A stretch of 64,000 nucleotides of DNA, taken from assembly GCF_037042905.1 (NCBI RefSeq), contig NC_087250.1, forward strand, positions 17,920,001-17,984,000, written 5' to 3'. Both the position numbers and the translations under genes were made by a program. Of the stretch, positions 1 to 64,000 are shown piece by piece; the stretch's first letter is position 1; each line of letters opens with the position of its first letter. Origin of the DNA: Lytechinus pictus (taxonomy: Eukaryota). The notes under the pieces are model-generated. The model made no database searches. It worked only from the letters and a program-made list of their open reading frames with translations, and was not told where the DNA came from.

Positions 1-387
1 GAACATGTCGGGTCAGCAAGCAGATATGCAGATATTGCGGATTTTTCAAGAGCCGATATTTCAATGTGTTACATTTGATTATTAAAACTAAAAATAGCGT
101 CATTGAGATAAAATGAGACATCAATCAATATGCTGTCTCCTAATTGAATTACAATTGTCGAATAATTACATGTGATTTTTCCCTTACCTTGAAATGACAT
201 TCAAGAAATAAACATGGATGAAGACACATGTTGCATTCGCTTTCGACATGTTCGAGTTTTATATTTGAGTGCACAAGTATTAATAACGAACAAAAAATAT
301 TTTGCATCTTTGCTACAAGAACCATACATATGATTTTTAAAGTACACTTCTGACTAATATTTTTGTCCCTTGACTGCTTAAGCCTAC

Positions 388-636
388 CTCTGGCTATGTG
401 TTCTGCAGCATCGATGAAATTAAAAGCTTGAACCATTTCAAGCAACCTCAGCCTTGTTCCTCCTTGTTCGGCCCATTTCTGAAGCATTTTTAGTACCACC
501 CGTCGTATCGAGGCAGGTTCAAAGGTCAAAGATGAAGCCATCACCTGAAGAATTTCAGAAGCTGGCAGATCCAACCTTTGAGAGAGGTCGATGAGGTCTG
601 GAGTAGTCCGAATTTTGGCACAGATTTCACCAATGC
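388..636 (-). CDS. Paralog A: divergent death domain 4 exon
   Basis: LIDLSQRLDLPASEI..VLKMLQKWAEQGGTRLRLLEMV; phase 1-1; conserved in copy B. Confidence 0.72.
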
Positions 637-3600
637 CTTTTTATAGGGAACATAATGACATTGTAAGTTCATAGTGAATGACGACCCCAGTTTCCATTTT
701 GCCGAAATACACAGTTTTACCATTACATTTAAGAAACAAATATATATATTGGCTAGTTTTCTATTCCATCCAACTTTCTACAAAACGTGTTAAAAGCAAT
801 ACCAAAATCGAGTTTAATAAAATTCAAGCTGTGATCATACCTGTTTGTGCGTCTTCGATGTTGTATCCTTGAAGAAGCGTAGACACCTTCTCTTCCTTTT
901 CCTGTCTTCGTAGACGTCTACACAATTGATGAAGGAGTTGCCATGCTAATCTCTCCATTAATGCAGGGTCGTGAGGAGCAATGAGAACTATGATGTCATT
1001 AACGTCCAAACGAAGAGCTTTAGCTAGTTCTAAGGCCAACGTGACATTCGCCACCGGATGAACGACTGTACACAGTTCTGAATTACTAGGTGAACCTCCA
1101 TACCCGTCGATATCGACAATAGTTTGATCTTTGTCTACAATTTAATCATATTTGGTTGAGTAAATGTTATTAGAAATTTCACTAAAGATCCGCCAGTACT
1201 ATATTGATACAACGTGGTGCAATTTTTGTCTCTTGGTTTTGGTGCTATCGAAAACGCGTCTGATACATATATACTTTTTGATTCGTTACTATGGCTTCTT
1301 TCCTCTTTTTTTCTATTAGCCTTCCCCCTCCCTCTCTCTCTCCATCCCTCTTCATCCACACCCTCGCTTATTATTCATTCCTACCTGAATCTGAGTATTC
1401 GATGATCTTCCAATCTTCATTCTCTTCATCTTCATCCTTTTCTGGTTCTTGAGGTGATGAGTCAGGATTCACGTCCGGTTCAAGAGGGGTCACATCATCA
1501 CTGTTCTCATCATCTGCATGGTATGATTTATAGCCAGAGGTCAGTATTCTAAAGTCAGGTTTAACTTAAACTCGGGTTTAAAGTTATGGTTTAAGTATGG
1601 ATAGCCAATTGTTACATGAATCACTAACAGTAGAGATATCATATACTAGCTCATTTGGCTCTTAAATCATTCATAGATGTCTAGAAGTGCAAAAATGGTA
1701 AATAGATGATTGTCTTCACCATCGATGAATCAGGAAAAAGCACAGTAAACATAAGAAACATACATTTGAATAAAAATTTTGACACTTTTGGCTTCCCATG
1801 ATTTTAGCGGGTGTGTTTGCACAGCCCTCCCCTAAAGATTAAAATTTTCATCACATGTGCAGGTAATATAATTTTTTATAACCTAAATTTTTGACGATGC
1901 CAATTTTGACAAAATTCTACTTCTTTGGTCAACCATTCCTGTCGTCGAGAACGAAATATATAACAAGTTGACAACGAAGTAAAGCCCAAACCAACCTTCA
2001 AAGCTTTTATCGGCTTGCCTTTCAATTATTATGCGTGTTTTTTTTTTTTCTTAAAAGCACCTAGCAACTTTTAAATGTATAAATTAGAATGTGATTTTTC
2101 TCATTATGCTGTAAAAAGGATCGTGCACATGAACCTTTTTATTTAAAAGTTCTAGTAGTCGATTTCAGTTCAGTAACGTACTAAAATGCGTTACTGAACT
2201 GAAATCGACTTCTAAACTAGAACTTGCCGCCACATTTATCGTTTTGTGTGTATTTCCTTTTCGTTAAATAATTTTAAATACCATTCATGTCCGTCACGTT
2301 TGAAGCCTCATTTAAAGATTCCCAGACCATCTTCAGTTTTTCATCCGGTTTATCTGATGATATTTGAGATGCTTTCCACATCGAGAGCATTTGAATGTTA
2401 GCATCCTTCCTATTGTACAGGGAACGATGCTCGATGTGCTGTAACTCTAAATCGTCAAATCCCAGTTGCTTGCCAATCTCATAGAATTTCTCTTTGTTAA
2501 TGTGACGGGAAAATTGTAATAGCGTGCAGTCAGGAATCTCTCTGTATTATTGGATTGAAATCATGAAATTCACTATCAGTAATTGTTACCATCATGACAT
2601 GCATTAACTTTATAATAAACAAAATTTTAAGAAAACTGACAAGTTTGCGTTATTTTAATTTAAAAGACAAATTAAAATTTTAACTAATTTACATTAATCT
2701 TCAGTGTTTTTAGTAAAGCAAAATAGTCACACATTCCATTTATGAAGTTGCTGTTTTTTTCATTTGTCTACACTAAAACGTACTGCATACTAAAGAAACT
2801 TACTCAGTTGGGTCAATATCTTGATGGACGTAGCCGAATCCGAGATGAGAGCAATGTTAAGAGAAGAGAAAAATAAATTTATGAAAGAAAAATTACTAAT
2901 AAACTTAATTATTAGTATGCTGCCTAGATGTTAGCAAGTATGTCGTTCCTCATGCAAACCTATACGATCTTAAGTTACAAACGAGATAAAGAATTTTGGC
3001 ATGTAATTCTACAAGAGTAACGGTAGTACCACTTGAGAAAAATTGCCAAAAACCCGTACTGTCGATTTTCCTTACAATATTTTACAAACAAAAATGCAGT
3101 TACACCATGAATCTAGAAGCATTTTTCTGAAACTAGTAAAACAAAATTATTACTTACCCCTTTACGGACGATGAAAAACTAGACTAAATCCAATAGTTTA
3201 ATCCACATGCGAAAATAAAGGATAACGCTACTCAATTTGCATGTTATTATCAACTATTTTTTGTGATAATGGGAAAATAAATTAATGCTTGCAAAATATA
3301 TGTACTGTTATTGGAAGAAATTGTCAGATATCCGTACTCTCCATTTTATAGCAATATTTCCGATTTCTTACAAACGAAGATGCAGTTACATCATGCAGCT
3401 GAAAGTAATTATTCTGAAACTAGTAACACAAATAATGTTTATCAATCTCTTTAGACACGACAGGTATTATAAAAAAAAGACTGAAACCAAAGTAAAATCA
3501 ACAAACACTAACTCCAACCTGGGAAAGTTGTATCATTTGAAGATGAGTTGAATGATTCTATAATTGTGATGAGGGTATTCTTTGCTGCTTGGGTAGATGC

Positions 3601-6600
3601 TTGTCTCCCTCTCCATGCCAGTAGCATGTCATAGGTAGCTTTCTGCCTATCTCGGAATCTCCTGTACTCTACCCGATCCAACTCGGCTATGGTGAAACCA
3701 AGAGCTATGCCCATATCATAGAACTGATTTACGTCCATTGTCTGGGCTATTGTTAGAAAGTCTACGTCCGATTGTAGGTCACTGTTCTTTACTTCTTGGA
3801 GTGTCCTAGAAGATGGATTGAAATAAAAAGGCAAGGCTGAAATATCAAAGAACTGTACAGTTGTTCAATATCAATGAATCTATATTACTACATATTAAAA
3901 CAGTTTCCCTATATATCACATAAACAATTATACATCCATGGCGTGGCAATGTAATATTAAAATCCTTCGTTGAAACGTTGCCGTTGTGAGAACTTGACTG
4001 ATAGTTCACGATCATAATTATTATTGATGTCTTCATCCGTCCTATCGAGTCAACAAGCATATTACGTGAAATGAAATAAATCTTTATATCTGTTTTCTAA
4101 ACAAACATCTGAGCTTCCTCAAAAAAGAAGAGAAAGGAAAAACATGTTATCCGATGGAAACTTACCTAGTGAAGTCTGTCTGTTCGGAGAGAAATTGGCA
4201 CAGAGGTCCATCTAACACAGAGAGAAAATGAAGAGTCATAAAACAAGCATTCCACTGTGTTTTCTGTTTACAATGATAATACTTTATTTCATAATTTAGA
4301 AATTACCTTCGGCATTAACAGATCATATAAACTATGCTTATGCTGTCTGCGATAGTGTCAATGGATGAATATGTACACCTTGTAATGATGATTGGTTTAA
4401 TACCGTTCATTTAGTTCATGGAGCTGAGTGACATGGTGGGTAATTCTTGAATCCATCGCCTTATCCAAGGCTTTGGTGATTAAAATAAGAAATATTTTAT
4501 CATTGCATTATCAAACATGAAATTCTACCTGTATATCTGATGACAAAGGCAATAGATCGTGAAATCCCAAGCTTCCCGGCCTGTGTAATTGTTATGGTAA
4601 TCACTGCAAAGTTTAGATCGCCTTCACTGGGTGGAACGTATATCGATATACATTGGCTTATCTTGGCTAGAAGGTCCCTAAGAGAAACGATCTGTTGGGA
4701 AAAATCCAGCAGCAGAATAGAAATGCATAAATCACCAAGAGGCTGTGCCGTTTCGGCAGGCTTTGATCCACCATAAAAAAAAAGGTATTATTTAAACCGG
4801 GGGGGGGGGGGGGGGTACTAGCCAGGAGGCTCCTATAGAGTAACAATCATTTACTAACGTATGCTTACTCTCCACGGAGCCAGGAATTCCATCCCATTCA
4901 TGTACGTGTACCGCCCAAAAACAGAAACTTTCGCGAGATTTTTCCCGAGATTTTGACCTTCCTTCTAAAAGAACTAGCCCTAAATTATGTAAGTGGGATA
5001 TAACTTCATTTCCGACATTCCTACGCTATCGATTTCATTTTTAAACAAGAATTCATTTTAAAAACGAGAAAAATATTATGAAAAGACGGGGGGAAACTTG
5101 ACACTGCAATCTTGTTTCTCATTGTTCTTTGCCAACGTTACGGACGCATGCGTCCGTAACGTTATTTTAATGAATTCTTGTCTAAACATGAAATGTTTTA
5201 CTCTAACTTATAGGTAAATATCATTGTACATGCCTCAATTTATTTTGTCTGTATAAGTTCATTGTAATTATTTCGCCACATTACTTTGTTCTGTTGAAAA
5301 TGAAATAAATTGAAATTGAATTGAAATCGATACCGTAGAAATCTCGGGGGCGAAAGTTTCTGGTTTTTTGGCGGTACGTGCAGATGAATGGGGAGGAATC
5401 CCTGGCTCCGTGGAAAGTAAGCATACGTTAGTAAATGATTTTTACTCTCTAGGAGCCCCCTGGCGAGGGGATACTTAGATTTGGTTAGGACGGGGGTGTG
5501 CGGCTGAAGGTTTAAAACCCATACCCATATTTACGAGTCATTTCGGCTAAAAGTGTACCCTTTATTTAAGGGATTTTAATAAAATTTGACAAGCAAAAAA
5601 TAATAAATAAAAGAAGTTATCACCCAAATTTGGAGGAGAATATGGACCCATGTTTAAGGCCAGTATCTAAAAATTGGGGCCATGTTTAGGGAATTTCCAG
5701 CATAAAACCATACCGCATGTTTAGAGATTTTTTTTTCCAAAAAAGCGACCCGTATGCCTTATTTTGTGAGTACTTTAAATCGCTTTGGGATTAGTTTCAT
5801 GCTAACAAGGAGCCTGATTGCTAAGAGCACCTTATTTGTTTTATGGTTATCGAATAAGTTCTGAAGCTTAATTACCTGGCTCTCAATTTCTCCTCCTTCA
5901 CGATGGCACGTGATTGTGACGTCACCAGCCTTTGTTTCAACATTGAAAGGGACCGAGCGATGACATCTATGGTAAGATTGTTGTCTCGACTTCTCTTGTG
6001 TTGCCTAAAAAGATGATAACGATTATATTTAATTTCAATTATTGAAAAATGAGAAAAAATATCAAAATTCATATTTTATAATTCTAACTAGAAATCTGGA
6101 GTACAGAAACTCCGAAGACTAATTTTGCCTGCCCAATTGATCTTCGGCGCGGCAGCGCTATATATTTGTCTGACGCGGCCGGAGCTCCCGACTTCCCACC
6201 GGTTGTGAATCGGACTCTCTACCAGCTTAGCCAACACAACCGTTGAAATGATTGATATTGTGTATTAATGTTATTATCAACATGCAATTACAGATGTGAA
6301 AAGTTTACTTTTCTTGATGAATGTGTAAAAAATCCTGATTTTTATTTACAACGGTGCTAATATCTTTAAGCAGAATTATCTATAATAATTTTGATGATAA
6401 GAGCAATACTGATTATGACAGTGATAATTATATTAAGATTGATAATGACAATAATAATAAAAATAATAATACTATCAATAATAGTGAAATGGTTCAGAGC
6501 GCTTCAAATCATTACGTCAACCAATAGCATTCAAGTAATTTTGTTCTACCCGCAAACATTCACCTAGCTCATCTGGCTGGAGGGTGGAAAATTTTCAATC

Positions 6601-9600
6601 AACAATTTCTCAAATGATAAAGATCTTCGGGTTTTCAGAGCTGTTTTTATTTGGCGAATGAATTATAATTCTGAACTTATATGGAGCGACGATGTTTAAT
6701 ACTGACCGCTTCGTTTCCAGGTAGGTCGTTACACAACTGAAGATTAACTGCAAGCTCTTTTCCTCTTTCGATCCTGTATGGGACGTATGGAGTACAAATA
6801 AGTTGCTGTCGGATCACCTGTTGTTCAAGAGGAATCAGAACCCACCACTCCGCACAGTGGCCAATGTACAACTCAAGATGTTTCTTGTACAGTCTGCAGT
6901 ATGGTGGTTTGTCTGGTGAGCTGGATGATTGCTTCCTTAGAGTTTTCGGTAGATCTTGTTTTACCAATGCCGAAAAGAGAAAAGATCAATGGAATGAATT
7001 TCATCACGACTTTCAGAAAGTCACAATGGTTATTAACTGTATAATTATCAGAAACGGTATTATTAGTGACATAATTAGCTGCTGAAGGAAGCTAATGTAT
7101 TGAATGAAGACATTGCGGTGTTGATTTTTTTTTTTATAACAAACATGTGTACACGTTGGTATCAATAATGCACAAAGCATTTTCATTCATCTGTGTTTTG
7201 GAAACATTTTACATACCTTTATTTGGAATATATTTTACATACATTTAATTGTTTGGTTTAAAATTGATACTTTTTGTAATTATATCCATTCTTTCTAGCA
7301 CAAAGCTCAAAGAAGGGAGGATGTTACAATATCTGCATGTTTATGAGATTTGAGGAGCATGTAATGATCCTACCAAAAGAGGGCGCTACAAACCTTTAGT
7401 ACTTATAAAATGCTTCTCTCTCGACTATACAGAAGCTGTGTTATTCTGTTTGACTCTGACTCATAATATAACTTGAAACATGATGGCAGCGGTGAAAAGT
7501 TACATATTTCCGTAGAACAGTTATTGTTCTTCTGTCTGAACTCTATTATGCATCTGCAAACTGTGTTTTGACCTGGATTTCGCCAGCTTTCTGAGAGTCA
7601 TTCCTGCATGTGTCCCACATATGTAAGTCGGTGTACTGTTTTCTACATTCAGCATAGCTGCTATTAGTATTGGTGTGAATTACCATTCTGACTTACTGTT
7701 ACTACTGTTGATTGCATGATGACTGATAATCATAGTGATGGGTCTCCTTCCGAGCTTCCACATGGAGCTACTTTTGCTAAGCCTTCCATTCAACCCCTGG
7801 GCATTTTAATGCGTCTGCTGGGCATAATGTCGCAGAGGAGTGGAAAATGTGGAGCCAGCAATGGGAAAATTACTCTATTCTTACAAATCTCTCTCAACAA
7901 CCTGATCGTTATCAGACTGCCCTTCTCCTTCACAGTGTTGGACCGGAATGTCTTCGCGTCTACAATGGCATGAAATTTGCTACTGAGGCTGATAGCATCA
8001 AATGTTCTGTGATTATATGGACAAGTTTAACACACATTTCTTTGGGGAGAGCAGGGAATTCTTTGAGAGATTTAAATTCAACCAGCGCAATCAAGAGAGT
8101 GGTGAATCCATTGAGCAGTATGTCACGGTTCTTCTTATGATGAGCAAAACGTGTGGATTCTGTGACTTTATAAAAGACAAGCTGCTTGTTGATCGTGTCC
8201 TACTCGGTGTGCGTGATGATCGAATGAGAGAACTACTCATTTCGAGATCTGACCTTGACCTCACGACTGCTATAGACGTGTGTAAAGCTGTAGAGGCTAC
8301 TTCTGTCCAAATGAAAGCTCTGAGTCAAAAGAATGAAGACATACATAAAGTTGGACAGAGACATTTCCCAAAGTCTGGAAGAAAAAGAATAGCGCATAGA
8401 AACCAAAAGGGAAAGATCTACAGAAACGTAAATCAGAGGTTAAGAAGTGCAAGTTCTGTAACAGGGTTCATGAGATGAAAAAAGAGTCCTGTCCAGCATG
8501 GGGACAAAAGTGCAAAGCTTGCAGTAAGCCTAATCACTTCAAGGGATCTTCAGTGTGCAAGACGAGGAATGTTCACCATGTCGGAGATGATGACTACTCA
8601 TCCTCAGCTGAAAGCATTAGTTTTGTGCAAATTAATGCAGTGGATATGGACAAAGAGCCAATTATCTGTAACATGCTTATCAACAATCAGAGGGTACCGT
8701 TCCAACTGGACTCAGGTGCAACAGTGAATCTTCTTCCACAAAAGTATCTAAAAGAGGAGGATGTAGTTCAGAGTGCAAACATCCGTCTATCTATGTGGAA
8801 CAAAGCTATAACTCATGCTATTGGCAAGTGTAAGGTGATAACCAGAAATCCTGCTACTGGCAAGAAATACAAAGTTGAATACATTGTAGTAAAGGAAGAT
8901 CTACCTCCACTGTTGAGCAAAACAGCAGGGGAAAAGATGCAGCTCATTACTGTTCATTATGATTCCCTTGAGCTAGTACGCAGCATAGTTCCTGAGGACA
9001 TTGCTGAGATAATTCCTGACAAGCATCCTGATGTGTTCTCGTCTTCTTCAATTGGCACTCTGCCTGGAAGTCCTGTTCATCTGACAGTTACGAATGATGC
9101 AATGCCTACTGTTTGCCCAGCTAGAATCATCCATGAATCCTTGAAAGGCAAAGTAAAGGATGCACTTGATGATCTTCAGGCAAAAGACATCATCGAAGAA
9201 GTCAGCTCTCCAACTGATTGGGTAAATCAGATGGCTGTGGTGCAGAAAAAATCTGGTAAAGTACGTGTTTGTCTAGACCCCAGACCTCTCAACATCGTGC
9301 GTAAGAGGGAGCACTATCCCTTACCTGTCTTAGATGATATTCTACCTCAGCTTTTCAGATGCTACAGTCTTTTCAATCTGTGACTTGAAAGACGGATACC
9401 TTCACTGCAAGTTAGATGAAGAGTCTAGTTTACTGACGACTTTTGCCCCACCCTTGGGAAGGTACAGATGGAAACGTCTTCCATTTGGTTTGAAAGTCAG
9501 CAGTGAAATCTTCCAAAAGAGGCTTCACCAAGCACTTGATGGTCTTTCTGGAGTCCGCTGTGTGGCCGATGACATCATCATCTGGGGCAACAGTGACGCT

Positions 9601-12600
9601 GAGCATGATGCCCGACTGCATTGTCTACTGAAGAGATGTCAAGCTGTTGGCATTGTGTTGAACAAGGAGAAATGCCAGTTCCGACTGAAAGAAATCTCAT
9701 TCCTTGGCCACATAGTATCCAACTCTGTAATCAAACCTGATCCATCAAAGATCGAAGCTATCCTGAACATGAGCGATCCTTCCTGCAAAGATGACATCCA
9801 TCGTTTGCGTGGGATGGTAAACTACCTATCCAGATACCTACCTAAGTTATCAGATGTGATGAAACCTCTCAATGACTTGACGCATAACAACTCAGCGTGG
9901 ACTTGGGACTCCAACCACGACAAAGCTTTCAAGCTGTTGAAAGAGATGCTAGTGCAAGCACCTGTGTTGGCCTTCTACGATCATAGCAAACTGCTAGAAA
10001 TTCAGACTGATGCCAGCTCCACAGGCGTGGGTGCGGTTATGCTACAAGATGGTAGACCGATAGCCTATGCTAGCAGAATGCTGAGTGATGCTGAATCCAG
10101 ACACTCTGTCACTGAGAAAGAAATGCTTGGTATAGTATTTGCACTGGAGAAATGGAATCAATACACCTATGGCCGTGAAATAAATGTGTTCACTGACCAC
10201 AAACCTCTTGAAACCATCTGCAAGAAACACCTGGATAGAGCTCCAAAGCGTCTGCAAGGGTTACTGCTACGAGCTCTTGCATATGACATACAAGTGAGAT
10301 ATCTCAAGGGCAAGGAAAACGTTCTGGCTGATGTTCTTAGCCGTGCTTCTCTTCCCTATGAGAGTGGACAACATGATCTAGAAGTGGTGAATGATGTTAA
10401 CCACTTGGCACTCCCTGATGACAAGATAGCAGAGATAAAAAGACAGACTGCCAATGACCCTACTCTCTGCCAACTCAAAGACACCATTCTTGAAGGGTAA
10501 CCAGACCACAAGTCACAACTTCCTCAGTCACTCACCCCGTACTTTGGTTTCAGAGATGACCTTTCTGTCAGTGATGATCTAATCTTCAAGGGTGAACGGC
10601 TTGTAGTCCCAAAACAAGTCAGGCACAAAATGAAAGAGGAGTTACATCGTGGTCTCAATGGTGTCGAGTCAACTTTGAGGAGAGCTCGTGATCATCTCTA
10701 CTGGCCGGGCATGAGTAACGAAATCAAGGAATTTATTCAAACATGTGCCACATGCCGAGAAAACTCTATCTCACAGCCTGCCCAGCCTCTGATGTCGCAC
10801 CAGATTATTGACAGACCATGGGCCAAGAGAGGACTTGATATTTTCCATCATAGTAATGACACATATCTTATCATGGTCTGTTATTACTTAAACTTCTTTG
10901 AGATGGAAAAACTACAGAGGACAACTGCCCCTGCAGTCATCAAGAAACTGAAACACCAGTTTGGGAGATATGGAGTACCTGAAATCATCGTATCTGACAA
11001 TGGTCCTCCTTTCTCCTCTAACGAATTTGCTGAATTTGCCAAAAAGCTTGGAGTTAAGCATAATACCATCTCTCCATACAACAGCAAAGCTAATGGCAAA
11101 GCAGAGTCTGCTGTCAAGACTGCAAAAAGAGTACTTACAAGATGCAATGATACTGGAGATGATGTTGATCTAGCCTTAATACTCAACATTCGCAACACCC
11201 CTACACAAGGTATCCAGAGTAGTCCAGTCCAGAGATTCATGGGTCGTCGGACTCGTACTCTCCTCCCCACTTCGACTCGGTTGCTTGCACCTGATCGCAA
11301 CCCACAGGCTGATCTTGAGAGACTGAAAGAAAGCCAGAAACGTCAAGCAAAGTATTTCAACAGAGATACAAGAAAGTTGAAAGATCTCTCACCAGGAGCA
11401 ATAGGAGGAGTCAAGCCATTCAACAATGACAAGAAGTGGAAGAAAGCAGTTATCCTTAAGAAACTGGATGACCGTTCCTATGAAGTTCGCTGTGAGGGCC
11501 AGGTTCTCAGAAGGAACAGAGAACACCTCAGAGCCACATCTGAACCACAAGATGTACATGACACTGGTCCTGCTCTTTACAACTGGAGACGTTCTGATGG
11601 TAATCCTCAACCTGATGTACCAACTACTGAGCGCCATACTTCCCATACCAGGACCCAGATATCACAGACCGCGGATATCAACAGTCCGGAGAAGTCGCGT
11701 GATGCAAACTTGAATACCTCAGAAATGGAACCAACCAACCCAGCTTCCCTGAGACGATCTAGACGTCAGCGACGCGAACCGCTTAAGATGAGGGATTTTG
11801 TTACGTTTTGAACATTTAAACCGAAGAAGGAAAGAAAGTGAATGCTGAAATAAACAAACTGAACGCTAACATTTCTTAAACATTTTTTTTTTGCTTTAAC
11901 TCAAGCAAATTTTGAAGTCAGAACTGAACCAACAACCAACTCATCTATCAAATCGTTTATTTGGACTTATTTTTATGTTGTGAAATCAACCTGGACAATT
12001 TAACCTGGACTTTAAAATCATTTTGTTTGCAACCGGAAGAACTGTTTTGAACTCAATTATTATTTTTTTTGCAAGTATTATAATTGTGCAACTACAAAAA
12101 ATGTGAAAGTCTCATAAACTGGTATTTTGGACATATATTTTGGAAACATTTTACATACATTTAATTGTTTGGTTTAAAATTGATACTTTTTGTAATTATA
12201 TACATTTTTTCTAGCACAAAGCTCAAAGAAGGGAGGATGTTACAATATCTGCATGTTTATGAGATTTGAGGAGCATGTAATGATCTTGCCAAAAGAGGGC
12301 GCTACAAACCTTTAGTACTTATTAAATGCTTCTCTCTCGACTATACAGAAGCTGTGTTATTCTGTTTGACTCTGACTCATAATATAACTTGAAACAATTT
12401 GATGCAAGATAAAAGAGAAATGCATAGAAATACGCCTCGGTCAATGAAGGGCCGTGCCGGGAATCGAACCCCGAACTTTCAATGTGTAGTCGGGCGGCTT
12501 AGACCACTCGGCCACGACACCACGCCGTTAATAGTGAGAATGATTACGATCGATGCGACTTGTAATAACTTATTGTAATGATGATCTTAAAAATGTCAAA

Positions 12601-15600
12601 TTTGATATTTTGTAAGTAGCATCAAGGTCATTTTAAGAAAAAAAAAAGCCCCTATGCTTTACTGTTACCAACGATACGTTTATTGTCTTACTGCAATATC
12701 AGTCTTCGTAGACTTACCCTTGATTGAGTCCCACACACGACAAACGATGTCTGGTTTCACCTGCTCTGGATTGACGACCAAAGAAGAGTGTGGTATAGTG
12801 ATCTTAACAGGCTGGTTGAAGATCAAAGGTTGAGGGTCACACTTGATCCCATAACAGGCCATTGATTCTCCTTCAGTGATATCGATACCAGGATTGTCTC
12901 TTAGGATGGTTAGGGTGATCTGACAAGAAACATCAGGTGGAACCGCTCCAGGAGAAAGGTACATTGATATTCCAAGGTCTTCTAGATTGATTTCCTGACT
13001 AGAATTTCTGTTGACTTTGACCGAGGCATCAGAAGAGTTGGATAGCCGATCTGTGATACAAGGTGAACAACAAAGGTCATGGTACGAACAATATAGAAGA
13101 ACAAAACTGTATTTTAGGCAATGAAATAGAACAATTAACAAACATTTTCACAATATACATGATCGATGTATAGGCCTATCAAAAGATGGTATAAGCCTTG
13201 TGTTTTGATCTCGGCTATTCAAATTCAGTTCAAAATGGTTTATTTTTGGAATAAAAGAATCAATCGAGGCATAAAGACGAATGACAAAAGTTTTAACAAT
13301 TGTAGGTTAAAATCAATGAGGCAAGGCATATCGTACAGTATCACCAAACACAAAAGCACCAGTTATCACACAGCATAAGATGAACGATTACAGAACACTG
13401 ACCATACGACAAGACGTCAGCGAACACAATCAAAGAAAATAGCATTAAAAAATCTGCTAATATATAAACTACAAAGTTTTAGAATCAATATGATTCACAA
13501 GTATTCAGATATATGCAAAAAAATCAATGCTAAAATCAGAATATTGATTTCCAGATCTTAAAAAAGTATTAAGAATGGGAATGAATGGGAAGGTGACGCG
13601 AAAGGTGAAGTTGATAGGAATACGGGAAATGAATAAGGGAAAATGTATTGAGAGATTTAATATAAAAGTACATAGGAGGTAAAGTATTATGAGAAATGTT
13701 AGGAAGAATAACGAGAGCGAAAGGAAGAATAAGAACGAAAAGAGAGGAAGTGGAAGGGCAAGAAGAATCAAAGATGGAAGAACATTACTATATTAAACGA
13801 GAGGAAACAGGTAATTGAATGAAAAGACGGAAAAATTGAAATACAAAGTTAATATACATATAGTGGGAATATAGGTACAAACCACTTGTTCCTAATTTTA
13901 ATACACATTACAGTGCTATGTTTTTCGATGGACGGTCAGTAATAATAAATTGCAGTCATGTACGAAGACTTTGGTGACGATTTCGTGTTTTATTCAATGC
14001 TCTTACCTTTAGTAAACTGTACATCATCCAAGGAAGGTAATCTACAGTAAGCAATTAATACAAAATCATTGAACATCTAACATCAAATTGCGAAGTAATT
14101 ACAATTACTATATGAACTGCATTACAATCATTTAGAATATTCAAAAGAAAACCGTAATTTTTTATGGACTTCTGATGAAAATACATCAATGAAATGTATT
14201 CACATATTGTGTGCCTCTTTAAATTGCAAACTATGTGTTTTTAAGCTACACGAACTAATTAAACCCAGTGAATATTGAAAGGACAACATTCCAACAGAAA
14301 GACAGGTTGAATGATATAAGATAAACTCCACACGAGCATAACACTGAATATTTAATCAAAATCGGGTTTGAAATAAGGTTTTCTCTTTTAAAGTTTCGCT
14401 CGATTAAAAAGTATCATTTGTACAATATGCACATTCTGGTCGGTATGCAAAAGAGAGGACTGATGATGTCACCCACTTGCTATTTCCTTTGTATTTCATT
14501 ATATAAAATATTCCAGATTTTCTCCTTATTCTCATATGAAGAGAGGTTTCATTCCACCCCGAGCATGTGGTATTACCATTGCTTTAACAATTTTATGGTT
14601 CAGTTAGGATGGTGCTCATTGTCAAATCTGTAAAATTGAAATATTACACATTTCAAACAAAAAAAACATATAAAAGGAAGCGTTAAGGACATCATCGACT
14701 CTTTCATTCACATGACACTGACTTGTGCATATAACTTTTTTTTTTATGAAAAATAAGCAAATCTTCAAAATATCATATAATTTTACATTCGATTGTGATG
14801 AAATTTCCAATGTTGTGGTTGATTGATTTTTTTTCTGGGGTGGACTTGATCTTTGAAATGAAAATACATGTACTACAGAACCCGTTTGTACCGGAAATTT
14901 AGTTTAAACAAAATAATTGTTCACCTTGCCAATATCATCTGTCTGATCATTTCATCCTTTGCATAGTGGATTGGTAAGCAACCTGCTCCATCCTTAATAT
15001 CAATCCTGGCTCCATGTTCCAAGAGATAGAACACCAATGCCTTCTCAGGAGATAACCTGCCACTGTAGTATTTTTCGGATACCTGCAACGGATGAATAAC
15101 TTAGTTTGTGTGGTAATTATACATACAACCTTCAAATACCGATTTTTGAAAGGCTCAACGAAAATAAAAAATCATTGTATGAATTAAATATTAACTTTCT
15201 CACAAATTTAATAAAGTGAAAATAGTCTTATATGCTTTTTCATTATATCTTAATTGAATGTTATGCATCGTATTGCAATTAGCAGTGGATGCCGAAAATG
15301 CCATGATGATCAGTTGACTTAAATGTTTTAAAATCCAAGTGTGCACTGAAAATTGAGGCAAATGTATTTTACAAGACTAACCTTTCTGAGTGTTTCGGTG
15401 CCTTCAACATTCTGTTTCTTTTGGTAGCATAATTTGATAGCTTTATGAAGACATGTCTGACCGTCATTAGACTGTACATTGATATCAGATCCTTTAGCAA
15501 TCATCCTTTCAATGATGGATGTAAGTCCGTACATCACAGCTAGATGGATGGCCACTGAATCATTCTGGATTGACAAAATTATATAAACGTAGTAGGAAAA

Positions 15601-18600
15601 TTAGCATTCCTGTGAATGGTATTAGAAGCAGCATCAGTAAAATATTCGTCGTATATAAGATTGTATTAAACTTAAATTGTGAACTCTATATGGATGATAA
15701 TCAATGACCTTTGTTTTTCTTCAAGAGTTTTACTGCCTTTGATATATTCGATCAGCTGAGGGACATGCATGTCTGCAGGTATTAATTAAATTGTTAATAT
15801 AGTTTAAAGCCAGGCTTTTAAAGTTGTAATATGAAAGAGAGAAGAAGAATGATTAAACTTTTTTTTTTTCAAATTTGTATCAGTACTTTCGGTAAAATTT
15901 CCATGGGCGGTATTCTGAAAATTGTGTTAACTGTGGTGTGTTTGTGCTAACACGGTTTTCAGAATACCGCCCCAGGGTGTATGCATGACCTACCTTAGCA
16001 TTCAACTTGTCGATAAGCAGACCAGCAATGTCTCTATGCCCAAGGGTAATCGATTGATGTAAGGGTGTTTGGCCGCGAATGTCTTCTGTGTCACTACGTG
16101 CTCCACTTGTAAGCAGGAATTTAACAACGTCAATGTAACCATGCTGAACGGCGATGTGTAATGATGTTCTCCCTTCATTGTCTGCTTTATTCACCTCTAG
16201 AGGGTCATCTTTTGGGAGCAATGCGTGTTGATCTTCTGCGTTTCGATTCACCTCACCTGTAACACTGAGCAGATATTCGATGACGCCAAAACTGCAATTT
16301 GTTGCAGCACAGTGCAACACACTCCAGCCATTGGCTGTTCTTTTATTCACATCTGCTCCTTGGCTGATAAGGTATTTGATGACGTCATAATGAGCATTCT
16401 CAGCAGCATAGTGTAATGCAGCCCGACTATCTTTATCCCCCTTATTGACCTCAACTCGTTGACTGATCAGAAAATTGATGACGTCAATACGACCTTTCCA
16501 TGCAGCACGGTGTAATGCAGTCCGACAATCATTATCCTCTTTATTGACCTCAGCTCCCACACTGATCAGATATTTGATGACGTCAATGTGACCGTTCCAA
16601 GCAGCAGAGTGTAATGCAGTCCCACCACCATTATCCTCCTTATTGACCTCAGCTCCCTCACTGATCAGATATTTGATGACGTCAATATGACCGCTCAAAG
16701 CAGCATGGTGCAATGCAGTCTCACCACCATTATCCCCCTTATTCACCTCAGCTCCCTCACTGATCAGATATTTGATGACATCAATATGACTATTCCAAGC
16801 AGCACGGTGAAATGCAGTCAAACCATCATTATCCTCCTTCTTGACCTCAGCTCCCTCATTGATCAGATATTTGATGACGTCAATATGACCAATCTCAGCA
16901 GCACAGTGTAATGCAGTCTGACATTCATTACCCTCCTTATTAACCTCAGCTTCCTCACTGATCAGATATCTGATGACGTCAATATGACTATTCCAAGCAG
17001 CACGGTGTAATGCAGTCAAACCATCATTATCCTCCTTATTGACCTCAGCTCCTTCAGAGATCAGATATTTGATGATGTCAATATGACCATTGTTAGCAGC
17101 ACGGTGTAATGCAGTCAAACCAATATTATCCTCCTTATTGACCTCAGCTCCCTCAGTGATCAGATCTTTGATGACGTCAATATGACCGCTCAAAGCAGCA
17201 TGGTGTAATGCAGTCACACCACGATTACCTTCCTTATTGACCTCAGCTCCCTCACTGATCAGATATTTGATGACGTCAACATGACCGCTCCAAGCAGCAT
17301 GGCATAATGCAGTCCCACCTCGATTACCCTCCTTATTGACCTCAGCTCCCTCACTGATCAGATATTTGATGACGTCAGTATGACCACTGTTAGCAGCACG
17401 GTGTAATGCAGTCCCACCACGATTATCCTCCTTATTGATCTCAGCTCCATCACTGATCAAATATTTGATGACATCAATATAACCATTGTTAGCAGCACGG
17501 TGTAATGCATTCCCACCACGATTATCCTCCTTATTGACCTCAGCTCCCTCGCTGATCAGATATTTGATAACATCAATGTGACCGTTGCAAGCAGCACAGT
17601 GTAATGCATTCCAACCATCATTATCCTTCTTATTGACCTCAGCTCCCTCACTGATCAGGTATTTGATGACGTCAATATGACCGGGCCAATCAGCACGGTG
17701 TAATGCAGTCTGGCCATCTTTATCCTCCTTATTGACCTCAGCTCCCTCACTGATCAGATATTTGGTGACGTCAATATGACCATTGCTAGCAGCATATTGT
17801 AATGCCGTCCCACCACGTTTATCCTCCTTATTGACCTCAGCTCCCTCACTGACCAGATATTTGATGACATCAATATGACCACTGTTAGTAGCACGGTGTA
17901 ATGCAGTCCCACCACCATTATCCTCCTTATTGACCTCAGCTCCCTCATTTATCAGATATTTAATGACGTCAATGTGACCATTCTCAGTAGCACGGTGTAA
18001 AGCAGTCCCACAACCATTATCCTCCTTATTCACCTCAGCTCCCTCACTGATCAGATATTTGATGATGTCAATATGACCGTTCCAAGCAGCACGGTGTAAT
18101 GCAGTCCCACAACCATTATCTTCCATATTGATCTCAGCTCCCTCACTGATCAGATATTTGATGACGTCAATATGACCACTGTTTGCAGCACGGTGTAATG
18201 CAGTCACACCACGATTATCCTCCTTATTGACCTCAGCTCCCTCACTGACCAGATATTTGATGACATCAATATGACCACTGTTAGTAGCACGGTGTAATGC
18301 AGTCCCACCACCATTATCCTCCTTATTGACCTCAGCTCCCTCATTTATCAGATATTTAATGACGTCAATGTGACCATTCTCAGTAGCACGGTGTAAAGCA
18401 GTCCCACAACCATTATCCTCCCTATTCACCTCAGCTCCCTCACTGATCAGATATTTGATAACGTCTATATGACCACTCTCAGCAGCACGGTGTAATGCAG
18501 TCCCACAACCATTATCATCCTTATTGACCTCAGCTCCCTCACTGATCAGATATTTGATGACGTCAATATGACCGTTCCAAGCAGCACGGTGCAATGCAGT

Positions 18601-21600
18601 CCCACCACCATTATTCTCCTTATTGACCTCACCTCCTTCACTAACCATATATTTGATGACGTCAATATGACCGTTGTTAGCAGCAAGGTGTAATGCAGTC
18701 CAACCATTATTATCCTCCTTATTGACCTCAGCTCCCTCACTAACCATATATTTGATGACGTCAATATGACCGTTCGAAGCAGCAAGGTGTAATGCAGTCC
18801 CACCACCATTATTCTCCTTATTGATCTCAGCTCCCTCACTGATCAGATATTTGATGACGTCAATATGACCACTGTTAGCCGCATGGTGTAATGCAGTCAA
18901 ACCATTATTATCCTCCTTATTGACCTCAGCTCCCTCACTGATCAGGTATTTGATGACGTCAATATGACCTTTCAAAGCAGCACGGTGTAATGCAGTCCCA
19001 TCACCATTATCCTCCTTATTGATCTCAGCTCCCTCACTGATCAGATACTTGATGACGTCAATATGACCACTCTCAGCAGCACGGTGTAATGCAGTCCCAC
19101 AACCATTATCATCCTTATTGACCTCAGCTCCCTCACTGATCAGATATTTGATGACGTCAATATGACTGTTCCAAGCAGCATGGTGTAATGCAGTCAAACC
19201 ACGATTACCCTCCTTATTGACCTCAGCTCCCTCACTAATCAGATATTTGATGACCTCAATATGACCTTTCTCAGCAGCCAAGTGTAATGCAGTACCACCG
19301 CCGTTATCCCCCTTATTGACCTCAGCTCCCTCACTGATCAGATATTTGATGACGTCAATATGACGGTTCAAAGCAGCAGAGTGTAATGCAGTCCCACCAC
19401 CATTATCCTCCTTATTGACCTCAGCTCCCTCACTAATCAGATATTTGATGACGTCAATATGATCACTGTTTGCAGCACGGTGTAATGCAGTCACACCACG
19501 ATTATCCTCCTTATTGACCTCAGCTCCCTCACTGATCAGATATTTGATAACGTCTATATGACCACTCTCAGCAGCACGGTGTAATGCAGTCCCACAACCA
19601 TTATCATCCTTATTGACCTCAGCTCCCTCACTGATCAGATATTTGATGACGTCAATATGACTGTTCCAAGCAGCATGGTGTAATGCAGTCAAACCACGAT
19701 TACCCTCCTTATTGACCTCAGCTCCCTCACTAATCAGATATTTGATGACCTCAATATGACCTTTCTCAGCAGCCAAGTGTAATGCAGTACCACCGCCGTT
19801 ATCCTCCTTATTGACCTCAGCTCCCTCACTGATCAGATATTTGATGACGTCAATATGACGGTTCAAAGCAGCAGAGTGTAATGCAGTCCCACCACCATTA
19901 TCCTCCATATTGACCTCAGCTCCCTCACTGATCAGATATTTGATGACGTCAATATGACCACTGTTTGCAGCACGGTGTAATGCAGTCACACCATGATTAT
20001 CCTCCTTATTGACCTCAGCTCCCTCACTGATCAGATATTTGATAACGTCTATATGACCACTCTCAGCAGCACGGTGTAATGCAGTCCCACAACCATTATC
20101 ATCCTTATTGACCTCAGCTCCCTCACTGATCAGATATTTGATGACGTCAATATGACTGTTCCAAGCAGCATGGTGTAATGCAGTCAAACCACAATTACCC
20201 TCCTTATTGACCTCAGCTCCCTCACTGATAAGATATTTGATGACGTCAATATGACCGTTGCAAGCAGCACAGTTAAATGCATGCCAACCATCATTATCCT
20301 CCTTATTGACCTCAGCTCCCTCACTGATCAGATATTTGATGACGTCAATATGACCGTTGTTAGCAGCAAGGTGTAATGCAGTCCAACCATTATTATCCTC
20401 CTTATTGACCTCAGCTCCCTCACTAACCATATATTTGATGACGTCAATATGACCGTTCGAAGCAGCAAGGTGTAATGCAGTCCCACCACCATTATTCTCC
20501 TTATTGATCTCAGCTCCCTCACTGATCAGATATTTGATGACGTCAATATGACCACTGTTAGCCGCATGGTGTAATGCAGTCAAACCATTATTATCCTCCT
20601 TATTGACCTCAGCTCCCTCACTGATAAGATATTTGATGACGTCAATATGACCGTTCCAAGCAGCACGGTGCAATGCAGTCCCACCACCTTTATTCTCCTT
20701 ATTGACCTCACCTCCTTCACTAACCATATATTTGATGACGTCAATATGACCGTTGTTAGCAGCAAGGTGTAATGCAGTCCAACCATTATTATCCTCCTTA
20801 TTGACCTCAGCTCCCTCACTAACCATATATTTGATGACGTCAATATGACCGTTCGAAGCAGCAAGGTGTAATGCAGTCCCACCACCATTATTCTCCTTAT
20901 TGATCTCAGCTCCCTCACTGATCAGATATTTGATGACGTCAATATGACCACTGTTAGCCGCATGGTGTAATGCAGTCAAACCATTATTATCCTCCTTATT
21001 GACCTCAGCTCCCTCACTGATCAGGTATTTGATGACGTCAATATGACCTTTCAAAGCAGCACGGTGTAATGCAGTCCCATCACCATTATCCTCCTTATTG
21101 ATCTCAGCTCCCTCACTGATCAGATATTTGATGACGTCAATATGACCACTCTCAGCAGCACGGTGTAATGCAGTCCCACAACCATTATCATCCTTATTGA
21201 CCTCAGCTCCCTCACTGATCAGATATTTGATGACGTCAATATGACTGTTCCAAGCAGCAAGGTGTAATGCAGTCAAACCACGATTACCCTCCTTATTGAC
21301 CTCAGCTCCCTCACTGATCAGATATTTGATGACGTCAATATGACCACTGTTAGCAGCAAGGTGTAATGCAGTCCAACCATTATTATCCTCCTTATTGACC
21401 TCAGCTCCCTCACTTACCATATATTTGATGACGTCAATATGACCGTTCGAAGCAGCAAGGTGTAATGCAGTCCCACCACCATTATTCTCCTTAGTGATCT
21501 CATCTCCCTCACTGATCAGATATTTGATGACGTCAATATGACCACTGCTAGCCGCATGGTGTAATGCAGTCAAACCATTATTATTCTCCTTATTGACCTC

Positions 21601-23564
21601 AGCTCCCTCACTGATCAGGTATTTGATGACGTCAATATGACCTTTCAAAGCAGCACGGTGTAATGCAGTCCCACCACCATTATCCTCCTTATTGATCTCA
21701 GCTCCCTCACTGATCAGATATTTGATGACGTCAATATGACCACTGTTAGCCGCATGGTGTAAAGCAGTCAAACCATTGTTATTCTCCTTATTGACCTCAG
21801 CTCCCTCACTGATCAGGTATTTGATGACGTTAATATGACCTTTCAAAGCAGCACGGTGTAATGCAGTCTCACAACCATTATCCTCCTTATTGATCTCAGC
21901 TCCCTCACTGATCAGATATTTGATGACGTCAATATGACCGTTGTTAGCAGCAAGGTGTAATGCAGTCCCACCACCATTATTCTCCTTATTGATCTCAGCT
22001 CCCTCACTGATCAGATATTTGATGACGTCAATATGACCACTGTTAGCCGCATGGTGTAATGCAGTAAAACCATTATTATTCTCTTTATTGACCTCAGCTC
22101 CCTCACTGCTCAGGTATTTGATGATGTCAATATGACCACTGTTAGCCGCACGGTGTAATGGAGTCAAACCATTATTATCCTCCTTATTGACCTCAACTCC
22201 CTCACTGATCAGATATTTGATGACGTCAATATGACCGTTGTTAGCAGCATGGTGTAATGCAATCCCACCACCATTGTTCTCCTTATTGATCTCAGCCCCC
22301 TCACTGATGAGATATTTGATGACGTCAATATGACCACTGTTAGCCGCACGGTGTAGTGCAGTCCCACCACCATTATCCTCCGTATTGATCTCAGCTCCCT
22401 CACTGATCAGATATTTGATGACGTCAATATGACCACTGTTAGCCGCACGGTGTAATGCAGTCACACCACGATTATCCTCCTCATTGGCCTCAGCTCCCTC
22501 ACTGATCAGATATTTGATGACGTCAATATGACCGTTGTTAGCAGCATAGTGTAATGCAGTCCAACCATCATTATCATCCTTATTAACCTCAGCTCCGTCA
22601 CTGATCAGATATTTGATGACGTCAATATGACCATTGCTAGCAGCACGGTGTAGTGCAGTTCCACCATCATTATCCTCCTTATTGACCTCAGCTCCCTCAC
22701 TGATCAGATATTTGATGACGTCAATATGACCGAACAAAGCAGCAAGCTGTAATGCAGGCTCGCCTTCATTATCTTCCTTATTTACCTCAGCTCCCTCACT
22801 GATGAGATATTTGATGACGTCAATATGACCATTGTTAGCAGCAGGGTGTAATGCAGTCCCACCACCATTATCCTTCTTATTGACTTCAGCTCCCTCACTG
22901 ATCAGGTATTTGATGACGTCAATATGACCGTTGTTAGCAGCATAGTGTAAAGCAGTCCAACCATCATGATCCTCCTCATTGGCCTCAGCTCCCTCACTGA
23001 TCAGATATTTGATGACGTCAATATGACCGTTCCAAGCAGCACGGTGTAATGCAGTCCTACCACCATTATCCTCCTTATTGACCTCGGCTCCCCTCCTGGT
23101 CAGATATTTGATGAAGTCAATAGGACTGTACCAATAAGAACGGGGTAATGCATTCCCACCACCATTATCCTCCATATTGACCTCAGCTCCCTCACTGATC
23201 AGATATTTGATGACCTCAATATGACCTTTCTCAGCAGTCAAGTGTAATGCAGTACCACCGCCGTTATCCCCCTTATTGACCTCAGCTCCCTCACTGATCA
23301 GATATTTGATGACGTCAATATGAGATTTGTTAGTAGCACGGTGTAATGCAGTCCAACCATCATTATCCTCCTTATTGACCTCAGCTCCCTCACTGATCAG
23401 ATATTTGATGACCTCAATATGACCTTTCTCAGCAGCCAAGTGTTATGCAGTACCACCGCCGTTATCCCCCTTATTGACCTCAGCTCCCTCACTGATCAGA
23501 TATTTGATGACGTCCATATGACCGTGGAAAGCAGCCTTGCCTAGTGGAGTCCAAAAGGCCATAC
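388..23564 (-). CDS. Paralog A: multi-exon ankyrin-repeat / ZU5-UPA / multi-death-domain gene (3' end beyond left edge; early in-frame stop, possible null allele or pseudogene)
   Basis: 15 hand-spliced GT-AG exons with consistent phases: 15994-23564, 15382-15564, 14925-15082, 14007-14041, 12718-13050, 6707-6954, 5876-6004, 4529-4691, 4166-4211, 3519-3805, 2804-2819, 2282-2541, 1385-1513, 841-1134, 388-636. The last ten have identical lengths in paralog B. Confidence 0.85.
841..1134 (-). CDS. Paralog A: divergent death domain 3 exon
   Basis: ALELAKALRL..AWQLLHQLCRR (W at the conserved position in copy B); phase 1-1. Confidence 0.7.
1385..1513 (-). CDS. Paralog A: acidic linker exon
   Basis: DDENSDDVTPLEPDVNPDSSPQEPEKDEDEENEDWKIIEYSDS; cag acceptor, GTAGGA donor; 129 nt in both copies. 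Confidence 0.75.
1538..1808. mobile_element. Copy A-specific interspersed-repeat fragment
   Basis: Replaces about 59190..59272 of copy B; family not identified with certainty. Confidence 0.55.
2282..2541 (-). CDS. Paralog A: death domain 2 exon (preceded by 16-nt microexon 2804-2819)
   Basis: LLQFSRHINKEKFYEIGKQLGFDDLELQHIEH..ANIQMLSMWK; homologous to ORF 59723..59974. Confidence 0.85.
3519..3805 (-). CDS. Paralog A: death domain 1 exon
   Basis: FLTIAQTMDVNQFYDMGIALGFTIAELDRVEY..ATYDMLLAWRGRQ fits the death-domain pattern (LG..LGF...EI..I..MLxxW). Confidence 0.85.
4166..6954 (-). CDS. Paralog A: ZU5 end and UPA-like exons (6707-6954, 5876-6004, 4529-4691, 4166-4211)
   Basis: Open, phase-consistent exons conserved in paralog B; beta-rich sequence between ZU5 and a death domain, as in UNC5/PIDD/ankyrin ZU5-UPA-DD modules. 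The UPA name is inferred from position. Confidence 0.75.
4821..5464. mobile_element. MITE with ~115-bp TIRs, specific to copy A
   Basis: Inverted arms 4821-4933 and 5350-5464; absent from the homologous G-tract at about 62060-62073. Confidence 0.82.
7322..7480 (+). repeat. 5' LTR
   Basis: Matches 12238..12396 with 3 substitutions in 159 bp. Confidence 0.92.
7481..7494 (+). other. Primer-binding site, tRNA-Leu-like
   Basis: tgatggcagcggtg immediately after the LTR; one mismatch to TGGTGGCAGCGGTG, the complement of a tRNA-Leu 3' end. Confidence 0.75.
7716..11811 (+). pseudogene. gag-pol of the LTR element, fragmented
   Basis: Successive ORFs 7716, 7847, 8002, 8475, 9334 and 10630 in shifting frames encode consecutive gag, PR, RT, RH and IN pieces. 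Confidence 0.92.
12238..12396 (+). repeat. 3' LTR
   Basis: Preceded by PPT aaagaagggagga; TG..CA termini. Confidence 0.92.
12397..12521 (-). mobile_element. tRNA-derived SINE head, truncated at the LTR
   Basis: Minus strand has A box TGGCCGAGTGG and B box GTTCGATTCC with imperfect cloverleaf pairing. Confidence 0.7.
12718..13050 (-). CDS. Paralog A: first ZU5 domain exon
   Basis: GISMYLSPGAVP..ITLTI..GIKCDPQPLIFNQPVKITIPH matches the ZU5 pattern (IPxGA..C.P...F.xPV.L.IPH); GTAAGT donor. Confidence 0.85.
14007..14041 (-). CDS. Paralog A: 35-nt linker exon (LPSLDDVQFTK)
   Basis: tag acceptor, GTAAGA donor; phase 2 to 1 exactly bridges the flanking exons. Confidence 0.75.
14925..15564 (-). 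CDS. Paralog A: two C-terminal ankyrin exons (15382-15564, 14925-15082)
   Basis: NDSVAIHLAVMYG..GQTCLHKAIKL and VSEKYYSGRLSPEKALVFYLLEHGARIDIKDGAGCLPIHYAKDEMIRQMILAR; canonical splice sites, phases 0-0-2. Confidence 0.85.
15994..23564 (-). CDS. Giant ankyrin-repeat exon (76 repeats, 74 in unbroken 33-aa phase)
   Basis: 2519-aa ORF 15880..23439 of consensus GxTALHxAAxxGHIDVIKYLISEGAEVNKEDN; acceptor ctacag at 23565; donor GTAGGT after LNAK at 15993; ATG at 23562; TAA at 23443-23445. Confidence 0.93.
16250..23550 (-). repeat. Coding tandem array, 99-bp unit x 74
   Basis: Unit visible directly (ttattgacctcagctccctcactgatcagatatttgatgacgtcaatatgacc); unit count from the translation. Confidence 0.95.
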
Positions 23565-24734
23565 CTGTAGTTCCGAGAAAAAGAAATGTTTAATTTTTTG
23601 GATGTCATAGCTAGCTGTGTGAACCTTTTACTAATTGTTTTTCTGTTTGGTGCTAAAATGAAACCAGCCTTACAATGCATTATTCTAAAACTTTTGTAAA
23701 TTATTGTTTTTGGTTGGATATATGAATTACTTTTTAGAAAAGAAATAATTCAGATTATATGAACATCACAATTTTATGTTATTTTTAAAGGAACTATCAG
23801 CACAGTATCACATCACTAGATAAAGGTCCTATGTCAGGTATGATGTCAGATTTTACTCCGAGTCATCATGTTTTGGTAGATAGGATGTTTAACGATGTTA
23901 GGAAGAGGAAATTTTTACTTCATTTTTCAGAGTAAGAACACAACTCCTATTTTAAAAACCAAACTTTGTTTACCACCCCCCCCCCATGTATTCGATGCTA
24001 GCCAGGACTAACATGGAGTAATTTACATTGATATTAAACCGACATACACAGACTTTTATAGACCCAGAACAGAGCTACAAGCGAAATCTAAAAATGGAAA
24101 ATGTATAGGCCACAAAGGCTTGCAACGCCAACTCACGGCGTCACGGCGCGCGTTTTCGATCAATCCAAACTAACATAAATAAAGTATGAAAAAATAGATT
24201 CTTTCTTCTGTTAAGCATTTGCGAAATTTGTTCCTACTGAAAATGGAAGAGGGGGGGGGGTGAGTCAAATGTGGGGGCTGACCATGCACTCTCAAAACAA
24301 ATCAGTAACAAAATATGACTAGTTAATAGGGTCAGCTAGGTGTAACTGTTATTTTAGTCGTATATTTAACTATTTTATAGTCGTATTTTAATATAACAGT
24401 TATTTCTGACTAGAAGAGTGCGCGAAAAATAATAATAATAATAATAATAATAATAATTTACTTATATAGCGCATAATATTCGTGATCTCTATGCGCTTAA
24501 CAAATCAATTATTTATTACATAAGAAATCAAGCGAATTGTTAATATGGTTTTAATTAAATCAAAATATTATTCTACATTAAACTAAGTATTATGGTACAT
24601 TGAAATATACATTAAATTTACATTACACTGCATTCTATTTGCTAACACATGATAATATATTACATGAGATATCATTACATGGTATTAATTTGGTACTGAA
24701 CATATTGAGTAAAACTATATTAAAATATATTACG

Positions 24735-27700
24735 CTACAACAATGAAAAAAGATAGGTCTTGATTGATGTCTTGAAATTAGCTGTTGAGGTGGCTTCACG
24801 TAGTTGGGGTGGTAGAGAGTTCCATAAATGTGATGCAAGGGTGGTGAAGGCACGTTCTCCATAGTACTTGGTGTTGACTCTGGGAGTTTGGAGAAGGTTT
24901 AGATTGGCAGAACGGAGCTTTCTGTTAGGTACATAGAAATTGATGAGGTGTGAGATGTAGGAAGGAGAGTTACCATGCAATGCTTTAAAGACTAAGAGAA
25001 GGATTTTGTACTGGATACGTAGATGAATAGGAAGCCAATGGAGAGAGAGAAGAAGGGGTGTAATGTGCTCATGTCTGCGGGCCTTTAAGACTATCCTTGC
25101 GGCTATATTTTGAACCCGTTGAAGCTTCTTGATCTCTAAGTCAGGTAAATTTCCAAGCAGTGCATTGGATGAGTCCAGCCTCGAAGTCACAAATGCGTGA
25201 ACAAGCATTTCTGCAGTGCGCTGATCAAGATAGTCCCGAATGCCTCCTATCTTCCGAAGGGCCGCCATAGCTGAATTGAATATTCTATTTACATGGGCCT
25301 TCAAGGTAAAATGCTGATCAATCATGGCTCCGAGGTTTCGGGCAACTTCTCTACTGGGTATTTCTTCACCTCCTACGTGTATGCTGACATCGGGACAACA
25401 CCTCGAAAGGAACTTTGAGGTGAAATGTACTACCTCCGTCTTCTCGTCATTCATAGTCAGTTTGTTCATTGCAGACCACGCTCGGATGTCTCGGAGGCAG
25501 TTGTTGACTCTAGTAATGACAGAGTCTCTCTCGTCAGGACTGAAAATGCTGTAGACTTGGGTATCATCTGCATAGAACATGGATTCCATGTTATGGGCAC
25601 GGATGATGTCCTGTATGGGTGCGATATAGAGAGTAAAGAGGAGGGGGCCTATGACCGATCCCTGCGGGACTCCACATGCATCATCTACTTGTTTTGATAC
25701 AGCATTTCCAATCCTTACTGTATGACTGCGGCCATTCAGATAAGATTGTAACCAGTCAAGAACACTCCCGGAAAATCCGAAGCGTTGAGATAGTCTATCA
25801 ACCAGGATGGTATGGTCTATAGTATCAAATGCGGACGAATAGTCCAAAAGGACTAGTATAGCTTCCTTCTTTTGATCAAGTGCAAAAAGGATATCATTCT
25901 GTATGCGGAGGAGTGCTGTTTCAACGCTATGATGTGGTCGATACGCAGATTGTGTCTCTGCGTATAAGTCGTGGACAAGTAGATGATCTTGAATCTGCGT
26001 AACGACTGCCCTTTCTGTCACCTTGCATATATAGCTGATATTGGAAATTGGCCGGTAACTTGAGAGTTGCTCAGGAGGCAGAGAAGACTTTTTCAGCCGT
26101 GGGACCATGATGGACTTCTTCATATCTGATGGTACGATACCCGACTGAAGGCTCAAATTAACAATCTTTGTGACTGGATGAATGAGTTCAGGCAAGCATC
26201 TTTTAATGATAGATGTAGGCAGAGCATCAAGGTCGCATGTCGATGACGAAGTAGATTTGATGATACGTTTGATCTCTTCCTCTTGGACCAAATCAAACTC
26301 ATCGAATGTTGGACCGATGGGTTCGGAAACATCGACTGACAGTCTTTCATTTCTCTCTGAGACCAGAAGATTCTTCAGATTTCCTATTTTCTGCAAGAAG
26401 AAATCGGCAGATTCGTTTGCAAGCTTGCTAGCACAGTGATGCTCCGGAAGAACAGGTGTTACCTCAGGGGACGTAAGGTGATTAATGACCCGAAACAACT
26501 GCCTTTGATCAGAGTCCAATATCTTCTGCCGATAGTGCTGGACTCTGGTTTCTTTCAGGAGATCATTGTAGGCCTTGCACTTTGCAGCATAAATGTCTTT
26601 ATCAACCTGGAGTGAAGTCTTTATCATCTTCCTCTCTTGGCGTCTGCGTTGTTGCTTGGTTTTTCGAAGAGTATTCGTGTACCAAGGAGCATGGGGTCTA
26701 AGAATGACCTGCCTCTCACCTTTAGGAGCATGGTCATCAAGTTTCTTGCGCAGGTCGTTGTGATATTGAGAGATAAGAGACTCGAGGTTGTCTGATGGGT
26801 TCAAAAGCAATGAGCTTGAAGAAATGTCCTTACGAAAATGTTCAATGTCAATTGTCTTCATAAGCCTAGAAACTACAGCTTTCCTAACTGCCTTCGGTCT
26901 GGCCATTTGTATATGACAAGTGACTATGTGGTGATCAGATGGTAGTGGACTTGAAGCAGCTACATTTGAGACTAGATTGTCTTCAGACCGTGAGATGATA
27001 AGGTCTAAAGTATGTCCACTTTTGTGTGTTGCCGATTGCACATGGTTACTGAGACCTGTGTCAAGAAAAGTGGATGCATTCTGGTTCTCTTTGCTGTCCA
27101 CATGCAGGTTGAAATCCCCGACGAGGAGAACTTTACCACTTAGCGACTGTATCGTTTCCAGCAGTGACGAGAATTCCCGGAAGAATGTTCCAGGTGTTTG
27201 CACATTCTTCTTGCTGCAGGGTGGCCTATAAAGAACAATCAGACGTAGCTGGCATGTCGACGAAGTCGAAAGTGTCAAATCAATGTATTCAAAAGAGGAG
27301 AACTTAGCCAAGCCATTCTGATGGACATTAAATCCTTTGTGAAGTAGGACACCGACTCCACCCCCATTCGAACCACGAGGAATGTGATAGATATTAAAAT
27401 GAGGCAATGTCCTTTGGATAGTGGCCACAGCTTGATCATCTCTCTCTGAATCAGTGAGCCATGTTTCTGTCACTGCTATGGCATCAATGTGGTTGCTAAT
27501 AACAAAGTCGCATAAGGCTGATGCCTTTCCACGTGCTTTGAGAGACCTTGCATTCCATAATGCGAATCGTATAGGCGATACTCGAGGATCTGATGGTATC
27601 CTTGTTGGTATGATAAGATTCATCCTGTTTATTCCTCGATTAGGGCCTGCAGGTCGAAAAGAACATTCTCTGTGATCACATGGTAGAGGCCTTAGTGGTT

Positions 27701-28157
27701 TCGCATGGGTCCCAGAAAGTTTTCTGTTTACCCCACCACGGCTTTTTCGCACTCGGGCTATGTTAAGATCATTCAGCCTTTTCCAATGTTGATCTTCCAG
27801 TCTATTCAATGGACTATTTCTAATTGTCCGCTTGATATTGAATAGCTCCTTCTTGGTGTAGCGCTGGACCATAGTATAAGACCCATTGTCGGAGCACTGG
27901 TTCGTGATATAAGACCCATTGTCGTAGCCTTGGACCGTGTTATAAGACCCATTGTCGTAGAGCTGAGCCATGCTATAAGTCCCATTGTCAATGATGATCA
28001 TTAAGGTTGATCTACATAAAAGAGCAAGGACAATGGAAGCCCAACTTGAGTCACCTTGTACAAGCATGAGTGATCGTTGCTGAAAAAATGGCTCTCTGGT
28101 AGGGTGCTTTCCAAGGCCAACTCTGGGGAGGCTTATCAGGCAGTCCTGTGTGAACAA
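24735..28157 (-). CDS. LINE ORF2: AP-endonuclease and reverse transcriptase
   Basis: 1140-aa ORF with WNARSL, TETW, GDFN, TLDL, SDH, YRPIS, QSAYR, GVPQGS, YADD and C-terminal LHWLP. Confidence 0.95.
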   Translation of the reverse strand: MFTQDCLISLPRVGLGKHPTREPFFQQRSLMLVQGDSSWASIVLALLCRSTLMIIIDNGTYSMAQLYDNGSYNTVQGYDNGSYITNQCSDNGSYTMVQRYTKKELFNIKRTIRNSPLNRLEDQHWKRLNDLNIARVRKSRGGVNRKLSGTHAKPLRPLPCDHRECSFRPAGPNRGINRMNLIIPTRIPSDPRVSPIRFALWNARSLKARGKASALCDFVISNHIDAIAVTETWLTDSERDDQAVATIQRTLPHFNIYHIPRGSNGGGVGVLLHKGFNVHQNGLAKFSSFEYIDLTLSTSSTCQLRLIVLYRPPCSKKNVQTPGTFFREFSSLLETIQSLSGKVLLVGDFNLHVDSKENQNASTFLDTGLSNHVQSATHKSGHTLDLIISRSEDNLVSNVAASSPLPSDHHIVTCHIQMARPKAVRKAVVSRLMKTIDIEHFRKDISSSSLLLNPSDNLESLISQYHNDLRKKLDDHAPKGERQVILRPHAPWYTNTLRKTKQQRRRQERKMIKTSLQVDKDIYAAKCKAYNDLLKETRVQHYRQKILDSDQRQLFRVINHLTSPEVTPVLPEHHCASKLANESADFFLQKIGNLKNLLVSERNERLSVDVSEPIGPTFDEFDLVQEEEIKRIIKSTSSSTCDLDALPTSIIKRCLPELIHPVTKIVNLSLQSGIVPSDMKKSIMVPRLKKSSLPPEQLSSYRPISNISYICKVTERAVVTQIQDHLLVHDLYAETQSAYRPHHSVETALLRIQNDILFALDQKKEAILVLLDYSSAFDTIDHTILVDRLSQRFGFSGSVLDWLQSYLNGRSHTVRIGNAVSKQVDDACGVPQGSVIGPLLFTLYIAPIQDIIRAHNMESMFYADDTQVYSIFSPDERDSVITRVNNCLRDIRAWSAMNKLTMNDEKTEVVHFTSKFLSRCCPDVSIHVGGEEIPSREVARNLGAMIDQHFTLKAHVNRIFNSAMAALRKIGGIRDYLDQRTAEMLVHAFVTSRLDSSNALLGNLPDLEIKKLQRVQNIAARIVLKARRHEHITPLLLSLHWLPIHLRIQYKILLLVFKALHGNSPSYISHLINFYVPNRKLRSANLNLLQTPRVNTKYYGERAFTTLASHLWNSLPPQLREATSTANFKTSIKTYLFSLL
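27858..27989 (-). repeat. 33-bp coding tandem repeat x4 (DNGSYxxxQxY)
   Basis: Seen in DNA (ataagacccattgtc) and in the protein. Confidence 0.9.
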
Positions 28158-29014
28158 ATATTCTGACCAGGCCGTCTAGTACCTCAAATTTCTGCAGACA
28201 CAATTCTCCGTAATACAAAAAATGACTGAGAATTCTTCATAAAAAAGTTCCAGTATGCTCAATAAGTAAATATTACATCAAAAATATAAGTTCCTGAGTG
28301 TTAGTCAACGAAAAAACAGAATTTTAGGCACAGAAATCTTAAGCGGTCATAAAAGACCCTGCTGCCAGAGTGGTGGCGCTACAATAACAATCAGATGGTC
28401 ATTTTTACTTTTTTGTACACGGTTTTGGAAAAAGTGGAGTGGGGGCTGAGGCCCCCTCAACCCCCCCCCCCCCGGTTCCGCAGCCCCTTCAAACATATGG
28501 AACCATGTTTATTTGTACACGTATGTAGGAATTATATGTACACAAGAAATTGAAGAGTGAAATTGACAAATCAAATACCAATCGAAAGATAATAAGCTAC
28601 ACAACAAGGCAAACAATGCTTTCAGGCTGAGTATTTAGCCTAAGAAAAGCCCCGATAAGCGGACCTTTATTATGCTTATCAACAGCCTTGACATCATTCT
28701 TTGATTATGTTTGCCCACAATAATGGATGATTAAATATTTTTGCTTCACGGATTGCGCTTTTGATGTACCTCACTTCTATCGCATACATAACAAATAATA
28801 GATGATACCTATACACAGCTTTAGACTAGAAATGCTTTCCATGTTTTGCCAAACTTATTTGGCGCAACTTTGTATTCCGGGGGGGGGGGGTACTTCCATT
28901 GACGACTGAATACCATGCGCGACCATGGGGTCTCGAAAAGCACCCTAAATACTTATTTTCCATATTAATGAAAATGCACCCCTTAACAAGTATTGGCGTG
29001 TGAAACCCTACCCA

Positions 29015-29130
29015 AATTGTGCTGCACTCGAACCAGGTGAGATAAATGGGTACCCGGCAGGATTAATTCCTTGAATGCATGAACGCTGAAAGGCAGCTCG
29101 AGCTAAAGCCGGGGTAATAATAATAATAAC
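29015..29130 (+). mobile_element. SINE body fragment, related to 29745..30090
   Basis: tgtgctgcactcgaaccaggtgagataaatgggtacccgg..gggtaataataa. Confidence 0.7.
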
Positions 29131-29394
29131 AGTCCTGAAAATTGATTGTTAAGCAGTGTTGTGTTGTATATCTTACAGAACAATTAATGCTAGAGCGAAG
29201 CGCGATTAGAAATATCTTTCATTTTATTTAGTTTATTTCATTAGAAACAATAAATAAACCAAGTAAATTAATACAATCATAACGGATCAATGTCATCAAC
29301 AATGTTATCATTGTTACGGATTTTTGTTTGTTTTAGGGGGAGTCAGTGGGGACAATGAGTCTAACGCCATGTCTTGCTCCTAAAACTTTTAGAC

Positions 29395-29742
29395 TCATGT
29401 ACACCCGCCTTTACCTCAAACTTCTAAGACAACTCAGAACCTACTTTAACTCTTTGTTTTGGTTCCTTCATACAAACTCATCACTGGGATCCTATAAACA
29501 TTGACTCTGGTATACCTCTCTTCTTCATCGCCCGGCCCATTCCTTAGCCAAAGCCATATTGCTTCTTCCCTTCAGCCCGATATTCCTAATGCAACCTTCT
29601 CAAAATGAATACTGCATAATTATCCGTCGTACCTTTCCCTGGCATAAAACCAAAGTGTATCTCATCCACTTCCACCTTTCTCCAAATTCTCTTGGACCCT
29701 CTCAACAATTATTCATTGCATGTTCGAATTACTTCAAACCCC
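29395..29742 (-). mobile_element. RTE-clade LINE reverse-transcriptase fragment
   Basis: Broken minus-strand translation: FGFMPGKGTTD..FILRRL, MKKRGIPE, VMSLYEGTKT, FEVKAGVH. Confidence 0.75.
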
Positions 29743-29744
29743 TA

Positions 29745-30090
29745 TAATAATAATAATAGTAGTAGTAGTAGTAGTAGTAGTACTACTTCTACTAGTAGTA
29801 GTAATAGTAATAATACTATGGGTATATTTACCCAGGGAAGCCACTTCAGTTTTGAAAACTGTTCTCCCAGCAGCTCCTGCTATCATTATTACCCAGGGTT
29901 TAGCTGGGCTGACTAGGTGCTCAAGCATTCGAGGAATTTCTTCCTACCGGGTACCCATTCACCTCACCTGGGTTGAGTGCAGCACAATGTGGATTAACTT
30001 CTTGCTGAAGGAAACTACGCCATGGCTGCGATTCAAACCCACGGCCTCTGTTTCAAAGTCAGAAGACTAATCCACTGGGCCACATCGCTC
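29745..30090 (-). mobile_element. tRNA-derived SINE with microsatellite tail
   Basis: A box TGGCCCAGTGG, B-box-like GTTTGAATC, core cccaggtgaggtgaatgggtacc, (TAC/TAT)n tail. Confidence 0.85.
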
Positions 30091-30394
30091 ATATACGCAC
30101 CACAGTTCGTTGCATCCCTTCTGACTAAAAAAGAATGAACCACTACACACTCACTGCCCATTCTGGAAGATGTGTAACCCAAATGACCTTCATTTTGGAG
30201 TAAAACCGCTTTTTTTTTTTTTTTTTTTTTTTTGGCGTTTCAAATTTAGGCCTACCATCATTCAGCACACCGGGTCAGTAAAAAAATATCGTTGGGAAAA
30301 GTCAATAAAAGATAAAAGTAGTTTGCAAAATATGGATTTCATTGCACCAAACACGCATTGAAGTGGCGTGCAGTTTTATAACATAAAACGGTTA

Positions 30395-30426
<32 letters not shown>

Positions 30427-30522
30427 GGGGAGAGAGAGGGTGGGCATGTTCCATTGATGGTTGAGTGATCAGTTCATGCAAAAACTTATTGTTCAGTTGA
30501 GCATCAGTCGTTATGTGTGTAA

Positions 30523-33500
30523 AGGCGGTTTTCCACTAGGGCGCGGACAAGACCAGGAAGGGTTGCGGAAGCTACTTTTGTCATTTCGGCATGCTGTCCG
30601 CAACCAATTTCCGTAAAAGATTATGCAAATGATCTTGTCCTAGGACACAGCGAGACTGTCTGCGTATTGTCGTAGGACATTCTTGGGACTGTCCTAGGAC
30701 AAGATTATCTAAATAAATTTGTCGGCGTTCGGTGCGGAGAGCATGCAGATCGTATTAGGACAGAACCGGAGACATTTAGGACAACGTCACGAGTGGTAAA
30801 TTCAAGGACTAGGACAATCGGACAACTGGCGAATACTCCATGAAAATTAACGTTCATATATTTTTTTATGAATTTAGGGGTGTTATTTGGGTTTTTTTTT
30901 TAACCACAAAGACTATATAGGATTTTCTTTTATTTCAAATCAAATTGCATACATTGGTCATGTTGGTGGAAATCCCAGGGGACAGGGGCGACGCGTCCCC
31001 TCACTTTTTGGAAAGGGGGGCGCATTTGATATCAAATGCCCCCCCCCCCTCCTCCCCACTTTTTGGAACGAGCAAAAAAGATTAAAAAAAATAGAAAGAG
31101 AGGGAAAAGAACCAGAAGGGAAAAGAGGAGAGAAAATGAAGAGAAAAACAAGAGGAGAAAGACGAGTGAATTAGATAAGATGAGGGCGGGGGGGGGGGGG
31201 GATTTTCATGTCACTGTGTTAAATGCTCGCATTCCCTAATCTATGAGATACATAACTTGCTCAATAGACTTATATTGAGCTTAAAACTTCAAGTTTTGAA
31301 GTAAATTTACAAAGCATTTCTCGGACTTTAAGTTATCAATATGTTTGATTTACAAATAGATTTTATAGTTTTCTGTAAAATAACTATATTTTATGGTCTA
31401 CATATGAACATTTTCCGCTCGCGCTGCGCGATAGCATTATTTGATTTGTCAAATAACTATTCTCTTCGTGTATTCCATAATTTTTTGAAAAATATCCCTT
31501 TTTAGGCTGGTCTGATTGAGAATAGTATCAGCTAAAGCTGCGCGCTTGTATTTTGATTGGGGAGTTATGTATACCTGTATCAATTGTAACAAATTATTTT
31601 AAATTCTTCTTTCATGACAGTTTATCAAAAATTTCGGCTCGCAATTTGCGCTCGAATTATTTTTGTTACAAATATATTAACCCATGCATCCTATTCATGA
31701 TTACAAAATGTCCAGTTTTCTGACCTTAATATCAATTTCGCGCCCTCATTGGGCTTATTAGACTAATAAGTAAGATGATAATATTTTCATGATTTCCTAA
31801 TAATCATTGTCCGTTTTTTTTTCAGAATGGAATATCGACAAGTTTCATCTCTCGCTTAGGAAGATAGTCATCATAGTCATATGAAGACAAAAAATGTCCT
31901 TAAAATGTCCCGGTCGCAACTTAAAATATATGTAATGATAAATATATCAACTTGAGCTTCGCACTCGCATCATTTATTAAGCGCAATCTATATCTAATTC
32001 GCAACTGCGCTTAAATTTTTTTTTTTTTGGATCGGAAAATCAAATATCTTTAGCTCGCTCATCGCGCTCTTATTATTGATATTATAATAAAGAATGTAAT
32101 TAGAATGTCCAGATTCTAGGTCTGAATCTAAACACGCGCACGCATGTTTATTTAGATACGAATCTTGTGCCAGTTTCAGATCAGATTATCAAATTATTAA
32201 TGTAGGAATATTATCCATTTATCCAATTATCCATCCTTTTCCTGATTTACAAAACGTGAGATGTCGAATTTCGTTTCAGCTCGCGCTTCGCGCTCACATC
32301 AAGTGTATAATCATACCCCTATCCTTTTCATGCTTTTAAAAGGTGCTTAGAATGCCCAGTATTTAGGTCGGAATGTAAAAAATGTTCAGCTCGCGCTTCG
32401 CGCTCGTATTATTTGACTGTTGAAATATGTAGGCTAAAGGAAAGTGTGTTTTTTCGGTGTAATGTAGTATTCACTTTTTGAAAGCAGATTTTGTGCATTT
32501 TTATACATAACAATAAATTATCTCGGATCTTGATTTTTTTTTTCAACTATAGTAACTTTAAAAAGACTGCATATGTTCATAGCAAAGTCGGAGCTCTCTT
32601 TACAACATTACTTTTTTGTAATTTTTCCACAAATTAATACATATATTACAAAAGAGGAAGAAAACAGGAAGTTAGGATGCAAATTGCATTCGACAGGCAC
32701 ATGCGGATCAAGGGGCGAGGTGGTCTTGCTCCCCCTTAAAAAAAGTACAAACAGAAGAAAATTAAGTGAAATGGAAAGGGAAACTTAAAAAAATTTTATG
32801 GTGGAAAAGAAAGGGGGTGCCGTGCTGATAACGGCCCTCCTCTCTCTCTGCTGCTGGCTTACCCCTCCCAGTATTAAAGAGATATACAAACAGCTCAAAA
32901 GAAATAGGAATAAACAAAGGAGATGAATTAAATGAGGTGAAATAGAATCAAGTAGGAAAAAAAATTGCGATCATGAACAGAAAATAATTGGCCGAGATTA
33001 TGAATGTGTACGATTAAAAATATAAGTTTCAATTTTTTGGACGAAAATGTGAATCCAGTGTCTAATCGCCTTTGCCTCCTCTTGTACCAATTGAAATAGA
33101 CTAAGAAAGAAAATGTAAATGGGCAATTCCAGGATGCCGAATGCGATCGCTACGCCCTATTGGCTTCGTAAAAAAAGGAAAAATGGAATAACCAATGAAG
33201 AGGGGAAAAAGGAAGAAGAGTGAAGAAATTGACAGACCTGCAGACGGGGAGAATATCAGCGTTTCAGCTAGGTCAATTTGTAAAAAATAACGGTTCATTT
33301 CGCGCTTCATACTTTCAATAGTTTAATTATAAGAAGATTGTGCACGCTGTTCATTTTTAAGAAAAACACTTAGGTCTTTTCGTCTTTTCTTTTTCGTCCT
33401 TGATGTTTGAAAGAAGTAAGTTCGCGCTTCGCGCTCATATTCTATGTTTATGAGAAACATGTTTTGTGTACGACTTTTTTCAGGAAGGCCTATTTTCTTG

Positions 33501-34932
33501 TAAAGAGTCGTGGTGTAGTGGTTCTGACTCCCGCCTTGTAAACAGAGAGTCGTGTGTTCGATTCCCATCGCGGTCTATAAACCGTCCTTTGGCAAGACGT
33601 ATTGCACACCTTGCCACTCTCCACCCAGGTGCTAAATGGGTACCCGGTTGGATGCGAAAGTTATTGTATGCTGGATTTGGCCAGCACAATTTTGAGGTTG
33701 CGATGAATGCAAGGAATGCTTCCTAGGGTGTGGAAATTGTGCACTTTTCATGCGGGATTGAAATGAATCCTGGGGTAAATCGTTTTGCCCCTGCTGTAAA
33801 TCGTTTTAAGCCGTTCTGAGAAAAGCGATATTTATAAACTTGCTATCATTTATTATTATTATTTCTTATTAATGACATCTCATTCATTATCAAACAAAGT
33901 GCTTAAAATGCAATAGGAATATAAACTTGAATTTCAATTTGAAATCTATACCTGTATTATTAGTTTTGTTATGATATATGTCCTATTCGTAAAGTCAAGC
34001 GCTGCCTATACGGTCCTTTTTTCAGTCGAGTACATTAAAATAATCTAGTTCATAATCAAACGTTGCATTAAACATCTTTTTATGTTCAGTACAGAACAAA
34101 ATAATCTCCTCGCATCATTGCTAGCTTAACTATTGCAAGACATATTTGAAAAGTCCACTTTTCGGATCAGTAAAAAATGCTTGAAATATTTCCCTTCAAG
34201 TCTGTAAACCCCCCCCCCCCCCCACAAAAAAAAATCAACTCGTGCTTCGCGCTCGCGTAATATGTTTAAAACACTGCTTGAAATATTAAGTTCGCAGGTT
34301 TGTTAAGTGATATACTAATTATGCCCCTTGACCCCGTACTTTGTTACTTTTTGTAATTTTCTTGTCTTGTATTATCCCGTTGCCCCATCTAGTGCACTGA
34401 CCACAAATGGCTTTTGCTACTTGTGTACTCGTTCCATACATATTAGCATTGGATCAACACATTCCTGAATCACTCCGCTTGCCTTCCTATTCCAGTCTGA
34501 AAGTTCCTGAAACAGTCCGCTTGCCTTCTCATTCCTGTCCGCACGTTCCTGAAACTGTCCGCTTGTCTTCTCATTCCAATCCGCACGTTCCTGAAACGTT
34601 CCGCATGGCTTCTTCTTTTCTTCTTGAGGTTGACCTGATTGCGGATGGTTTCCGGAAGACGCGGAAGGGTTTAGGAAGGGCAGGACATCATCAGGACATC
34701 GTCAGGACAGGGTCCCGAAGGTGTCGGGAATTCAATATCCGCGTCCAAATTTTGGTCTCGACCAAAATTTGGATGCGGACAAATTTTGATTTCCCGAACA
34801 CCAGGAAGGGTTTAGGACAGGGTGCGGACACTCCCAGGAATGTCCGGACAGGTTGCGGAAGGGTCGCGGATTGCAATTATTACATTCCGCGCGTTGTCCT
34901 GACGCTGTCCTGGCCCTAGTGGAAAAGGGGTA
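30523..34932. mobile_element. Harbinger-type element with nested insertions
   Basis: TIR core ttttccactagggc at both ends, TAA on both flanks, GGACA-rich subterminal repeats. Confidence 0.7.
33505..33862 (+). mobile_element. tRNA-derived SINE
   Basis: A box tggtgtagtgg, B box gttcgattcc, core cacccaggtgctaaatgggtacc, LINE-like tail with (ATT)n. Confidence 0.85.
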
Positions 34933-35287
34933 TAAGGCGTCATTCCAAGCAATGAAAGGAAAGCGATATTGAATTAATAATAGTTATTAATGAACCTTGA
35001 CAAGTATCTGTTTTGTATAAGCCTCTGTGTTCTTGCTGCACTATGATAGTAGACATCTGAAATCAGCCTGTTGCATGTTCGGAACAGTTTGTAAACACTT
35101 TTTTTTTTTACTTTTTCAAATTTCTTTTCGCACCCCGGAGGGGGGGGGGGGGGGGAGGGTCACTGCCATTAAACAGTGGGCAGCATCCACGACAAATGAA
35201 ACGCGGAAAAGGGGGTGTTTTTCACGGGTCGGAACGGAACGCGAATACAGTGTCAAAAACGCCCAAAATGAAAAAAAAAGGCCTCTA

Positions 35288-35484
35288 CACAGTAACAAAA
35301 TATATACAACGCTGTTTACTATATAAGAACCTTACAGTAATTGTTAAATCTTAAGCAACAAAGTTTAATTTTCAATATCTAATCTTCAATAAATTAAACA
35401 TGATTATTTAAACGGTTAAACAAATACTGTAAGGTTCATTTAGTAAACAACGTTGTATAAAATCTTAAACAGCGTTTCACTGTG
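35288..35484. mobile_element. Foldback MITE with CACAG termini
   Basis: ta|cacagt..actgtg|ta; internal ccttacagta / tactgtaagg inversion. Confidence 0.65.
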
Positions 35485-35951
35485 TAAATCACAATGGCCT
35501 ACAACGCGAATATAGTTGCAATTTTCACCAACTGCGACGTCAAGGCCGTCAGGGTTCGAATCTCCCAATATTTACTCTGTACCAAACACAGGAAAGGGGG
35601 ATATTTTCCCAACGTGACAGAGATTAAAAAATGTTTTAAACATTATCTTTTACATGTGGAATAAAATGTTGAGATCGGCATCTTCCATTCAGTATATTGA
35701 CCTGTGAGTCAACAGTTATATCATTTTCAAATTAATAAATAAATAATAATTTTTGCTCAATGTGTAAAAGTTCATGAGTTAGCATGAATATAATAACAAG
35801 AACATTTTTTCATCTACACAAGATCAAGGAGAAAATTTAATCCTATATATAAAGCCTTGATTAGATTGTATTTGTGGTCCCCGCCAGGTCATCATCCAAC
35901 CAACCTATAGAGAAGATAGAATATGGATCCGAAATGAATACAGAGGATTAG

Positions 35952-36884
35952 AGGGGAAGTTCACCCTGAGGAACAGTTTGTTGTTAAAATAGCAGAAAAG
36001 ATTATATAAAACATTGGTGAATGCTTAAGGATAATACATTAATTATTGAAATACATTCAAAGATTTAAAAAGTTAATAGAATTTCAATTTTGAGATTTGT
36101 GACGTCTTAAACGGGCAGCTGCTCCATATGTTATGTATTATAAAATGCATGAAATCTCGTCTTTTTAATGGTTTGTGATGACTTATTTTTTTCTATTTGC
36201 TTCTAGGAGCGGGTGTGATTAATGTTTTGTGTATTGATATACTCAAGGTACAAGAAAAAACTTCTATTTTCTGAGAAAATGACATTTCATTGGTTTTTTA
36301 GCATGTACCAAAGCTGCTCGCATATGACGTCACAAATCAAATACCTTTTTATTTTTTGATGGATTTTTTCAATTTTTGTTTGTCTTTCTGCTATAATAAG
36401 CCAGTTCGTAGTTCCTTTCTGCGCATGATCAAAAGATTCTGCGCATGATCAGAGGAAGGTCATTTGTACCAAAATGATATGGTGGTTTAAAATCTAATGA
36501 GATAAGCACTAACTTTGATGTCTTGATTATTCATATATTCTTTTGAATTGTGTTTTTCATTTACATCCAAAAACAACAACAATGCGTCCATGAACGACTG
36601 GTATTTCACAGTTTGCCAAGTACATTGTGCAACATGCTATGATATGCATTCAAAGAAGGAATGCAACAATTACCTTTATAAAGTGTTCATTGGTGTGCTA
36701 TTCTAGTCACCTGGTCTATTCAATTTCTTCATCCTGCTATGTAAGGCATGCTTACGTAATATCTTGCTTAGAAATCTGCCTATCATAATGAAAGAAATGA
36801 AAGGTCATTATGACCAAAATTGTCCATGAAGTAACTACGAACTGGTCTATTACAATAAACTTTTTGTCAGGGTGAACTTCCCCA
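35952..36884. mobile_element. Kolobok-type MITE, older
   Basis: TIR ggggaagttcaccctga / tcagggtgaacttcccc; degenerate TTAA flanks. Confidence 0.65.
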
Positions 36885-36974
36885 TTGAGCCCGCGTTCAG
36901 AAGCTGCTTCAATAAAGTATCCGAAAGTCTCCCAGGACAAAATTATATGAAACCCCTTGAACATCCGCTGAATT

Positions 36975-37395
36975 TTCAATTGATTCCAATTGCTTTCAAT
37001 TTGGATTCAATTGGTATCAGTCTGTGGGTTTCAATAGGTCCAAATTAGAAACCAATTCAGGTCCTATATTGTAGGGTCAATTGGTCTCAATTCGGCCAAC
37101 TGGCCTCATTAGAATTGAATGTTGGGACCAATTGATGTAATTGGTCCCAATGTGTCTTCAAAAGGTCTTCAATTGGTCCCCAACAGCATTATAATGGGAC
37201 CCAGTAAATGCCCGATTGGTTTCAGACTCATTTTGATTGGACCCACTGGGCCACTTGGTCCCCGAATTGGTTTTATTTGGGACCAAGTGTCAATTGGGTT
37301 CAATTGGGACAAACAGTCAATTGGTTTCAATTGGGACAAACAGTCAATTGGTTTCAATTGGGACAGGGAAACCAATTGGCTTCATTTGGGATCAT
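36975..37395. repeat. CAATTG-rich minisatellite, including a 27-bp unit x3
   Basis: caattggtttcaattgggacaaacagt repeated at about 37291-37370. Confidence 0.8.
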
Positions 37396-37842
37396 GTGAT
37401 CAGTTTATTTGCATAATATTCGCATAAATACTATTTATTTTATTGCTTTGCAATACACTTTTTAATAATTTACCATTTTCCAGTGATACATTAGTTTGAG
37501 AAACAAGTAAAGAATCAGTAACAAAAAATTAAATACCCATAAATGATGAATGGCTCAATTGCCATGGATTAAAAGTTTATTAGTAGAAAACTAACCACAA
37601 CCAAACCACACTAAACGATAAGGTACATGTACATGCTTTAAACAAATGCTCTTCACAAGATGAAATATAAATTTGCATAATATATATCTGCCCTTTCCTG
37701 GATAACTCAATTATAAAGGGATATTACAAAGCAAAAGAAAGGATCAACAGTCGTGCATAAAGTCATTCGTATCGTACCAACAGTTTTATGAAACGCCCAC
37801 CTGGTCTTAACTGCAGGGCATGGCAAAATATATAACCCTTAA

Positions 37843-38438
37843 AGGGGAATCCAACCCAAATAAAAACTTGGTTTTAGAGGAAAAAGTAAAATCACACAAG
37901 CTGATAGATGAAAGTTTGAACAATATCGGACAAACAATAAGAAAGTTATGATTATTTAAAAGTTGTAAATATTAGTAATCACTATACCCATGGAGACTTC
38001 AAATTGGCCGCATATAAGATGTCATAGTGATGTAAGGCAAGGACTACTCTTCCATGTACTCCAATACATGAAATGGCTAAAATGTCATTATTTTCAAAAG
38101 TCTTACTTAAAATTGTAATTTTCTTTCATGAGGACATAAAACAATAGCACTACCTGGGTCATATTTAGATTACTGCCCCAGGGGAAAGGGTACTTTAGAA
38201 GAAAACCACAAATCCCTGATAATTAAGTTCATGGCCTATGAGAAAGTTGTCCTTGCCCCTTGTCATAATTTTCTTACTCAGTTGCCAATTTGAAATCTAC
38301 ATAGTATTACAGATCTCGATTTAAAAACAGCCATAACTTTCTGATTGCTTATCTGATTTCTTTCAAACTTTCATCATTCTTTTTTATTTATTTTTCTTCT
38401 TTCCAACACAAAATTTGTGGCCAAGGCTGGATTCCCCT
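37843..38438. mobile_element. Kolobok-type MITE
   Basis: ttaa|aggggaatcca..tggattcccct|ttaa. Confidence 0.82.
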
Positions 38439-39705
38439 TTAAGAGTCGACACTTCTATTAAATCTAGTAGAAAGGGTTATTATTAAAACGACAACGCACA
38501 AAACTCATATACAATTACATAATGACATACCTGTAATCTTGGCAGTAGTAAGTCAAAAGTCAACATCGATGCAATCAATGAGTTAGGTTCACATAGTTAC
38601 AGCTAACGACAGAGTTCTGGCTTCTGGTGGACAGGCCTACTGGTAGTGCTACCCCCGGGGTACTACCATCATTCACAGTCATATAATGAAAACAAAACAT
38701 TGAATCAAGATCGAGTAATGATGATTTTGATTTAAGAAAATCTCTAGCCTCTTATTGTAGGAAGAATAGCATTGAAGATCGAGGAAAGTCCTTGACACAG
38801 GTCCTTTCTGCTCTGGGATTCGCGTTTCATGTGCTTTTTGCGTATGATTATGGGTGTGTACCTACATGACATAAGGGGTATTCCCCGTTACGTGTAAAAT
38901 GCAGCCGCCGTGCTTAAATTCTACCGATCTCCAAGTTCTTTGCGTTCTAAAGTCTCGTTTGACTACTCGCTCTTTATAAAATCATAAAAATGAGGTTTTT
39001 ATTGTGGTGGGTGGCGTCAGAATTTGCTGTTTTGGGGCCTAACTATGCGGGTGTGATTCGACGAAAGTAAATATATACTTGTATTCGAAAGTTTGTATAG
39101 ATTAGAACTGCACCAAACTAGCCCTGAGTCTGACGCCATTCGGGCCGTGCGCAGTATGCACCAACCAAAATACATTTTATTTGTCCCAAAATTACATAAC
39201 ACACATTAATATAATGATATCATCAGTGACCAATCAGCGACGAATGTATCACCATAGACACTGACTGTGTATCCTCATTAATTATGATTCATACACATCC
39301 ATGTACTACATGTACTAGGCTACGTGTAAATGTGTGTATATTAGTGCATGACTACACTTTGAGTGCAAAGAACTTGAATGCTGATCGTCTGACTCTGGAA
39401 AATGAATGGCATTAGAAAAAATGCCGGAAAAATGTGTTTGTTGTTGATCAGCGTGCGTATTACAGATAATACAAAGTTCTGTGACCTACAGTTGTATTCA
39501 CTCTGAGAATAATAATGCAAAGGGAATTTCAAAATTTTACACAAATCGTTGCAATTTTTATATTAAAAAAAACATTAAAAACAACGATGCAATGTCACTG
39601 TTATCAAGAATTTCTTTCGTTTCCTTCCATATAATACACATCTGTGAATGATTTGATTTGAAATGTAAAAAAATGCGCAAATTTATATAAAGATCGCATA
39701 TTATA

Positions 39706-40091
39706 CAGTGCGTCCCAGAAAAAACGAAACCGAGATTAAGCGATGATTTATCATAATTTAATCACAAATACAATAGACAAATGACCTACCAATGTAAGGC
39801 TTAGAATCTCCTTTTTCATCTGATATTGCTTAGATTATTCCTTATTCACGCATGAGTGAGCAAGAACAATTTGAAGAAAGGACACCAAAAACTCATTTGG
39901 CGGGGGTATCTGAATTTCAAAAAGAAAATCACGTGCCTAAAAATTTCAATATCTGCTCTTTTATTTGATACCTTAATCACAAAAAATGGTCAAGAAGTAA
40001 AAAAGTTATTTTCCCTCGAAACAATGCTTGTATTTCCATAATTTCATTAAATAAACGTGCTTTCACCGGTTTCCCACAGAAGCTATCGCAT
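39706..40091. mobile_element. Half copy of the same Tc1/mariner MITE
   Basis: Near-exact reverse complement of 58533..58918; another fragment at about 62785..62900. Confidence 0.85.
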
Positions 40092-40888
40092 CAGCAGCGT
40101 AACAGGGGTCGGTGGCCAGCCCGGGGGGGGGGGGGGGGGCAGGAGCAAAAATTTTCCCGGTCATATCATGTTATGAACAGGCGTAATGGTGTAATGAGGC
40201 GACAGTTTTTAGAGGGCCAGATATTGCGTATCGGCAGAATTTCTCTTAAAAAAAAGTTGCGAGCGAGCGAAGCGAGCGAGCAAAAATTTTGACATTCTTA
40301 AAACGAAAATCCAATTATGTGATAGATTTTGACATGATATCCAGAGAATAATATATTTCATTCTTCTCTCTTTCCATTCCCTTTTTTGTGGTCTGTACCC
40401 CACTGTAAACAGGATTCTTTGCAGCAGTAGCGTGAAGAGTACAAAAAACGAGGGGCACAGTATGGCGCATGTGCTAAAAAGCTGCTTAATATAAATCCCG
40501 AGCGACTAAGCGAGCGAGAAAAAAATCACCTTTTCATGAGAATATAATTTTGAGAAATGTTTTGTCATTATATTCAGTAAATAAATTCACATTCCTTCAC
40601 TTTTCATTGGCTTTTCTTTCCTCCTTTTTTTTGCTCTTGGTTGTAGAACTTTTGGGGCCGTGGCCCAACCCTTCCATACTCATATACGGCATGGCAAATT
40701 GGCAATGCGGTTGTGGTCTTGATATCAAAGCCATTTAAACCTCGCAGATTGCCGCTATTTTTAATCAAATCGCGGGTACATACAGAAAATAGCTTTTACA
40801 CAACACATTTATTCAACCCAGTTGCGTAATGAACCAAATATTTTTCAAAAATTTGTAACAAGCCGCCAGCCCTTTTTTACAGCTCTCC

Positions 40889-41706
40889 TTTCGGATAACA
40901 TAAAATGAGACATCTTCCATCTTACTTGAAAATTATTTTAATATTTGTGGCATTAGGACATTTACTATACATTCGATGGATAAACGAATTTAAGTTGTGT
41001 AAAAAAATCAAACTGTTGATAGTTTTCACAAACTTTTATTTTGAGGAAATCGTGGTTTAATATGTCACTGTACCATATAAATTATGTGTGTGTAATATTC
41101 AAATTTGAAATGTATATTTAATAGACTTATAATTTGAAACTCCAAATAAAAAAGGATCGCATATCAAAGATAATCAAACATTTTTACATATTCCGTCAAA
41201 ATATAAAAATGCGTGATTTTCGACATTCTTTGAGATTTTATGCTAAAAATGACACTTTCACGCAAAAGTGCACTTGATATCTGCCCGTACGTTAATCCTC
41301 AGTATTTCTGCAAGACTTAAAGCTGGGATGCTAACAATTGACAAATTTTGATATCCAAAGTATAAAAACTCGTTTTAGTATGTACTTATGCATGTAATTA
41401 TGGACATAATGTACCGTATTTTCAATTTTTCTTTCAAAATGCACAAATGGTAAAATACACATTGTCTTTTCGGATAACATAAAATAAGATATCGTCCATC
41501 TTACTTGAAATTCTTTTAATATTTGTGGCATTAGGACATTTGCTATACATTCGATGGATAACCGAATTTAAATTGAAGAATTTAAGTTGCGTAAAAAACT
41601 TCAAACTATTGATAGTTTTCACAAACTTTTATTTTGAGGAAATCGCGATTTTATGTTTCACTGTGCCATATATGTGTTGTGTAATATTCAAATTTGAAAT
41701 GCATAT
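40889..41706 (+). repeat. Direct duplication of about 230 bp (40889-41116 and 41468-41706)
   Basis: tttcggataacataaaat..gtaatattcaaatttgaaatg present twice. Confidence 0.85.
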
Positions 41707-42032
41707 ATACTTTTAGCTGGGATGCCAAGTATTAGCAAGCATTAACAAATGTTGCCGTTCAAAGTATAAAAATCGTTTTGGCCGGTCTACTATAAACATG
41801 TTGCCTATCAAACTGTTGCAACTCTGAGTAATTCCTTTTTTTTCTTCTGCTATAGATATAGCATGCCCTCTCAATAATCTTATTTTCTTTCTCAAGGCCC
41901 CTTTAACATCGATTATTGTGATTTTATTTAGTTTTTACCAAAATGCAATGCCCTTTACTCTTAAAAAGTACACGGTTACAACAGACGTTGTTTATCGTTA
42001 CAGTGTGCATATACCGAATCCTTGGCTCCTTA

Positions 42033-43252
42033 GGCTGGGTTCACATAGAAGTATACGGTATACGGTATTCGCTATTTGCTATTCGCTATACGCTATACGG
42101 GCATGGCGGGTCACATAAAGGTAGCACGCGTGTCTTACTTTAATATTCAAAATGGATACTTCAGACGAAGAAGATTTGGCTCTTCTCCTACTGGCCGAGG
42201 CTGAGGAGGTACATAATTATAAAGTTAATTTCTGAAAAAAAAAAAAAAGAAATCATATTTTTTCTACATAACTTACTAAGATTCGAAAATAAGCTTGTTT
42301 TGGACTAACTTCAAGCAGAGAAGTCACCTCTGCAAATTATTAAACTTCTATGTAATACAACTTTTAATGATTTTTTTTTAATGGGGTTAATTCAGCCAGT
42401 CCGTCGAGATGGGCTTATTTGCGCCATATGATTTTACACACTAAAAACTAAAATTTTATTTTGGGGGAGGGGGGGGGGGGGGTTGAGGAATGTTATTGGA
42501 AATACTGCAGCTATGTTTCCAAATTTATATTTTAAGATTTCAAACCTGTATCAGCCTAATTGATTTTATCAATCATTCCTATTTTTGCTTTGATGACGTC
42601 ATTTTTAGGGGGGGGGGGGGGGCTTGATTCTACTCCCCCATCCCAGCTTTGTGAAATCATAGCAAAAGTGAAATAATAAATAAATCATTTTATAAACAAT
42701 ATTTTCTTGAATGAAATCTATTTCCACATTATTATCGACTTATTATAAGAATAATTAAGTAATTAATTAAACATGACTCAGCGATACACAACAACATAGG
42801 TCAAGTAGCCTTCGCTGCGGACCTTTTTGACCTTGTATCTTCAGTCATTTCAAGGTAAAAAAAGACAGAACGAAAAATGCAGAGCCCACATAAATCATAT
42901 AATAAACTCTGAAGTGCTGAATAACTTAAATATGACGGCATGTGCTAGAAATTTCAATAAAAAGAGTACCAAGAAATCATTTCATTTGAACTTACCTCAT
43001 TTAACCAACGCACACATTAAATATTATAGGGAAATTCAGAACACCACCTGCCACGTCTGTATACGCTGCACGAAAATCGAACAAGTACGATTCCTACTAT
43101 ACTATACTATACGCAGCTATACGGCATTTTTGTATAGTGCCCTCTCATGTGACCCGGTATTAGAAAATCCTATTGTTCGATTCAAGCTATTCGCGTGCCC
43201 TCGAAAACGTGCACTGTATACCCGAATAGTATACTTCTATGTGAACCCAGCC
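42033..43252. mobile_element. PIF/Harbinger-type non-autonomous transposon
   Basis: 24-bp perfect TIR ggctgggttcacatagaagtatac; TTA duplication; relic MDTSDEEDLALLLLAEAEE at about 42152. Confidence 0.88.
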
Positions 43253-43409
43253 TTATGGCAACATTGCCATCCAATGGTAACGCTGATCAACAGCCAATCA
43301 AAATCAAGCAGCAACTGAACCCTTGTCTACATTGAGGCTCGTTTGAGGAAACATTTTGCTAATTGTAATTGTACCGCCCTCTACGTCGCAAATTGGTGTG
43401 AAAACCGTA

Positions 43410-43590
43410 ACTGGGCGTTGTGGCGTGCGCCTGTAATCCAGGCTGTGGGGAAGTTACAAATTGATACATAGGTTCTCGGGGTTCGAGCCCTGGTCACATC
43501 TTTCGGATGGTGACGTTAATGGTCGGTCCCAGACGAAAATAATCATTTTTGATTGATGCACGTCTGACAAAAATCAAATCACACACATAC
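43410..43590 (+). mobile_element. SINE-like element with 7SL (Alu-domain)-like head
   Basis: ctgggcgttgtggcgtgcgcctgtaatccaggct resembles the 7SL 5' end; B box gttcgagcc; tttcggatggtgacgttaa core; CA-rich tail. Confidence 0.6.
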
Positions 43591-43744
43591 GTACAGGTTT
43601 CACTTGCACTTTTGGTATCAATTAGGAATAATTATTTTCAAACCCGACTACATAACTGTTTCGTAGTTTTAAAAATTGCCTTTGCTTCCCCTAAGAAGGA
43701 AAAGTGAATGAAAATATTCTTATTGCAAATTTTTTTTTTTTTTG

Positions 43745-46700
43745 AGTGAGCGCCCTGCGTGGCTGCCTTTCACTCTGTGCTCTAAGTTTTGTCATTTTCT
43801 TGAGTTATTCTGGAATATCATTCTTATTATTGTGTGTTACCTGTATTGTATATGCTTTGTGAATCTCCTGGACCATTTTTGTGTCGTGTATTTCAGAAAT
43901 TTGGACGAAAATCAGTAATTTGGATTTGAGGTTTGTACACTCTCTGAGTACTTCTTGATTGTACAGTAGCCATACTACAGCTTTCATGTTCATGTACAGT
44001 ATATGCTTGTGCACTCAACTGCACTATTATGAATAGGCCTTTTCCCTATTGTATCTGACAGAGCCACTAAGTATCTTAAGCTCTGGGCCTATTCACAACT
44101 AAGTGATACTAAAGGTAAATACAATGGAATGAATGAGGTGTTTGTTTATTATGAGTCTAATTCTGACTCTTCTTCCATATACATGTAGGGCTGCCTGTCA
44201 CATCTATACAGCCCCATGCACTTATAATGCATATCCTAATGTGAAGACTTGTAGTGATATGTCTTTGAGGGTAAAAAGGTTACTCAAAAGCATGTATTAT
44301 AAGAATGCAAGCCCCACTTTTCAACTAACACTACTAACCAGTGGGGATATTGAAATTAACCCTGGCCCTTCTCCTAATGTATCTAAGGATCATACATGTA
44401 TGATTGATAACAATACAAATGTATGTACAAGTATAGTGTTACAGAACTTTTACAACTTAACCCCTACAATGTCAACATAAGTCTGCCTCGCAAGACCCTT
44501 CGGATTGATGATGAGACTTGGCAGCAAATTACTGCACTGCGGATTAACAGAGTTAAGAAGACACACAGAGGAAAGAGAGCAGGAAGACAGCATAGGGATA
44601 ACTTAGAGAAACTCTCCATGAAATTAAAAAGAACTCACTTGAATACAGACTTTTCAAGTAAAAACATCAAATTTGCTATGTTAAATGCAAGATCGGTGAA
44701 GAACAAAACTGCTGAACTTGTCGACTACATTCTTGACCATGAGTTGGACATTGTTGCTGTCTGTGAAACCTGGCTCACACCGAACGATGCTGCTGTGATT
44801 GGTCAGCTGACACCACGCGGCTTTACCTTCAAGTACATTCCCAGAGCCGGTAAACGAGGAGGAGGGGTAGCTGTGCTGTTCAAGAGTCAACTAGATGTCA
44901 GAATCCTGGACTCTCCGAATATAACATCATTTGAAATGATCCAAATGTCGCTCAATCACAAACATAAAGTCTTGCATCTGATAAATGTGTATCGTCCACC
45001 TACTCCAACACAGTTTCAGACTTTCTTGGAGGAATTCTCTAATGTTCTTGATGGACAGCTCCTGTGTTCTTCTGACTTGCTGATTGCAGGGGATTTCAAC
45101 ATACCAATGGACTTGTCAACTCCTACTTCTAAATCATTTTCTGAGTTGTTAACAGCCTACAACATGGTTCAACATATTAATGAGCCAACCCATAACCGTG
45201 GCCATGTTCTAGATTTGCTCATGACCCATAATGATAATACTGTTAACCTTTGTAATATTTGTGTTGAAGAAGGCATACCTGACCATTCAGCACTGATGTG
45301 CGAATTAGGCCTTCCAAAACAAACCAACCAGAAGAAAATAGTAACAACACGAAATTTGAAATCTGTTGACCCGAAAGAGTTTGCAGATGACACCCATGTT
45401 AAGTCTCTTATATCAGGTTGTTTACATGTTAATGGTGTCGATGAAGAAGTGGATATGTATAATACCTTACTCAGCTCTGCTCTTGATAAGTTGGCACCTG
45501 AGAAGCAGCTGCAGGTTACAATTCACCCCAATACCGATTGGTACACCCCATAAATTACTCAAGAAAAATTGATTCGAAGACAATTTGAAAGACGATTTAG
45601 GTCCACAAGGTTGGAGATTCACAAGCAGATATATCGTGACCAAAAGCAACGTGTCAATACTTTGATAAAGAATGCTAAGTTACAATACCATTCGAAAAAG
45701 ATTGAGGATTGTGTGAAAGACACAAAAAAATTGTACAAAGTTGCCAATGATTTGCTTAACAGGAAACAAAAATCTCCTTTACCAGAACATCTCACTCATG
45801 GTGATCAGGCTGAGCTAGCAAATTGCTTCGATCAGTATTTTGTAGATAAGATTCTAACAATCCGGCAGTGCCTTTTAACTCCTGCCTTACACTCAAATGA
45901 CACTGTTAGCGAAATTAAGTCAGAATTGAGGGAATTTCGACCTGTCACTATCAGTGTGATTGAAGTATTAATACAAAATTCTCCAAACAAATCATGTGAA
46001 CTTGACCCAATCCCAACAGATTTGGTTAAGAAATGTTCCACAGTTCTGTTGCCTGTCATTACTAGAATAGTAAATACAAGTCTTAGTTCGGGAGTTGTAC
46101 CACAGGTCTGTAAAAAAGCTGTCATCCATCCGACGCTAAAAAAATCAGGCTTAGATCAAGAGTGTTTGAAAAGTTACCGCCCGATATCAAACCTGTCTTT
46201 TTTAGGTAAACTACTGGAAAGGGTTGTTTTCTCACAACTAACATCATATTTACAAGATAATGAGTTACTTGACCCACATCAATCCGCGTACAAGCCTGGT
46301 CATAGTGTAGAAACACTACTAGTTAACTTAACAGATACTATTTATAGAGAAATGGATAATGGCAACATTACAGCACTCATTATGCTTGATATGAGTTCAG
46401 CATTTGACACAGTAGATCACACTATCCTAATTGAAAGGCTGAACTCATTAGGTATCAATGGGACTTCCCTTGCTTGGTTCATATCCTATCTATCAGAACG
46501 ATCTCAATATGTTAGAATCGGTAGTACTATCTCAGGTTTAACTATTCTGAAGTTTGGGGTACCCCAGGGCTCTGTTGGAGGTCCACTGCTCTATTCCCTC
46601 TATATGCAACCAATCAGCAAGATATTTCGTAAACATGGCATAAAACACCATTGTTATGCCGACGACATACAACTCTATTTGTCTTTTCAACCCTCAATGT

Positions 46701-47662
46701 CATCACTGAACTCTGCTATCACAAAACTTGAAGCATGTCTACAAGACCTTAAGACATGGCTTGTATCTAATTGCCTGAAACTGAATGATGATAAATCAGA
46801 ATTCTTAATACTTGGATCGAAGTTTATGCTTAGTAAAATTGACTTTCAGTCATGTCATGTCCATCTTGGTAGCTCTTGTATCACTCCGTCTAAAACAGCC
46901 CGCAATCTTGGGGTTATATTTCATCAGGAAATGACTTTTCGCAACCATATCACTCAAGTCCAACAAAATGTCAGATATCAACTACGTAATTTGAGTTTCA
47001 TCAGAAAGTCACTGTCTAAACCTGCAGCCGAGATACTCATCCATGCTTTAATTTCATTCCGTTTAGATTTTTCAAACTCATTGTTCTGTAACCTCCCACA
47101 AAAAAGATTTGACAAAACTTCAACGTCTACAAAACTCTGCTGCCCGTCTCCTAACTTACACTAAAAAGTATGACTCCATCTCGCCAATCCTCCAGTCCTT
47201 ACATTGGCTGCCTGTTGGTAAAAGAATCACCTTCAATTTTTTTTTACTAATACATCATTCAATTTATTCTCTCTTCCCCACATATCTCAGCAGCTCTATT
47301 TCAAAATATCAACCTTCGCGTAGTCTTCGCTCATCATCTGATGCTCTATTGCTCCAGACACCCAGAACAAAACACAAATGAGGGGACCATGCATTCTCTG
47401 TTATAGGACCAAAGCTATGGAATCAACTGCCTATCCAATTACGCCAAATTTCATCAACAGAAACATTCAAGTCCCAGTTGAAAACTTATTTAATCTCCCA
47501 TTAACAATTTAATATTGTATTTATTCAGAAGAATTCAGATTCTATTCTTGTTTGTTTTCTATTGCTGTGTTTTGTGTTTATTTTCCTTGAAGCGCCATGA
47601 GCACCGAAAGGTAGACCTGTGCGCTATATAAGTAGCCACCATTATTATTAATATTATTATTA
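43745..47662 (+). mobile_element. L2/CR1-group LINE, decayed, with N-terminal 2A-like peptide
   Basis: ORFs 44133, 44423, 45569 and 47109 give 2A, APE (NARS, CETW, GDFN), RT (QGS, YADD) and LHWLP; frameshifts and a stop at 47379-47381; stem-loop and (ATT)n tail; 5' boundary approximate. Confidence 0.92.
44346..44369 (+). other. 2A/StopGo motif DIEINPGP
   Basis: LLTSGDIEINPGP matches D(V/I)ExNPGP. Confidence 0.85.
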
Positions 47663-48803
47663 ATAAATCGAACTGATATCCAAACAAATTTAAATATGAA
47701 AGTGTAGGTGTAGGATAGGTATTGTATTTAAACTGTTAAACTGTTCTTGGTAGTGAAGATGATATGAAAATGTATACCGATCAATTTGAAAACATCCCTT
47801 ATGGGTTACGCATACACATTCTTGCAATTTCATTCACAGATTATCAGTGTACCCGTCCAGGAATTCCTCTTGGCCTTGACGTCATAGATTCACAGCATCT
47901 CGAGGATCAGACCTACAAGTAAGTCACTGCAAGATTACACGGACCAGAGTGCTGGCAACCTTGAATTCATGACAAAGTGCAGTGGTTACAGATTGATTAA
48001 TAAACACCCTCCTCGTTACTGGTCTCTCCATGCAGGGAAGTGCTAATGAAGATTATTTCGTCACAGCTTTTACTTTGAAATACTCCCTCATAAGCACAGT
48101 ATTGATAGTCTGTAAAGATGAACTAGAACAAGTTAAGGTGATACATTTACTTTCTGTATTTTGTTTCTTTGTGATATTGAGATGGAGTAAAGCAGATGCT
48201 ATTATTGATACTACTTCAATGAAGGTTTAAACAAATAAATCAGCACTCAATGTCAAGGTCAAAGCAATAAATTTGCGTGGGTACTTGTATTTATTATTTC
48301 CATTATTGAGATTAAATACCGGTTTCATACAAGTTTCAGTATTTTCAATTTGAGTTTGGCGACTGCAGGTAGTTACTGTTCTGAGTAGTCTAAATACAGT
48401 TGCTACGACCTCGTTGGGTTACGCTGCTGTGGAATCGAACATGTGCCATTCTCTTAACCCTATCTCTCGCTCTCTTTCTCATTGCTGTTTCCCAATTATT
48501 TTCCAGGTAACGCTGACGGTCCCTGTTACGGTACATTCTGGTAAATTACCAAAATGTGGGCAAAGTGTTGTTGATCTTCGTGTCTATATATGTTTCTAAC
48601 AAGACTGTCTTGACATCAGAGCATTTAGTGTTTACTAGGTCAGGCAATCAAGGTGATCGCTGCTGAGGTAAGTAATCTTGGAATAGAATTCGCTTGGATT
48701 GTGTTGTGAGCCTATTCATTCATGAAACACATCACACTCATTTAATTGCTTTAAACGCTGTTGTCCCCCCCTTGTCATAAATTGACAGAACAAGGAAATA
48801 TTA

Positions 48804-49047
48804 CACTGCAAAAGCACCGGTGTTGATTTAACACCAGCCCGAAATTTATATATGTCCACACCAAAGAAGTGTAAAACTGCACCAGTTTGGTTTCGGTCTA
48901 ACACCAAATAACTGTTTATACAACACCAAATAGTATTAAAACAGCATGGGTTTGATTCAAAACTGGTGCTGTTTCAATACTTCTCTGGTGTGGACATATA
49001 TATAGATTCCGGGCTGGTGTTAAATCAACACCCGAGTTTTTGCAGTG
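48804..49047. mobile_element. Foldback MITE with CACTG termini (EnSpm/CACTA-like)
   Basis: About 85-bp imperfect inverted arms; TA on both flanks. Confidence 0.8.
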
Positions 49048-50424
49048 TACAATATCACAAAAACATGCTATGAACACAGAAATATCGAGTCGGATATAAA
49101 TGCTTTATTTCCCAATGTATAATAAAAGTTTATTGTCAAGATACAGAGATCAAACTTTTTTAAAGAATACAGTACACCAATCAATACAAAGTACGACGTT
49201 GAATCTTACATTTATTGTTTTTGCTTCTCCATTCTCAAGATATGAGATTATAATAAAAATTCCAAATCTTGAGAAAGGTTTTTGTTAATACGTTCAGTCT
49301 AATCACTTTGTTGTTGAATTTGTTTGATCCCAAATGACCACTATACAAATATTCCGACTCCTTTAGCATCACAATTACACTAAGAAATATACACGAGTAC
49401 AATTCTAAACTACTTCAAACAAGTCAAATGAATCGTAAAATTAAACAAAATAATAATCAGATAATTTATAAGCATCTGACTCACCTCAAACTTGTGTAAC
49501 ATACCCAAAATTATAAAAGATTCTCAAATCAATTTATATGTACTTGTAAACGATATGGAATAGCATTGATATGTAATCATTATTTATATACAGCTTGTTC
49601 AGAAAATACTATCGAACCATCGTCGCAGAAGCTTTATCACCATCATAATAATAATTTTATGAACGTCATAATGCATGATCATTGCATATAAAGCGATCAT
49701 TTCAGCTGCAGTACACATTTCTAAATAGCTTGTCTCTACAACATCACGAAGCGTATATCGAATACCAATATTATATTCACAAGTAATTTTGAATACGCAG
49801 CTGTATTTTATTTTGATTGTCGATCGACTGTAAATTTCCCTTTTTCCCCAAATATTAGATATACCTATGGGGTACATTTTATGAAAACATGGATAACCAT
49901 GGAACACATTACGGTATACTTTTTCAATATGAGGTATGAATAATAGAGAGTAAACAAATTGCGTGCGACATCCTTTGTTTTGGAAATCCCCTCATTGTTT
50001 CTTTTGTCAGCTATTCTTGTTCATACTCTATAAATGTTCTGCGTCTTGTGTGGATGGTACAGAATAAAGACGCGTTCCAGTGGATGTATATTTCTATAAA
50101 ATGTTTTAATCACGTTCAAAATTTGTTTTCTTGTTTGTCTTGTTGATATAAAATGGCTACGCAAGTGTGGAATTACGTGAAAATGAAAGGGAATAATCAT
50201 TGTTTATATCTTTCTGATATGCTACCACTGTAGTCGTAAGAATATATCATTTTGTATTGAAAGAAAATGAATAACCAAGAGTGTGTGATAACTATTTACA
50301 AAAGCAGCGTCGAAATATTTACAAAGAAACGATATAATCCTTTTTCTAAGATTTGTATGCTCGCTTATAATTTTAGTAAAGTTCAAGTTCAAGTTTTATT
50401 TTTCATTTCCATTATCAACATTAT

Positions 50425-50505
50425 AAGCAAATACAAATCAAACATACATTATAAATATAAGCAAATACAAATCAAACATACATTATAAATATAAACAAAT
50501 ACAAA
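50425..50505 (+). repeat. 34-bp tandem duplication
   Basis: aagcaaatacaaatcaaacatacattataaatat about 2.4 times. Confidence 0.85.
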
Positions 50506-51087
50506 TGAAATATGATAACAATGATTGCAAATCAATTACAAGTTCCAAAATATTTGTAAAATAGATTTAACAGAATCTGATATGGAAATGAGTCACATTG
50601 TGAAACGTTTACCAAAAACTTTTACACGTTAGATGGCCTTCAAATCTAAATTCAATGGAATGATTAATGAAATCGTAGCTAGGTCAATGAATCAGAGATA
50701 TGAATATAACATTAATAAACATAAATTGTCAACCAGGTGGTACCTTTCATAAAATAAACAACTTGAAACTTGCAATTCGAACTGAGAATATCGGAGTTGG
50801 TTGTAACATAGGTAGATCGACGTTTAACATCTCAGTAAAAGGCTAATAAGGATTACACAAAACAGGATATATAAACAATAAAATGAAAGATTATAAACAC
50901 CGAACAAATATATTTCAGTAAATCTGCAAAAATCGTAGACTTGAAATGAGTAAATCTTTCATTGATACTACCTTACCCAATGACCGGGCCCAATGACTGA
51001 AGAAGGAAGCTAAGATTTGATACAGTATGTGTCATAATGACAAATCTGCCTTTTATATAATTATATTTCTATCTTTCATAAAATGGT

Positions 51088-51290
51088 AAGTCAAAAGGGG
51101 CCTAAGCTTTCGATCCTAGCAGAATCTTCGCGTCGGAGGCAAAATGAAAAAAAAAAAAAAAAAAAAAAAATTTTGCCTCCGACGCGAAGATTCTGCTAGG
51201 ATCGAAAGCTTAGGCCCCTTTTGACTTTCTAATTTACTCCATTGGCTCTTTTTTATTAGATAAGCAGTTTTCAGCAGCTTCTTTTTGCCA
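51088..51290. mobile_element. Penelope-like remnant: 58-bp perfect inverted repeat around poly-A, 14-bp flanking direct repeat
   Basis: Arms 51088-51145 and 51170-51227; tttcataaaatggt at 51074-51087 and 51291-51304. Confidence 0.65.
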
Positions 51291-51752
51291 TTTCATAAAA
51301 TGGTGTATAATCAAGCAGAAAATAACTATTTTTACTACGAGATTTCACGCAGTATGTTAGATATGCAAGTATACACGTCATTTAAAAGAAAATAATCATT
51401 CTTTAATCATTTTACACAAAGCTCCTATACTCTGTGCACTTAATTTCTATATTTTACATTGCAAAATTCAAGAAAATAACGAAACCACAAAAGTGCCAGA
51501 ATTTGATTGAATATCACAACTGCTGTAGTACTCATGAACGCAAACGAAAAAAAAAATGCATAAAATGCATTCTTGCAGGACTTAAGTACCTACATTATAA
51601 CTTATCACAAATGACTTATCATGACAAAACATTCAAAATAATGCAACAGAAATGGTATTTATAAATTATAGAATGTGGTTAGTCAGATTCTGAGAAACTT
51701 ATGCTATACAATTTTCTTAGATTTGGAAAGAGTAAACTGAAACATGATCTCG

Positions 51753-51757
51753 GTATA

Positions 51758-51814
<57 letters not shown>
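51753..51814. repeat. (TA)n microsatellite
   Basis: Seen directly. Confidence 0.95.
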
Positions 51815-51817
<3 letters not shown>

Positions 51818-53560
51818 AAACATTACGATTAGTAAGGAGTTGGCTATACAATTGCAGACCCTTCATGATAGATACTTGTATGCATATACAGTTCTAGAAA
51901 ATTCACTGACACTTCTATACATACAACATTGGTCAATGTATACTCATATTGTGTATAATAATTATTAATAGTTAAAGTGTTATCATGCAATCACTTTAAT
52001 TACACAGAATCACAGCAGTATCAGATCTGTTATTGCATCTATCGAGATAAAAAATAACCCTCTTTACAAAGAGACAAAGAGAAAACAAAAACAACAAAAC
52101 TCTAGCCTAAAGGAATAACTATTTCAGAAAATCATCAATATGGATAATGCACATCTATGTATAGAATGCCATCACGGGGAGAATAAGAAAATGTTGAAAA
52201 TATCTATCAAACGAACTGACTATATAGTAAGTAAAATTGAGATGTAAAACAGGATTGATTTGAACAATATGGTAATATCATTGGCGGATCCAGGGGGGGG
52301 GGAGGCACAGGGGGTACGCCCCCCCCCTTTGAGAAGCAAAATTAAAATTTGTAATGTAAAAATGCCATAAAAACAGAGGTGTGCCCCCTTTTTTGAAATT
52401 GAAGACTTTTTTTTTGCTTGTCAATTATTTTCAAGTACGAAATATCCTTTATTTGTGGTTTAAAACCTTTTTTTTTTTTTTGGGGGGGGGGCTTGTCAAA
52501 ATTTTCCTCCGAAAAATTTGCCCCCCCCCCTTTTGAAAAATCCTGGATAAGATGTACCACATCCTTTAGAGATACAATTTATTTTGTGTCATTTCAAAAT
52601 TAGTTCATTGTTAATTTCTTAATGTTTGTTCAAGTGTTTTATTGTATTATACAATTGTACAAGCAATTGATTTCCCTTTTACTGTTGTCATTTTTCTTTT
52701 TATGTTACGTTTCTTAATTTATACGCATTGTTAAGCTATGTTTGGCCCCCTGGTGATAAGCTCTATGCTTTTTAAGGGGCTCACATATTAATGATCAATG
52801 CTTGATTTAATTGTACACTTTGTGTTATGAAGATGGAATAAATGAAATGAATTAATGTTGTAATTCTAACATTGTAAGTACTAGGTTGGAGATTATGTCT
52901 GTCAAAGATAACAATTTTGGCACAGAAAATACTATTCAACATCATATTAAATATTATTTATACTTGCAGCTACATGTATAAAATAATTCACTCACAGCCT
53001 TTGCCAACCACAAGCGAGCTATTTAATGAAGATTCATGTTGGATCTGCTATAACACTTTATAGAATATGTCATGAACATCGACGTATCACCAGCATGGAC
53101 CCTTTCTAATACACCTACATGATTATCTGTATCATGTGGTAATTGAAATTTGTATTTCCTTTTAATCCGAAAGTCACATATTCCTTAATTATTGAAGAAT
53201 GGTTTATGTGCCTTTAATATGAATAATCTATATTACACAGAGTAATACAAACTAAATAGAGTTCCTTAAACGTTGCAAGAACAAGAACATTTAATTATGC
53301 CATTACTGTCATGCACATTTTACAAAGCTAAAAATACGCTCCCCTGTATGCTTTAATAGTACAGAGTGAGCATAACTTTCATTTTACTGGAAAAGATCAC
53401 CAAAGGCGCTCCTTTAACAGTCTTGAAAATACGTAACTGACATGCAGTAACGAGACAAACTGAATTAAAGTGTTTACAAAACCTTCCCCTCCAGTTCCTG
53501 CTTTAGAAGACATGGAAGATTCGTAAGAACTTATTTGAGCCTATGAGGATCGACTACACT

Positions 53561-53849
53561 CTAAGTGTCGTGAAATATGAATTCAGCTTCATGCCTTAAC
53601 CCAACGGCCTCTAAAGCAAGTCGAAGTTGCCTAACCTGTTCACTAGGTCTGACACACTTTCTCCAGTCTTGAAGCATCTCTTTAAGACCTGACCTTGAGA
53701 CATTTCTGGCCGAGGAGTCTGCTCTGACGAGGTATTTCTCCATTGATGAGTAGGAGAAACCGAGCTGGTAGCCAAGCTCACTTGCTTCTTTTATTCCACA
53801 GACTAAATCAATCAATACCTCTACCATGCTATTCGATAATGGGCCTCTT
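53561..53849 (-). CDS. Paralog B: terminal death domain exon
   Basis: ASELGYQLGFSYSSMEKY..LKEMLQDWRK..QLRLALEAVGLRHEAE then stop. Confidence 0.85.
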
Positions 53850-56800
53850 CTAAAATAAGGAGTAATGAATGTGGATGAAACAAATTAATGAGAAAGCTCA
53901 CACTGTCCGAGTTAAAACAGATACATAGAAAACTCATCATTTTTTTTATCGTCTTTGATTTCAAGGCCAAATATCATAAATTCAATGAAAGTGCAGGTCA
54001 ACCGACAGCAATGCCATTCGTAAAGTTCCAATATTTTCTTCCTAAAATGATGAAATCCAAGGAAAAAAGGGAAAATCGCCAACACAGATAAATAGGCACA
54101 TGTTGAACACAATTCGTAATTTTCCATTTTGCACATAATTATGTTTCATCTATCTGTAGTAATTTATATTTGTACAAACTCTTTCTCGTCATCACAACCT
54201 GAATTTATTTTTTATTTAAACGATCTGCATGGTATAAAATCCATCCACAAAGTTGGAGCTACTCGTAATTGAAATACTGACGAAATTTACCACCCAATTC
54301 TAAAAAAAGTAATCATAAAATCAATGGTACAAAATTACAATCGATATTTCATGGAATCTGTTCATATTCCCCTTTTCAGCAACTTTGCATGTTGTACCAA
54401 CATCATTTTGCGTATAATTTTACCTAGTAAGAAAGAAAACAAAAACACTGACGTAATCACTTAATAGCATTTGTTAAATGTCATATTTTTGAAATTTAAA
54501 TAGCGATTTTTAAAAAGTCATTATTAAAAAGAAACATTTATAAAGGTGATTAATTTGTCGCTATTTTATTTCTTTTTAATGGCAGCATTTTAAACTATTT
54601 TTGTTGTTGTTTAATACTTGGTAAAGTTCAGACCTCATTTGTGTTGAAAGTTTGACATTGTCTTACCTTTGTACTTTTTCGTAGTCAGGTTCCACTGTTT
54701 AAAAATAAAAATAAAAACGTATTTCTGTAATTTCTCCACGAGCTTGATAATTCATCATAAAATATTTATTTTCTCCATGTATATTTCGAGTTTTTTGTCA
54801 TTATTAGCATTTTTTACGTGATACCATGCAAATAGAATGAAATCAATATGATTGTTTGAGTAACCCTATATTCAAAGTACAATAAGAACTTCTTTTTTCG
54901 GAATACATACATGTATATAATGACTATAATTATGTTCGATGGTCTCTTTATTGTAAAATAACCTGTCTTCATTAAGATATATTTTTACACATACCTTCTT
55001 TAGAGATATTGATTTCTTGTTCTGCAAGTGTGGCCGGGCCTTGCTCAATGCAAACGCGAACATGCTTATCATCGGTTGAGGGTGGTAGATTGATATCTAT
55101 AGTATTACAACATCCAGATAGTAAGGAACGCACATGAACCTTTTTGAAGAAATAGATTAATAACGGAACCTGAGTTAAAGTCATGAATTAGTCTGATAAA
55201 ACTTATTTGTAACATTAATCTTCTACTATTCGACTTAGAAGAACATTTCATCAGGCCTTCTTAATTCTTTTTAGAGCATGGTATTAACCTCCTTTTAGGA
55301 AGAATGTAGCTCATTTGATAAGATTTGATATTTTAAACAGCAAATTCCAGGGTGCATAGCAAATAAATATTACTGTCTAATGAAATGAACAGATTTTGGT
55401 AAATATGCTTCACATTTATTTCCAATAAAGTATATATTTGCCACTTTAACTAAAAGGGTGTGACAGAAAAGACAACGTTTTTAGATGCGTACAGTTTCTC
55501 GAATTCTCTCCGGGCCAGTAAGACACGAAATCTTGATGTCATCTTCAGCAGATTTCAGATTGAATTTGATTGCCGTCGCGCCTTGGTAGACTGGTTCCGA
55601 TAAGGTGTATTCCTGTCCTCTTACACTCTAGAAACAAACATAGTTGAAATCTAGATAACATGTGATTCTCCGTTTGGATAAAAGGTATGGTAATTCTTTC
55701 TCAAGTAACACTCATAAAACACACACATATAAGTATTATACACACATATGTTGCTGCTGCGCGATCAAAATGCCAGGTAATCGAGATAATCTTTTGTAGA
55801 TGCGACAAGTTTTTCTTATATGATTTGATTAAAAGGTAAGAATTTCCTCTCGTGTAATTGTTGTTCATGCATTGAATATGATTTTTTTATAATAAACGTA
55901 GGGCCTGTACATACTGTAGAGTCTGTGTTGCAAGGATGGGTTATGTAAATTCGCAGAGTGTGATGTGAGGAGTTGCTGATGAAAAGAGGATGTGATACTT
56001 GACAGATGAATTGAACCCCATTGATGTCGTTTGAAGACAAAGCGAAGTATTGAAGATGACGTGTTGAGAAGGTAATCTTGTCTTCTGAGATCTCAAAATC
56101 TCTTGTCGATTCAGGAAGCAAAGTCCTGTACCCATATTCTCCTAGAATATGCAACGATAGACGAGAAAAATACTTCGTGTTAAAGCCAGTTTATCGCGTT
56201 GACAGCCATGTTAAGTAATAAAAATGACTTATGTTATTGACCTGATATACATTATGAGTCATACATTTAATATGTTAACTTGCTATACATTCAACCATAC
56301 CATAAAACATTACTGTATTTTCATGTTTTATTTCTGGTGCACAAATGAAAAGCAAAAAGGCGACTGAATATGAATTTGAAAAGTTACACACCGACTGCCC
56401 AAATTTGACATCACACAATACAAGCAATTCCGATCACAAAAGCGTATACTACATAAACATTACCTGGTTCTATTTTGCTGTAAAGCTTCACACGCAAGTC
56501 TTGCTTCTTCTGCTGGTATCGATCTGAAGCAATGTAGTGTGGAAGCACTATAGTAGCAGGTTTGAGAAGATGATGGTTGAAGGAACATCGGATGGGTGGT
56601 GTTATAAGAACCTCCTGAGGATCCAGAGGAAACTTAGATGGACTTCGACTGAGGATAGTGAGAGTAACGACTGATCTCATTCCTTTGGGGATTGCTCCTG
56701 ATGGAATAGATACCCGGATATCAGGTTCGTCTAGCTTCAGGTCTCCACCATCATGATCAATGATGCCATGTGTGAAAGGATCCAGGAAACCTGGGTGGTT

Positions 56801-59800
56801 TGGTATTGCTGTTATAGTGAAGTAGAACATTTCGGGTCAGCAAGCAGATATGCAGATATTGCGGATTTTTCAAGAGCCGATTTTTGAATGTGTTACATTT
56901 GATTATTAAAACTGAAAATAACGTGATTGAGATAAAATGAGACATCAATCAATATGCTGTCTCTTAATTGAATTACAATAGTCTTATAATAACATGTGGC
57001 ACTTTTCCTAATGGTAAAATGTCCATTCAAGAAATAAACATGGATGAAGACAAATGTTGCCTTTGATTTCGACATTTTCGAATTTTATAGTTGAGTGCAC
57101 AGGTATGAATAACGAACAAAAAATATTGTGCGTCTTTGCTACAAAAAGTATACTTATGATTTTTAAAATACACTTTTGATTTTAATATTTTCGTCCCATG
57201 ACTGCTTAAACCTACCTCGGGCTATGTGATCTGCAGCATCGTTGAAATCAAAAGCTTGAACCATTTCAAGCAACCTCAGCCTTGTTCCTCCTTGCTTGGC
57301 CCATTTCTGAAGCATTTGTAGTACCATCCGACGTATCGAGGCAGGTTCAAAGGTCAAAGATGAAGCCATCACCTGAAGAATTTCAGAAGCTGGCAGATCC
57401 AACCTTTGAGAGAGGTCGATGAGGTCTGGAGTAGTCCGAATTTTGGCACAGATTTCACCAATACCTTTTTTATAGGGAACATAATGACATTGTAAGTTCA
57501 TAGTGAATGACGACTCCTGTTTCCATTTTGCCGAAATATACAGATTTACCATTACATTAAAAAATATATATATTTTGGCTAGTTGTCTATTCCATCCAAC
57601 TTTAAAAAAAAAACGTGTTAAAAGCTATACCAAAAGCGAGTTTAATAAAATTCAAGCTGTGATCAAACCTGGTTGAGCGTCTTCGATGTTGTATCCTTGA
57701 AGAAGCGTATACACCTTCTCTTCCTTCTCCTGTCTTCCTAGACGTCTACACCACTGATGAAGGAGTTGCCATGCTAGTCTCTCCATTAATGCAGGGTCGC
57801 GAGGAGCAATGAGAACTATGATGTCATTAACGTCCAAACAAAGGGCTTTAGCTAGTTCTAAGGCCAACGTGACATTCGCCACCGGACGAACGACGCTACA
57901 CAGTTCTGAATTACTTGGTGAACCTCCATACCCGTCGATGTCGACAATAGTTTCATCTTTGTCTACGATTTAATAATATTTGTTTGGGTGAATGTTATTA
58001 GAAATTTCAATAAAGATCCGACAGTACTATATTGATACAACGTGGTGCAATTTTTGTATCTTGGTTTTGGTGCTATCGAAAACGCGTCTGATACATACAG
58101 TGCGTCCCACAAAAAACGAAACCGAGATTTATCGATGATTTATCATAACTTATTCACAAATACAATAGACAAATTAACTACCATTGTAAAGCTTAGGATC
58201 TCCTTTTTAATCTGAAATTACTTAGATTATTTTTCATTCACGCATGAGTGAGCAAAAACAATTTCAAGAGGGGATACCAAAAAGTCATTTGGCGGGCTGT
58301 ATCTGGGTTTCAAAATCAAAACCACATTTTAAAAAAGTTCAATATCCGCTCTTTAATTTGATACCTCAATTACAGAAAATGGTCAAGAAATAACAAAGTT
58401 CTGGTTATTTGAAATAAGGCTTGAATTTCAATAATTTCATAAAATTAAGAGGTTCTACATGCTAGCGTTCAAACTCACTTGACACTCCCGTTTTGTTGAC
58501 GATCAGCCATGCATTAAGTCTTTTGTTAACCATGCGATAGCTTCTGTTGGAAACGGGTGAAAACACGTTTGTTAAATGAAATTATGGAAATACAAGCATT
58601 GTTTCGAGGGATCATAACTTTCTTACTTCTTGACCATTTTTTGTGATTAAGGTATCAAATAAAAGAGCAGATATTGAACTTTTTAGGCATGTGATTTTCT
58701 TTTTGAAATTCAGATACCCCCCGCCAAATGAGTTTTTGGTATCCTTTCTTCAAATTGTTTTTGCTCACTCATGCGTGAATGAAAAATAATATAAGTAATT
58801 TCAGATGAAAGAGGATATTCTAAGCTTTACATTGGTAGGTCAATTGTCTATTGTATTTGTGATTAAGTTATGATAAATCATCGCTTAATCTCGGTTTCGT
58901 TTTTTCTGGGACGCACTGTATATACTTTTTGATTCGTTACTATGGCTTCTTTCCTCTTTTTTGTATTAGCCCCTCCCCCCTCTCTCTCTCTCTCCACCCC
59001 TCTTCATCCATACCCTCGCTTATCATTCATTCCTACCTGACTCTGAGTATTCAATGATCTTCCAATCTTCATTCTCTTCATCTTCATCCTCATCTGGTTC
59101 TTGAGGTGATCGGTCAGAATTCACATCCGGATCAAGAGGGGTCACACCATCACTATTCTCATCATCTGCATGATATGATTTATAGCCAAAGGGTTTTGTT
59201 GCATTCTTTTAAATATTACCTGATAATAACCACTGAAAACTCACCGCTTGTGCCGTAAGAAAGTAATAGTTCGGTGTGTTTGCACAACCCCCCCCCCCCC
59301 ACTAAAGATTGAAATTTTTATTTATAACCCTCATTTTTGACGAGGCCAATTTCGACCAATTCTACCTCTTCTCAACAATTCCTGTCGACGAGAACGAAAT
59401 ATATGACAAGTTGACAACAATAGTAAAGCCCAGACCAACCTTCAAAGTTAAAAGAGCTTGACTTTCAATTATGATGCGTGTTATTTTTTTCTTTAAAGCA
59501 CCAAGCAACATTTAAATGTATAAATTAGGATGTGATTTTACTCATTATGCTGTAAAAAAGGGATCGTGTAATAAACCTTTTTACTTAAACATTCTAGTTT
59601 AGTAGTCGATTTCAGTTCACTAACGTATTAAAATGCGTTTAACTGAACTGAAATCAACTTCTGAACAAGAACTTGTCGCCACATTTTTCGTTTTGTGTGC
59701 ATTTCCTTTTCATTAAATGATTTTAGATACCATTCACGTCCGTCACTTTTGAAGCCTCATTTAAAGATTCCCAGACGGTCTTCAATTTCTCATCCGGTTT

Positions 59801-62800
59801 ATCTGATGATCTTTGCGATGCTTTCCACAACGAGAGCATTTGAATGTTAGCATCCTTTCTATTGTACAGGGATCGATGCTCGATGTGATGTAACTCTAGA
59901 TCGTCAAATCCCAGCTGCCTGCCAATCTCATAGAATTTATCTTTGTTAATGTGACGGGAAAATTCTAATAGCATGCAGTCAGGAATCTCTCTGTATCATT
60001 GGATTGAAATCATGAAATTCACTATCAGTAATTACCATCATGACATACATTAACTTATAATAAACAAAATTTTAAGAAAACCGACAAGTTTGCGTTAATA
60101 TAATTTAAAAGGCAAATTAATGTTTTAACTAATTTACTTTAATCTTCAGTGTTCTCAGTAGAGCAAAAATAGTAACATTTGTCTACAATAAAACGTATTG
60201 CATACTGAAGAAACTTACTTAGTCGGGTCAATATCTTGATGGACGTAGCCGAATCCGATGTGAGCGCAATGTTAAGAAAAGAGAAAAATATATTTATGGA
60301 AGAAAGACAAATCATTGATGAACTAAATTATTAGTACGCTGTCTAGATATTAGCAAGTATTTCGTTCCTCCTACAGAACTATACGATATTTAGATGCAAA
60401 CGAGATAAAGAATCTTGCAACTCAATTTGCATGTAATTATATCAGAGTTACTGTAGTCAATTATTACTCATCTCTACGGACGGTGAAAAACTAGACTAAA
60501 TCCATAGTTTAATCCACAAACCATAATCAAGAATAACGCTACTCAATTTGCATGTTATTATCAACTATTTTTTTGTGATAAAGGAAAAAGAAATTAATGC
60601 TTCAAAAATATGTACTGTTAAGAAATTGTCAGAAATTCGTACTCCCCATTATTTATAGCAATATTTCTGAGCTTTTACAAACGAAGATGCAATTATGCAA
60701 TCATGCAGCTGAAAGTAATTATTCTGACCTAATTCTAATCTATTTAGATACAACAGGTATTACAAAAACAAAGACTGAAACCAAAGTAAAATCAACAAAC
60801 ACTAAGTCAAACCTGGGAAACTTGTATCATATGAAGATGAGTTGAATGATTCTATAATTGTGATAAGAGTATTCTTTGCTGCTTGGTTAGATGCTTGTCT
60901 CCCTCTCCAAGTCATTAGCATGTCATAGGTAGCTTGCTGCCTATCTCTGAATCTCCTGTACTCTACCCGATCCAACTCGGCTATGGTGAAACCAAGAGCT
61001 ATGCCCAAATCATAAAACTGATTTACGTCCATTATCTTGGCTATTGTTAGGATGTCTATGTCCGACTGTAGGTCACTGTTCTTTACTTTGTCTAGTGTCC
61101 TAGAAGATAGATTGAAATAAAAAAGGCATGGCTGAAATCTCAAAGAACTGTTGTTCAGTATTACTGAATCTAAATTACTCCATTTAAAACCGTTTTCCTT
61201 CGTATATCACATATACATCCATGGCCTGGCAATGTAATTTTAAAAGCCTTCGTTGAAACGTTGCAGTTTTGAGAACCTGACTGAAAGTTCACGATCATAA
61301 TTATTATTGATGTCTTCATCCTCCTATCGAGTCAACAAGCATATTACCTGAAATGAAATAAATCTATTTTCTAAACAAATAGTTGAGCTTCCTCGAAAAA
61401 GAAAAACATGTTAACCGATGGAAACTTACCTAGTGAGTTCTGTCTGTTCGGACGGAAATTGGCACACAGGCCCATCTAACACAGAGAGAAAATGAAGAGA
61501 CATAAAACGAACATTCCACTGTGTATTCTGTTTACAATGATAATACTTCTCTTTCTTTCATAGTTTGAAAATTACCCTCGGCATTAAGAGATCATATAAA
61601 CTATGCTTATGCTGTCAGCGATAGCGTCAATGGATGAATATGTACACCTTGTTATGATAAATTGTTTAATACCGTTCATTTAGTTCATGGAGCTGAGTGG
61701 GTAATTCTTGAATCCATCGTCTTATCCAAGTCTTTGGTGATTAAAATAAGAAACATTTTATCATTGCATTATCAAACATGAAATTCTACCTGTATATCTG
61801 ATGACAAAGGCAATAGATCGTGATATCCCAAGCTTCCCAGCCTGTGTAATTGTTATGGTAATCACTGCAAAGTTCAGATCGCCTTCACTGGGTGGAACGT
61901 ATATCGATATACATTGGCTTATCTTGGCTAGAAGGTCCCTAAGAGAAACGATCTGTTGGGAAAAAGTACAGCAGCAGAATAGAAATGCATAAACCGCCAA
62001 GAGGCTGTGCCGTTTCAGCAGGCCTCAGATCCACCAACAAAGAGGTATTATTTAAATCCGGGGGGGGGGGGGGCTTAGATTTAGTTAGGACGGGGGTGTG
62101 CGGCTGAAGGTTTAAAACCCATACACATATTACGTGTCATTTGGGGTAAAAGGGTTCCAATTATAAGGGATTTATTAAAATTTGACAAGATCTTTGCAAA
62201 AAAAAATCACCCAGAATTGGAGAGTATGGACCCATATTTAAGGCCAGTATCTAAAAATTGGGGCCATGAACCTATATTTAAGGCCAGTATAACAAAAATT
62301 GGGTCATTTTTAGGGATTTTCCAGCATATAACCAATGTTCAAGGATTTTTTTCTCTCCAAGAAAGTGGCCCATTCTAGCGACACATCGCCGTATGCCTTA
62401 TTTTGGGAGTACTTTAAATCGCTTTGGGATTAGTTTTATGATAACAAGGAGCCAGATTAATAAGAGCACTGTGTTTGTTTTACGATTATCAAATATGTTA
62501 TGAAGCTTAATTACCTGGCTTTCAATTTCTCCTCCCTCACGGTGGCACGTGATTGTGACGTCACCAGACTTTGTTTCAACATTGAAGGGGACCGAGCGAT
62601 GGCATCTGTGGTAAGATCGTTGTGTCGACTCCTCTTGTGTTGCCTACAAAGATGATTACGATTATATTCTATTTTAATTAATGAAAATGAGAAAAATATA
62701 AAAATCTATATTTCATAATTCTAAATACAAATCTGAAGTAGCAATACTCCGAAGACTGATTTTGCCTGCCCGATTGATCTTCCTAAATAAACGTGTTTTT

Positions 62801-63594
62801 ACCGGTTTCCCACAGAAGCTATCGCATAGTTAACAAGACTTAATGCATGGCTGATCGTCAACATGACGGAATGTCGAGTGAGTTTGAACGCTAGCCTCTA
62901 GAGGTGGAGAACTTCGCCGGCGAAACTGTTTCACGAGCGAAGTTCGCCGGTGAAAAGGCCAGTATGAAAGCAAACTGGAGAACTTCTCCTCTTTAATGAC
63001 GTCAGAGGTATTTTTTTTCTCTCCCGAAGTCCCCTGTACCGAGATTCCGCGCGCGATAGTTGCAAGCTCAGCTGAATGCTATGGCCAAGTAGATACCCTC
63101 GAACATTATTTTTTTATACTAACAATATTTATTAAAAAGTCATTTTTACATGTATAAAATGCGCTAAAATATAAAAACAAGGTGATATTGTTTGTTTTCC
63201 TCGAAATACTTCCAAAATATGTTGTACTAGTAATTAATTTTTCATATCTTTTTTTAATAAGGATCTTCATTTTTTTTGAGTTGTTTTGAATTGGCGAATA
63301 AGCGATAATTCTGAACTTATATGGAGCGACGATGTTTAATACTGACCGCTTCGTTTCCAGGTAGGTCGTTACACAACTGAAGAATAACTGCAAGCTCTTT
63401 TCCTCTTTCGATCCTGTCTGGGACGTATGGAGTACAAATAAGTTGCTGTCGGATCACCTGTTGTTCAAGAGGAATCAGAACCCACCACTCCGCACAGTGG
63501 GTAATGTACAGCTCAAGATGTTTCTTGTACAGTCTGCAGTATGGTGGTTTGTCTGGTGAGCTGGATGATTGCTTCCTTAGAGTTTTCGGTAGAT
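53561..63594 (-). CDS. Paralog B: 3' part of ankyrin / ZU5-UPA / death-domain gene (5' end beyond right edge)
   Basis: 16 phase-consistent exons: 63347-63594, 62515-62643, 61790-61952, 61430-61475, 60813-61099, 60219-60234, 59731-59990, 59037-59165, 57669-57962, 57216-57464, 56464-56808, 55915-56141, 55493-55627, 54995-55169 (or 55139), 54667-54694, 53561-53849 ending in TAG. Confidence 0.85.
54667..56141 (-). CDS. Paralog B: second ZU5 end and UPA-like exons
   Basis: Four open exons with canonical sites and matching phases (1-0, 0-0, 0-1, 1-2), the same phase series as the first UPA module. Confidence 0.72.
56464..56808 (-). CDS. Paralog B: second ZU5 domain exon
   Basis: GIIDHDGGDLKLDEPDIRVSIPSGAIPKG..LITPPIRC..LLKPATIVLPH is a clear ZU5 signature. 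Confidence 0.9.
57216..61099 (-). CDS. Paralog B: four death-domain exons plus linkers
   Basis: ORFs 60802..61143, 59723..59974, 57652..57882 and 57163..57552, each homologous to a copy A exon. Confidence 0.82.
58098..58918. mobile_element. Tc1/mariner-type MITE with long TIRs
   Basis: CAGTGCGTCCCA..TGGGACGCACTG ends, TA duplication, empty site in copy A at about 1268. Confidence 0.93.
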
Positions 63595-63780
63595 CTTGTT
63601 TTACCAATGCCGAAAAGAGAAAAGATCAATGGAATGCATTTTATCACGACTTTCAGAAAGTCATAATGGTTATTAACTGTATAATTATCAGAAACGGTAT
63701 TGTTAGTAACATAATTACTTGCTGAAGGAAGCTGATATATTGAATGATGATATTGCGGTGTTGATTTTTTTATAACAAAC

Positions 63781-64000
63781 ACGATGATGAGCCACAGGTT
63801 GATCTTGATGCCTATAAGAAACGACTTAGACCAAGGAATTCGCCCAATGTTTCTGTGTGCCCAGTTTGCTGGTGTGGAAGGGCGTTTGGCAGCATCAAGG
63901 GATTGCGTATCTATCAAGGTAGGATGAAGTGCACCTCAGTGGGGTCAGACTTCTCGCATGGGAGTTCCTCAACATTATTGCCGCAGGCAACGGCGGATCG
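63781..64000 (+). mobile_element. N-terminal part of a HERO/NeSL-like non-LTR retrotransposon (runs off edge)
   Basis: Homology to copy A ends here; open frame containing CWCGRAFGSIKGLRIYQGRMKC, like the CxCG..GLxIHQxRMxC zinc finger of RLE-type elements. Confidence 0.6.

Follow-up and report, generated by a model that had tools for sequence, protein, structure and literature searches.

Tandem Lytechinus pictus genes predicted to encode giant ankyrin, ZU5, UPA and death-domain proteins: a candidate innate-immune or cell-death sensor family

Two neighbouring genes, A and B, in a 64-kb window of the Lytechinus pictus genome (the whole stretch of DNA analysed, 64,000 nucleotides) belong to a family whose giant proteins are predicted to have the architecture Ank(~78)-ZU5-(UPA)-DD-DD-linker-helical domain-DD-ZU5-UPA-DD. 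This order of domains is supported, the first UPA being probable. The protein may serve as a sensor in innate immunity or cell death that belongs neither to the NLRs nor to PIDD, a reading to which a probability of about 0.5 is assigned. Neither of these classes applies, because no NACHT/NB-ARC and no LRR were found in the proteins of the A/B family, nor any recognisable ectodomain.

Both genes lie on the minus strand. Gene A is represented by its 5' part, from 23564 down to 388, and continues past the window edge, with its 3' end outside, while gene B is represented by its 3' tail, from 63594 down to 53561. Because window positions 1-7145 recur at 56825-63781 with 80-94% nucleotide identity, the two copies are real tandem paralogues, in agreement with the original prediction. 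The joined model, a chimera of two genes at the protein level, consists of GT-AG exons, 13 from gene A (from the ATG) and 6 from the tail of gene B. It is in phase over 11,193 nt including the stop (3,730 codons), the phase agrees at all junctions, all splice sites are intact, and the sole internal stop is codon 40, a TAA in the giant ankyrin exon. A joined frame of 11,298 nt with one early stop had been proposed; its phase and its stop were retained, and the length fell by 105 nt because of the exon boundaries and the mini-exons at 14041-14007 and 54694-54667. Chance is excluded as the origin of the open frame by the 2,483 consecutive open codons that follow the stop and by the Pfam E-values. 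The comparison of the A and B tails over 1,725 nt gave a dN/dS of 0.38 and 0 stops, which indicates purifying selection on both.

The N-terminal part of gene A is dominated by a giant exon of 7,571 nt (15994-23564; acceptor cag|GT, donor AAG|gtaggt), which encodes 76.5 ankyrin repeats of 33 aa with zero indels, repeat 5 being degenerate. A possible start ATG is located at 23562. The in-frame TAA lies in repeat 2 (23445-23443), where the repeat consensus is TTA (Leu), and is the exon's only stop in 2,523 codons. As assembled, gene A may represent a null allele or a pseudogene of very recent origin, or its translation may begin at a later start. Upstream 5' exons of gene A were searched for, and none was found. 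Two further exons, repeat 77 (15382-15564; Pfam Ank E 1.6e-06) and the last, divergent ankyrin-like exon, repeat 78 (14925-15082; weak Pfam Ank_4, E 0.0038), bring the total to about 78 repeats over three exons, the number expected from the original prediction. The latter exon is covered by an RNA contig and is colinear with homologues.

RNA contigs from the public run X1 were used to determine how these exons are joined. The first (3,348 nt) contains 16 nt of the exon ending at 14925, followed by 14041-14007 and 13050-12718, and goes on from 12718 into 6954-6925 with 29 of 30 letters matching, as part of a final stretch of 2,962 nt; it differs from the first ZU5 exon at 2 of 333 letters (99.4% identity). 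In the second, the intron 15381-15083 is spliced out exactly, joining 15566-15380 to 15080-14925. The third covers 16106-15994, and its alignment ends exactly at the predicted donor 15994. For the join of the giant exon to the next one, the evidence is this contig, in which 12 more, unread letters follow the donor. The last ankyrin exons, the first ZU5 and the following exon are thus joined in spliced RNA at the predicted sites. In three raw RNA-seq runs carrying the same species label, about 6% of each being read, no coverage was found for the exons in 12600-16600.

Following the ankyrin exons, a 35-nt mini-exon (14007-14041; ..LPSLDDVQFTK..) keeps the phase and has AG/GT sites; it is known solely from the first RNA contig, and the same segment is present in the L. 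variegatus homologue P0223. The first ZU5 of gene A, ZU5a (12718-13050), is a clear Pfam match (12683-13147, E 4.9e-11). The intron between it and the next exon holds an LTR retrotransposon of about 5.2 kb on the plus strand (7222-12396), antisense to gene A, with LTRs at 7222-7480 and 12139-12396 that are 97.3% alike and with RVT_1, RNase H and integrase matches. A LINE also precedes the giant exon by 1.2 kb. The three exons that come next (6954-6707, 6004-5876 and 4691-4529) are assigned to UPA by position and are colinear with homologues. They gave no Pfam UPA match, and the likeness of the first and second UPA profiles is weak (40.9% by hhalign for the cognate second exons); this domain is described here as a probable UPA. 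The corresponding exons of gene B (63594-63347, 62643-62515 and 61952-61790) are paralogous.

Death domain 1 of gene A (3519-3794) scores 21.5 bits against Pfam Death (E 2.6e-04; match 3511-3864), and its paralogue in gene B (61091-60813) scores 25.2 bits (match 60805-61206). Death domain 2 (2282-2539) reaches 24.2 bits (E 3.7e-05; match 2277-2546), above the curated Pfam cut-off of 22.6, and its hhalign value against death domain 1 is 100%; the copy in gene B (59988-59731) is matched at 59726-59995. A D/E-rich acidic linker exon follows (1385-1513; paralogous exon in gene B 59165-59037), whose counterpart in the structural model of homologue P0005 has a pLDDT below 50. The next exon, designated DD3 (841-1134 in gene A, paralogous exon 57962-57669 in gene B), gave no Pfam match at E<=0.01 in either copy, and when folded by itself it reached a pLDDT of 62 with no death-fold match. 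In the context of the P0005 model the same region forms helices (residues 84-165, pLDDT about 90), and it is related to DD4 by hhalign (57.6%, P 1e-4); it is described here as a helical domain. DD4 (388-636) is the last gene A exon in the window, with its donor present. Its gene B copy (57464-57216) is matched by Pfam Death at 57166-57624, and the segment of P0005 over it scores 31.2 bits.

The C-terminal module can be followed in gene B. The second ZU5, ZU5b (56464-56808), is matched by Pfam ZU5 at 56414-56836 (E 1.5e-13), gives 96.4% against ZU5a by hhalign, and has sequence matches in the PDB to the ZU5 of ZO-1 (2e-06) and to UNC5B (0.018). The second UPA was placed in three exons (56141-55915, 55627-55493 and 55139-54995) by alignment of the P0005 model, and a 28-nt mini-exon (54667-54694; VEPDYEKVQ) with AG/GT sites was placed through P0005 residues 541-549. 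DD5 with the stop codon (53561-53849; TAG 53563-53561) has a Pfam Death E-value of 0.0018 (match 53564-53884) and gives 91.6% against DD4 by hhalign. Four death domains, DD1, DD2, DD4 and DD5, are thereby confirmed. Of the two ZU5-UPA modules and five death domains originally proposed, both ZU5s, the second UPA and four death domains stood; the first UPA lacked a Pfam match, and DD3 lacked both a Pfam and a death-fold match.

The fold of the C-terminal module was read from an AF2 model of P0005 (pLDDT 80.7, pTM 0.71). Residues 265-539 superpose on the UNC5b ZU5-UPA (VIA Z 13.8 over 266 residues) and on the CARD8 FIIND 7jkq_B (Z 12.7, 250 residues), and residues 545-646 on the death domains of PIDD (2of5_H; VIA Z 11.1, rmsd 2.5, 92 residues) and RIPK1 (VIA Z 11.0). 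The Foldseek matches comprise UNC5b 3g5b (E 2e-14), ankyrin-B 4d8o (2.3e-10), CARD8 7jn7 (1.9e-05) and rat NLRP1 7crw (3.3e-05), and the model also matches the ankyrin-G death domain 4o6x (Z 9.7), the erythroid ankyrin ZU5 3f59 (Z 11.2) and AnkB/AnkG 6m3q/6m3r. At the level of the model, this confirms a ZU5-UPA-DD supramodule with the fold of UNC5b, ankyrin, CARD8 and PIDD. The site equivalent to the autocleavage site was set by NLRP1 6x6c_E (1087-1212 on model residues 254-401) and 6x6a_G (1214-1350 on 402-535). A cleavage motif of the PIDD/FIIND type is absent there: P0005 residues 399-402 are R-H-L-Q, with no Ser. Both ZU5 modules carry non-cleaving residues of the UNC5/ankyrin type, and the protein is not predicted to cleave itself in the manner of PIDD or a FIIND.

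All named relatives looked up were echinoid, and in L. variegatus eight of the genes (LOC121417586, 588, 590, 591, 600, 602, 608 and 609) share one 47.8-Mb contig. The family forms a tandem cluster and, among the named relatives, is lineage-restricted to echinoids. Seven annotated paralogues (P0223, P0037, P0034, P0031, P0028, P0012 and P0014) are colinear end to end. P0223 (L. variegatus LOC121417600; 1,406 aa, Ank with two ZU5 and four Death stretches), P0037 (L. pictus LOC135157855, 2,478 aa) and P0012 (S. purpuratus LOC115922503) share the same exon-by-exon architecture and constitute the real family of the locus, but they have far fewer ankyrin repeats than gene A, and none attains the full length of about 3,730 aa. 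Two ZU5 stretches were present in 4 of the 9 homologues scanned. Among proteins of 1,386-4,410 aa, none exceeded 52% identity to the end of the giant ankyrin exon. For many annotated relatives the model is short or partial, and the relatives are already known under the automatic names "uncharacterized protein" or, in UniRef, "Netrin receptor UNC5"; that such annotations would exist had been anticipated, and LOC121417600 and LOC135157855 are examples.

The variation among the repeats of gene A falls mainly on five positions. At repeat positions 2, 4, 9, 12 and 13 the entropy is 1.9-2.4 bits, and at none of the other 28 does it exceed 1.14 bits; the mean identity is 84.6% for the framework, 27.9% for the five positions and 76% for whole repeats at the amino-acid level, and 44 distinct five-residue signatures occur among 73 repeats. 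Pooled dN/dS amounts to 2.5 (0.77/0.31) for the five codons and 0.47 (0.074/0.157) for the framework, where the pooled repeat pairs are not independent of each other and dN at the five positions is inflated by their having been picked for amino-acid variability. Blocks of seven repeats are duplicated with 98.6% and 99.3% nucleotide identity. The earlier idea of a variable repeat array gains support from this hypervariability. The same pattern is described for the ANK repeats of fungal NLRs, which are near-identical and vary at few positions on the concave binding face (PMC4986451), with evidence of repeat shuffling (Dyrka et al., 2014, PMC4986451), to which the seven-repeat block duplications correspond here. 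However, the gene A protein is metazoan and has no NOD domain, its roughly 76 repeats compare with a maximum of 21 quoted for the fungal proteins (PMC4986451), and its whole-repeat identity is below the 85% criterion given there, the framework alone having 84.6%.

If the protein is a sensor, the ankyrin solenoid would form the ligand-binding surface, and unequal crossing-over together with selection at the exposed positions would diversify its array. The death domains might be released when a ligand binds, or when ZU5-UPA-DD leaves a closed, autoinhibited state like that of UNC5b; they could then nucleate homotypic death-domain assemblies and lead to caspase or NF-kB-type signalling. PIDD1 combines LRRs with ZU5-ZU5-UPA-DD, undergoes autoprocessing at HFS and forms the PIDDosome. 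The sea-urchin protein resembles it in having an N-terminal repeat "sensor" and a C-terminal ZU5/UPA/DD, and the PIDD death domain of the PIDDosome (2of5_H) is the best fold match of DD5, but it has ANK instead of LRR, extra death domains, and R-H-L-Q where HFS is expected. The FIIND of NLRP1 and CARD8 is alike in fold (7jkq_B, 7jn7, 7crw), whereas the sea-urchin protein has no SF|S at the equivalent site, a DD rather than a CARD, and no NACHT. The proposed analogy with PIDD or NLRs is weakened, as NACHT/NB-ARC, LRR and the autoproteolysis motif at the equivalent site are all missing. The best structural match of the C-terminal module is UNC5b 3g5b, and the likeness extends to a Leu in place of the autocleavage Phe, as described for Leu-677 of UNC5b by D'Osualdo et al. 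(2011). In contrast to UNC5, neither an Ig/TSP ectodomain nor a transmembrane segment was detected, an ankyrin array forms the N-terminus, and the module occurs twice with extra death domains in between.

Distinctly less probable is a structural or membrane-skeleton adaptor with no immune or cell-death role, in which the solenoid would be a docking surface for many membrane proteins or an elastic scaffold, the ZU5s would bind spectrin-like partners, and the death domains would be merely intramolecular or regulatory modules. The canonical ankyrins ANK1/2/3 have 24 ANK repeats, ZU5N-ZU5C-UPA and one DD. The same four kinds of domain are shared with the sea-urchin protein, and the structural matches to ankyrins given above (4d8o for ZU5-ZU5-UPA-DD, 3f59, 4o6x, 6m3q/6m3r), the ZO-1 match of ZU5b and the non-cleaving residues of both ZU5 modules agree with an adaptor. 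On the other hand, the roughly 78 repeats are homogenised, whereas the 24 of ankyrins are diverged, and with the five-position variation and block duplication they are unlike a conserved scaffold. The ZU5s stand apart, enclosing a probable UPA together with four domains that are helical or death domains, rather than in the tandem ZU5N-ZU5C of ankyrins; a set of four to five death domains is not known from any cytoskeletal adaptor; and the family is lineage-restricted and tandem.

Somewhat less likely still, gene A may be decaying or already dead within a family that evolves by birth and death, with non-functional transcripts and with repeat variation arising from relaxed constraint and unequal crossing-over, without selection for recognition. 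The TAA at codon 40, the degenerate repeat 5, the two mobile elements in and near the gene and the many short or partial relatives are in line with this. Nevertheless, the 2,483 open codons past the TAA mean that this stop arose very recently, belongs to one allele or reflects an error, and a dead copy is also opposed by the framework dN/dS, by the stop-free tails, by the intact splice sites and by spliced RNA nearly identical to the ZU5a exon.

That the ankyrin and ZU5/DD exons belong to different transcripts, their fusion being an artefact of neighbouring genes, is very improbable: at the closest loci the models from NCBI cover just the tail (P0004, 435 aa; P0005, 646 aa; P0009, 1,010 aa) and no single contig was seen across 15994 to 15564, but the RNA contigs chain 16106-15994, 15566-15380/15080-14925, the mini-exon, ZU5a and the next exon in order, which largely excludes separate transcripts from the last ankyrin exons onward, the phases are consistent at each junction, and P0223, P0037, P0034, P0031 and P0012 each have Ank, ZU5 and Death within one model. 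A related ZU5-UPA-DD tail was also observed in a separate gene, that of the sea-urchin NACHT protein P0233.

The anatomy of the family protein encoded at this locus can be regarded as firmly established, whereas its function cannot. Positions 1-7145 of the AT-rich window recur at 56825-63781 with 80-94% nucleotide identity, and the window is therefore composed of pieces of two tandem genes. The 5' and middle part of gene A extends from 23564 down to 388, and the gene runs on beyond the window edge after 388; the 3' part of its paralogue, gene B, occupies 63594-53561, and a transposon-bearing spacer of about 30 kb separates the two. Every feature of the ankyrin/death-domain finding, and thus each exon described below, lies on the minus strand. 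Exons were mapped by tblastn of annotated homologues, GT-AG junctions being chosen for phase and for fit to the homologues, and critical sites were read directly. The proteins of the window are 84-96% identical to Lytechinus pictus and L. variegatus models and 50-70% identical to those of Strongylocentrotus purpuratus, which places the DNA in a camarodont sea urchin near Lytechinus. All 12 acceptors of gene A are AG and all 13 donors GT. In the tail of gene B, AG was found at 13 of the 14 acceptors as initially placed, that of the first death domain (DD1) being better placed at 61091 (AG), and the tail forms an intact frame of 971 codons. Gene B carries copies of the gene A exons from the first UPA-position exon to the fourth death domain (DD4). 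Joining gene A to the last six exons of gene B gives a frame of 11,193 nt (3,730 codons) with a sole internal stop at codon 40, which, boundary choices aside, reproduces the 11,298-nt frame of the original prediction. Upstream of 23564, tblastn with the first 70 residues of seven paralogues (E<=50) yielded nothing convincing as a 5' exon of gene A. A comparison of the window with Rfam gave no match at the gathering threshold of any family.

The longest stop-to-stop frame (15880-23442, 2,520 codons) consists entirely of ankyrin repeat. The giant ankyrin exon of gene A (23564-15994) is built of 76.5 in-register repeats of exactly 33 residues, with zero indels and the motif G-TALH-AA--GH; together with the two exons that follow, which encode repeat 77 (15564-15382) and the ankyrin-like repeat 78 (15082-14925), it accounts for the approximately 78 repeats that had been predicted. 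Matches to Pfam Ank, Ank_2 and Ank_4 at 23446-23589 and 15331-15600 identify these units as ankyrin repeats (PF00023/PF12796). Variability is focused on repeat positions 2, 4, 9, 12 and 13, where the entropy is 1.9-2.4 bits, compared with at most 1.14 bits elsewhere, and the mean pairwise identity is 84.6% at the 28 framework positions and 27.9% at the five variable ones. As many as 44 distinct five-residue signatures occur in 73 repeats. For the five codons the pooled dN/dS was 2.5, compared with 0.47 for the remainder, values to be read with the sites having been picked by variability and the pooled pairs being non-independent. Two seven-repeat block duplications (units 24-30/45-51 and 35-41/40-46) retain 99.3% and 98.6% nucleotide identity, which points to recent unequal crossing-over. 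The five variable positions flank the G-TALH hairpin and sit in the first helix; judging from the ANK consensus and designed ankyrin libraries, we take them to form the concave binding face. Dyrka et al. (2014) describe the same pattern in fungal NLRs whose ANK repeats have high internal conservation, and give such repeats as rare in metazoans (0.8%).

Downstream of the array, a mini-exon (14041-14007) precedes the first ZU5 domain (ZU5a, 13050-12718). The second, ZU5b, lies in gene B (56808-56464). Both exceed the curated ZU5 cut-off of 21 bits (PF00791), with 43.2 bits for ZU5a and 51.3 bits for ZU5b, and hhalign of one against the other gave 96.4%. ZU5b is followed by three UPAb exons (56141-55915, 55627-55493, 55139-54995), a 28-nt mini-exon (54694-54667) and the exon of the fifth death domain (DD5) with the stop codon (53849-53561). 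The fold of this part was predicted with AF2 for P0005, a homologous protein of 646 aa that is 84-96% identical to the window exons; the model, based on a 59-sequence family alignment, covers the end of DD2 through DD5 (pLDDT 80.7, pTM 0.71). In Foldseek it matched UNC5b ZU5-UPA-DD (3g5b, E 2e-14), ankyrin-B ZU5-ZU5-UPA-DD (2.3e-10), CARD8 (1.9e-05) and the FIIND of rat NLRP1 (3.3e-05). In VIA, residues 265-539 matched UNC5b with Z 13.8 (rmsd 3.9, 266 aligned) and CARD8 with Z 12.7, and residues 545-646 matched the death domains of PIDD (Z 11.1), RIPK1 (Z 11.0) and FADD (Z 10.4). The second ZU5-UPA-DD supramodule and DD5 are thereby confirmed at the level of predicted fold. Two ZU5-UPA modules had been claimed, and both ZU5 domains and the second UPA stand, the latter by predicted fold; the first UPA was not confirmed, and Pfam UPA matched none of the four scanned homologues at E<=5. 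The exons at the first UPA position (6954-6707, 6004-5876, 4691-4529) sit after ZU5a in the same three-exon layout as UPAb, and hhalign between the two regions gave 40.9% for the second exons and 5.4% for the third.

The equivalent of the PIDD/FIIND autoproteolysis site was also located in the family. D'Osualdo et al. (2011) place the SF|S/HF|S site on a loop that leads into the last ZU5 strand, its Phe being equivalent to Leu-677 of UNC5b. In VIA, the NLRP1 fragment 6x6c_E 1087-1212 aligned to residues 254-401 of the P0005 model, and 6x6a_G 1214-1350 to residues 402-535. With NLRP1 cleavage numbered F1212|S1213, the scissile-bond equivalent in ZU5b comes to residues 399-402 of P0005, R-H-L-Q, a placement that is approximate because it derives from a predicted structure and from range ends. 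The form [R/H/N]-H-[L/I]-Q is kept there in all 21 sequences. The equivalent in ZU5a is most likely H-C-A, or L-Y-I by spacing, and neither contains Ser or Thr. Five residues upstream of the ZU5b site, in the exon after ZU5b, a Phe is conserved in 21 of 21 sequences and is followed by S in 13, T in two, P in five and H in one, so that F-S/T occurs in 15. This 'TF|S' is unlikely to correspond to SF|S/HF|S, since in the predicted structure the equivalent falls five residues later and F-S lies inside the preceding strand. Accordingly, self-cleavage of the PIDD or FIIND type is not predicted, there being no Ser/Thr at the equivalents and the F-S/T lying in the preceding strand. The ZU5-UPA modules of the family look UNC5b-like. 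The closed ZU5-UPA-DD of UNC5b is described as autoinhibitory in the title of Wang et al. (2009).

Between the two modules lie DD1 (3794-3519 in gene A), DD2 (2539-2282), an acidic linker (1513-1385), a helical segment that had been called a death domain, 'DD3' (1134-841 in gene A, 57962-57669 in gene B), and DD4 (636-388). Against the curated Pfam Death cut-off of 22.6 bits (PF00531), DD1 scored 25.2 bits in copy B and 21.5 in copy A, and DD2 scored 24.2 and 26.3 bits in its two copies; each thus exceeds the cut-off in at least one copy. DD4 reached 31.2 bits in P0005, above the cut-off, and 18.9 in the window. DD5 scored 18.8 bits, and its predicted fold resembles the death domains of PIDD, RIPK1 and FADD (Z 10.4-11.1). 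By hhalign, DD4-DD5 gave 91.6%, DD1-DD5 76.0% and DD2-DD5 68.5%, compared with at most 2.1% for controls against ZU5 or linker. Of the five death domains proposed, DD1, DD2, DD4 and DD5 are thus borne out by profile, predicted fold or both, and 'DD3' is not: neither copy had a Pfam match at E<=0.01, and the homologues carry four Death stretches rather than five. Folded alone (AF2), 'DD3' gave five helices at pLDDT 62, with no Foldseek PDB match at E<=0.001; a wide VIA comparison returned unrelated helical proteins (top Z 6.2), and the ESM Atlas search gave no death-fold support (best score 0.88, cNMP-binding clusters). Within the P0005 model its helices (84-165) have a pLDDT of about 90, and in our own comparison from hhalign and the model, five of these each have their counterpart among helices 1-5 of DD4. 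The hhalign values for 'DD3' were 57.6% to DD4, 15.4% to DD5 and 1.0% to DD1 (controls at most 2.1%). 'DD3' is a helical domain and at most a candidate death fold, this weak link to DD4 and the in-context helices being what speaks for it.

For a protein of this build, the reading favoured here, at a probability of about 0.5, is that of a cytoplasmic recognition scaffold, the ankyrin surface of which would diversify and the death domains of which would signal by homotypic assembly. It is not an NLR, a PIDD, an UNC5 or a canonical ankyrin by the features that define these classes. NACHT or NB-ARC, the mark of NLR/STAND proteins, is absent from the ORFs and homologues scanned, although the 5' exon(s) of gene A could conceivably encode one. 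Away from the ankyrin exon and the LINE, 288 minus-strand ORFs of at least 40 aa were listed, and the 241 that were scanned gave no match (the other 47, antisense within two plus-strand transposons, were dropped); nor did 71 of 130 plus-strand ORFs of at least 55 aa or the scanned homologues. PIDD1 has an N-terminal LRR and HFS sites at its ZU5 ends; here no scanned ORF matched LRR, and no HFS stands at the site equivalents. The FIIND of NLRP1 and CARD8 is alike in predicted fold (CARD8 Z 12.7), but it is defined by SF|S autocleavage followed by a CARD, whereas in the family no Ser occupies the equivalent site and a DD follows. In UNC5 netrin receptors, ZU5-UPA-DD is preceded by a transmembrane helix and an ectodomain of the Ig/TSP type, whereas an ankyrin array lies upstream of ZU5a here, and neither Ig nor TSP was matched in the scanned ORFs. 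The UniRef name 'Netrin receptor UNC5' on three homologous proteins, P0012 (S. purpuratus LOC115922503), P0014 and P0022, reflects only the shared tail. An ankyrin-like structural adaptor is an unlikely alternative to the recognition scaffold; it would share with ankyrin-B the general fold of the ZU5-UPA-DD part, but canonical ankyrins (ANK1-3) have 24 ANK repeats, a tandem ZU5N-ZU5C-UPA and one DD, whereas this protein has about 78 repeats and ZU5 domains some 900 residues apart, with four helical or death domains between them.

Rather less probable still is that gene A is a decaying member of a birth-and-death family. This would be in keeping with the in-frame stop in repeat 2, a TAA (23445-23443) at a codon that is TTA (Leu) in the repeat consensus. 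Downstream of it, 2,483 codons stay open, so that either the lesion is of very recent date, allelic or erroneous, or translation begins later. Between the A and B tails dS is 0.107 and dN/dS 0.38, indicating purifying selection on both since the duplication. Repeat 5 is also degenerate (..NALPRSYWYSPIDFIKYLTRRG..), and repeats 6-73 are clean; coding in gene A may begin only after repeats 1-5 (23100-23564).

That the ankyrin and ZU5/DD exons belong to separate transcripts is now very improbable, this objection having been largely removed by an RNA contig that joins the ankyrin-like exon, the mini-exon, ZU5a and the next exon. RNA reads and contigs were aligned to 12600-16600, and contigs of one public run, X1, were found to be spliced. 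Record 1 of these contigs (3,348 nt) splices 14043-14007 to 13050-12718 across a GT..AG intron. Its 16 unaligned upstream letters equal 14927-14942 at 16/16, and its first 30 unaligned downstream letters equal 6925-6954, the start of the next exon, at 29/30. The jump from ZU5a to 6954 spans the intron that bears a retrotransposon, and the contig extends 2,962 nt past ZU5a, approximately the length of the remaining coding sequence. In the ZU5a part 2 of 333 letters differ, which indicates RNA from the gene A locus or an allele. Record 2 splices 15566-15380 to 15080-14925, which, given a 2-nt ambiguity, is exactly the predicted intron. The alignment of record 3 ends at 15994, the predicted donor of the giant exon, with 12 more letters beyond; support for the junction 15994 to 15564 in a transcript is only indirect. 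Three raw RNA runs with the same species label, about 6% of each being read, gave no exon coverage of 12600-16600.

The family is already public as uncharacterised proteins, in line with the expectation that automated annotations exist. Of 1.84 billion cluster representatives, all scanned with P0005, only 78 matched at E<=0.001; 39 of these reached E<=1e-10 and 24 reached E<=1e-30. Among ten clusters looked up, nine were named, all from Lytechinus or Strongylocentrotus, and one was an unnamed ENA record. Eight L. variegatus models with neighbouring numbers (LOC121417586-LOC121417609) lie on one 47.8-Mb contig, which supports a tandem cluster. One of them is P0223 (LOC121417600, 1,406 aa); although it has only about six ankyrin repeats, its colinearity with gene A starts in the last of these repeats and extends, mini-exon included, through DD5. 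Among models above 1,386 aa, none exceeds 52% identity to the end of the giant ankyrin exon, and the giant form is therefore considered unannotated. No description of an Ank-ZU5-DD family in echinoderms was found in the literature searched; Robertson et al. (2006) may mention such architectures. A further S. purpuratus protein, P0233 (LOC105446931, 1,656 aa), has the UniRef name 'NACHT domain-containing' and clusters with P0207, another homologue, in which residues 198-567 align at E 1.2e-04 with the ZU5-UPA-DD part of P0005; judged by these matches, P0233 would be an NLR whose ZU5-UPA tail resembles that of NLRP1 but has a DD at its end.

The innate-immune and death-domain repertoires of sea urchins are well known to be very large, and to our knowledge their expanded death-domain proteins mostly lack an assigned role. 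A module of the ZU5-UPA-DD kind gates signalling in UNC5b, PIDD and NLRP1/CARD8. According to Table 1 of Zmasek et al. (2007, PMC2246300), S. purpuratus has 87 matches to DD and human has 31. The present locus shows one expanded death-domain family in full, with a record-length homogenised ankyrin array, several death domains and a ZU5-UPA-DD. It is possible, if doubtful, that the recognition scaffold represents an echinoid class of NACHT-less, germline-diversified intracellular receptors, a metazoan counterpart of the fungal ANK-NLRs with high internal conservation. Recognition would then be performed by the homogenised solenoid of about 76 ankyrin repeats, reshuffled by unequal crossing-over and selected at concave-face positions. 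The four or five death folds, with the terminal UNC5b-like autoinhibitory ZU5-UPA-DD, would act as an integral nucleus on which a death-domain signalling complex could assemble, and the receptor genes would lie in tandem clusters differing from one individual to another. Should the array prove to be a recognition surface, animals, like fungi, would diversify intracellular receptors by shuffling high-identity repeats, even without a NOD domain. The locus is a concrete, testable candidate. If the protein is a structural scaffold or the family is decaying, the locus represents an ordinary lineage-specific expansion.

Several mobile elements accompany the genes. An LTR retrotransposon on the plus strand (7222-12396), with 259/258-bp LTRs that are 97.3% alike and matches to RT, RNase H and integrase, is antisense within gene A, in the intron that follows ZU5a. 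An in-frame stop (10498-10500) and frame changes interrupt its pol; in gene B, the start of the paralogous intron falls outside the window. A LINE on the minus strand (24735-28175), with an uninterrupted frame of 1,146 codons matching Exo_endo_phos (APE, 2e-15) and RVT_1 (9.1e-32), shares the strand of the giant exon, lies 1.2 kb upstream of it, and may have inserted recently. A second LINE (APE and RT) lies in the A-B spacer on the plus strand (44411-47164) and has one in-frame stop (45551-45553). The gene B intron from the linker exon to 'DD3' contains an insertion of about 830 bp (58092-58924), absent from gene A, where 1269/1268 are contiguous; it forms an inverted repeat with itself (80% over 846 bp), is copied in part at 39702-40091 with 94% identity, and looks like a foldback or MITE-like element. 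At 14610-14743 the summed word depth of the run X1 contigs reaches 1,436, and six contigs have one extra nucleotide after 14631; this stretch is probably a dispersed repeat inside an intron. Finally, a short (TTA)n microsatellite, in the minus-strand reading, occupies 24420-24460 between the LINE and the giant exon.

Follow-up and report, generated by a model that had tools for sequence, protein, structure and literature searches.

The ankyrin array on the minus strand of the window analysed here (64,000 nucleotides from Lytechinus pictus, a sea urchin, contig NC_087250.1, positions 17,920,001 to 17,984,000) is, on balance, probably a disabled copy within a gene family whose single-exon arrays are duplicated in blocks and likely recombined, whose predicted groove sites are likely kept diverse by diversifying or balancing selection, and whose products would join a variable cytoplasmic binder to ZU5-UPA and death domains.

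The array exon (15994..23564, minus strand) holds 76 repeats. Seventy-four units stand in a strict 99-bp register, comprising an N-cap unit, 71 units (23475 to 16447) and two more; a 19-residue insert after the 74th unit leads into two C-terminal repeats. As the register is unbroken, there are no introns within the array. TRF returned a period of 99 with 72.5 copies, 86% matches and 0 indels, and a minus-strand stop-to-stop frame of 2520 codons (23442-15883) is built of the same 99-bp ankyrin units. A preliminary description of this DNA had counted 74 units, a figure that proved exact for those in register, with two end repeats to be added. It had also placed everything in one 7.57-kb exon: length and lack of introns agree (7571 nt from a putative acceptor at 23564 to the GT donor after 15994, with the first ATG at 23562), but the exon is not a single open frame, and its 5' boundary is uncertain because the intact paralogue in L013 reads CTACAT where this copy reads CTACAG. 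Mean unit DNA identity is 87% and the best 100-aa self-match is 100%, so that the array shows high internal conservation (HIC) by the measure given in the accessible part of PMC4986451 (at least 85% identity across 100 aa). Positions within the unit are numbered below as N1 K E D N G6 G G8 T A L H R13 A A N16 N17 G H I D V I K Y L I S E G A E V33.

Stop codon, downstream gene and recent history of this copy

An in-frame TAA (23443..23445, minus strand) interrupts unit 2 at codon 40 from the ATG, where sister units carry TTA for the Leu of TALH. The preliminary description had missed it; the frame from the array ATG is therefore broken in this copy, which makes it a poor candidate for a working receptor. 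The allele would yield a 39-residue peptide or, through re-initiation at unit 5, a protein of ~3,600 residues lacking the N-cap. Unit 5 (23080..23178, minus strand), where translation past the stop meets its first ATG (23175, context AAT ATG G), is a diverged repeat with 17 differences from the unit consensus and a Pro in helix 1. Roughly twelve private substitutions, among which transversions are numerous, crowd into ~60 bases of it; units 3, 4 and 6 are near consensus, and the same odd unit is present in an older RefSeq model, P0001.

It is rather unlikely that the allele still functions by leakage or re-initiation to the unit-5 ATG, with an almost full-length protein as the result. The TAA is the only lesion found, all exons downstream of the array being open when aligned to the intact paralogue P0132 (one stop at the 3' edge of an aligned piece was taken as intron); the frame upstream is just 39 codons, and around the unit-5 ATG there is an A at -3 and a G at +4. 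Such a product would nevertheless have lost its N-cap and would start in the helix-breaking unit 5, a LINE sits 870 bp upstream, and the current RefSeq model (XP_054757107.2, P0006) begins only in ZU5 and ends with the second death domain. P0001 does begin at the unit-5 Met, but the next ATG is the default pick of gene predictors. The array copy is more likely broken than re-initiating, and as a whole this copy is likely disabled or truncated at its N terminus.

P0001 agrees with units 5-8 at 103 of 105 residues and has the array end in common with this copy, but similarity in the downstream exons is lower, at 87-97%. It may represent another haplotype that escaped conversion, and a separate paralogue or a misassembly is possible. 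Because it starts at the first ATG past the TAA, and intact models start at the first ATG of the exon, it provides indirect evidence that the stop is real. This, together with the shared residues from unit 5 onwards (odd unit included), bears against the very improbable explanation that the stop or the array length is a consensus error in a tandem repeat. Identical twins, found for 16 of 72 units, would invite such an error, but there are 0 indels over 74 units, 60 of 69 units are distinct, and duplicated blocks differ by 4-6 bases.

Downstream of the array the gene continues, still on the minus strand, with a small ankyrin-like exon (15382..15564; open, AG/GT ends), a family-diagnostic linker or ankyrin-like exon (14925..15082) that served as query for a genome census, a 35-nt micro-exon encoding LPSLDDVQFTK (14007..14041, matching P0132) and the first exon of ZU5 domain 1 (12718..13050; Pfam ZU5 E 4.9e-11), the ZU5 exon being 100% identical to L. 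pictus P0006. Searching with P0132 (tblastn) located four exons within 4165..6958 (~6958-6700, 6004-5875, 4695-4530 and 4212-4165), assigned to the end of ZU5-1 and to a UPA that drew no Pfam hit and is labelled from its position. Four death-domain-like exons (~3810-3520, 2540-2283, 1135-836 and 637-386) and an acidic linker exon (1514-1386) occupy 386..3810, and the gene then runs past the window start into L025, which holds ZU5-2, UPA and the last death domain. P0132 (XP_063956520.1, 2337 aa) maps exon by exon onto the window plus L025, and through it the architecture can be read as ANK array, two small exons, ZU5-UPA, four death-like domains, ZU5-UPA and death domain, with the UPA labels and some death domains assigned by position. 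Neither P0132 nor its relatives gave a Pfam hit to a NACHT or NB-ARC NTPase, and no enzyme effector was found. The window also contains, at 53573..63598 (minus strand), the 3' half of the tandem paralogue that comes next, from the ZU5 end through death domains to ZU5-UPA-DD; the array of that paralogue lies in L012.

Sequence comparison across 1817..16100 gave 97.5-99.1% identity, introns included, to a paralogue ~145 kb away (L032, L033, L013), and this tract is likely the outcome of gene conversion or an unequal crossover in the recent past. In the 5' flank, similarity to L012 is 92-97% and to L013 84-90%, and the near-identical effector halves carry arrays of 76 units in this copy versus ~32 in L013. 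The LINE upstream of the array (24437..28382, minus strand; ~870 bp from the array ATG) has an open 1146-codon endonuclease/RT frame and an ATT tail, is absent at the matching place in L012 and L013, and likely inserted recently.

Other mobile or repeated sequence is scattered through the window. An intronic Gypsy-type LTR retrotransposon (7222..12396, plus strand), also in the L012 and L013 genes, occupies the same intron of three tandem paralogues (L026, L027, L037, L012; L033) at 96-99% identity, and its coding region in the window is split over four frames. A second LINE-like element (44411-47161, plus strand) has endonuclease and RT in two separate frames. An 830-bp element with long inverted arms (58092-58924) lies in an intron of the upstream paralogue, and copies related to it occur at 39702-40091, in L014 and in L023. 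A 42-bp tandem repeat of 3.7 copies (34458-34613) falls inside a 172-codon plus-strand frame with no Pfam match.

Variation, shuffling and likely selection within the array

Variation was scored on 60 distinct units, 69 of the 71 internal units having been kept and the stop-bearing unit and diverged unit 5 dropped. Entropy reaches 2.2, 2.3, 2.1, 2.3 and 1.7 bits at positions 6, 8, 13, 16 and 17 and does not exceed 1.05 at any other position; the corresponding pN values are 0.47, 0.47, 0.46, 0.65 and 0.31, set against an array-wide pS of 0.149 and a framework pN/pS of 0.41 (positions 18-33, the same value being given for the other 26 codons). This concentration at five positions rules out uniform variation along the unit. 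The framework had been called nearly invariant, and columns 18-33 and 1 do carry the consensus residue in 47-60 of 60 units; likewise all eleven pairs named as occurring before GH were recovered. The further positions named as variable are so, but the list had omitted position 6, which is equally variable, and the Cys that it put directly before TALH is at position 7. The diversity on offer is small, with 6-8 residues per variable site, the consensus residue in about half of the units at each, and 41 five-site faces among the 60 distinct units.

An AlphaFold model of 10 units, built from a single sequence, has a pLDDT of 93 and a TM score of 0.94 to ankyrin-1. In this model helix 1 spans unit positions 10-17 and helix 2 positions 20-28, with sites 13, 16 and 17 in helix 1 and sites 6 and 8 in the preceding loop. 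From alignment and literature, the variable sites are predicted to lie on the groove, or binding face, of the ankyrin fold. The preliminary description had equated them with the positions randomised in DARPins, and this applies to four of the five (6, 8, 16 and 17, in hairpin and first helix). Library-type repeats of the DARPin PDB 6mol_A vary at unit positions 3, 5, 6, 8, 16, 17 and 29 around a consensus-like framework similar to that of the urchin array, and keep Leu at 13. The urchin array by contrast varies position 13, which is not a classical randomised site, holds positions 3, 5 and 29 mostly fixed (E in 50/60 units at 3, N in 56/60 at 5), and uses just 6-8 residues per site. The accessible part of PMC4687027, whose hairpin numbering mapped poorly onto the unit numbering, treats as mutable in DARPins the residue that precedes TPLH and the two that precede GH, and does not list the second Leu of GXTPLHLA among mutable residues.

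Duplication of whole blocks of units is clear. Units 24-30 recur as 45-51 (seven units, offset 21, with 4 differences in 693 nt) and units 35-40 as 40-45 (six units, offset 5, 6 differences); ten duplicated unit runs were found in the array, and for 37 of 72 units another unit differs by no more than 2 nt. Evidence for recombination within units is modest: all 8 tested pairs of variable codons show four-gamete combinations (1-17 per pair), but association between variable codons persists in 6 of the 8 (p <0.05) and a test for decay of incompatibility with distance between near pairs was not significant (p 0.54), so that within-unit shuffling appears limited. No unit (0/72) is within 2 nt of any unit in L011, L012 or L013, and units lie 13.1 and 13.5 nt from those of L012 and L013, versus 12.2 nt within the array. 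The main codon alleles (e.g. AAC, TGG and GAG at codon 16) are nonetheless common to L012 and L013, which suggests that groove alleles are old variants, retained and reshuffled, rather than products of fresh hypermutation. The shuffling proposed at the outset thus holds for blocks of units, which have been duplicated and recombined, but is limited within them.

Quiet third positions argue against local mutation hotspots at the variable codons. Heterozygosity at the fourfold third positions of codons 6, 8 and 13 is 0.19, 0.16 and 0.10, compared with 0.33-0.64 at positions 1-2 of the same codons, and does not exceed 0.21 at any of the 14 fourfold sites. Among MG94-type site models, M2a was preferred over M1a (2dL 26.8, omega2 2.76), with posteriors of at least 0.97 for sites 8, 13, 16 and 17 and 0.74 for site 6; omega was 1.55 at six DARPin sites chosen a priori and 0.50 for the rest. 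Omega values of 7-13 from site models on a framework-only tree were discarded as inflated by the mismatched tree. CpG decay was likewise rejected: the framework CpG at codons 21/22 is retained in 50/60 units, codon 13 retains CG in 29/60 (18 of the 31 changes there not being CpG transitions), CpG does not occur at positions 1-2 of codons 8 and 16, and pS-matched nulls with CpG x8 left the gap open.

Since the units recombine, arrays were also simulated under recombining nulls with omega of at most 1. Of 652 such nulls matched for pS (0.11-0.19), none attained the observed top-five ratio, the largest top-five pN being 0.346 as against 0.472 observed, nor did any of 700 growth-type nulls. Unmatched equilibrium nulls did so in 33 of 290 cases, and attained the a-priori ratio in 9 of 290. 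In 3 of 34 nulls the tree-based omega came out at 1.52 or more, and the nominal p of 0.001 is therefore too small, although none reached a 2dL matching the observed 9.8 (negative 2dL values in these runs being optimiser noise); the a-priori comparison is itself slightly lenient, because DARPin position 5 had an omega of 0.35 in nulls.

The family offers a second line of comparison. Among 28 arrays with enough units, pN exceeds pS at the six a-priori sites in 26 (13/13 in a first set, with ratios of 1.11-3.28, and 13/15 in a further set), with framework ratios of 0.36-0.79. Having ancestry and unit pools in common, these arrays do not count as independent replicates; any unit lying >20-22 nt from the consensus of its own array was dropped, and L014, L050, L051 and L055 went unscored with too few units. 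In a second cluster on the same contig (L015, L017, L018, L021, L019+L020) the top variable sites are 4 and 16, with 3, 5 and 8, and 13 is mostly fixed. Each cluster thus varies its own subset of the binding face.

Under neutral concerted evolution the framework would be purified, the groove positions would merely tolerate change and tandem turnover would do the rest, an explanation we regard as unlikely. Weak constraint at the same positions in ankyrin repeats generally, as the accessible part of PMC4687027 reports, is in keeping with it, as are the 3-11% of unmatched equilibrium nulls that attain the observed ratios, the stop in this copy, and the ratios near 1 in the most diverged arrays (0.82 in L044, 0.86 in L057 and 1.01 in L056). 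Tolerance, however, predicts pN close to pS, and pN is 2-4x pS at the five sites and above the third positions of the same codons; neither pS-matched nor growth-type nulls reproduce the top-five ratio; and alleles two or three bases apart (AAC, TGG, GAG and TTG at codon 16) persist across genes. Diversifying selection, as the preliminary description had proposed, is thus supported in that pN exceeds pS at groove sites and CpG decay is not the cause, but the signal of the single array weakens under recombining nulls. Selection for difference at the groove is likely, with this array taken alone lending it only moderate support.

The gene family and systems that resemble it

The genome census with the linker exon gave 43 matches, of which 38 have at least 58% identity over nearly its full length, and 38 family loci is a lower bound. 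Six family genes stand in tandem here, with ~29, 76, 20, 32, at least 77 and 8 units, and family arrays span 8 to at least 93 units, such that this array is long but not unique. Equally long or longer arrays occur in L038 (at least 77 units), L047 (76) and L019+L020 (at least 93); no stop turned up in the examined portion of L038 or of L019+L020, which would suit functional studies better. Three of 30 other arrays (L039, L047 and L053) are interrupted internally by a stop or a change of frame, a minimum count as ten arrays run past the stretch compared; an apparent stop in L021 was set aside because it lies before the start, and L041 and L042 had no units in the stretch examined. Relatives occur in L. 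variegatus (XP_041467272.1, P0003) and S. purpuratus (XP_011677994.1, P0026). These and P0132, predicted echinoid ANK-ZU5-DD proteins that are automatic, uncharacterised RefSeq models, share the exon order and belong to the same family, and this copy differs from them in its longer array and the stop in unit 2. It has the layout of the echinoid ANK-ZU5-UPA-DD family (single-exon array, two small linker exons, ZU5-UPA and death domains), though not an intact frame from the array ATG. In L. pictus P0023, a family-type ankyrin array with the same linker exon (63% identity) leads into a TIR-like end instead of ZU5-UPA-DD (Pfam E 8e-6; 26.8 bits, below the cut-off of 28; Atlas 0.91), which suggests exchange of effectors in the family.

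No study of a sea urchin ankyrin/ZU5/death-domain family was found in a literature search of main texts that were mostly open-access, and the accessible parts of PMC8195603, PMC10855541, PMC5100051, PMC2453315 and PMC10542815 contain nothing on an echinoid ANK-ZU5-DD family. The review PMC8229355, in its accessible part, gives 33 as the largest repeat count known to it. The preliminary description had compared the array with the hypervariable repeats of fungal NLRs. In the accessible text of PMC4986451 (Dyrka et al.), the ANK repeats of these proteins have five positively selected positions, on the inner helix and hairpin, and are polymorphic in number; that of PMC13449251 (Ament-Velasquez and Saupe) adds balancing selection, repeat exchange, pseudogenes and the presence of HIC NLRs in animals, plants and bacteria. 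As far as these texts go, the urchin array resembles fungal HIC NLRs (Podospora Pa_3_8560, HET-E/D) in its near-identical repeats, in five varied ANK positions on inner helix and hairpin, in repeat-number variation (here between paralogues), and in its pseudogenes and nearby transposons; where the fungal genes exchange repeats between paralogues, the urchin genes share a unit pool and codon alleles. It differs in lacking a NACHT or NB-ARC domain, in an effector side that reads ZU5-UPA-DDx4-ZU5-UPA-DD, and in an N-terminal array of 76 repeats, where 7 to >16 are reported for Podospora ANK loci. The analogy therefore extends to the manner of evolution, but not to the NTPase.

On the effector side, UNC5B, PIDD1, CARD8/NLRP1 FIIND and ankyrin-R/B/G likewise have ZU5 followed by death-fold domains, with a UPA between them assigned by position in the urchin gene (PMC3210808, accessible part), and in PIDD (LRR) and ankyrins (ANK) the ZU5-UPA-death unit also follows a repeat array. 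The urchin gene departs from all of these in having two ZU5-UPA modules set apart by four death domains, and in an array that is homogenised and differs in length between paralogues. The HFS/SFS motif described for PIDD, Nup98 and CARD8 (PMC3210808, accessible part) is absent from both of its ZU5 modules, which read LYIGHCAEWW (HCA at the HFS position) and FSTRHLQYF (HLQ); the equivalent stretch of P0051, a relative further removed, reads IYLEHFSEF, as matched by eye.

A structural or scaffolding protein like ankyrin-R/B/G (ANK-ZU5-UPA-DD), with several self partners or acting as a spring or ruler, and with endogenous ligands behind the varied face, is decidedly improbable. Canonical ankyrins do use the same domain vocabulary, and the best solved-structure matches are ankyrin-1/2 and NOMPC. 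Their layout, ~24 conserved repeats followed by tandem ZU5-ZU5-UPA-DD, is nevertheless not that of a gene with 76 homogenised repeats and ZU5s separated by UPA and four death domains. Tandem paralogues here range from 8 to at least 77 units, against mechanical arrays that hold repeat number fixed (TRP-N, in the accessible part of PMC5100051), and a family of at least 38 loci, with lesions in some arrays and a TIR-like end in P0023, fits a scaffold poorly.

A possible family of sensors

The explanation that we favour, of a selected and variable binder, can be set out as a series of steps. A single-exon array is duplicated in blocks and likely recombines, both inside one gene and with the genes next to it; the framework would be homogenised by unequal crossover and gene conversion; and selection, diversifying or balancing, would keep groove alleles from being lost. 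In the cytoplasm the array would serve as a variable binder, joined to signalling modules made up of ZU5-UPA and death domains; a ligand, for which a pathogen or non-self protein is the likeliest guess, would bind along the concave face such that the death domains cluster or are released, as has been proposed for ZU5-UPA-DD proteins. Signalling may resemble that of UNC5B, PIDD and CARD8 by analogy, but without self-cleavage. Even a disabled copy could still donate units to its neighbours.

An immune or non-self ligand for the family, suggested by the death and TIR effectors and a birth-and-death pattern, seems plausible, if somewhat short of probable. Bolder, and doubtful as it stands, is the proposal of a receptor system diversified in the germline, in which at least 38 NTPase-free genes would form a natural binder library, balanced groove alleles would be recombined, arrays would be swapped onto death-domain or TIR halves, and broken copies would donate units. 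Such a system would require birth-and-death and the swapping of modules, and both are seen in the stop, the upstream LINE and the converted 3' half of this copy. Concerted evolution combined with diversifying selection on a repeat groove is already known from fungal NLRs, and HIC NLRs have been reported from a wider range (PMC13449251, accessible part). If the sea urchin family is indeed a sensor, it would add an NTPase-free, repeat-shuffling class of receptor to deuterostome innate immunity, and would represent nature's own equivalent of a DARPin library, with position 13 in use and position 5 fixed; the intact neighbours matter more than this copy.
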